Numbered from the stretch's first letter, positions 1 to 33,147 are shown. The stretch is 33,147 nt of DNA from Candidatus Jacksonbacteria bacterium (GCA_018698735.1 JABIPD010000110.1:1-33147); one strand, 5' to 3'. Program-made: numbers and translations. The notes: a model not told the origin generated them from the letters alone.

Positions 1-2459
1 AAGATTGTATTGCAGATGGATGTAATTTAGAGGTAGTTTCTTTAATAGCCGGAGGAAGTCAATCATGTCAAGAAACATTTACTCTTACGCTAAATAAGCC
101 AGTAGACACTTCGAATTTCGATTTTTCTACTCTTTCTATTATTCAAACAGTTGATGGTGAAGTCGCACCTAGAGCAGCTATCACCCCAACGCTAGATTCT
201 TCTACTCTTCCTTTTTCAAAAACACTTATATTAAAAGGAATTCCTCACGATCCACAAAAGAATTCAACCATTGCAATTGAATACACGCCTCCTGCAACAA
301 TTTCTTCTTTTGATGAGCACTCATATTCTCTTTTAGAGCAAATAGCAGTGTCACCTTTATTTGGGGAACCAGCTCCAGCTGCTATAGGAAATAGGCTCGA
401 TGTTAATGGTGATGACGCGCTTGATATATTAGACCTTATACTTGTTGCAGATAATGGAATTATTATAGATTATAATGTTGTTTGTTCAGCTGGTGTTTGT
501 TCTACAACTTATGACGCTTTAAGTGCAGCTGAATGTACTGCTCGAGAGAGCGGAGGATTTAAACCGCCAAGAATTACTCGAATATCCCCGATTGCAAATG
601 ACGCAAATGTGTGTTCTAATGTGCTTATTTCGGCTAAGTTTAATAATCAACTTGGTTCTCAGGCAATAATAGAAAGGTTAGTAACTTCAAGTCCCCCAAT
701 TGACGGAATGAAAGTAACGGTTGACGGGAAGCAAGTTAAAATTAGACCTGGGGTAGGAAAAATACTTGAAGATCCTGCTTATACTATTACTTTAGATTCT
801 GGTGACTGGGGAGAGAACGGCGAAGATATTATCTGTCAAAATGGAGACCAGCCTCCTTGTAGTTGGACTTTTGCTACAAAGGCCGAACAATGTTTAATTG
901 ATGGTGTTAAAGTTGAACCTATTGCTGTGGAGGCAAAGCTTGTGGACGAGGGTGCCACAATAAATATTCGTGAAAACATGGAAGTTGCTTTCCAGAGTAC
1001 TGCAATTGAGTTTTCTCCTTTAATGACAAACGTTTTTCGATGTTTTGGGCAAACAACTCCAGAATGTTTAGTTTGGGATCAAGACGGAGACGGTGATATT
1101 GATATAATGGACTCAGGAGAAGCTCAGAAAGATGCTCCTCCAGTAGAGCTTGCGTATCCAATGGGGGAAAAATGGAGTTTTGCAGATCCTGTTGCTCGTA
1201 TCATAGACTCAGAAGTAAATGCAGGAGCTGTTTTGATATCCGGTAATAGGGTAACAGAGGCAGTTGAAACAGTTATTCGAGCAGAAATAAGAGATCCAGT
1301 AAGTGGGGAAACAAGAACTGGTGAATACCCATTTACTGTTCGAGCATGCAAAAATCACTTTGTGATTAATGATACAAATCAAGAAGATTCTGATAATCTT
1401 AAAAAATTTCCGTATAATGAAATAAATACGAATTTTATGATTACGGACGAAGGCAGTAGGCCGAAGACCAAAGCTGTTGATTCTGTTGCAAGTACGCATT
1501 TCCATTCACATGCCTGTCTTGATGATTTTGAAGAAGATCAATATCCACGAGTTGTGAGTACAAAAAAAGCTGCAGAATTCCCTGGTAGACCATTTTTAGG
1601 TGTTCATTATGTTCAGGTACCAAATTTAGCAACACCAGAAGAACCAGATGCTATTATTGTTCTTGTTGGCAACAATAATGAAAGAGTTTCTTTAAATGAA
1701 TGGGTTACAGAGAATAACTTAGAGGTTGGTCTAGATTCTGGAAGCCTTTCGGAATCTCTTACTATAGATGGTTATCCGGCAGCTCAAAATGGTACCAGTG
1801 TCTATATAAATGGAGCAGATTTCCAAGGGAGTTTCGATCCAAACAGAGCCTTTACGAGAGTGTATCTTTTATCGTATAATGAAGGCGCTCAGGAGTCGAC
1901 AAAACGTGTATTTCAAGATTTGGTAAATAATTTTGAATTAAATACAAATCTTGGCGGTGACGCTAAGGCTCGCTTTAGTAGAGACCGCCAGCGTGTGTTT
2001 GATTTAACAAACATGCAACGAGCAATTGGTCCATATTCATTTTCTGCCCCTCAGTTGCCAGCTGGAAGCTTTGAAGAAAACCATACAACAAGTCGTTGGA
2101 ATTCTTGGACTACTGAACTTGGAGCTCGAATTGGCTTTGCCCCGGTAGATCCACGAAATGAATTTGGAGTGTGCGATGACCACGATCCAGCCACCTGTTG
2201 GAATAGAACCCTTGCTCCAGTGGAACGATTTGTATGTCCTGCTGATTCTTATGTGTATCAATATAGATATGAAGGTGGTGGATATCAATTAAAAGCAAAA
2301 TTTGAGTTCGATAAGCTTCCTGTGAATTGGCAATCACATCCGGATAATGAGTATTTAATTACTGTTCCAGCTTATGACCCCGACACTGATCCTCCTCCAC
2401 CCACAGGGCCTTATAATGAAGATTCGTGTGTAAACGTAGTATTAGAAGGTAATAGCTAA
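1..2459 (+). CDS. Large secreted/surface protein, 5'-partial (frame open to window edge)
   Basis: The frame of track ORF 348..2459 stays open back to nt 3 (my translation DCIADGCNLEVVSL... has no stop), so the gene starts upstream of the window. It has a dockerin/EF-hand-like DVNGDDALDILDLILV and an Ig-like segment PPRITRISPIANDANVCSNVLISAKF. No catalytic motif recognised. Confidence 0.6.
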   Translation, partial: DCIADGCNLEVVSLIAGGSQSCQETFTLTLNKPVDTSNFDFSTLSIIQTVDGEVAPRAAITPTLDSSTLPFSKTLILKGIPHDPQKNSTIAIEYTPPATISSFDEHSYSLLEQIAVSPLFGEPAPAAIGNRLDVNGDDALDILDLILVADNGIIIDYNVVCSAGVCSTTYDALSAAECTARESGGFKPPRITRISPIANDANVCSNVLISAKFNNQLGSQAIIERLVTSSPPIDGMKVTVDGKQVKIRPGVGKILEDPAYTITLDSGDWGENGEDIICQNGDQPPCSWTFATKAEQCLIDGVKVEPIAVEAKLVDEGATINIRENMEVAFQSTAIEFSPLMTNVFRCFGQTTPECLVWDQDGDGDIDIMDSGEAQKDAPPVELAYPMGEKWSFADPVARIIDSEVNAGAVLISGNRVTEAVETVIRAEIRDPVSGETRTGEYPFTVRACKNHFVINDTNQEDSDNLKKFPYNEINTNFMITDEGSRPKTKAVDSVASTHFHSHACLDDFEEDQYPRVVSTKKAAEFPGRPFLGVHYVQVPNLATPEEPDAIIVLVGNNNERVSLNEWVTENNLEVGLDSGSLSESLTIDGYPAAQNGTSVYINGADFQGSFDPNRAFTRVYLLSYNEGAQESTKRVFQDLVNNFELNTNLGGDAKARFSRDRQRVFDLTNMQRAIGPYSFSAPQLPAGSFEENHTTSRWNSWTTELGARIGFAPVDPRNEFGVCDDHDPATCWNRTLAPVERFVCPADSYVYQYRYEGGGYQLKAKFEFDKLPVNWQSHPDNEYLITVPAYDPDTDPPPPTGPYNEDSCVNVVLEGNS

Positions 2460-2477
2460 TTATTTAATGGCATCGAT

Positions 2478-3284
2478 ATGTTTGATGACTCACCTCAACA
2501 GCAGCCACCACCACAAAAACAAGAAACCGGAGCACAACCAGGCCCACCTGGGAATTTACCTATTGCTGATGATTTAGACTTGCAGCCACAGCAACCAGCT
2601 CCTATACCTCCCCCTCAAGAAGCTGTTCCGTCTATGAATCCTACTCCACAGCCAGTAATGCCTGTAGCCCAGCCAATGCCACAACCCACTCAGCAAGCAA
2701 CTCCTGTCGCACCTCAATCTTCGCCATTAAAACCTGTTCAACCACCTGCTCAAGAACTACCAACAGACCAACAAGAGCAGCAAAAAGTACCACAGCCATT
2801 ACCAGAAAAATCGAAGAGCAAAAAGATGCTATTATATATTATAATAGGAGGAGTAATAGTGGTTGGAGTTGTTGTTGGAATTATCCTTGCTTACAATGCA
2901 ATGACATCGCCTCCAACACTCGAAGATTTGCCTCCGATTAATCTAGATTCAAATATACCTCCAATAAATGTTCCAGTAGTTGAAGAGCCTGTTGCACAGG
3001 AGCCGACGCTTCCTTTGCCACCACCGCCGCCGCCTCCACCAATTGTTGAAGAACTTATCATTGATACCGACGGAGATGGTATACCAGATAGCGACGAAGA
3101 AGAATTTGGCACAAATGCGTTTTTCCCAGATACGGATTTTGATGGTCTTTCAGATCAGCAAGAATTAGAAATTTACTTTACCGATCCTCTTTCAAAAGAC
3201 ACTGACGGCGACGGGTTCGATGATGGCCACGAAGCTCGCAATGGATACAACCCTAATGGCCCTGGCAGAATTAATGCACAGTAA
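2478..3284 (+). CDS. Membrane-anchored Pro/Gln-rich protein with thrombospondin-type-3-like Ca-binding repeats
   Basis: ATG 2478. Low-complexity P/Q N-terminus, one TM helix (LLYIIIGGVIVVGVVVGIILAY) and a poly-Pro linker. Repeats DTDGDGIPDSDEE, DTDFDGLSD and DTDGDGFDDGHE follow. Confidence 0.6.
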   Translation: MFDDSPQQQPPPQKQETGAQPGPPGNLPIADDLDLQPQQPAPIPPPQEAVPSMNPTPQPVMPVAQPMPQPTQQATPVAPQSSPLKPVQPPAQELPTDQQEQQKVPQPLPEKSKSKKMLLYIIIGGVIVVGVVVGIILAYNAMTSPPTLEDLPPINLDSNIPPINVPVVEEPVAQEPTLPLPPPPPPPPIVEELIIDTDGDGIPDSDEEEFGTNAFFPDTDFDGLSDQQELEIYFTDPLSKDTDGDGFDDGHEARNGYNPNGPGRINAQ

Positions 3285-3322
3285 AGATATATTTTATCTA
3301 AGGTCTTAAAGACCTTAAACCT

Positions 3323-5110
3323 ATGGCAGATTTTTCATTTTCTCAACAAAAACAAAATACAAACCCCACGCCTCAGCAACAAAAGCCTCCTTCTCAGCAG
3401 CAAGCTGCTAAAGGAGCGGTTGAGGGTGTTTCTATTCATTCAATGCCAGAGCAGTTTTTACCAGCCCAGCAATCAGGAGTAAAGAAAAAGAGTGGCGGGA
3501 AAGCTAAAGGAAAACAGAGTAAGTGGGTTTTTATTGCTGCACTTTCGGGTGGGCTTATTATTGTATTAGGAATTATTGTTGCAATTATTGTGTTACTCCA
3601 ACCAAAGGAAGAAACAGCTCCTGTTGTAGATCAACAACCTGTGTCATCTGAAGTTCAACCACCAGAAGAACAATTAATTGTAGAAGAAGAACCGCTTCCA
3701 CCTAAAACAATAGAGGCTACGGTTCGTAATTTGGCTGGCAGGATACTTACCCGAGCATCTTTAAATATTCCTGCAAGCGAACAAGGAGCTAACTTTACTC
3801 TTACAGGGCGATTGGTAACAGAGAATGATTCGCTTATTCGCCAGAGTGCTATAGGTGGTGAATACGTTATTCGCCCTATTGTAACTATTGCATCACCTCT
3901 TTCATTATCAATAACATTAAGCCCAGAGGAATTAAAATTAGCAGCGAGTGATGTTGCAATTGGCGTTTGGGATGAATCCGAAAAAACATGGAATATATTA
4001 GAAGATAGCTTCTTTAATCAAGATCAAGGCCTGGTAACATCTGTGCTAGTAAGTATTACGACTGGCTCGTATGCTGTTGTTTCTCCAACGCTCGTTGAAG
4101 AACTTGCTGTAGATGAAGAAGAACCTCCAGAAGAGGAACCAGAAATTGTTACCATTGCTCGAAGTACCGACACCGACCAAGATGGGCTTACCGATTTGGA
4201 AGAGTTCTTGTATGGAACAGATCCCGCACAAGCAGACACAGATGACGATAGCTATAGAGATGGCGCCGAAGTACTTAATTTATTCTCACCGCGAAAGCCA
4301 GGAGAGGTTCGGTTGGCGCAAGAGGAGCGAATAGCCATTTATGCGAACGCAAATCATGGGTATACGCTTTTGTATCCATCTTCTTGGATTGCTTCTCCGC
4401 TCGACGAACAAACACAGAACGAAGTTTTGTTTGCCACCACAACCGATGAATACATAACCCTAGAGGTTGATCAGAATTTGGAACAGCAATCACTTGTTTC
4501 TTGGTATTCGAGCCAAGATTTAGATACTTCGATAGAGGATTTGCAGGTGCGTGTATATAATAATTTAGACATGCTTGTTTCGAAAGATTTAACGGTTTAC
4601 TACGTTCAAGTAACGGGTATGCCAAAAATATTTACGTTTACCTATCAACTAGACGGAAGAGTCTCTCTTAATTTTTTAACGACATTCGAGATGATGGTAA
4701 AAGGAATGCGAGTAGAAGGGTCAACAGAAAGAGAAGGTTCAGCATCAGCTTCAAGAGACTTGGCACGAATCGCTAGTGTTCAAAGAATTCAATCCTCATT
4801 AGCTGTGTTTTATACCGAAAATAATAGCTACCCACTTAAAGATTCACTAACGAATCTGCCGCTTTTAGACGACGGAGAAAACAGATCGTTAAAAGATATT
4901 ATGGAAGAAATCCCAACCTCTTCACTTCCTGCTGATGGAACCTGCTCTGAAGAAGAAAATGCATTTCGTTATAATCCAACAATCGAAGGCGGGCTCGCGT
5001 GTACTGCTTCTGGAGAATGCGAATCGTTTGAGTTGCGGTTTTGTTTAGGTGGAGATTCAGGTGGGCTTTTGGCTGGTGTAAGAGTGGCTTCTCCAATCGA
5101 TATACAATAA
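3323..5110 (+). CDS. Membrane-anchored surface protein with Ca-binding repeats and pilin-like C-terminal segment
   Basis: ATG 3323. Gln-rich N-terminus, TM helix (WVFIAALSGGLIIVLGIIVAIIVLL) and DTDQDGLTDLEE / DTDDDSYRDG repeats. C-terminal RDLARIASVQRIQSSLAVFYTENNSYP resembles the conserved helix of type IV pilin-like proteins. Confidence 0.6.
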   Translation: MADFSFSQQKQNTNPTPQQQKPPSQQQAAKGAVEGVSIHSMPEQFLPAQQSGVKKKSGGKAKGKQSKWVFIAALSGGLIIVLGIIVAIIVLLQPKEETAPVVDQQPVSSEVQPPEEQLIVEEEPLPPKTIEATVRNLAGRILTRASLNIPASEQGANFTLTGRLVTENDSLIRQSAIGGEYVIRPIVTIASPLSLSITLSPEELKLAASDVAIGVWDESEKTWNILEDSFFNQDQGLVTSVLVSITTGSYAVVSPTLVEELAVDEEEPPEEEPEIVTIARSTDTDQDGLTDLEEFLYGTDPAQADTDDDSYRDGAEVLNLFSPRKPGEVRLAQEERIAIYANANHGYTLLYPSSWIASPLDEQTQNEVLFATTTDEYITLEVDQNLEQQSLVSWYSSQDLDTSIEDLQVRVYNNLDMLVSKDLTVYYVQVTGMPKIFTFTYQLDGRVSLNFLTTFEMMVKGMRVEGSTEREGSASASRDLARIASVQRIQSSLAVFYTENNSYPLKDSLTNLPLLDDGENRSLKDIMEEIPTSSLPADGTCSEEENAFRYNPTIEGGLACTASGECESFELRFCLGGDSGGLLAGVRVASPIDIQ

Positions 5111-5114
5111 TTGT

Positions 5115-5525
5115 ATGCTAGAAGTTTCGAACCAAGTTCAATCGTGGTATCAACGAAAAAGATTACTTGTTTTAATGAAAAAAGTTCAGAAGTATTGTGG
5201 AAAAAGAAATGTGTCTGTCTCTTTAGCATTTGTTACGCCGGGAGAAATGAAGAGAGTAAATACATTGTATCGAAAGAAGGATTCTGCAACAAATGTTTTA
5301 AGCTTCTTAATAGAAAAAAACCGAAAAGGATTGGTTGGCGAAGTAATAATTTGTCCATCAGTTGTTAGAAAGCAAGCGAAGCAGCAGGGTATACTTTATT
5401 CGCAACATATGGAAAGATTATTTGTTCATGGACTGTTACATGTGTGTGGTGTTCATCACACCTCCAAAAATTTAGAGAAGCGAATGGAGAAAATAGAGGA
5501 AAAAATTCTTGGAAGAAGCTTGTGA
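5115..5525 (+). CDS. ybeY: rRNA maturation endoribonuclease YbeY
   Basis: 136 aa. HGLLHVCGVHH fits the H-x3-H-x5-H zinc motif of YbeY, and the size is typical. Confidence 0.8.
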   Translation: MLEVSNQVQSWYQRKRLLVLMKKVQKYCGKRNVSVSLAFVTPGEMKRVNTLYRKKDSATNVLSFLIEKNRKGLVGEVIICPSVVRKQAKQQGILYSQHMERLFVHGLLHVCGVHHTSKNLEKRMEKIEEKILGRSL

Positions 5526-5600
5526 AGAGGTGAAAAGAGGAGAAGTGGTGTATACTATATATAATTAGTTAATGTATAGGTCTGGCAGGTTTTAAATGGT

Positions 5601-6836
5601 ATGAAAGATAACATTATTACAGGTCTCGACATTGGCTCGTCTATGATACGAGTTGTTGTCGGTCAAAAAATAGAGCAGGAACCCGTGCATATTATTGGTG
5701 TTGCAGAAATTCCTAGTGAGGGAATTAGCCGTGGCGTTATTAATAGTATAGAAGATGCAGTTTCTTCTATTGCAACAGCATTCGAAAAAGCAGAGCGCAT
5801 GACGGGGGTTCCATCTAAAAGTGCGTATGTTTCTATTGCAGGTACGCATATTCTTTCACAGTCATCGAGAGGTGTGGTTGCAGTTGCAAAAGCAGATGGA
5901 GAGATTCGTGAGCAAGATGTAGATAGAGCAATCGAAGCAGCCCAAGCCGTTGCCACCCCACCGAATTACGAAATATTACATGTTATTCCTCGGTCGTTTA
6001 CGGTAGATAGCCAATCGGGAATTAAAGACCCAGTTGGTATGACGGGGATTCGATTAGAAGTAGAAGCCCAAATTATACAAGGGCTTTCCGCTCAAGTTAA
6101 AAATATTACCAAGTCCGTTTACCGAACGGGCGTTGATATAGACGATGTTGTGCTTGCACCACTTGCAGCTGCCGAAGCATCACTCAATAAGCGACAAAAA
6201 GAACTTGGTGTATGTTTGGTTAATATTGGAGGTTCGACAACGTCTATAGCAGTATTTGAAGAAGGCGATGTATTGCATACCTCTATTTTACCTGTTGGAT
6301 CAACTCACATTACCTCTGATATTGCGATTGGATTGAGAACTTCCTTAGAAACAGCAGAGCTGGTAAAGGTTCGTTATGGCACGGCATTACCAGATGATAT
6401 AGACAAAAAAGAAGAGATAGATCTTTCTGAATTTGGCGATAGTGAGGAAGAGGTTGTTTCCAGGCGACATGTGGCAGATATTATTCAGGCGCGAGTAGAA
6501 GAAATTTTTCAAATGGCAGATGGCGAATTAAAGGGGATAGAGCGCTCAGGTAAACTACCAGCGGGGATTGTTATTACGGGCGGAGGCGCAAAGCTTGAAG
6601 GTTTGGTAGATATTGCTCGAAAAGAGTTTAGATTGCCAGCTTCTATTGGTTACCCGAAAGAAGTATCAAGTGCTATAGATAAAGTTCACGATCCTACCTT
6701 ATCAACAGCGGTAGGATTGGTGTTATGGGGAGACCATTTGCAGCAAGAAGGTGGCGCAGGGATGCTTTCACGGTTTTCATCGGTGCATCATGGTGTTGGA
6801 AAAATGCGCTCTTGGTTTCAATCGCTCGGAACATAG
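5601..6836 (+). CDS. ftsA: Cell division protein FtsA (actin-like ATPase)
   Basis: 411 aa. N-terminal ITGLDIGSSMIRVVVGQ phosphate-1 motif and VNIGGSTTSIAVF / VITGGGAKLEG actin-fold motifs. It lies immediately upstream of ftsZ. Confidence 0.9.
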   Translation: MKDNIITGLDIGSSMIRVVVGQKIEQEPVHIIGVAEIPSEGISRGVINSIEDAVSSIATAFEKAERMTGVPSKSAYVSIAGTHILSQSSRGVVAVAKADGEIREQDVDRAIEAAQAVATPPNYEILHVIPRSFTVDSQSGIKDPVGMTGIRLEVEAQIIQGLSAQVKNITKSVYRTGVDIDDVVLAPLAAAEASLNKRQKELGVCLVNIGGSTTSIAVFEEGDVLHTSILPVGSTHITSDIAIGLRTSLETAELVKVRYGTALPDDIDKKEEIDLSEFGDSEEEVVSRRHVADIIQARVEEIFQMADGELKGIERSGKLPAGIVITGGGAKLEGLVDIARKEFRLPASIGYPKEVSSAIDKVHDPTLSTAVGLVLWGDHLQQEGGAGMLSRFSSVHHGVGKMRSWFQSLGT

Positions 6837-6946
6837 CAAAAAAGGTTACGAGCGTGTGTATAAAGTGTCGATAGAATACGCTTGTCTTTTTAAATGATGT
6901 AAGTTAAGATTGCACGAGTAATACTCGTCTTTTTTCACTTTAATGT

Positions 6947-8200
6947 ATGGCACAAGAAAAAACATCAGCGGAAAAAAATTCGAAAAAAGTGGCGCATGTT
7001 ACAGAGGTAACGCCAGATATTGAAACGTTCGCAAAGATTAAAGTTATTGGAGTTGGCGGATCTGGGAATGCGGCAATCACTCGAATGATGGAAGTTGGAA
7101 TTCGAGGCGTTGAGTTCCTTGGGGTCAATACCGATGCTCAAGCAATTCACCATTGTAAAGCACCTTCTAAGATTCAGATTGGGAAATCTGTTACCCGTGG
7201 ACTTGGCGCTGGAATGGACCCAGAACAAGGAAAACGCGCAGCAGAAGAAACAACCGAGGAAATTGAACAACGATTGAGTGGCGCAGATATGGTATTTATT
7301 ACCTGCGGACTTGGAGGTGGCACGGGTACCGGAGCCTCTCCGATTATTGCTCGTATTGCAAGAGACCTTGGGGCTCTAACTGTAGCGGTTGTTACAAAAC
7401 CTTTTAATTTTGAAGGAGCGCAAAGAAAGGCTATTTCTGAAAGAGGTTTCGAAGCTTTAGCAGATCAGGTAGATACTATTATATCTATTCCAAACGACAG
7501 ATTGCTTCATATTATTGATAAAAAAACGACACTTCTTGATGCATTTGAAGTCGTCGATGACGTACTTCGCCAAGGAGTACAAGGGATTTCAGAGCTTATT
7601 ACTGTTCCTGGATTAATTAACGTAGACTTTGCCGATGTAAAATCTATCATGCAGAATGCCGGCTCTGCCCTTATGGGGATTGGCCGAGGCGAAGGAGACA
7701 ACAGGGCAGCAGAAGCAGCAAAAGCTGCTATCGATAGTCCGTTGTTAGAAGTTTCGATAGATGGTGCAAAAGGAATTTTGTTTACTGTGGCAGGCGATCA
7801 GTCTTTGGGGATGTATGAAGTAAACGAAGCCGCTCAAATTATTACAAAACAAGCAGATCCAGGTGCGCGAGTTATTTTTGGAACTGTTATAGACGAAACG
7901 CTTGGAGACGAAATAAAAATTACCGTAGTTGCAACTGGCTTTAGTGATGAAGCTCTCGAGCTTGTAAGTAGAGAGAAAGCAGAGCAGTCTCAACAAGAAG
8001 AACAATCAACAGAAGAGAAGAAGCCAGAAGAAAAGAAAAAGGAATCTTCTATTTTCCACGACAGAACAGAGGAAAAAAAGAAGAAAGAGGAACCTGCTGT
8101 TATGAGTTCTCAATCATCTGAAAATAATTCATCAGCGCCAACGTTGCCAGAGGAAGATGAATTAGAAATCCCGGCATTTATCCGAAAGAAAATGGGATAG
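6947..8200 (+). CDS. ftsZ: Cell division GTPase FtsZ
   Basis: GVGGSGNAAITRM and the tubulin signature GGGTGTGASPIIA. Charged linker and C-terminal LEIPAFIRKK tail. Confidence 0.97.
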   Translation: MAQEKTSAEKNSKKVAHVTEVTPDIETFAKIKVIGVGGSGNAAITRMMEVGIRGVEFLGVNTDAQAIHHCKAPSKIQIGKSVTRGLGAGMDPEQGKRAAEETTEEIEQRLSGADMVFITCGLGGGTGTGASPIIARIARDLGALTVAVVTKPFNFEGAQRKAISERGFEALADQVDTIISIPNDRLLHIIDKKTTLLDAFEVVDDVLRQGVQGISELITVPGLINVDFADVKSIMQNAGSALMGIGRGEGDNRAAEAAKAAIDSPLLEVSIDGAKGILFTVAGDQSLGMYEVNEAAQIITKQADPGARVIFGTVIDETLGDEIKITVVATGFSDEALELVSREKAEQSQQEEQSTEEKKPEEKKKESSIFHDRTEEKKKKEEPAVMSSQSSENNSSAPTLPEEDELEIPAFIRKKMG

Positions 8201-8220
8201 AAAAAATATGTATAAAAAAG

Positions 8221-8253
8221 AGAGGTCTTTAAAAAAGAAAGACCTCTTTTTTA
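8221..8253 (+). terminator. Intrinsic terminator after ftsZ
   Basis: AGAGGTCTTT (8221-8230) pairs with AAAGACCTCT (8238-8247), followed by a T-run. Confidence 0.65.
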
Positions 8254-8303
8254 GTACTCAATAATAATTCCGCCCAACTTGTCCACAGTTTTGTTTCTGA
8301 ATC

Positions 8304-8352
8304 AAACAATATGTTGTGGTATAATTGTATTTGGAAACACAATATATGGTGT
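8304..8352 (+). promoter_or_regulatory. Tandem NrdR boxes flanking a TATAAT -10 element
   Basis: AAACAATATGTTGTGG (8304-8319) and ACACAATATATGGTGT (8337-8352) are close to the recalled 16-bp NrdR-box palindrome acaCwAtATaTwGtgt. They lie 33 bp start to start, with TATAAT at 8320-8325 between them, about 35 nt upstream of the nrdR ATG. Confidence 0.6.
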
Positions 8353-8386
8353 TTCGCTGAAGTCTTCACATCTTAATGGAATATCT

Positions 8387-8872
8387 ATGCTTTGTCCTGC
8401 ATGCGGAAAATCAGAAACTCGTGTGCTCGATTCACGTATTGGCTCTGACGGATTATCTATCCGTCGAAGAAGGGAATGCATGAAATGTTTGTTTCGAGTT
8501 TCTACGGTAGAAGAAGTAGAAATACTTGGTCTTGTTGTGGTAAAGCAAGGCGGCAAAAGAGAACCCTATGCTCGAGAAAAAATTACGACCGGGCTTAAGC
8601 GTGCATTGTATAAGCGGCCGCAGTCAGAAGATAGGCTTAAGCAGCTTGTACAAAAAATAGAAAGAGACATTCAGCTTAAGTTTACAGGAGAGGTGAGCAG
8701 TGACGAAGTTGGTACTATTGTTATGAAGCATCTTCGAAGATTCGATAAGATTGCATACATTCGTTTTGCTTCGGTCTATAGGCAATTTTCCGATATTAAT
8801 GTTTTTCACGAAGAGGTAAATGCCTTGTTGCCAAAATCTCGAAAAAAGAAAACAAAATCATCTTCCAAATAA
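8387..8872 (+). CDS. nrdR: Transcriptional repressor NrdR
   Basis: Start moved to ATG 8387 (MLCPACGKSETRVLDSR...CMKC zinc ribbon plus ATP-cone). The 36 upstream codons of track ORF 8279 cover the operator/promoter. Confidence 0.9.
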   Translation: MLCPACGKSETRVLDSRIGSDGLSIRRRRECMKCLFRVSTVEEVEILGLVVVKQGGKREPYAREKITTGLKRALYKRPQSEDRLKQLVQKIERDIQLKFTGEVSSDEVGTIVMKHLRRFDKIAYIRFASVYRQFSDINVFHEEVNALLPKSRKKKTKSSSK

Positions 8873-9009
8873 TTGTACTGCTAGAAAGTAATTCAATTTA
8901 ATATAACTCGGTTCTTCCCCGATAAAATTAAATTGAGTTAGTTGTTAGAAGTAACAAAATCTTTCATACATCTTTAAAATAAGAAGGTGTATAAAAGACC
9001 CCATGTAAT

Positions 9010-12000
9010 ATGTCGTCATCGTCGTCCTCTTCCTCTTCTTCCAAAACAACCGCAAAAGTAGAGCGGTTAAATGGATATTATGCAAAAGTTACTGTTCCGT
9101 CGGAGGCTATTCCTCATTTAAAGGAACAAACTGGAATGCGATTTACTCGCAGATTTACTCGCCCTGGTGTTGATCCGCTCGAAGAAATTACCTACGAAAA
9201 GCGGACAACAAAAATTACAAATCCAGATGGGTCTATTGTTTTTGAAATGAAAGACGCCTATATCCCTGCCTCTTGGACACAGATTGCTGCAGATATTATG
9301 GTTTCGAAGTATTTTCGAAAAGCAGGTGTCCCTCAAACAGACGAAGACGGTAAAGAAAAAAAAGACGATAACGGCGAGGCCGTACTTGGGCCAGAGCGAA
9401 GTGCAAAGCAAGTGGTGGCTCGGTTGGCTGGCTGTTGGAGATTTTGGGGAGAAAAATATAATTATTTTGCTTCTCCAGAAGACGCTCAAATTTTTGAGGA
9501 CGAGCTTAAGTACATGCTTATCCATCAATACGCTGCTCCGAATTCTCCTCAGTGGTTTAATACCGGACTTAATTGGGCATACGGAATAACCGGCCCAGCA
9601 CAAGGGCATCATTATGTAGACCCAGATAGCGAGAAATTAAAAGAATCAGAAGACGCATATACGCACCCACAACCACATGCTTGTTTTATTCAAGCAGTGT
9701 CAGATGACTTGGTAAACGATGGTGGCATAATGGATTTGTGGATACGAGAATCGCGTCTTTTTAAATATGGATCAGGAACAGGAACAAACTTTTCAAACCT
9801 TAGAGGCCGTGGAGAAAAACTTTCAGGCGGCGGGCAATCTTCTGGATTAATGTCATTTTTAAAGATAGGGGATGCCGCAGCTGGGGCTATTAAATCTGGA
9901 GGAACAACCCGAAGAGCCGCAAAAATGGTGTGTTTAGATCTTGACCATCCAGAAATAGAAGGCTTTATTAACTGGAAGGTAAAAGAAGAGAAAAAAGTAG
10001 CTGCTCTTATTTCTGCTGGATATGATTCCCATTTTGAAGGCGAGGCGTATCAGACTGTTACTGGCCAAAATTCAAATAATTCTATCCGCGTTCCTCATGC
10101 ATTCATGCACGAGCTCGATAAAGACGGATCGTGGAATTTGGTTGCCAGGACCGATGGCTCTATTATGAAAGAAATGCCAGCCAAAGAATTATGGGATCAG
10201 GTTGCCCATGCTGCTTGGGTTTGCGCAGATCCAGGGGTGCAATACGACGACACCATTAATGAATGGCACACATGCGCACAATCTGGGCGTATTCGAGCGT
10301 CGAATCCGTGCAGTGAGTACATGTTTTTAGATGATACTGCATGTAATTTGGCGTCTATTAATTTAATAAAATTTTACGATACCGAAACACGAAAATTTGA
10401 TGTTGAAAGCTATAAACATGCTATTCGCCTTTGGACAGTTGTATTAGAAATTAGTGTTCTTATGGCGCAGTATCCGAGCAAAGAGATTGCAGAAAGATCT
10501 TTTATCTATCGCACGCTTGGGCTTGGCTATGCAAACCTTGGGACTGTTTTAATGGTGTCGGGTATTCCGTATGATAGCGATGAGGCACGAGCAATTGCTG
10601 GAAGTTTAACAGCTGTTTTAACGGGAGAATCATATTCAACCAGCGCTGAGATGGCGAGCTTTTTAGGACCATTTTCTGGATACAAAGAAAACAGAGAAGA
10701 CATGCTTCGTGTTATGAGAAACCATCGTAGGGCCGCGTACGATGAATCGGAAACAGAATACGAGGGCTTAGAGGTATTTCCCCACGGAATTAAAAAAGAC
10801 AATGCTCCGGAGTATTTAGTGAAAGCAGCTCAAGAGGCGTGGGATAAAGCTGTAGTATGGGGGGAGGAACATGGCTATAGGAATGCTCAAACAACGGTGA
10901 TTGCTCCTACTGGAACAATTGGGTTGTTAATGGATTGTGACACCACTGGAGTAGAACCAGATTTTGCACTTGTGAAGTTTAAAAAACTTGCAGGTGGGGG
11001 ATACTTTAAAATTGCAAACCAATCTATAGAACCAGCTTTGAATGCTCTTGAATACTCGAAAGAAGAAATGAAAGACATTATGCATCATGTGATTGGAAGC
11101 ATGTCTCTTGACGGTGCTCCTCATGTGAATGTTGAATCTCTTAAGGAAAAAGGTTTTTCTGAGGAAGATATTACAAAAGTAGAGGACCAACTTACCTCGG
11201 TATTCGATTTTTCATTTGCATTTAATAAATTTGCACTCGGAGAAGATGCCTTAAAACGTGCTGGGCTTTCAGACGAGCAGATACAAGATCCATCTTTAAA
11301 TGTATTAGAGGTTCTTGGGTTTAGTGATCAAGAAATTCAGGTGGCTCACAATTATATTTGTGGTCATATGACGCTTGAAGGCGCGCCTCACATAAAAGAT
11401 GAGCATTTATATGTGTTTGATTGTGCCAATAAATGTGGCGACGGGGAAAGATTTATAGAACCAATGGCTCATGTAAAAATGATGGCAGCTGTTCAGCCGT
11501 TTATTTCTGGGTCTATATCTAAAACTGTGAATTTGCCAAACGAGGCAACAGTCGAAGAAATAGAAGATATTTACCACAAAGCGTGGGAATGGGGAGTAAA
11601 ATCGATCGCTTTATACAGAGACGGCTCTAAATTATCACAACCTTTAAATGCCAAAAAAGATAAAAAAGATTCAGATACAGAAGAAGCACAGGAAGAGGAG
11701 GTTCTGGAAAAAGTTGAGACAGCAACCTCTGCTGAAGCTCCTGTGGCCGCAAAACAACCTCAATCAGCAGGAGATAGAGCTTCGTATCAACCAACAGGAA
11801 CATTGCCGTTACCTCTTAGTCTTACTCGTGGAGAGAAACGCCCACTTCCTAAGAAGCGAAATGGTATTACCGTAGAAGCGCGTGTTTCTGGACATAAGAT
11901 ATTTTTGAGAACTGGTGAGTATGAAGACGGGACGATAGGTGAAATCTTTATAGACATGCATAAAGAAGGCGCTGCATTTAGAAGTATGATGAATTGTTTT

Positions 12001-12564
12001 TCGATTGCAATTTCGCATGCTCTTCAGTATGGGGTGCCGTTAGAAAAACTTATTAAGAGTTTTTCGTTTACACGCTTCGAACCTCATGGAATGACAGATC
12101 ATCCTAATATTAAGACCGCAACCAGTGTTATAGATTTTATCTTCCGGATTCTTGCAATGGAATATTTAGGAAGAACCGATTTGGTGCATGTTACTCCGGA
12201 GCAAACCGGAACAGTAATTCGAGTTCAAGAAGTTGCCGAACAGCAAAAGGTTCAGCTCGATATTATTGATCATCCTGTTGAAGAAGTAGGTAGCGTAGAA
12301 GAAAAAAGAGAGGAAGTGAAAGAACCGATAGCAGAAGCGGAGGTAATGGCTGAACCTGAAGTTGAAAAAGAACCTACTGCTGTTTCAGATGGCCCAGGCG
12401 CACTATCAGAAAAAGGATCGACGTCTGACGCTTCTATGGTGAATAAATTTATGAGTGATATGATGGGAGATGCTCCTGCCTGCGACCAATGTGGGCATAT
12501 TACTGTTCGAAATGGCTCGTGTTACAAATGTCTTAATTGTGGAAATTCACTCGGGTGTTCGTAA
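9010..12564 (+). CDS. nrdJ: Class II (adenosylcobalamin-dependent) ribonucleotide reductase
   Basis: 1184 aa. RFTRRFTRPGVDPLEEITYEKR N-terminal block, active-site SNPCSEY and KTVNLP. C-terminal CDQCGHITVRNGSCYKCLNCGNSLGCS zinc-ribbon tail is typical of long NrdJ. Start is uncertain (poly-Ser N-terminus; alternative ATG 9136). Confidence 0.9.
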   Translation: MSSSSSSSSSSKTTAKVERLNGYYAKVTVPSEAIPHLKEQTGMRFTRRFTRPGVDPLEEITYEKRTTKITNPDGSIVFEMKDAYIPASWTQIAADIMVSKYFRKAGVPQTDEDGKEKKDDNGEAVLGPERSAKQVVARLAGCWRFWGEKYNYFASPEDAQIFEDELKYMLIHQYAAPNSPQWFNTGLNWAYGITGPAQGHHYVDPDSEKLKESEDAYTHPQPHACFIQAVSDDLVNDGGIMDLWIRESRLFKYGSGTGTNFSNLRGRGEKLSGGGQSSGLMSFLKIGDAAAGAIKSGGTTRRAAKMVCLDLDHPEIEGFINWKVKEEKKVAALISAGYDSHFEGEAYQTVTGQNSNNSIRVPHAFMHELDKDGSWNLVARTDGSIMKEMPAKELWDQVAHAAWVCADPGVQYDDTINEWHTCAQSGRIRASNPCSEYMFLDDTACNLASINLIKFYDTETRKFDVESYKHAIRLWTVVLEISVLMAQYPSKEIAERSFIYRTLGLGYANLGTVLMVSGIPYDSDEARAIAGSLTAVLTGESYSTSAEMASFLGPFSGYKENREDMLRVMRNHRRAAYDESETEYEGLEVFPHGIKKDNAPEYLVKAAQEAWDKAVVWGEEHGYRNAQTTVIAPTGTIGLLMDCDTTGVEPDFALVKFKKLAGGGYFKIANQSIEPALNALEYSKEEMKDIMHHVIGSMSLDGAPHVNVESLKEKGFSEEDITKVEDQLTSVFDFSFAFNKFALGEDALKRAGLSDEQIQDPSLNVLEVLGFSDQEIQVAHNYICGHMTLEGAPHIKDEHLYVFDCANKCGDGERFIEPMAHVKMMAAVQPFISGSISKTVNLPNEATVEEIEDIYHKAWEWGVKSIALYRDGSKLSQPLNAKKDKKDSDTEEAQEEEVLEKVETATSAEAPVAAKQPQSAGDRASYQPTGTLPLPLSLTRGEKRPLPKKRNGITVEARVSGHKIFLRTGEYEDGTIGEIFIDMHKEGAAFRSMMNCFSIAISHALQYGVPLEKLIKSFSFTRFEPHGMTDHPNIKTATSVIDFIFRILAMEYLGRTDLVHVTPEQTGTVIRVQEVAEQQKVQLDIIDHPVEEVGSVEEKREEVKEPIAEAEVMAEPEVEKEPTAVSDGPGALSEKGSTSDASMVNKFMSDMMGDAPACDQCGHITVRNGSCYKCLNCGNSLGCS

Positions 12565-12626
12565 AAAAAAAATCAACAATTTGTTTCTTATTTCGTATTT
12601 TAGATTTCTGATTTAGCTCAATCTCT

Positions 12627-13082
12627 ATGACTTTTCCTTGGAAAAAACATTCAACCCTTGGGCCTATTGTTGTGTTTTTAGCAATCATTATTGCCTTTGT
12701 TATAGGCTACGATATAGGCTCTGCTCCTGTAATTAAGGCGCCTTCGTCTCTCAACGAAGTTACGTCTTCGGAAGTTTCTCTTATGTTCGATTTTGGAGAC
12801 GGAAATATTACCTCTGAAGTTTTCGACATTTCTAAATATGATTCATCAACTGTCTGGAGTATTACTCAGTCGTTAGCAAAAAAAGAGGGGATAGAAGTGT
12901 CGTTTAAGGAATATGATTCGCTTGGAGTGTTGGTTGAGGCAATAGATAATTACAGGAATTCTGGTGTAGAAAAAGCATGGCAATACTGGGTTAATAATGA
13001 ATATGCAACGGTAAGCTCTTCACTCTATACCCTCTCCGGTGGGGAAGTGGTCATGTGGAAATATGTAGAAGGGCAATTATAG
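12627..13082 (+). CDS. DUF4430-like (transcobalamin-like fold) secreted/anchored protein
   Basis: 151 aa with an N-terminal TM/signal. GVLVEAIDNYRNSGVEKAWQYWVNNEYATVSSSLYTLSGGEVVMWKY fits the recalled DUF4430 pattern (G.fV.sI.g...gW.y.vNg....y.l.dGD.i.W.y). Confidence 0.55.
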   Translation: MTFPWKKHSTLGPIVVFLAIIIAFVIGYDIGSAPVIKAPSSLNEVTSSEVSLMFDFGDGNITSEVFDISKYDSSTVWSITQSLAKKEGIEVSFKEYDSLGVLVEAIDNYRNSGVEKAWQYWVNNEYATVSSSLYTLSGGEVVMWKYVEGQL

Positions 13083-13157
13083 ACAAATAAATTTGACGAA
13101 CCAGATTTGATCACGGTATGATGGAACGTCTGTTTTTATCTTGCAAAAAAACACTGT

Positions 13158-13694
13158 ATGAAATCAAAAAATATCTCAATTATTGTGTGGGCAGCGGCAA
13201 TTGTTATGGCGCTCGTTGTTTCTCGCATACTCCCCCATCCTTGGAATTTTACGCCAATAGGAGCAGCAGCATTTTGGGGTGCCTTTGTGTTTAGGAAATG
13301 GTGGGTAGGGGGTGCTGTGCTTATAGCAGCAATGCTGCTTTCAGATGCCTTTATTGGGTTTTATCAATGGCAAATTTTTGTTGCAGTGTATGGTTCGTTC
13401 GCACTTTATGCAGTGTACGGAAAATTAGCAGCAAAATATTCTTCCTCTCTTTCCCAATGGGGAACAGCACTGTTTGGGTCGTTGTCCTTTTTTGTTATTA
13501 CCAACGCATCGGTCTGGCTGTTTGGAACATTGTATCCCAAAACATTCGATGGCTTAATAGCTTCGTTAGTTGCAGGCATTCCATTCTATAGAAATATGCT
13601 TTTTGGCGATGTTGTGTATATTGCGGTACCTTTGGTCGTTTTTGCTGTCGTTCGAGCTGCCCAAAAAGACGAGCTTGTTAAAAGTGTGGTATAA
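13158..13694 (+). CDS. Multi-pass membrane protein, putative vitamin (B12?) transporter component (DUF6580/ECF-S-like)
   Basis: 178 aa with 5-6 TM helices. N-terminal RILPHPWNFTPIGAAAF motif is recalled from DUF6580-type putative transport proteins. Its position next to nrdJ and the DUF4430-like gene fits that role. Not searched. Confidence 0.45.
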   Translation: MKSKNISIIVWAAAIVMALVVSRILPHPWNFTPIGAAAFWGAFVFRKWWVGGAVLIAAMLLSDAFIGFYQWQIFVAVYGSFALYAVYGKLAAKYSSSLSQWGTALFGSLSFFVITNASVWLFGTLYPKTFDGLIASLVAGIPFYRNMLFGDVVYIAVPLVVFAVVRAAQKDELVKSVV

Positions 13695-13723
13695 TATGTT
13701 GATATAAGCAATAGTGTACATGT

Positions 13724-14038
13724 ATGGTTACTCAAACACCAAAAGCAAAAACAGCACAATCTCCACAGCCCGCACAGAAAACAACACTCTCTCAAAAGCA
13801 AACATTAGAAGACGTTCGAGACTTACTCGATCGAAATGAAAGACTTTTGAGAAGAATACGTAGATACTTAATAGGAGCACAAGTTCTTTCAGTGCTTAAG
13901 ATTGTTATTATTTTAGCGCCATTGGTTGCTGCGATATATTTTTTACCACCATTCCTCGAGAAATTAAGCGAATTATCGCCAGGAGGAGGAATACTCCAGC
14001 AGTATCAAGAGTTGTTGCAAGGCCAACCAAAAGGCTAG
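13724..14038 (+). CDS. Small single-pass membrane protein, unknown function
   Basis: 104 aa. Basic/Gln-rich N-terminus and one TM (VLSVLKIVIILAPLVAAIYFL). Host-like AT-rich composition. Confidence 0.4.
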   Translation: MVTQTPKAKTAQSPQPAQKTTLSQKQTLEDVRDLLDRNERLLRRIRRYLIGAQVLSVLKIVIILAPLVAAIYFLPPFLEKLSELSPGGGILQQYQELLQGQPKG

Positions 14039-14046
14039 TGTAATCT

Positions 14047-15243
14047 ATGTCTCTTACAGAGAAGCAAAATAATTTTGTTCGATCCGTTATCGCCGGCGCA
14101 GTCGCTGGTTTTCTTGTCTCATTTGTCATGACAACGTATTCAAATCCTTCTTCACCTCCCCCGCCAGACAACTCAAAAAACGGGTCAACATTATCGGTAG
14201 AGGAGGAGTCTCAGACCGTTGATGCAGTAGAAAAGGTTCTGCCAAGTGTGGTAAGTATTGTCGTTACAAAAGAGTTGGCTATTATTCAGAGAAATCCTTT
14301 TTCATTTGATCCATTTAATTTTTTTGGAGGCGATCCGTTTGCTCAGCAGCGAGGGACTGTTCAAAAAGAAAAACGCCAGATTGGTGGCGGTAGTGGTTTT
14401 ATTGTAACCGAAGACGGGCTTATTGTTACCAATAGACATGTGGTGATAGACGAAGACGCCGAGTATTCGGTGGTGTTAAACGACGGCACAACCCATGAAG
14501 CCGAGGTATTAGATAGAGATCTTCTTCTCGATTTAGCGGTTTTAAAAATAGATGCCCAAGATTTGCCGGTTGTAGAACTTGGCGATTCCGAATCAGTAAA
14601 AATCGGACAGACAGTAATAGCGATAGGTAATGCACTCGGAGAATTCCAGAATAGTGTTACCAAAGGAGTTGTCTCTGGATTAGGAAGGAATATTGTAGCC
14701 GGAGATAAAGCTGGATCTTCCGAAAGACTTGATGCTGTTATTCAGACAGATGCGGCTATTAGCCCTGGGAATTCTGGTGGCCCGCTTATTAACTTGGCAG
14801 GCCAAGTAATTGGTGTAAATACAGCCGTAAGCCAAGAAGGCGAGAATATTGGGTTTGCTATTCCAGTAAACGAAGCAACGCGAATGGTAGACAGTGTAAA
14901 AGAGAACGGCAGAATTGTTCGACCGTATTTAGGGGTTCGGTATATACTATTAAATGAAGCTATCGCCGAAAAGAATGAAATTGCAATAGACTACGGTGCA
15001 CTTATAGTTCGAGGTGAAAGCAGGGAAGATTTAGCTATTATTCCTGGTAGTCCAGCAGATAAAGCCGGGTTATTAGAAAACGATATTATATTAGAGGTAG
15101 ATGGCAGTGAAATAAACGAAGAGAATAGCTTAGCTCGGGCGTTGTCGAAATATAATGTTGACGATGTTGTTACCTTAAAAGTTGTTAGTAAAGGCAAAGA
15201 AAAAGATGTTTTGGTTACCCTAATAGAAAGATCACAAGAATAA
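14047..15243 (+). CDS. htrA: HtrA/DegP-family serine protease with PDZ domain
   Basis: GGGSGFIVTEDGLIVTNRHVV (His), GNSGGPLINLAGQVIGVNTA (Ser) and a PDZ-like PGSPADKAGLLENDIILEVDG. N-terminal TM anchor. Confidence 0.85.
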   Translation: MSLTEKQNNFVRSVIAGAVAGFLVSFVMTTYSNPSSPPPPDNSKNGSTLSVEEESQTVDAVEKVLPSVVSIVVTKELAIIQRNPFSFDPFNFFGGDPFAQQRGTVQKEKRQIGGGSGFIVTEDGLIVTNRHVVIDEDAEYSVVLNDGTTHEAEVLDRDLLLDLAVLKIDAQDLPVVELGDSESVKIGQTVIAIGNALGEFQNSVTKGVVSGLGRNIVAGDKAGSSERLDAVIQTDAAISPGNSGGPLINLAGQVIGVNTAVSQEGENIGFAIPVNEATRMVDSVKENGRIVRPYLGVRYILLNEAIAEKNEIAIDYGALIVRGESREDLAIIPGSPADKAGLLENDIILEVDGSEINEENSLARALSKYNVDDVVTLKVVSKGKEKDVLVTLIERSQE

Positions 15244-15252
15244 TCGTATAGT

Positions 15253-15288
15253 GTCATTCAGAGCCTGCCTCAGGCGAAGAATCTCTGC
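15253..15288 (+). repeat. GTCAT-capped palindromic intergenic repeat (copy 1)
   Basis: GTCATTCagaGCCTGcctCAGGCgaaGAATCTCTGC has nested inverted repeats ATTC/GAAT and GCCTG/CAGGC. It shares GTCATYC...GRATCT ends with the other copies. Confidence 0.6.
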
Positions 15289-15302
15289 AAAATTATACAT
15301 AT

Positions 15303-16401
15303 ATGAATGAGTTAATCCAAAAACTTGAGAACCTCTTGGCACGCATTGGCGATGCCAGGAGGTATCTTTGACCATCCGAAGCGGTTGCAAGAGCTTTCGG
15401 AGTTAGAGAAAAAAATGCAGCATGCCAGTTTTTGGAGTGACCAGGAGGAAGCGCGTAAGGTTTCTAAGCGTGTGGAGCAGCTTCGAGGTGAGCTCAATGA
15501 ATGGGGAAACTTGGAAGATAACGTATCTACCGATCTTGCGATGGCGCAAGACGAGCAAGGTGCGCTTTTAAAAACAGACTTAACAGAACAACACACTCAG
15601 TATAAAAACCAGTTTGAAAAGCTGGAATTTTTTGTATTATTCGACGGCGCGTACGACGAGAGTAATGCGATTCTTTCTATTCATGCTGGGACGGGTGGGG
15701 TAGATGCTCAAGATTGGGCAGAAATGCTGTTTAGAATGTTTACCAGGTTTGCAGATAAAAAGAACTGGTCGTTTCAGGTGTTAGATATTTCTCGTGGCGG
15801 GGAGGCTGGTATTAAAAGCGTTACCGTAAAGATAGATGGTAGGTATGTGTATGGGTTCTTAAAAGCAGAAGCTGGTGTTCATAGGTTAGTGCGAATATCT
15901 CCTTTCGATGCCGAAAATATGAGGCATACTTCTTTTGCGTTGGTAGATGTTTTGCCAGAATTGCCAGAGGTTGGAAATATCGAAATCCCTGAATCTGAAT
16001 TACGGATAGATGTATTTAGGGCATCTGGGCATGGCGGCCAATCGGTAAACACAACCGATTCTGCTGTTAGGATTGTTCATCTCCCAACCAATATAACCGT
16101 TACCTGCCAAAACGAGCGCTCGCAGCATCAAAACAAAGAAACCGCGATGATGATATTACGTGGCAAGCTTGCAAAAAAGTTAGAACACGATAGAGAAAAA
16201 GAAGAACGAGATTTACGAGGCGAGGTGTTGTCTGCCGAATGGGGGAATCAGATACGGTCGTATGTGTTGCATCCCTACAAACTTGTAAAAGACCATCGCA
16301 CAGAATTTGAATCTACCTCACCTTCAGATGTATTAGATGGGGATTTAGAGGAATTTATCGAAGCGTATTTAAAGTGGAAAAAAGAAACGACCACCGGTTA
16401 G
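15303..16401 (+). CDS. prfB: Peptide chain release factor 2, requires programmed +1 frameshift at 15369
   Basis: ORF0 ATG 15303 (MNELIQKLENLLARIGDARRYL) ends at in-frame TGA 15369-15371. The +1 frame (track ORF 15325..16401) continues DHPKRLQEL... and contains SPF (RISPFD) and GGQ (SGHGGQSVN). Confidence 0.9.
15357..15372 (+). promoter_or_regulatory. RF2 autoregulatory +1 frameshift site
   Basis: AGG AGG TAT CTT TGA C contains an internal SD-like AGGAGG, then the CTT-TGA-C slippery/stop context known from E. coli prfB. Confidence 0.85.
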
Positions 16402-16450
16402 GACGATGGTCAGGTTGGTAAGTTGGCTGTTCACGAAGCTGCTAGGGAGC

Positions 16451-16774
16451 CTAGAGCTTCGCAGATTTGTGAAGTATGGTTCCTATCGTGAAGAGAAAGG
16501 GGATGACTATCGCTCCCCCTGACAATATAGAGAGACGCCAGGGTAGTCGCTGTTCCGACCTCTGCTTCTTGTAGGCGAGAGCGAAGTAGCACCCCAGCAC
16601 CGACACAAAGATCAGTATGGTCAGTATTAAGACCGCAGCTATCCCATGGGGGGATGCAAGTCGACAGCCTACGAACGACGCCACAAGGAGAACCGTTGGA
16701 TGGATGATCGTGCTTCTCTCGGACATGAACTTGAGCGAGCATCCAACTCCTCGTTCGAACCAAGTTATCGACAT
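16451..16774 (-). CDS. GC-rich island 1: small 3-TM membrane protein (107 aa), orphan
   Basis: Start set at ATG 16774 (M55 of track ORF 16451..16936). It lies 28 nt after the upstream stop, with AAAGGA 7 nt upstream. Hydrophobic helices TVLLVASFVGC, IAAVLILTILIFVSVLGCYFALAY and GGAIVIPFLFTIGTIL. Confidence 0.5.
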   Translation of the reverse strand: MSITWFERGVGCSLKFMSERSTIIHPTVLLVASFVGCRLASPHGIAAVLILTILIFVSVLGCYFALAYKKQRSEQRLPWRLSILSGGAIVIPFLFTIGTILHKSAKL

Positions 16775-16802
16775 CGAGGTGTCCTTTCTTCTGTTTAGCA
16801 GC

Positions 16803-17132
16803 CTAGAGTCCCGCTGCTTGACTGAAGATGTTGTAGGTCCAGTGGAGACAGATCCCGCCAGTGATGGATATTGCCGTGAGAGTGGTAGCTCGAACTCCAG
16901 CCACTCGGCCGACTCGAAGAAATCGGCAGGATACATAGGAGATCAGCAGGACTGCTGCGATCGAGCCGAATACCATTAGCTGTACGAACGTGCCACTGTC
17001 CGATGCAGCAAACCTGGTTATCAGTGACCACCCCACGAGTGAGAACATGTAGAGCGCTTCGAAAGCCCTTTTGTTCACTCGAAAGCGTTGACCGTCGTCC
17101 CATTCGGGGCCGTCACAAGTCTGTTTGGTCAT
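16803..17132 (-). CDS. GC-rich island 1: small 3-TM membrane protein (109 aa), orphan
   Basis: ATG 17132. Helices ALYMFSLVGWSLITRF, FVQLMVFGSIAAVLLISYV and LTAISITGGICLHW. Possible promoter TTGATT-17-TAGCTT at 17200-17172 (weak). Confidence 0.55.
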   Translation of the reverse strand: MTKQTCDGPEWDDGQRFRVNKRAFEALYMFSLVGWSLITRFAASDSGTFVQLMVFGSIAAVLLISYVSCRFLRVGRVAGVRATTLTAISITGGICLHWTYNIFSQAAGL

Positions 17133-17213
17133 GGTTTTACCCTTCGTAAGGAACGCGTGGACGTTATTTATAAGCTATCATGGGAAAGGTTATAAATCAA
17201 TTGCATCCACTCC

Positions 17214-17240
17214 GTCATTCCGGCCTTGAGCCGGAATCCA
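17214..17240 (+). repeat. GTCAT-capped palindromic repeat (copy 2)
   Basis: GTCATTCCGGCcttgaGCCGGAATCC has a perfect 8-bp inverted repeat ATTCCGGC/GCCGGAAT. Confidence 0.6.
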
Positions 17241-17246
17241 TGTTTT

Positions 17247-18797
17247 ATGAGAATTAATAAATTTCCTGGATCCCGAGTCGGGGCCCCCCATCACAAGGAC
17301 GGGGCACCGCGGGATGACAAACAAAATCAATTATATCCATATCAAATTTTAAGAATAGCAGGAATCTTTTTTTTAATTGGAGTATTTGTTGCGACATTTA
17401 TAGTTCCTCCTCCGGTCATCATTGTAACAACAGGAATACTAGCTGCAATCACGCTTGTAATCGCATTTATATTTAAGAAGAAAAGAATAGTAGCTTTGTC
17501 TCTGGCTATTCTTTTTTTATTTTTGGGAATAGGGAGATTTTCGATAGGCACTACAGAATTGCAAAACTCCATCCTTATTCACAAAGAAAAGGAAGTGTCA
17601 TTTAAGGGGGGAATTTTTAGAGAGCCCGAAAGACTTTCAGACAAGCAACGAATTTCGATTCAACCACAAGACTACGAAGGAAATATTCTTGTAACAACCA
17701 GATTGTATCCAGAATATAATTATGGAGATGTCTTAAATATAACCTGTAAAATTCAGCAGCCAGGAGTTATAGAAGATTTCGACTATGGGAATTATTTAAA
17801 AACAAAAACTATCGATGCGGTTTGTTATTATCCTAAAAGCGTTAATGTGGTAGAAACTCAGGGTAATACTATTATTAAATCTATCTTAACGTTAAAGCAG
17901 AAAGTGCTTAGTTCTATTAACCAATCTTTACCAGAGCCACATTCGTCTTTGCTCGCAGGTATTTTAGTTGGAGCAAGAAGAAGCATTCCAGAGGGATTGC
18001 TAGAAGATTTTAATAGGGTTGGTTTAACACATATTATTGCGATATCTGGATATAATATCACACTCATTGTTCGATTTGTTTTAATTCTTGCTCCCTGGGT
18101 CTGGATAAATAGGCGACACGCATTTTGGTTGATGATGCCGTTAATAGGAGTGTTTGTTATTTTTGTTGGTGGACAAGCCTCTGTAGTGCGGGCGGCATTA
18201 TTTGGCATAATTGGAGCATTGGCATATACCATAGGAAGAAAACAATCTATTGGGAATGCATTATTGGTAACAGCTGCCGCCATGGTGGCTATTAATCCAT
18301 GGATTTTACGATACGACGCTGGTTTTCAATTATCGTTTTTGGCAACTCTTGGATTAGTGTATATAGAGCCATTGTTTGAAAGATTAAGAACTGGGAAGTT
18401 TTTGTTTTTAAAAGAGATAGCAACAGCAACACTTGCTGCAACTATCGCGACACTGCCTTTAATTTTATATATATTTGGAAGATTATCTGTTGTAAGTTTA
18501 TTTGCGAATTTGTTAATTTTACCAGTAGTTCCTTGGGTAATGGCACTTGGGGCTGTTGTAACGTTTGTTGTAGCGATTGTTCCTTTAGGATATTTAGCTG
18601 TTTCTGTTGTTTCTTTTCCGGTGTGGATATTGCTGGAATACGTTATTCGAGTTGCAGAGTGGTTGTCTGGGTTTGGGTGGGCGAGTGTTTCTATTGAGTG
18701 GTTTTCGTGGCCATGGTTAATAATAAGTTATGGATTACTGGGTTGGTTGTTGCTTGCTTGGCATCGCAAGAAAATACTCTCCACCTCTAAATTTTGA
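17247..18797 (+). CDS. comEC: ComEC/Rec2 DNA internalisation channel (OB/DUF4131 + competence domains, no MBL domain)
   Basis: Multi-TM protein with RVGLTHIIAISGYNITLI and GGQASVVRAALFG competence-domain motifs. Start set at the first ATG (17247), as there is no later in-frame ATG before the TM region. The TTG at 17226 lies inside repeat copy 2. Confidence 0.8.
   Translation: MRINKFPGSRVGAPHHKDGAPRDDKQNQLYPYQILRIAGIFFLIGVFVATFIVPPPVIIVTTGILAAITLVIAFIFKKKRIVALSLAILFLFLGIGRFSIGTTELQNSILIHKEKEVSFKGGIFREPERLSDKQRISIQPQDYEGNILVTTRLYPEYNYGDVLNITCKIQQPGVIEDFDYGNYLKTKTIDAVCYYPKSVNVVETQGNTIIKSILTLKQKVLSSINQSLPEPHSSLLAGILVGARRSIPEGLLEDFNRVGLTHIIAISGYNITLIVRFVLILAPWVWINRRHAFWLMMPLIGVFVIFVGGQASVVRAALFGIIGALAYTIGRKQSIGNALLVTAAAMVAINPWILRYDAGFQLSFLATLGLVYIEPLFERLRTGKFLFLKEIATATLAATIATLPLILYIFGRLSVVSLFANLLILPVVPWVMALGAVVTFVVAIVPLGYLAVSVVSFPVWILLEYVIRVAEWLSGFGWASVSIEWFSWPWLIISYGLLGWLLLAWHRKKILSTSKF
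17268..17318 (-). repeat. GTCAT-capped palindromic repeat (copy 3, inverted), inside the 5' end of comEC
   Basis: The minus strand reads GTCATCCCGcggtGCCCCGTCCTTGTGAtggggggccccgactCGGGATCC. It shares the GCCCCGTCCTTGTGA core with copy 30735-30790. Length is 51 nt. Confidence 0.55.
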
Positions 18798-18800
18798 TAT

Positions 18801-18826
18801 TATAAAACCCATACGTATGTATGGGG
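18801..18826 (-). terminator. Intrinsic terminator of island 2 operon
   Basis: The minus strand reads CCCATAC-atac-GTATGGG followed by TTTTATAAT. Confidence 0.55.
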
Positions 18827-18914
18827 AAAGGCTTCGTAGAAATGGTAAGAGCTCGACGCGGGGCGGGTCGCGGCGAGCTCTGGTTACGGGGAACGGATTG
18901 TTGGACGCTGGTGT

Positions 18915-19178
18915 TTATGGCCTTGTGTATGTAACAATGGCCACTACCTCCTTGCTGAAGTCTCGATTGTAGGCCGTCGACTTCAGTTGGACTCCGACGA
19001 ATTCCACTCCTGGAAGTTCGAGGTTAAGCCTTTCTTTAGAACGATCTTCGAGCACGTCTTCCACTCGGTCGTTCTGGCTGACGGTGAAGCCCACCTCAAG
19101 GAGGGGTTCGGAACCTTGATTCCAGACCCAAACCGCGAGTGCTGCTGTTATAACGAGTACGGTCAGAGTTGCTCGCAT
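18915..19178 (-). CDS. GC-rich island 2: 87-aa signal-anchored/secreted protein, orphan
   Basis: ATG 19178, with GGAAGAGG upstream. N-terminal MRATLTVLVITAALAVWVW hydrophobic segment, then a soluble domain. Confidence 0.55.
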   Translation of the reverse strand: MRATLTVLVITAALAVWVWNQGSEPLLEVGFTVSQNDRVEDVLEDRSKERLNLELPGVEFVGVQLKSTAYNRDFSKEVVAIVTYTRP

Positions 19179-19185
19179 GGGAGTG

Positions 19186-19374
19186 TTACCTCTTCCTTAA
19201 CGGATTGCGTAGCGAGAGCCTCGTCAAGGCGATTAGGGTTGCTGCGAAGAGAAGCGCTTGTTCGAGGTCTATCGCCATCAGCTGGTTCAAGCCAAGTTGT
19301 CGTGCTATAGCGGCCGACAACGCGACTGCAGCTAGCAGGGCAGCTGTGAACTTGGGAGTATCTTCGCGGAACAT
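19186..19374 (-). CDS. GC-rich island 2: 62-aa two-helix membrane protein, orphan
   Basis: ATG 19374, 3 nt after the upstream stop. Its own stop lies 7 nt before the next ATG. Helices FTAALLAAVALSAAIA and ALLFAATLIALT. Confidence 0.5.
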   Translation of the reverse strand: MFREDTPKFTAALLAAVALSAAIARQLGLNQLMAIDLEQALLFAATLIALTRLSLRNPLRKR

Positions 19375-19377
19375 AGA

Positions 19378-19461
19378 TTACCCTTCGGGATTTTGAGTGA
19401 GCATCTGCAAGAAGCAGGCGAAGATCAAGATCGAAAGCGGGATGTATTCTATACTGTCCAT
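19378..19461 (-). CDS. GC-rich island 2: 27-aa hydrophobic peptide (MDSIEYIPLSILIFACFLQMLTQNPEG), tentative
   Basis: Hand-translated, as it is below the track cut-off. ATG 19461, TAA 19380-19378, one TM-length hydrophobic stretch and a weak RBS. Confidence 0.3.
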   Translation of the reverse strand: MDSIEYIPLSILIFACFLQMLTQNPEG

Positions 19462-19496
19462 TCTAAGTCCAACCCAAGCTCTGTGTTAATGCTGAT

Positions 19497-19525
19497 ATAT
19501 TAGCATAATAATACTTATTTGTCAA
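19497..19525 (-). promoter_or_regulatory. Sigma70-like promoter for island 2 operon
   Basis: The minus strand reads TTGACA (19525-19520), a 17-nt spacer, then TAATAT (19502-19497). It overlaps the start codon region of the divergent MBL gene. Confidence 0.4.
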
Positions 19526-20418
19526 TGTTTGTTTTATCTAAAAAATGGCTTGTTTTAACATCTTTTGTGATTTTTTTAGGGGCATTAGGCTTGTTATTGG
19601 TGTTTTATTTTAGTCCAACACAGGCTCTAAAACAGCTCGAAATAACGTTTTTTAATGTAGGACAAGGCGATTCTGTGCTTATTCAAACGCCGTATCAACA
19701 AAACATTATTATCGATGGTGGGCCAGATAATTCGCTTATCCAAAAGCTTGGCAGAACACTGCCTTTTTATGATAGAACCATAGACCTTATCATCATCACC
19801 CATCCGCAGTCAGATCATTTTTTTGGGTTTATAGATGTTTTAGAAAGATATAAGGTAGAACGAATTATAACAGCAGATATTCCGTACGAAACAGAAGATT
19901 GGAAAGCATTTGTATTGCTTGCACAACAAAAAAATATTCCAACGCATTTTGTTTCATCAGAACGCAGCATCACTTTAGGAGAGGATCTTTTTCTCACTTT
20001 TTTATGGCCACAAGAGCAATTTATTAATACTCAAACATTAAAAGACGCAAATGAAGGGTCTGTCGTTGCCGAGCTAGTGTACAAAGATCAGAAATATTTA
20101 TTTGCAGGAGAAATTACCCAGGAGATAGAAAAAAGGTTAATAGAAAAGAATTTGTTTCACGATATAGATGTATTAAAGGTTGCGCATCATGGAAGCAAAA
20201 CATCTACCAGCAAAGAATTTATACACAGCACTACCCCAGAGGTGGCAATTATTATGGCAGGCAAAGAGAATAGATTTGGGCATCCGAATTTTAGAACCCT
20301 TAAAACACTTCAAGATTCGAATATTCCCACATTTCGTACCGATATTCATGGCGACATTACCATTACTTCCGATGGAGCAAGGTATTCGACAGTTCCGCAA
20401 TTTTCTGGTGGTTTATAA
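19525..20418 (+). CDS. ComEC-type metallo-beta-lactamase domain protein with own N-terminal TM helix
   Basis: ATG 19525 (the track starts at TTG 19519). FFNVGQGDSVLIQTP, IITHPQSDHFFG (HxHxDH-like) and VLKVAHHGSKTSTS are typical of the C-terminal MBL domain of ComEC/Rec2. Confidence 0.8.
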   Translation: MFVLSKKWLVLTSFVIFLGALGLLLVFYFSPTQALKQLEITFFNVGQGDSVLIQTPYQQNIIIDGGPDNSLIQKLGRTLPFYDRTIDLIIITHPQSDHFFGFIDVLERYKVERIITADIPYETEDWKAFVLLAQQKNIPTHFVSSERSITLGEDLFLTFLWPQEQFINTQTLKDANEGSVVAELVYKDQKYLFAGEITQEIEKRLIEKNLFHDIDVLKVAHHGSKTSTSKEFIHSTTPEVAIIMAGKENRFGHPNFRTLKTLQDSNIPTFRTDIHGDITITSDGARYSTVPQFSGGL

Positions 20419-20458
20419 GTTCTCATGTTATAATGGGGTGGAAATTAACAGATGAGCT

Positions 20459-20860
20459 ATGTCACCAAAAAACGCATCTGTCCTTTTAGTTGAGGACGAT
20501 GAATTGCTTTCTCAAATGTACAAAACCAAGTTGTCGCACGATAAATTTAAGGTGACAACCGCGTTAGATGGCGAGGCAGGGTATGCAGAAATAGAAAAAG
20601 GCGACTTTGATGTTGTCTTGTTAGATGTTATTATGCCAAAACTAGACGGTTTTGGGGTACTCGAAAAGATGAAAGCAAACGAGAAAACAAAAGATGTGCC
20701 AGTTATTATGCTTACAAATCTTGGCCAAGACGAGGATATAGAAAAAGGAAAGTCGCTTGGAGCGTACGATTACCTTATAAAAGCAAACTTGACCCCACAA
20801 CAAGTGTCTGATAAAATCAAGGACGTTTTAAAGAAGATTGATAAAGAATCTCAGGAATAA
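20459..20860 (+). CDS. Stand-alone response-regulator receiver domain protein
   Basis: 133 aa. VLLVEDDE acidic pocket, phospho-acceptor context VVLLDVIMPKLDG and a conserved Lys region YDYLIKA. No output domain. Confidence 0.85.
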   Translation: MSPKNASVLLVEDDELLSQMYKTKLSHDKFKVTTALDGEAGYAEIEKGDFDVVLLDVIMPKLDGFGVLEKMKANEKTKDVPVIMLTNLGQDEDIEKGKSLGAYDYLIKANLTPQQVSDKIKDVLKKIDKESQE

Positions 20861-20918
20861 GGCGAGTTGCACAACACGCTGCCGGCCGAAGGGTCGGTTT
20901 TCTGAATCTCATATATAT

Positions 20919-21512
20919 ATGCACAAAAAGATGAAACAAGAGCGAACATTAGCGCTGGTTAAACCAGATGGAGTAAAACGGGGGCTTATTGGCGATATTA
21001 TTAATCGTGTCGAGCGCCGCGGGTTAAAGGTAATAGCCATGAAAATGGTTTGGGTAGACAGAGAACACCTCGAAAGCCATTTGCCATCCGATCCTGCCTG
21101 GGTAGAACGCTTGGGAGAAAAAACTTTGAGCACTTTTGAGGAATATAAAATAGATCCTATCAAAGCTCAGGGAACAGACGACAAAAAAGAAATTGGAACA
21201 ATGGTTAAAGAACAAATTTTTGAATACTTATCATCTGGGCCTATTGTGGCGATGGTTATTCAAGGAATTCATGCGATAGATATGGTTCGTAAATTGGTTG
21301 GCCATTCATTGCCTGTATTTGCGGAAATGGGAACTATTCGAGGTGACTATAGTGTAGATTCTCCAGCAGTTGCAAATTTAGAAAAACGTGCAATTAAAAA
21401 TATTGTACATGCCTCGGAAACGCAGGAAGAATCGGACAACGAAATTGGATTGTGGTTTACCCCAGAGGAAATTCACGATTATAAACGAGCAGAAGAAGAT
21501 ATAATGTTTTAA
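20919..21512 (+). CDS. ndk: Nucleoside diphosphate kinase (long form with internal insertion)
   Basis: Start at ATG 20919. ERTLALVKPDGVKRGLIGDIINRVERRGLKVIAMKMV and active-site NIVHASET. About 50 extra residues relative to canonical NDKs of about 145 aa. Confidence 0.85.
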   Translation: MHKKMKQERTLALVKPDGVKRGLIGDIINRVERRGLKVIAMKMVWVDREHLESHLPSDPAWVERLGEKTLSTFEEYKIDPIKAQGTDDKKEIGTMVKEQIFEYLSSGPIVAMVIQGIHAIDMVRKLVGHSLPVFAEMGTIRGDYSVDSPAVANLEKRAIKNIVHASETQEESDNEIGLWFTPEEIHDYKRAEEDIMF

Positions 21513-21534
21513 TTTTTCATCACTCAAAAAGAAA

Positions 21535-21557
21535 AGGGGCCGAAAGGCTCCTTTTTA
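21535..21557 (+). terminator. Intrinsic terminator after ndk
   Basis: AGGGGCC-gaaa-GGCTCCT stem (one G-U pair) followed by TTTTT. Confidence 0.6.
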
Positions 21558-21574
21558 GTTTTCCACAGTTTTTC

Positions 21575-21603
21575 TTGACGCATGAATGAAAATTCTTTAA
21601 TGT
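21575..21603 (+). promoter_or_regulatory. Sigma70-like promoter
   Basis: TTGACG (21575-21580), a 17-nt spacer, then TAATGT (21598-21603). Confidence 0.45.
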
Positions 21604-21607
21604 AAGT

Positions 21608-21750
21608 ATCAATATGCATCAGCAGACATCCAAACTCTTTATTATTAATAAACTTGTCACAGACAAGGTGAGTTTTGATACTGAAGCATAAGCGTAGATA
21701 ACCTAAGCAGAAATCAAGACTCGCCACCTAAAAAGGGCGATGTTTTTTTC
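21608..21750 (+). ncRNA. Structured leader/attenuator or sRNA candidate upstream of island 3 ORF 21775
   Basis: About 140 nt between the promoter and the terminator TCGCC(21721-25)/GGCGA(21736-40)+T8. AGGTGAGTTTTGA (21666-21678) can alternatively pair with TCAAGACTCGCCACCT (21714-21729), sequestering the 5' terminator arm. It also holds a 25-codon ORF (21614-21691) without SD. Confidence 0.35.
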
Positions 21751-21774
21751 TGCCTATCTCGGAGAGGACAAACC

Positions 21775-21912
21775 ATGGCGACCGAACACCTCGACGAAGA
21801 GCGGCTTGAAGAAGAACAGCCCGAACACCATACGAGTGCCGAGGCGGCTGAGAAGTTTCTAGCTACTTTGAGAGACGCCGAGTTCGACTACGCTTGCCGC
21901 TGTCAGAGCTAG
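21775..21912 (+). CDS. GC-rich island 3: 45-aa acidic peptide (MATEHLDEERLEEEQPEHHTSAEAAEKFLATLRDAEFDYACRCQS), tentative
   Basis: Hand-translated. GGAGAGG lies 7 nt before ATG 21775, and TAG is at 21910-21912. Confidence 0.35.
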   Translation: MATEHLDEERLEEEQPEHHTSAEAAEKFLATLRDAEFDYACRCQS

Positions 21913-21974
21913 GCCAAGGAACGGGCGCAAGAGAGAGCACCCTACGAGTTGAAGCCAACAAAAAGGAGTCCATT

Positions 21975-22250
21975 GTGGCTCAAAAAATCGCAACGCCGAG
22001 CAGCACGAAAATCCACATTACAGGAAGCCTTCCTTGTGGGGGTTGCTGCGGAGACGAGAACGGAGTCAACTGCGGACTTGCACCTGGCGGCTGCTGGGGA
22101 ACGGATTTTCTCGCGGGCGAACCTGGAATGTCAGGCGACCCGCAGCACTCCGGCGCGATTCCGCCGCCAGATGCCGATGATGGTGATGTCACCTGGGCAA
22201 CATGGTGCAATGATGAAGTAGGCGGACAGGGCCTGCGTGGTGCGGACTAA
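21975..22250 (+). CDS. GC-rich island 3: 91-aa Gly/Cys-rich protein, orphan
   Basis: AAGGAG lies 6 nt before an in-frame GTG at 21975, preferred over the track start at 21894, which overlaps the previous ORF. Motif PCGGCCGDENGVNCGLAPGGCWG. Confidence 0.45.
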   Translation: MAQKIATPSSTKIHITGSLPCGGCCGDENGVNCGLAPGGCWGTDFLAGEPGMSGDPQHSGAIPPPDADDGDVTWATWCNDEVGGQGLRGAD

Positions 22251-22265
22251 CCGGTACGAGAACTT

Positions 22266-22304
22266 GGAAGGGAGAGGTAGATAACGATTTGCCTCTCTCC
22301 TTCC
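22266..22304 (+). terminator. Hairpin after ORF 21975..22250 (no U-tract)
   Basis: GGAAGGGAGAGG (22266-22277) pairs with CCTCTCTCCTTCC (22292-22304) with one bulge. Confidence 0.35.
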
Positions 22305-22308
22305 CCAC

Positions 22309-22336
22309 TTGACAAATAGGGAGGAAGTGGTAGAAT
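22309..22336 (+). promoter_or_regulatory. Sigma70-like promoter
   Basis: TTGACA (22309-22314), a 16-nt spacer, then TAGAAT (22331-22336). Confidence 0.5.
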
Positions 22337-22342
22337 TATTTT

Positions 22343-22486
22343 CGGTATATGTATTATCAGCACTCTAAATGCACATCAGCGAATGTGAAATCCCGTTTTA
22401 ACGGGATGGGGTTTGGTACTGCATAGCGAACGACTTGAAACGAACGATGTGCTCACCAGAGACCCCACGACGAAAGGGGTTTTTTG
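22343..22486 (+). ncRNA. Riboswitch-/attenuator-like structured leader upstream of ORF 22529
   Basis: Closing helix GCACATC (22371-77)/GATGTGC (22446-52) and inner hairpin ATCCCG-ttttaa-CGGGAT (22390-22407). Terminator is ACCCC (22462-66)/GGGGT (22476-80)+T5. GGGGTTTGGT (22408-17) can pair with ACCAGAGACCCC (22455-66) as an antiterminator. No known class recognised. Confidence 0.4.
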
Positions 22487-22528
22487 ATGGGCTAGGCTGA
22501 ATCCTAAGGAAGCGAAGGAGCGGTTTCC

Positions 22529-22723
22529 ATGTCCGTCGCAAGCAATCACACTCCGCCAGAAGTAACTGCGTTATCTGTCGATCCGGCAGAGGTTCTGGTG
22601 GAGGTAACCGACGACACTGTTGTCACAGAGCCTGTGGAGCCTCCGACTGCTTCACCGTCGCCTCGAACCGACTATTTGGCGTTTGATTTTCCAACATCGA
22701 CGACGTGGAAGATCGGTCGCTAG
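22529..22723 (+). CDS. GC-rich island 3: 64-aa acidic Pro/Thr/Val-rich protein, orphan
   Basis: AAGGAG lies 8 nt before ATG 22529. Track ORF. Confidence 0.45.
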   Translation: MSVASNHTPPEVTALSVDPAEVLVEVTDDTVVTEPVEPPTASPSPRTDYLAFDFPTSTTWKIGR

Positions 22724-22755
22724 AGCCCGAAGACTGAGATCATTTCGTCACCGAG

Positions 22756-22798
22756 GAGGCTGTGCGTGTATCCAACAGATACTTATACGCACGGCCTC
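22756..22798 (+). terminator. Long hairpin after ORF 22529..22723
   Basis: GAGGCTGTGCGTGTAT pairs with ATACGCACGGCCTC (a near-perfect stem with one G-U pair and a 2-nt bulge). The following T-content is weak. Confidence 0.4.
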
Positions 22799-22860
22799 TC
22801 TTCATTTCAATTTAATACTAATAATGATATACTGTATTTAGCTGAGGCTAGGGGTGTAAA

Positions 22861-22995
22861 ATGTGTTCTATAAAAAATCTCAAGGTAGTCCTTATCGATC
22901 ACTTCCGTGGAAGTGGTCTGCGGGCTCATGCGTTTACTCTGCCTTTAGGTAGACTAAACTACTTGCACTTGGGAACACTTTTCACTTCTGGTTAA
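22861..22995 (+). CDS. 44-aa ORF (MCSIKNLKVVLIDHFRGSGLRAHAFTLPLGRLNYLHLGTLFTSG) within a promoter-to-terminator unit; could instead be an ncRNA
   Basis: TTCAAT-16-TATACT lies at 22806-22833, and AGGGGTG lies 4 nt before ATG 22861. The unit ends at hairpin 23033-23064. Confidence 0.25.
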   Translation: MCSIKNLKVVLIDHFRGSGLRAHAFTLPLGRLNYLHLGTLFTSG

Positions 22996-23032
22996 AGCAC
23001 CAAGGGTTTATGACACACCATGGTATTTAGCT

Positions 23033-23064
23033 CACCCTCTTTCGGGATTATCCCCAAGAGGGTG
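23033..23064 (+). terminator. Hairpin terminator
   Basis: CACCCTCTT (23033-41) pairs with AAGAGGGTG (23056-64), followed by TTGCTTATT. Confidence 0.5.
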
Positions 23065-23082
23065 TTGCTTATTAAAGAAATA

Positions 23083-23106
23083 AAAAACACCGACTACTGT
23101 GTTTTT
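23083..23106. terminator. Bidirectional A-run/T-run hairpin downstream of lysS
   Basis: AAAAACAC-cgactact-GTGTTTTT is symmetric, so it is usable from either strand. Confidence 0.5.
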
Positions 23107-23111
23107 GTTTT

Positions 23112-23178
23112 GTAGAGACGTATCGGTGATACGTCTTATTTAAATGTATCAAAAGACGCGGCATCGCCGCGTCTCTAC
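23112..23178. repeat. Compound palindromic element (GTAGAGACG ... CGTCTCTAC)
   Basis: Outer inverted repeat GTAGAGACG (23112-20)/CGTCTCTAC (23170-78). It encloses two hairpins, AGACGTATC/GATACGTCT and AGACGCGGC/GCCGCGTCT. Confidence 0.5.
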
Positions 23179-23185
23179 CGATTGT

Positions 23186-23214
23186 GTCATGTCCCCTCCT
23201 TTAGAAGGAGGGGA
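23186..23214 (+). repeat. GTCAT-capped palindromic repeat (variant)
   Basis: GTCATG-TCCCCTCC-tttagaa-GGAGGGGA. Its loop and stem resemble hairpin 33022-33054. Confidence 0.5.
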
Positions 23215-23230
23215 TAGAGGGGTGGTCTGT

Positions 23231-24691
23231 TTAATCTTTTTTACGTAGCAAAGGAAACAGTACTACATCTCTTAAATTTGAATTCCCAGATAACAAAGAA
23301 ACAAGTCTATCTACTCCCATACCCCAACCAGAAATTGGCGGCATACCATGTTTCATGGCAGTAATATATTCGTCGTCGCCTTCCATAACTTCTGTCTCAC
23401 CTTCTTCTTTACTTTCTGCCTGTTCTTCGAAGCGTTCTTTTTGGTCGATAGGGTCTACAAGCTCGCTGTAGGCTTTTACAATTTCCCAACCATTTATTAC
23501 TAATTGGAACTGGTCTACTATGTTTTCGTCTTTGTCGTTTCTTCGTGCAAGCGGTTGTAATACAGCAGGGTAGCCGTATAGAAACACTGGGTTAATTAAT
23601 GTCGGACGAACAACTTTTTTATAGAGATTATCCATTAACCCTGGCAACGACATTTCGTCTAAGCCTTCGAATGCTATATCTTTCTTTTTTATAGCCGCTC
23701 GTAGTTCATCTGCCTCGGTATAGGCAGTAATGTTTATTCCAGTTTTTTCTTTTAAGAGTTCTACAAAGTTTTCTCGTGGCCATGGTTGTTTAAAGTTTAC
23801 TTTGGTGCCATCTTCGTATTCGATTGTTTCTGGAATGTTTAATTTCTCGAATAGCGTTGCAAACACTTTCTCGGTAAAATCTATGTTGTCTTCAAAATTC
23901 CAATACGCAGCATAGTGTTCCATGTGTGTATGCTCTGGTAAATGAGATGGATCTAATCCCTCGTTTCTAAATGCTTTCCCTATTTCGAATACTTTATCAA
24001 ACCCACCTACAATTAATTCTTTTAATGGCAGCTCGTGAGAAATACGTAGGAATAAATCTTGATCCAACGCATCGTGGTGCGTTTTGTATGGGTTTGCAAC
24101 CGCACCAGTAGCAGCATGAGTAAGGGTTGATGTCTCTACTTCGTGAAACCCATGTTGCCAATAGAATTCGCGTAATGTTTTTATAACATTACTTCGGAAT
24201 ACAAATAATTCCTTGCTGTCTTGGTTTGCAATTAAATCTAAATATCGCTGACGATATTTTATTTCGGTGTCTTTTAATCCAGCCCATTTTTCTGGAAGCG
24301 GTAAGAGTGCTTTGCCGAGGAATACTGTTTTATGGGCTTTTAGTGAAAGCTCACCAGATTTTGTAACAAACATTTCTCCAGATACACCGATAAAGTCTCC
24401 GAGTGAATATATTTCATGAAACTCGGTATAGGCATGTTCTCCTACAGCATCTTTTTGTAATACCACTTGGATTTTGCCGGTAATATCTGAAATATGGCAA
24501 AATGTAATTTTCCCCATCTTTCGAATAGAGGTAATTCTGCCGGCTGTAGATAGGGTGTCTTCTTCTTTTAATCCTAATGCCTGCTGGATTGTTTTGTCTT
24601 TAGGAAATTTTTCTGGATACGGAGCAATACCAGCTGTTTTTATTTTTTTAAGCTGATCTTCGCGTGTTTGGAGTTCGTCTTGTAATGCCAT
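23231..24691 (-). CDS. lysS: Lysine--tRNA ligase, class II
   Basis: 486 aa. N-terminal OB anticodon-binding region and class II motifs (GFHEVETSTL, FEIGKAFRNEGLD, GWGMGVDRLV). Confidence 0.95.
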   Translation of the reverse strand: MALQDELQTREDQLKKIKTAGIAPYPEKFPKDKTIQQALGLKEEDTLSTAGRITSIRKMGKITFCHISDITGKIQVVLQKDAVGEHAYTEFHEIYSLGDFIGVSGEMFVTKSGELSLKAHKTVFLGKALLPLPEKWAGLKDTEIKYRQRYLDLIANQDSKELFVFRSNVIKTLREFYWQHGFHEVETSTLTHAATGAVANPYKTHHDALDQDLFLRISHELPLKELIVGGFDKVFEIGKAFRNEGLDPSHLPEHTHMEHYAAYWNFEDNIDFTEKVFATLFEKLNIPETIEYEDGTKVNFKQPWPRENFVELLKEKTGINITAYTEADELRAAIKKKDIAFEGLDEMSLPGLMDNLYKKVVRPTLINPVFLYGYPAVLQPLARRNDKDENIVDQFQLVINGWEIVKAYSELVDPIDQKERFEEQAESKEEGETEVMEGDDEYITAMKHGMPPISGWGMGVDRLVSLLSGNSNLRDVVLFPLLRKKD

Positions 24692-24750
24692 AATGGAGTA
24701 ATCGTATACGAGCGGGCGTGAAAAATCAATTAGGGAGATAATTTTGGAAT

Positions 24751-24785
24751 AAAAACGGGTACCCCTGGAGTCGTTGAGGTACCCT
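24751..24785 (-). terminator. Intrinsic terminator of island 4 bicistron
   Basis: GGGTACC (24757-63) pairs with GGTACCC (24778-84). On the minus strand this is followed by GTTTTTATT. Confidence 0.6.
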
Positions 24786-24832
24786 TGAACACATAGCTCG
24801 TGTTCGATAATGCACGAAGCGCATCCAGGCCG

Positions 24833-25309
24833 TCAGTCGTGTGTGCTGGCTTCGTGTCTGGGATGCTGAAGCGCAGCATCGATGACTTGTAGCTCCTGCC
24901 CGGCTCTTCGGTTTTCCATCCAGTCGAGAATCCCTTGGAGCTCTTCGCGCGTAGTTGCTTTGGCGGAATTCTCAGGGTTGAAGGTGTCCCTTCTTCCTAT
25001 CTTGACGATCCCGCTGTTTTTCGCGCTCGGGATGACGATCACATCCGGCCAAGTATCCGTCGACTCCTGGATGTGCCGTGCTGCCATCGCCCTGATTCGA
25101 GTTCCTGTATTGCAGAGGTCACTCAAGTCGATGACTACCGCCCGTTTGCCAGCTGCAGCGCGGTTCAGGTTCCCGAAAGTTCCGGATCCTGTTCGCCTGT
25201 CAACATCTTCTCGAAGTAGGCGATCTAGCATGGTCTCGATCTGGTGGTCTCCATTGAGACCGGCTATCGCGGGGTGGTGGTTTTCGGGGCCGAGAACGAG
25301 AAGTTTCAT
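24833..25309 (-). CDS. GC-rich island 4: 158-aa cytosolic protein, orphan (downstream partner)
   Basis: ATG 25309 overlaps the upstream stop (ATGA at 25309-25306). It begins MKLLVLGPEN (Rossmann-like first strand). No named domain recognised. Confidence 0.6.
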   Translation of the reverse strand: MKLLVLGPENHHPAIAGLNGDHQIETMLDRLLREDVDRRTGSGTFGNLNRAAAGKRAVVIDLSDLCNTGTRIRAMAARHIQESTDTWPDVIVIPSAKNSGIVKIGRRDTFNPENSAKATTREELQGILDWMENRRAGQELQVIDAALQHPRHEASTHD

Positions 25310-25713
25310 GTGGCGATTCCGTGTGCTACGAGAGTCTCTTTGGTGAAGAGTTCTCTCATGATTTCCGATGCAGCTCGTGAAGGTAAGCTGATGTGCGCGA
25401 GCTCGAGTGAGCTGCGCACGTGTGGGTCGTCTGCTGCACCCAGTACTAGGGGTGCTGGCGAAGACAACTCGAGGACATCAACAACCGTAAGAGGCGCTGT
25501 TGTTCCATTGGCAGCGAGAAGAGAAAGCAATGTCCAGGCGAGCTGACGAACCTCTAGAGTTGTGCCATCTCTGGCAAACCGAGAGAGGCTTTTCCTCTGC
25601 ATCTGAGCATTTGTTTCTGCCATGCTAGGAAGCCTGGCATTCTCCCCCCTCCTTTGTTGGGGGAGACGGAAGCCGATGAGTGCTGCAGCTGATGTTACTT
25701 GTGACGAAGACAC
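25306..25713 (-). CDS. GC-rich island 4: 135-aa protein, orphan (upstream partner)
   Basis: GTG 25713 with AGGAG 8 nt upstream (25726-25722). Stop TGA 25308-25306 overlaps the next start. Confidence 0.55.
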   Translation of the reverse strand: MSSSQVTSAAALIGFRLPQQRRGENARLPSMAETNAQMQRKSLSRFARDGTTLEVRQLAWTLLSLLAANGTTAPLTVVDVLELSSPAPLVLGAADDPHVRSSLELAHISLPSRAASEIMRELFTKETLVAHGIAT

Positions 25714-25764
25714 CGAGACGCTCCTGTCGAGTCTGTGTGGAAGGGACGATTTCCTGCTAATACG

Positions 25765-25793
25765 AATATACTAAATAATGATTTTAATGTCAA
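25765..25793 (-). promoter_or_regulatory. Sigma70-like promoter of island 4
   Basis: The minus strand reads TTGACA (25793-88), a 17-nt spacer, then TATATT (25770-65). Confidence 0.5.
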
Positions 25794-25815
25794 TTTAATC
25801 TTGTGGTTTATGGAT

Positions 25816-25850
25816 CAAAAAATAAACGGCTCACTGCATGAGCCGTTTAT
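25816..25850 (-). terminator. Intrinsic terminator downstream of ndh
   Basis: 12-bp stem ATAAACGGCTCA/TGAGCCGTTTAT with a T-run on the minus strand (A-run 25816-25821 on plus). Confidence 0.6.
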
Positions 25851-25900
25851 TTATGCTAAAGAAAGCCTAATTTGAGATTTAAGTTTTTAAATCCTTGCTT

Positions 25901-25960
25901 GTCATTTCGCGCGCCCCGTACCGAATGGTTACTGGGGAGGAGGCTCGGCGACGAGAAATC
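25901..25960 (+). repeat. GTCAT-capped palindromic repeat (copy 4)
   Basis: GTCATTTCGcgcGCCCCGTAcc...ACTGGGGAGGAGgctcggcgaCGAGAAATC. It shares the GCCCCGT and ACTGGGGAGGAG blocks with copy 30631-30709. Confidence 0.55.
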
Positions 25961-25993
25961 GGGGAACGAATGAACAGGTATTGCTCGACTACA

Positions 25994-26033
25994 GATTTCT
26001 CGTCTCCGCTAATAGGCGGATTCTCGAAATGAC
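25994..26033 (-). repeat. GTCAT-capped palindromic repeat (copy 5, inverted)
   Basis: The minus strand reads GTCATTTCGAGAatccgcctattagcggagaCGAGAAATC. It forms an inverted pair with copy 4. Confidence 0.55.
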
Positions 26034-26043
26034 AGAAGAAGAG

Positions 26044-27285
26044 TTAAAGCTCGGAAATATCGCGGTGGGTAAAGATTCTAATAGTCCATTCTACGGTTGC
26101 TCGTAATCGCTGTTTCCATGAAATAAGTTTTGCAAAATAAATAGTTCTCCACATCCACCATGCAAACCTACCGGTGAGCGAAAAACTACCTATTTGCGCT
26201 GCTGCTTTCCATCTTCCTAGCGACAATAGCATTCCAGCGGATTTATAATGAAAAGCTTTTACAGGTTTATTGTTTATGAGTCGTTGTATGTTGATGGCAG
26301 TTGCACTGGCCTGCTGTACTGCAGCTTGCGCGAGTGCTGGCACGTTTTCCGGGTGATCTGCCATGTCGCCTAGCACAAATATTTCTGGCGAACTAGTAAT
26401 CTGAAGACTTGCATTTACAGTAATTTTTCCGTCGAAAGATTTTGCTGGTTTTATATCAAACTCTATTTCAGCGGCTTTAATCCCTGCAACAAAAATGGGA
26501 GTAGCAGTGTGTAGCGTTTTTCCGCTTTCTAGGGTAATGCCGTTTTCGTCTATGCTCTCTACTGATTGTTGGAGATGCATGTTAACGCCAGCTTTCTGTA
26601 ATTGTTTCAGGCTCTCTCTTTGAATTGTTGGTGCAAACGAAGAAACCAATTTGTCTGAGCGTTCTATTAAATGAACCTGCGCATGCTGCATTAATTCCAA
26701 GGGGTAGAATCTTCTAAAAGTTTTATGAATAAATTCTGCTAACTCGGAGGCTATCTCTACTCCGGTTGGGCCGCCGCCAATAACGGCAAATTGAAGCAGT
26801 TGTTTTTGTTTTTTTGCATCTGCCTCATGGCGGGCGTGTTCGAAGCATTCTATGACGTGATTTTTAAGTTTAATGGCATCTTCCATTGTTTTTAATGTAA
26901 AGCAATGTTTGCGTGCATTGGTAATATTAAAAAAGTTTGTTTTTGCACCAAGTGCAATTACTAAATAGTCGTATGAAATATTCCCAAGCGAAGTTTGTAT
27001 TAATTGTTCTTGGCTATGTATTTTTTGTGCGGTTGCTTGGTAAAAATCTGTTTGGCAGCAGGTAATAAAACTACGAATAGGTTGCATTATAGTATCTGGC
27101 GGTAATCCACCGGTTGCAACCTCGTGTAAGAGGGGAGTAAACAGGAAATAATTTTTTGGGTTTACTATAATTATTTCTATTTGTTTGTTGCTGTGGAATT
27201 TTTTGTGGAGATAACGAAAAGTATTAACACCAGCAAACCCGGCTCCTAAAATTACTATTCGTATTTTTTTTGTTTCTGCTTTCAT
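26044..27285 (-). CDS. ndh: Type II NADH dehydrogenase (NDH-2)
   Basis: 413 aa. Two dinucleotide-binding motifs, IVILGAGFAGV and AVIGGGPTGVE, and a C-terminal amphipathic/membrane segment. Confidence 0.85.
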   Translation of the reverse strand: MKAETKKIRIVILGAGFAGVNTFRYLHKKFHSNKQIEIIIVNPKNYFLFTPLLHEVATGGLPPDTIMQPIRSFITCCQTDFYQATAQKIHSQEQLIQTSLGNISYDYLVIALGAKTNFFNITNARKHCFTLKTMEDAIKLKNHVIECFEHARHEADAKKQKQLLQFAVIGGGPTGVEIASELAEFIHKTFRRFYPLELMQHAQVHLIERSDKLVSSFAPTIQRESLKQLQKAGVNMHLQQSVESIDENGITLESGKTLHTATPIFVAGIKAAEIEFDIKPAKSFDGKITVNASLQITSSPEIFVLGDMADHPENVPALAQAAVQQASATAINIQRLINNKPVKAFHYKSAGMLLSLGRWKAAAQIGSFSLTGRFAWWMWRTIYFAKLISWKQRLRATVEWTIRIFTHRDISEL

Positions 27286-27319
27286 GTATACAATAATACA
27301 AAAATCCTAAACATTAAGC

Positions 27320-27439
27320 AAAAAAAAAAGAGCTCGCCGGGTCGGAATGGCGAGCAGATCGGGGTACGATGGAGAGGCAGTAATCTCTTGAGTTGGGGGG
27401 ATGTGTTTACCCACAATCAGAGAGTACTATCTCTTTGTT
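27320..27439 (-). ncRNA. Structured leader with intrinsic terminator upstream of ndh (or independent sRNA)
   Basis: About 120 nt, starting just downstream of promoter 27474-27446 and ending at the terminator. Terminator is GCTCGCC/GGCGAGC (27332-27355) followed by T10 on the minus strand, 35 nt before the ndh ATG. Internal hairpins AGAGA-uaguac-UCUCU and UGUG-gguaaa-CACA. Confidence 0.35.
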
Positions 27440-27445
27440 GTTTAA

Positions 27446-27474
27446 AATATAGTGGAGATGTCGTTTAAGGTCAA
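27446..27474 (-). promoter_or_regulatory. Sigma70-like promoter
   Basis: The minus strand reads TTGACC (27474-69), a 17-nt spacer, then TATATT (27451-46). Confidence 0.45.
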
Positions 27475-27545
27475 GCTTATTTATAAAACTTAGTAAAAAA
27501 ATACTCACCAAGAAAATTAAGGTAAGTATTTTATAATGAAGGTAA

Positions 27546-28403
27546 TTAGCTTGCCGCGTTTATTGCAACAAAAATTCCCGCAGCAATTCCACCAGCTATC
27601 GCAAGTGCTATAAGCACAATACCAACAATCAACCAAACATGGAGGTAGTGTTCGTTTTTCTCTTTTTGCTCTGGGGTTATTTCGCCTCTCGATTCTTTTA
27701 AGCTTAAGTATAACTCGGCCATAAAGCACATGGTGTAAGGAATATAGAGAAACATTACAATAGACGTTAATATAATTTGTGCAAGTTCTCCTCCTCCCAC
27801 AGCAACGCCGATTATATAAGAAATAATTCCTGCAATAATAAACAATGCGTATACTGCGAGCGATAATAATATCGACCTTCCAACAATAGCCCACCATCTA
27901 CCTCTCACGAGAATGCGAGATTTCCGAATCGAATCCATAATGCCAAGGTTTTCGTCTACATATACGTACAAAGCAAACATTAATTGAACAGCAAGAATAA
28001 TTCCTGGAACAATAAATGCGATATACCCACCTAAAACAATAACCATCATAACAATATTTATTCCGATTGATGGGATAATAAGTTTTAAGCTTTTCTTTAG
28101 GGTTACCTTAACGTTGCTTGTGGTTTCTTTTGACAAGCTCGCAATAAGTAATGCTAATGGTGCCCATACGGCAATAAGTACATACAGAAGTGTAAAAAGA
28201 ATAAACCCAACAACAAAAAGTATGCTGCTTGGATTTGTTAATTCTAGGTTAGGATCTCCTTGCGCATATAACGAGTATAAGAGAATAGAAGCAGCATAGA
28301 GAGCCGAAAGAATAAGCAGTGTTTTTTGTCGTTGTTTGAGTCTTGCCCAAGCAGCACGAAAGAGTGCTCCTGGTGCGATTAATAATTTAGTTGATTCTGA
28401 CAT
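27546..28403 (-). CDS. Multi-pass membrane protein, unknown function
   Basis: 285 aa with about 6 TM helices and host-like composition. Possible TTCACT-17-TATACT promoter upstream. No family recognised. Confidence 0.6.
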   Translation of the reverse strand: MSESTKLLIAPGALFRAAWARLKQRQKTLLILSALYAASILLYSLYAQGDPNLELTNPSSILFVVGFILFTLLYVLIAVWAPLALLIASLSKETTSNVKVTLKKSLKLIIPSIGINIVMMVIVLGGYIAFIVPGIILAVQLMFALYVYVDENLGIMDSIRKSRILVRGRWWAIVGRSILLSLAVYALFIIAGIISYIIGVAVGGGELAQIILTSIVMFLYIPYTMCFMAELYLSLKESRGEITPEQKEKNEHYLHVWLIVGIVLIALAIAGGIAAGIFVAINAAS

Positions 28404-28473
28404 AGAGCCTGTAATGGTTAATAGGTTACTTACTATAAGTATACCTTGGGAAGAAATTTTAGTGAATGTCTCC

Positions 28474-28527
28474 TATAAAACAGAACGGGGCCTTAGTGTG
28501 TAGACGTATCTACAGTTACTAAGGCCC
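28474..28527 (-). terminator. Long hairpin overlapping the island 5 stop codon
   Basis: GGGCCTTAG (28488-96) pairs with CTAAGGCCC (28519-27), with inner GTAGA/TCTAC. The U-rich tract begins 7 nt after the stem, so this is only moderately convincing. Confidence 0.4.
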
Positions 28528-28995
28528 ACGGGAGGTAGGGTTAGGGGCGCCAGCGACTGGCTGGCTTGTGCTCTCAGTGGTTGGTTCAAGCACCGGGCGG
28601 CCTCCTTGTTCGTGAAGGGTAAAGTCCTGGCACTTCAATTTTACCATGGCCACAATCTCGGACCGCGTGTATTGGGAAGCTTGGCCAGATTCGAATTCAA
28701 AGCTGAACGAGTCTTCTATTGACCATGAACCAAGCTGGAGCTTTGTTGTTGGTACCGGCTCTTTGGCAGGGCTAATCGAGGCGATTCTCGTCCAGATGCC
28801 GTTTGTGTTTTGCTCAAGGAAAACGGTCTCTCCGGTTTGGTTTCGGATCGTTACCGGGACCGTAAAGATTGAAACATTCACACAAACTACAAGTGGCGGG
28901 CCAAGAAGCGACCCACCACAGCCGAGGATTACCAAGAGGAATGCGAAGAGAGCTAGCATGAAGGCGATTTGCACACTGCGGCGACGTAATACCAT
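28519..28995 (-). CDS. GC-rich island 5: 158-aa putative lipoprotein, orphan
   Basis: AAGGAG lies 8 nt before ATG 28995. N-terminal MVLRRRSVQIAFMLALFAFLLVILGC has a lipobox-like ILGC. The C-terminus is Pro/Thr-rich. Confidence 0.6.
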   Translation of the reverse strand: MVLRRRSVQIAFMLALFAFLLVILGCGGSLLGPPLVVCVNVSIFTVPVTIRNQTGETVFLEQNTNGIWTRIASISPAKEPVPTTKLQLGSWSIEDSFSFEFESGQASQYTRSEIVAMVKLKCQDFTLHEQGGRPVLEPTTESTSQPVAGAPNPTSRGP

Positions 28996-29031
28996 GACCA
29001 GTTCTCCTTTGGTGCGAGGCTTCGTTGCATA

Positions 29032-29061
29032 TATCTAACAATGCTTTTGGGAGCTTGTCAA
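29032..29061 (-). promoter_or_regulatory. Sigma70-like promoter of the lipoprotein gene
   Basis: The minus strand reads TTGACA (29061-56), a 17-18-nt spacer, then TTAGATA (29038-32). Confidence 0.45.
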
Positions 29062-29071
29062 AAAAAACTTC

Positions 29072-29100
29072 TTGACTTTTGTTTCTGGGAGGACTATAAC
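29072..29100 (+). promoter_or_regulatory. Divergent sigma70-like promoter driving the non-coding transcript
   Basis: TTGACT (29072-77), a 17-nt spacer, then TATAAC (29095-100). It lies back to back with the minus-strand promoter, 10 nt away. Confidence 0.45.
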
Positions 29101-29106
29101 AGGGGT

Positions 29107-29471
29107 GTGAGAAGATTTCTGATCCCATTGCTCGCCCAGGGGCCGTTGCGGGGAATAGTAGTGGTAGCGGGCTTGAAAAAGGAACAGCGACGCGAGCCTT
29201 TCAGATATTTTCTTTGAAGGCTGGTATGCCTGTTTAATGGATGTCAGCCTTCCTCCTTATTTTTTCGTTCTTTCTCAACTTTAGAGTGTGTACCTGCGTG
29301 GCGTTTGACGATTTCGAAATAAGTCCTCAGTTCGTCAGACTTTCGTAGGTACGCAAAAGCCAGCTGGAATCATGGAACCACCTATCTCGTCCAATTGTTG
29401 GATCGAGCCTAGGCCTCAATTCATGTTCCAGCTGGCACCCCTCCGAATAGAGTACGAGGGGTGATTTTTTT
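29107..29471 (+). ncRNA. About 365-nt structured non-coding RNA candidate (island 5)
   Basis: No SD-preceded ORF in any plus-strand frame (checked by hand). Successive helices are GAAGGCTG/CAGCCTTC (29216-29252), GTACCTGCG/CGTAGGTAC (29290-29352) enclosing TGACGA/TCGTCA, and CCAGCTGGAATCATG/CATGTTCCAGCTGG (29360-29435). A strong terminator follows. Confidence 0.4.
29436..29471 (+). terminator. Intrinsic terminator
   Basis: CACCCCTC (29436-43) pairs with GAGGGGTG (29456-63), followed by A and T7. Confidence 0.7.
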
Positions 29472-29473
29472 AA

Positions 29474-29920
29474 TTAAAGTAATTTTTCTAAATGGATTCT
29501 GGTTTGTTCTATTTCTTCGTAGGGTGTTGTTTCGGTAAACATAAATCCATTCGAAACTAAAAAAGCCAGCATTTCTCTGCGGCAGTTTCGTGTTTTTATC
29601 GTTAGTTTTTTGTAGTCCTTATCTTTAGCCCATTGCAGCTGGTGTGTCATCAACTGTTTCATCACTCCCTTTCTTCTGTGCAGTGGATCAACCCCCGCCA
29701 TCCAGCAGTAGAAAGAATTATCAGAGTCTCTATCGTAGCTTACCATATATCCTGCTGGTGCATTGCCTACAAATGCAATCAGAATACAGTGATCTTTTTT
29801 TCTATACCGATCAGTAAAGTAGTTTGCAGTGTATGGCTGTGGCGAAGAGAACTCGGGGATTGTTTCGTTTATTGCCATTGCCTGACGGATGGTTCCCTCC
29901 TTAACAGAGAGATGCGCCAT
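29474..29920 (-). CDS. GNAT-family N-acetyltransferase
   Basis: Start set at ATG 29920, 7 nt after the upstream stop (the track starts at TTG 29935). Acetyl-CoA motif region HRRKGVMKQLM. Confidence 0.8.
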   Translation of the reverse strand: MAHLSVKEGTIRQAMAINETIPEFSSPQPYTANYFTDRYRKKDHCILIAFVGNAPAGYMVSYDRDSDNSFYCWMAGVDPLHRRKGVMKQLMTHQLQWAKDKDYKKLTIKTRNCRREMLAFLVSNGFMFTETTPYEEIEQTRIHLEKLL

Positions 29921-29927
29921 AAGAAAT

Positions 29928-30257
29928 TTAGCCAATAACGTACTGAATTAAGAATACGGCGGTCATTGCGAACACAAGAATAATGCTGATAATAAGCAGT
30001 GCTGCTTTTAGGAATTTTTCTTCTTGTTTGTTTTTTATTATTCCAGTAATAGCAAGTAAGAAGGAAAGGACCGGTAATCCAATCGTTAAAATAAAACCAG
30101 TGGCAGGGGTAAGCGATTGGAACGATTTTGTAAGCGGCGAGTCTGGAAAAAAGTTAAAGAGTTTGAATATTGCACCAGTCCAAAAGAGTGCGGTTGGGAC
30201 CAAGAGGATAAACCCAAGTGTTGTAAGTTGAGTAAGACCTCGTTTTTCATTTTTCAT
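29928..30257 (-). CDS. Small 3-TM membrane protein, unknown function (host-like composition)
   Basis: 109 aa with helices at residues about 10-30, 50-75 and 85-105. Apparently co-transcribed with the GNAT gene. Confidence 0.55.
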   Translation of the reverse strand: MKNEKRGLTQLTTLGFILLVPTALFWTGAIFKLFNFFPDSPLTKSFQSLTPATGFILTIGLPVLSFLLAITGIIKNKQEEKFLKAALLIISIILVFAMTAVFLIQYVIG

Positions 30258-30308
30258 ATTTTAGGTGTTTATTTTATATCTTTATAATACCAAATTTTTG
30301 ATAGAAAG

Positions 30309-30335
30309 ATCAAAAAATATCCCTTTCGGGATATT
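30309..30335 (-). terminator. Intrinsic terminator after rpmB
   Basis: The minus strand reads AATATCCC-gaaa-GGGATATT followed by TTTTGA. Confidence 0.6.
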
Positions 30336-30342
30336 CGTTGAT

Positions 30343-30519
30343 TTAAGCAGCAAGTTTAGACATTACTCGTAGACACCTGGTACAAACGTCTCGTTTTTTT
30401 CCTTCTATCTTTTTTGTTTGAAGATTTGGATAAACGCGACGTTTTGTTTTTACCATTGAGTGCGATCGAGATAAAGACATTTTAGAACTTCGCTTGCAGA
30501 GGTAACATTCTTTAGCCAT
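30343..30519 (-). CDS. rpmB: 50S ribosomal protein L28
   Basis: Hand-translated 58-aa ORF below the track cut-off: MAKECYLCKRSSKMSLSRSHSMVKTKRRVYPNLQTKKIEGKKRDVCTRCLRVMSKLAA. It matches the L28 pattern C..C...SHS..KTKRR..PNLQ...VC..CLR. Confidence 0.85.
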   Translation of the reverse strand: MAKECYLCKRSSKMSLSRSHSMVKTKRRVYPNLQTKKIEGKKRDVCTRCLRVMSKLAA

Positions 30520-30630
30520 AGAGAGGTATTATTGATAACGAGACATACTGTACCAGATATTTGTATAGAGGTCAATTATTTTTTTATAGTCATTAGCGAT
30601 GTGTGTATTCGTATGTTTTGATTGTGATAT

Positions 30631-30709
30631 GCAGAGATCCTTCGCCGACATGCAGTCTCCTCCCCAGTCACTCTGTCAAGCAGACTACGGACGGGGCAGG
30701 CTGGATGAC
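30631..30709 (-). repeat. GTCAT-capped palindromic repeat (copy 6, inverted)
   Basis: The minus strand reads GTCATCCAGCCTGCCCCGTCC...AGTGACTGGGGAGGAGACTGC...CGAAGGATCTCTGC. It has the same ATCTCTGC end as copy 1. Confidence 0.55.
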
Positions 30710-30734
30710 GAGTAAGGAGGACCCCTTTCCATTC

Positions 30735-30790
30735 GTCATTCAGCCGCGCCCCGTCCTTGTGACAAGGAGATTGTCTCAATCGAAGAATCT
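30735..30790 (+). repeat. GTCAT-capped palindromic repeat (copy 7)
   Basis: GTCATTCAGCCGCGCCCCGTCCTTGTGACAAGGAGATTGTCTCAATCGAAGAATCT contains the palindrome CCTTGTGACAAGG. It forms an inverted pair with copy 6. Confidence 0.55.
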
Positions 30791-30828
30791 TTGGAGCTTG
30801 GAATTATTCATCATTAAATTATTTTTAA

Positions 30829-30873
30829 GAAAACGAAAAGTGGTACCGGCTGCAGGATGCAACGAGTACCACC
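30829..30873 (-). terminator. Hairpin terminator after island 6 240-aa gene
   Basis: The minus strand reads GTGGTAC-19 nt-GTACCAC followed by TTTTCGTTTTC. Confidence 0.45.
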
Positions 30874-30910
30874 TATAATTCCTCCTTTCATGAGGATGTG
30901 AGTTTGTTGT

Positions 30911-31633
30911 TTAGAAGAACCATCGCGGCGCCTGTTCTGCAACCTGCGCGCCTTGCCATTCTTCGAGGTCTGGACAGAGGCTTTCGTCTCGAGTAAAGAA
31001 GAACGACATTCCTGGCCGCAGGTTCCTGAGGCTCGTAGGGACAGAGAAGTACTCGTCCCTTGAGGGGCGTACTCCGAGCTTGTCCAAGTCGCTCTCTTCG
31101 TTTGGGTCATCATGGCGAAGATGGACGTGCGGATATCCATCAATCACCTCTAGCCCTATGACCATGAGCCGGTTTGTTTCAACCTGCGGTGAATCAAGAA
31201 GGTCGATGTTTTCGTCTAGTTCGTCTGCGAGGACTGTTGCACGGTAGACGAAAGATCCGGGTAGATCTTCTGTCTGTGAAACAGACGCAAAAGGTCCTCG
31301 GAACGCTGGAAGGTGAATCCTTGGCATGGGGATCACTCTTCCCATTACCACGGATCCTCCGTGGTTTGTTATCATGATGCATTCGCCCATGGTAGGCGCA
31401 ATGCCATCATTTAGGAAGCAGACCAGGCCATCCCTGGCTCGCATTTCGTCACAGACTCCCACCCACGTTTGGGTGTCGTTGTTCCAGCGAAGTTTCGCTA
31501 CCAGGCTGGGCCCTTCATCCTTTAAGTTGGTGTAGATGGCTCTGCTGAGCTCTTCTGGGAGAACTCGAACTCCGAGTTCGGGCTTTGGCGGCTGAGTGAA
31601 GCTGCTGCGTCCGGCCTCTCGTCGCGTCGTCAT
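30911..31633 (-). CDS. GC-rich island 6: 240-aa cytosolic-looking protein, orphan
   Basis: Start set at ATG 31633 with GAGGAG 8 nt upstream. The track's TTG 31666 has no RBS. No domain recognised. Confidence 0.6.
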   Translation of the reverse strand: MTTRREAGRSSFTQPPKPELGVRVLPEELSRAIYTNLKDEGPSLVAKLRWNNDTQTWVGVCDEMRARDGLVCFLNDGIAPTMGECIMITNHGGSVVMGRVIPMPRIHLPAFRGPFASVSQTEDLPGSFVYRATVLADELDENIDLLDSPQVETNRLMVIGLEVIDGYPHVHLRHDDPNEESDLDKLGVRPSRDEYFSVPTSLRNLRPGMSFFFTRDESLCPDLEEWQGAQVAEQAPRWFF

Positions 31634-31809
31634 CGTTCCGTCTCCTCGTCGCGAAGGTCGGGTCAAGGTGCGGGCACAAATGCGAATTCAGATTTTGATT
31701 TTCTCTGTTTTTTCGCCGTGCAATTTAACATGATCTTCATAAAAATTCGCCGGTGCGACATTGTTGCAAAGCCAACATATACGGCAACACCATCGCACAT
31801 AGCGAGAGT

Positions 31810-31838
31810 AAAATATCATAATAAATAAATATTGTCAA
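31810..31838 (-). promoter_or_regulatory. Sigma70-like promoter (extended -10) for the 240-aa gene
   Basis: The minus strand reads TTGACA (31838-33), a 17-nt spacer, then TG-a-TATTTT (-10 at 31815-10). This implies a 5' UTR of about 170 nt. Confidence 0.4.
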
Positions 31839-31860
31839 GCGTTGTTTTGCGCTGTTTTTA

Positions 31861-31894
31861 AATAAAAAAAGACCCCGATATTGCGAATCGGGGG
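31861..31894 (-). terminator. Intrinsic terminator after the 99-aa gene
   Basis: The minus strand reads CCCCGAT-tcgcaat-ATCGGGG followed by TC and T7. Confidence 0.7.
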
Positions 31895-31938
31895 AAGTGG
31901 GTTGAAGGTTGGAGAGTTTGTCCACGAGCAGAGAATGA

Positions 31939-32238
31939 CTATCGAATGAGGCTAAAGGTTCCTTTGGTGGTTCTTTCGCCTTCACCGACAGCTAGCCACG
32001 AGGCCTGGTTGGGGTCATATCTCAGGTAAAGGATACTCACTCCCCCGAACCTGGGAGCGCTCACGTACAGAACCACTCCTTCTTCTTCAGATCCTCCTGA
32101 GCTTGTGACGGTGCCAATTATGTGATGGCCCGAATTGTCATGGAAGATGAACCTTCTTCCAACAGGCTCGTCTTTCACGCCCGCTTCCTGCAAAGAGTGC
32201 TGAATCCTTTCTAGCAAGTCTTTTGTTACTTGATCCAT
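31939..32238 (-). CDS. GC-rich island 6: 99-aa protein, orphan
   Basis: AAGGAGG lies 7 nt before ATG 32238. Possible TTGTCT-18-TAATGT promoter at 32330-32301. Confidence 0.6.
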   Translation of the reverse strand: MDQVTKDLLERIQHSLQEAGVKDEPVGRRFIFHDNSGHHIIGTVTSSGGSEEEGVVLYVSAPRFGGVSILYLRYDPNQASWLAVGEGERTTKGTFSLIR

Positions 32239-32314
32239 ACTCGTGCCTCCTTAAAGGTGCATATTTCGGTGCACAGCGAGTCTGTGCTTGCGAACAAATA
32301 ACATTATCCTTTTT

Positions 32315-32343
32315 TTGACATTCAGACAAGAACCTTATACGAT
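32315..32343 (+). promoter_or_regulatory. Sigma70-like promoter of the M50 protease gene (possibly leaderless mRNA)
   Basis: TTGACA (32315-20), a 17-nt spacer, then TACGAT (32338-43). The ATG at 32352 is only 8 nt past the -10 element. Confidence 0.4.
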
Positions 32344-32351
32344 TATCTCGT

Positions 32352-33005
32352 ATGATTTTAGCAAAACTGTTTACCGATCCTGTGTTTTTTGTGATATGGG
32401 TAGTTGCCATAGTATATGGCATAACTATTCACGAGTTCGCGCATGTAGCTATGGCGCGGTATTTAGGCGACCACACAGGCGAAGATATGGGCCGGCTTAC
32501 CTTAAACCCTCTGGCGCATGTAGACCCTATGGGGTTTTTGCTGTTGCTCGTAATTGGGTTTGGGTGGGGAAGGCCAGCGCCGTTTAATCCTTTTAACTTA
32601 CATAAAGTAAAAAGCGCAAAACTTGGGTCTGCTTTAGTAGCATTAGCAGGGCCAGTTTCGAATTTACTGAGTATTTTTGTGTTTGTGGTGGTAACAAGGG
32701 TTCTTTTAGGGTCTTTTGCATTTTCTCCAGAAAGCCTTATTATTCAGTTTTTTATCTTTCTTATAATGATAAATGTAGTGTTGATGGTATTTAATTTACT
32801 TCCAATCCCGCCGTTAGATGGTTCTAAAATAGCGTACGCCCTATTGCCAGATAGTTACGAATGGCAACAGCGAAAAGCGATGTGGGAAACAAAAGGCCCG
32901 TGGATTTTGTTTTTGGTGATTATTATAGATTCGTTTACACCTGGTAGCTTTTTAGGTGGATTGTTTCAGTGGTTTTTTGGATTAGTGCTGAAAATGCTTG
33001 GATGA
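32352..33005 (+). CDS. Site-2 protease family (peptidase M50) membrane metalloprotease
   Basis: 217 aa. HEFAHVAMA (HExxH) in TM1 and [13 protein letters not shown] (NxxPxxxxDG). Multi-TM. Confidence 0.85.
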
Positions 33006-33021
33006 TCAAATGGCGAGACCC

Positions 33022-33054
33022 CCTCTCAATCTCCCCCTACTTTAGAGGGAGAGG
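33022..33054 (+). repeat. GC-rich palindromic element downstream of M50 gene
   Basis: CCTCTCaatCTCCCcctactttagaGGGAGAGG. Loop and stem are related to 23192-23214. Confidence 0.45.
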
Positions 33055-33078
33055 TATGCACCTGATTGGGTAAAAAAT

Positions 33079-33107
33079 GTCATCCTGAGTGCATCCCGAA
33101 GGATCTT
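33079..33107 (+). repeat. GTCAT-capped palindromic repeat (copy 8)
   Basis: GTCATCCTgagtgcatcccgaAGGATCTTC has the inverted repeat ATCCT/AGGAT. Confidence 0.55.
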
Positions 33108-33147
33108 CAATATATTGCTATTGGAGATGATTGTTCATATTCATCAT

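Follow-up and report, generated by a model that had tools for sequence, protein, structure and literature searches.

What do six long, GC-rich spacers between the core genes of an AT-rich bacterium contain, and where did they come from? The question arises in a 33,147-nt stretch of DNA from a Candidatus Jacksonbacteria bacterium (GCA_018698735.1, JABIPD010000110.1:1-33147; hereafter, the window), an ultra-small bacterium of the Patescibacteria. Six of the core-core spacers of this region are long and GC-rich (727–1832 nt, GC 0.48–0.52), and the remaining 17 measure 4–260 nt at 14–42% GC (15 of the 17 at GC 0.14–0.38). Each GC-rich spacer carries one to three genes and is referred to here as an islet:

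16402–17246, minus strand: islet 1, spacer between prfB and comEC, 845 nt, GC 0.52
18798–19524, minus strand: islet 2, spacer between comEC and mbl, 727 nt, GC 0.50
21513–23230, plus strand: islet 3, spacer between ndk and lysS, 1718 nt, GC within 0.48–0.52
24692–26043, minus strand: islet 4, spacer between lysS and ndh, 1352 nt, GC 0.51
28404–29473, minus strand: islet 5, spacer between a membrane-protein gene and a GNAT gene, 1070 nt, GC within 0.48–0.52
30520–32351, minus strand: islet 6, spacer between the L28 and M50 genes, 1832 nt, GC within 0.48–0.52

A sequence-only reading of the window had outlined a GC-rich block in each of these spacers and had offered three options for them: repeated acquisition from a higher-GC donor (possibly the host of the cell), an unrecognised cassette-insertion process, or an assembly or engineered mosaic. 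The six blocks have GC contents of 0.53, 0.53, 0.54, 0.55, 0.50, and 0.51, against a background of 0.385 for the rest of the 16.4–33.1 kb region and 0.41 for the first 16.4 kb. Pfam agrees with the names given to the flanking core genes, and positions 1–16401 of the window are free of any such block, as had been stated; the same is true of a further 10 kb to the left of the window.

The GC-rich blocks are real and not an assembly error. The same sequence is present at 99.995–100% identity in independent ENA, NCBI, and JGI assemblies, and all 12 islet junctions recur at this identity across assemblies that differ in sample and pipeline. Since the agreement spans independent assemblies, the locus is not a chimera. 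Identical or nearly identical sequence stands on contigs of 29–84 kb from different samples, sources, and assemblers, and each of the flanking and island proteins has records from more than 40 contigs. The mosaic option, under which the locus would be a product of misassembly or engineering, is therefore rejected: sharp compositional boundaries are the sole point in its favour, it would survive only if all assemblies shared one read set, and its probability is virtually nil.

GC-rich spacers in AT-rich genomes are often structured RNAs, and screens of intergenic regions by GC content and length have been used to find riboswitches and large noncoding RNAs. The islets resemble such spacers in being long and GC-rich; however, they are SD-led ORFs with no excess folding energy and no RNA family match. 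Island ORFs are longer than those in shuffled sequences in five of the six blocks (the i6a ORF exceeds the length in all 300 shuffles), and stop depletion also exceeds that of the shuffles. Rfam returned no family in the islands at the gathering score or at E ≤ 1, and no tRNA or tmRNA genes were found in the window. The mean fold z is −0.2 to −1.1 inside the islands and −0.4 to −0.6 outside; only isolated hairpins stand out. Because ORF length and stop depletion exceed those of shuffles, fold z is at background, and Rfam is empty, the blocks are mainly protein-coding and not structured RNA. The proposal that the blocks are large structured noncoding RNAs can draw on the strong local hairpins at 18848–18881, 29360–29435, and 30689–30756 and on the promoter-leader-terminator order at 22309–22488, but the ORFs also have SD sites and GC1>GC2 periodicity, so that for most of the block sequence this proposal is already largely refuted, and it is extremely improbable. 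The elements of the islets are as follows:

16388–16412, minus strand: terminator-like hairpin overlapping the prfB stop codon
16451–16774 (or 16451–16936 from an upstream ATG), minus strand: i1b, small membrane-protein ORF
16803–17132, minus strand: i1a, small membrane-protein ORF
17247–17330, plus strand: GC-rich 5' extension of comEC, ~27 N-terminal codons that are not in relatives
17297–17318: 22-nt motif GGACGGGGCACCGCGGGATGAC inside the comEC 5' extension
18808–18825 and 18848–18881: hairpins of islet 2
18915–19178: i2a, signal/anchor and beta-rich domain (islet 2)
19186–19374: i2b, two hydrophobic helices (islet 2)
19460–19525, minus strand: promoter-like sites of islet 2
21775–21912: i3a, short SD-led ORF (islet 3)
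21975–22250: i3b, short SD-led ORF, Cys/Gly-rich (islet 3)
22309–22336: strong promoter, followed by a structured leader of ~185 nt (islet 3)
22459–22488: terminator-like hairpin in this leader
22529–22723: i3c, short SD-led ORF (islet 3)
23030–23215: tandem hairpins behind lysS (islet 3)
24833–25309: i4b, second gene of a two-gene operon (islet 4)
25306–25713: i4a, first gene of this operon
25765–25793: promoter, TTGACA-17-TATATT (islet 4)
25820–25852: ndh terminator, on the ndh side of islet 4
28519–28995: i5a, predicted lipoprotein with a signal peptide and an LVILGC lipobox (islet 5)
29360–29435: 76-nt hairpin (islet 5)
30689–30756: long hairpin, two inverted copies of the 22-nt motif (islet 6)
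30911–31633: i6a, 240 aa (islet 6)
31810–31838: AT-rich promoter region (islet 6)
31939–32238: i6b, 99 aa (islet 6)

The order in islet 4 is ndh terminator, promoter, i4a, and i4b toward lysS, and the stop and start of the two genes overlap by 4 nt. Islet 3 is the least certain coding block, and its ORF lengths do not exceed those of shuffles; in islet 5, the stretch 28996–29473 holds no convincing ORF. Public gene callers give about 12 products of 45–240 aa in place of the 13 products of 27–240 aa proposed from sequence, and the hairpin at 16388–16412 supplies the terminator that had been missed in islet 1. The blocks had also been said to truncate neither neighbour, which is roughly true, although GC-rich DNA affects the start of comEC and the end of prfB, the last codons of which are unlike those of relatives. 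The GC-rich 22-nt motif is found at an edge of islet 1 and again at an edge of islet 6, and is absent from the rest of the sequence examined; its presence in both islets fits one source. The products comprise two three-helix membrane proteins, one signal-anchored protein, one two-helix peptide, one lipoprotein, four soluble proteins, and three short acidic or Cys-rich peptides, a mix that suggests envelope, interaction, or defence accessory functions.

The orphan status of these products was upheld, as Pfam and NCBIfam returned nothing, and PHROGs and PADLOC nothing below E = 0.02, for the island ORFs tested. In collections drawn from about 15 billion proteins, including metagenomes of the same samples, i6a matched only its own cluster among 1.84 × 10^9 representative proteins, and i4b only itself among 5.8 × 10^9 protein clusters. 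Ten island proteins had no match in GenBank phage and plasmid records by tblastn, and three had no credible match in IMG/VR. A prophage remnant or defence system was rejected on the PHROGs, PADLOC, and phage tblastn results. Donor-lineage homologues, which would reveal phylogenetic incongruence, were not found for i6a, i4b, or the proteins searched against phages and plasmids; this lack of homologues speaks against acquisition, since recent transfer from a co-resident donor should leave recognisable relatives. Phage-derived ORFans in bacterial genomes, reportedly described by Daubin and Ochman in 2004, are likewise short genes of narrow taxonomic range and atypical composition. In classical ORFans, however, the AT content exceeds that of the host; the islet genes are GC-richer than theirs and have no credible phage match.

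In composition, the island ORFs separate cleanly from the core genes by GC3 (0.49–0.63, pooled 0.56, versus 0.25–0.42, pooled 0.33). Under the Lawrence-Ochman relations, the pooled island values of GC1 (59.4) and GC3 (56.4) both correspond to a genome of ~52.5% GC, and those of the core to 37–38%; given that the two island positions imply the same value, nothing indicates amelioration. The dinucleotide distance (delta*) between islands and core is 115–124, whereas that between islands is 51–64, which equals within-core noise at that size, so that all six blocks have one signature distinct from the core. Together with the SD motifs and the comparison with relatives described below, these results speak for one foreign source, of about 53% GC, behind all six blocks. 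The translation signals differ as well: among island ORFs, 9 of 12 are preceded by an SD motif 4 nt or longer, against 3 of 33 among core genes (Fisher P = 4 × 10^−5), and 7 of the 12 have one of 5 nt or longer (background rates in the islands, 0.19–0.23 for 4 nt and 0.05–0.10 for 5 nt). The same contrast appears in relatives, in which pabA, o106, and the ORF of an insert in L094 have SD-like sites and the core genes do not. The anti-SD motif is often absent in a Parcubacteria subgroup (PMC9297842).

Gene order is kept in two relatives, L013 and L094 (htrA-prfB-comEC-mbl-rr-ndk..lysS..membrane-L28..M50), in which the islands are absent or the slots nearly empty or differently filled. The prfB-comEC spacer measures 94 nt in L013 and ~2 nt in L094, so islet 1 is absent; the comEC-mbl spacer measures 66 nt in L013; and islet 5 is absent from both relatives, with L28 directly next to the membrane gene in L013. 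Other genes occupy slots 3, 4, and 6 in L013/L094. In L094, but not in its sister L013, the comEC-mbl slot contains an unrelated 480-nt insert (GC 0.56) with an ORF on the opposite strand. In L013 and L005, a GC-rich pair of ORFs occupies the position of islet 4, and the first of the pair is similar to i4a (28% over 50 aa, shuffle P = 0.0015); this similarity may reflect homology, in which case islet 4 at least would be old yet GC-rich, a point against acquisition. Since L013 and L094 group together to the exclusion of the window organism, their outgroup, parsimony is blind to gain here versus loss there, which also weakens the case for acquisition.

On this evidence, we consider it probable that the six blocks arose by horizontal acquisition, as small gene islets in gene-flux hotspots. 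A higher-GC source is favoured because of the composition, the common dinucleotide signature, the SD-led ORFs, and the absence in syntenic relatives; of the three original options, this is the best supported, and its naming of the host as donor is only a guess. The conserved Patescibacteria core-gene block would form a run of hotspots in whose spacers islets lodge, each made up of one to three complete genes together with promoters of their own. All six would come from one kind of source, of ~53% GC and translating via SD sites, and would have entered a recipient of ~38–40% GC whose own genes lack them. The route may have been DNA uptake followed by integration through recombination, either illegitimate or assisted by flank homology, without a dedicated recombinase, and in places the inserts would have given their neighbours new gene ends, at the start of comEC and at the stop of prfB.

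Alternatively, the islets could be native, fast-evolving, lineage-specific accessory genes that are ancestral and were lost or replaced in L013/L094, with selection keeping GC-rich codons and SD sites; they could, for instance, form a gene class that is translated separately. Orphan status after exhaustive searches is expected of such genes, the weak likeness of i4a to an ORF at the same L013 position agrees with it, and parsimony allows loss in the relatives just as readily. The promoters resemble those of the host in being AT-rich, as the sequence-only reading had stated for most of them, which suits native genes and counts against acquisition. However, mutation pressure toward 38% GC should erode GC3 fastest under weak constraint, yet the island GC3 of 0.56 agrees with GC1 at a 53% GC equilibrium, and the dinucleotide signature is unlike that of the core. 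Moreover, ndh, the GNAT gene, the 109-aa membrane gene, and the giant surface protein, all lineage-specific and from this region, keep host composition and have no SD. We regard a native origin as unlikely.

How acquired islets might have been inserted was addressed by searches for mobility machinery. Domain searches of the window and flanking gene calls found no recombinase, integrase, or transposase in ~63 kb of contiguous sequence, nor any integrase domain in the window itself or among genes called on about 30 kb of contig beside it. The islands have no common direct or inverted repeats and no attC-like sites, and the 12 boundaries have no common k-mer above null, no target duplications, and no flanking repeats. 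The absence of integrase, transposase, attC-like sites, and target duplications noted earlier was borne out; the lack of mobility genes, tRNA genes, and target duplications is a further observation against acquisition. A classical genomic island or integrative element was rejected (no integrase or transposase, tRNA target, or flanking direct repeats), as was a transposable element, MITE, or REP (in the sequence examined, the islands are unrelated to one another, and only the 22-nt motif recurs). Integron cassette arrays also add small, often orphan genes singly, but here the modules are non-contiguous, alternate with core genes on both strands in varied orientation, and have their own promoter-like sites, without IntI or attC, and such an array was likewise rejected.

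An unrecognised process that places single promoter-plus-ORF modules in spacers beside terminators in this clade would account for six consecutive occupied slots within 16 kb and for inserts abutting the terminator hairpins of upstream genes, and the L094 insert keeps it barely alive. It is nevertheless very unlikely, given the lack of a recombinase, boundary motif, or target duplications and the differing orientation and gene number of the modules. The broader proposition that the clade has an undescribed means of installing single self-contained genes (promoter, SD site, and ORF) in spacers beside terminators, from a private pool of ~50–56% GC, with slots refilled independently and two initiation regimes, is distinctly unlikely. 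If true, SD-less core genes and SD-led cargo would represent two translation-initiation regimes in one organism, and the comEC-mbl ORFs of the window and L094 would exemplify slot refilling in sister lineages.

Acquired islets in hotspots have known parallels. Patescibacteria are documented to carry genomic islands and to undergo horizontal transfer, and their composition-detected islands and single transferred genes account for up to 13% of genome length (PMC12455944); those islands, from the same phylum, are IslandViewer calls on concatenated contigs, with no SD contrast or spacer-by-spacer arrangement described. In hotspots, accessory genes are concentrated in few core-bounded intervals with content turnover between relatives, and many hotspots, over-represented in naturally transformable bacteria, lack mobile-element genes (Oliveira, Touchon, Cury and Rocha 2017, PMC5635113). 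The islets share the core-bounded intervals and the lack of recognisable mobile-element genes, and comEC lies in this locus; they differ in occupying six adjacent intervals within 16 kb with one to three genes each, in being GC-richer than the host, and in carrying cargo without known homologues, the turnover of which is untraceable. Hotspot islets are thus a known phenomenon, and it is their density here that is unusual: GC blocks that span 500 bp or more and exceed the median by 0.10 GC or more number ~3.3 per 10 kb here versus 0.18 per 10 kb in the loci of relatives, 1.25 Mb in all. Just outside the window, between fusA and tuf, there is a seventh, weaker islet.

A 300-nt sliding profile resolved six plateaus of GC 0.50–0.58, over a background of 0.33–0.45, at the places named by the sequence-only reading. 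These GC-rich blocks (islets 1 to 6) occupy the spacers prfB/comEC, comEC/mbl (mbl being a separate metallo-beta-lactamase gene), ndk/lysS, lysS/ndh, membrane protein/GNAT, and L28/M50, and have a GC of 0.53, 0.53, 0.54, 0.55, 0.50, and 0.51, respectively, compared with 0.385 for the rest of the 16.4–33.1 kb region and 0.41 for the first 16.4 kb. Pfam confirmed the genes flanking them, namely prfB, comEC (DUF4131 and Competence domains), mbl, a response regulator gene (rr), ndk, lysS, NDH-2, a membrane protein, GNAT, L28, and an M50 peptidase, as well as ftsA, ftsZ, nrdR, a class II ribonucleotide reductase, and HtrA upstream. On a core-to-core spacer table, the six islet-bearing spacers measure 727–1832 nt with a GC of 0.48–0.52, and the 17 ordinary ones measure 4–260 nt, with a GC of 0.14–0.38 in 15 of them. 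The profile, the flanking genes, and this table bear out the placement of six blocks between core genes. The claim that the first 16.4 kb holds no such block was also upheld, and none was found in the 10 kb further left. When blocks were counted at ≥0.10 GC over the local median and ≥500 bp, their density was ~3.3 per 10 kb here versus 0.18 per 10 kb across the loci of 80 related species (1.25 Mb). Collectively, these results confirm and strengthen the original observation. At the left end, the first ORF of the window (1–2459; 2687–9982 on L100, a contig reaching further left) encodes the last 703 residues of a surface protein 2431 aa long, which has T4SS_pilin and Big_5 matches.

One reading of such a pattern is an assembly or engineered mosaic. 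An exact match to the LysS protein is found in 76 blocks of a public assembly collection, and four contigs of 29–72 kb from ENA, NCBI (GCA_018647985.1), and JGI are 99.995–100% identical to the window over every junction they cover. Look-ups with M50 and a left-end gene returned more contigs from other samples with identical gene order, and the islet proteins are recorded on 7–47 contigs each, most on >40. The sole variants are single substitutions or frameshifts, each a singleton on a short, low-coverage contig. Identical junctions in contigs of different samples and repositories refute the mosaic reading. The 99.995–100% identity also shows an effectively clonal population, in which polymorphism cannot serve to test selection or coding.

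The islets differ from the core genes in composition. Pooled GC1/GC2/GC3 values are 59.4/46.2/56.4 for the islets versus 49.7/36.0/32.7 for the core; by the Lawrence–Ochman relations, islet GC1 and GC3 both imply a genome of ~52.5% GC, and the core implies 37–38%. Since erosion towards host composition would lower GC3 first, the islets show no sign of it. The dinucleotide relative-abundance distance is 115–124 between islets and core and 51–64 between halves of the islet set, the latter being the level among core samples of equal size; therefore, the six islets have a common signature, with GA/TC high, TA very low, and no enrichment of GC. Ribosome-binding sites differ as well. A Shine-Dalgarno (SD) stretch of ≥4 nt of AGGAGGU, placed 4–18 nt ahead of the start, precedes 9 of 12 islet ORFs versus 3 of 33 core genes (Fisher P = 4e-5), and two of these three core genes have doubtful GTG starts. 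Seven of the 12 islet ORFs have ≥5 nt of the motif; the chance rates in the islets are 0.19–0.23 (4 nt) and 0.05–0.10 (5 nt). The motif is also missing at the core starts that were compared with those of relatives (comEC, rr, ndk, lysS, and M50). In all, three independent features mark the cargo as foreign in origin: its composition, its dinucleotide signature, and its ribosome-binding sites. Among the readings offered from the sequence alone, acquisition from a higher-GC donor is thus the best.

The host genes, including those for ribosomal proteins, are essentially SD-less, with A/T-rich leaders, as at the starts at 6947, 17247, 24691 (−), 27285 (−), 30519 (−), and 32352, and at 11532–20448 on L010, a contig reaching right of the window. 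A published survey detected the anti-SD motif in only 48% of Parcubacteria and proposed that the SD helix does not form in some of them (PMC9297842); the SD-less core genes fit these reports.

The GC-rich part had been described as mostly ORFs and structured RNAs, of which the first half stood. The longest open stretch exceeded dinucleotide shuffles in islets 1, 2, 4, and 5 (P about 0.02–0.04) and islet 6 (0/300 shuffles), although not in islet 3; stop triplets fell below the shuffle mean in all six, by about 1.7–2.3 SD (standard deviations) each, and GC1 exceeded GC2 in most called islet ORFs. The ORFs carry their islet number (e.g., i4a and i4b in islet 4). Promoter-like sites scoring 10–11 of 12 lie upstream of i2b, i4a, and i6a and also within islet 3, and i4a and i4b overlap by 4 nt, as in a coupled operon. 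Simple hydropathy predicted i1a, i1b, i2a, and i2b to be membrane proteins and i4a, i4b, i6a, and i6b to be soluble, and i5a is a predicted lipoprotein (LVILGC lipobox). The structured-RNA half fared worse: Rfam gave no islet match at the gathering score or at E ≤ 1, no tRNA or tmRNA gene was found in the window, and the mean fold z-score in 100-nt windows was −0.2 to −1.1 in the islets versus −0.4 to −0.6 outside. The folds that stood out were isolated hairpins only, mostly at islet edges. The following structured stretches were observed:

22309–22528 (+): strong promoter (TTGACA-16-TAGAAT with TG), then a structured leader of about 185 nt in islet 3, ending in a terminator-like hairpin and U-run (22459–22488) immediately before the SD of i3c; the layout is riboswitch- or attenuator-like, with no Rfam match
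23030–23215: four stem-loops in a row where the lysS and islet 3 terminators converge, with z as low as −7
28996–29473 (−): about 475 nt upstream of i5a with no convincing ORF, containing a 76-nt near-perfect hairpin at 29360–29435 (z = −5.5) and a second hairpin at 29436–29463

The statement that the products fit no recognised family held for the ORFs tested. A phmmer search with i6a against 1.84 billion representative proteins returned its own cluster and one spurious repeat protein only, and i4b matched itself alone among 5.8 billion clusters. Pfam, NCBIfam, PHROGs, and PADLOC gave only sub-threshold noise on the called islet ORFs tested, and Pfam matched none of the other open stretches of ≥45 aa in six frames of the six spacers, which therefore hold no recognisable pseudogene remnants. 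Ten concatenated islet proteins found nothing by tblastn in 50,697 phage or 72,556 plasmid records. IMG/VR scans with i6a, i4b, and i5a gave no credible relative; one i5a match (25 aa at 56%) was too short to count. PDB sequence searches with i6a and i4b returned nothing usable, and AlphaFold2 run on them without an alignment reached mean pLDDT of only 32 and 35, respectively. All-against-all comparison of the islet proteins, including those of relatives, yielded no families except a weak pair of i4a and o106, an ORF of a relative's contig (L013).

LysS comparison placed the organism among Parcubacteria-type Patescibacteria, with the nearest sequences 75–76% identical and the next ≤67%, at which level synteny is lost. 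The backbone htrA-prfB-comEC-mbl-rr-ndk..lysS..membrane-L28..M50 is kept in L013 (Parcubacteria group bacterium GW2011_GWA2_43_13), with the same arrangement on two shorter contigs (L005 and L096), and the htrA-to-ndk order is kept in a second relative, L094. The slots compare as follows:

prfB/comEC: 94 nt in L013 and about 2 nt in L094, without islet 1
comEC/mbl: 66 nt in L013; in L094, an insert of 480 nt (GC 0.56) whose ORF, for an unrelated membrane protein of 109 aa, runs on the opposite strand
ndk/lysS: GC-rich pabA, pabB, and small ORFs in L013; pabB downstream of ndk in L094, whose contig stops short of lysS
Site just upstream of lysS: in relatives, a two-ORF block (GC 0.50) whose first product resembles i4a
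Membrane/GNAT: membrane and L28 genes adjacent in L013, without islet 5, GNAT, the 109-aa gene, or ndh
L28/M50: in L013, two genes of ordinary composition, one of 595 aa and one with DUF5663

In the window, comEC is split from the metallo-beta-lactamase domain (17247–18797 and 19525–20418), as it is in L013 (16593–19118) and L094 (2087–4988), and the metallo-beta-lactamase part carries its own N-terminal membrane helix. The split is ancestral, older than islet 2 and not caused by it. The window comEC has about 27 extra N-terminal codons from GC-rich DNA, and the prfB end also differs from relatives. The window lineage is the outgroup to L013 and L094, which are sisters (identity 86% for prfB and 96% for ndk); therefore, presence or absence alone cannot separate gain here from loss there, and the case for gain rests on composition and the SD sites. 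These same features speak against the islet ORFs being native, fast-evolving genes, which we consider unlikely, although the weak i4a–o106 link hints at older genes. The similarity between i4a and the first ORF of the relatives' block is 28% over 50 aa (pairwise E = 0.001, shuffle P = 0.0015); i4b and the relatives' second product share none, and at the DNA level islet 4 and the L005 block have diverged too far for a readable alignment.

Three further differences in gene content were observed. The ndh (NDH-2), GNAT, and adjacent 109-aa membrane genes (26044–27285 and 29474–30257), absent at the matching L013 positions, have host-like composition without SD sites; they differ from the GC-rich islets in being gene content that is older or has been rearranged. 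Right of the window (L010, 14350–15342), two genes lie between fusA and tuf: a conserved one of 116 aa, with 55% identity to its L013 counterpart, and an extra SD-led orphan ORF of 115 aa (GC 0.50), absent from L013, which is a seventh, weaker islet. The sister clade carries pabA/pabB-like genes (GATase and chorismate-binding; GC about 0.52) beside lysS and downstream of ndk (L013 11505–13675, L094 7508–9085, and L005 7129–8435), with a GGAGG site before pabA. This biosynthetic pair is unusual for a Patescibacteria genome and is a traceable candidate for naming a donor lineage.

Neither the window nor the gene calls of the about 30 kb flanking contig contained a recombinase, transposase, or tRNA gene, in line with the first report of no integrase, transposase, or target duplications. 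No repeat family is common to the islets, and the 12 boundaries share no k-mer above random expectation. An integron-like or transposon-like process, proposed initially as an unrecognised form of cassette insertion, is therefore without support, and a dedicated mechanism that fills spacers is very improbable. For the islets we favour an inferred step in which foreign DNA would be taken up and integrated into short spacers independently of a recombinase. Patescibacteria are known to carry genomic islands and transferred genes (PMC12455944). The main difficulty for import is that no donor was found, since genes imported recently from a co-resident organism should have relatives that can be recognised in those same metagenomes. 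This leaves two possibilities: an unsampled source (a rare organism, or a mobile element that did not assemble), or genes that are older and evolve fast.

Little is known of how Patescibacteria, with their tiny genomes and probable attachment to other cells, acquire new genes. The locus offers a compact case that assembles reproducibly: orphan genes read as recently gained make up about a third of 17 kb of housekeeping DNA. Compositionally foreign orphan islets in hotspots are of a known kind, and the pattern here matches what is known of transfer hotspots, so existing ideas are extended, not overturned. Unusual here are the density in consecutive spacers, a GC above that of the host, and the clean SD contrast with host genes. 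This contrast offers a new and simple way of recognising imported genes where the native genes of a lineage are SD-less, and raises the question of whether SD-led genes are translated at all in a host possibly lacking the anti-SD sequence. Should the donor turn out to be the bacterium's physical host, the islets would give a means of matching symbiont to host.

A GC-rich 22-nt motif, GGACGGGGCNCNGCNGNATGAC, occurs at two islet edges:

17297–17318 (+): one copy at the comEC-side edge of islet 1, within the comEC 5' extension
30735–30756 (−) and partner arm, within 30689–30756: two inverted copies that form a long hairpin upstream of the L28 promoter, at the edge of islet 6 facing L28 (folded 131-nt stretch, −60 kcal/mol)

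The motif was found nowhere else in the window or in any fetched relative's locus, and shuffles gave 0 matches; it may be a REP-like element from the donor.
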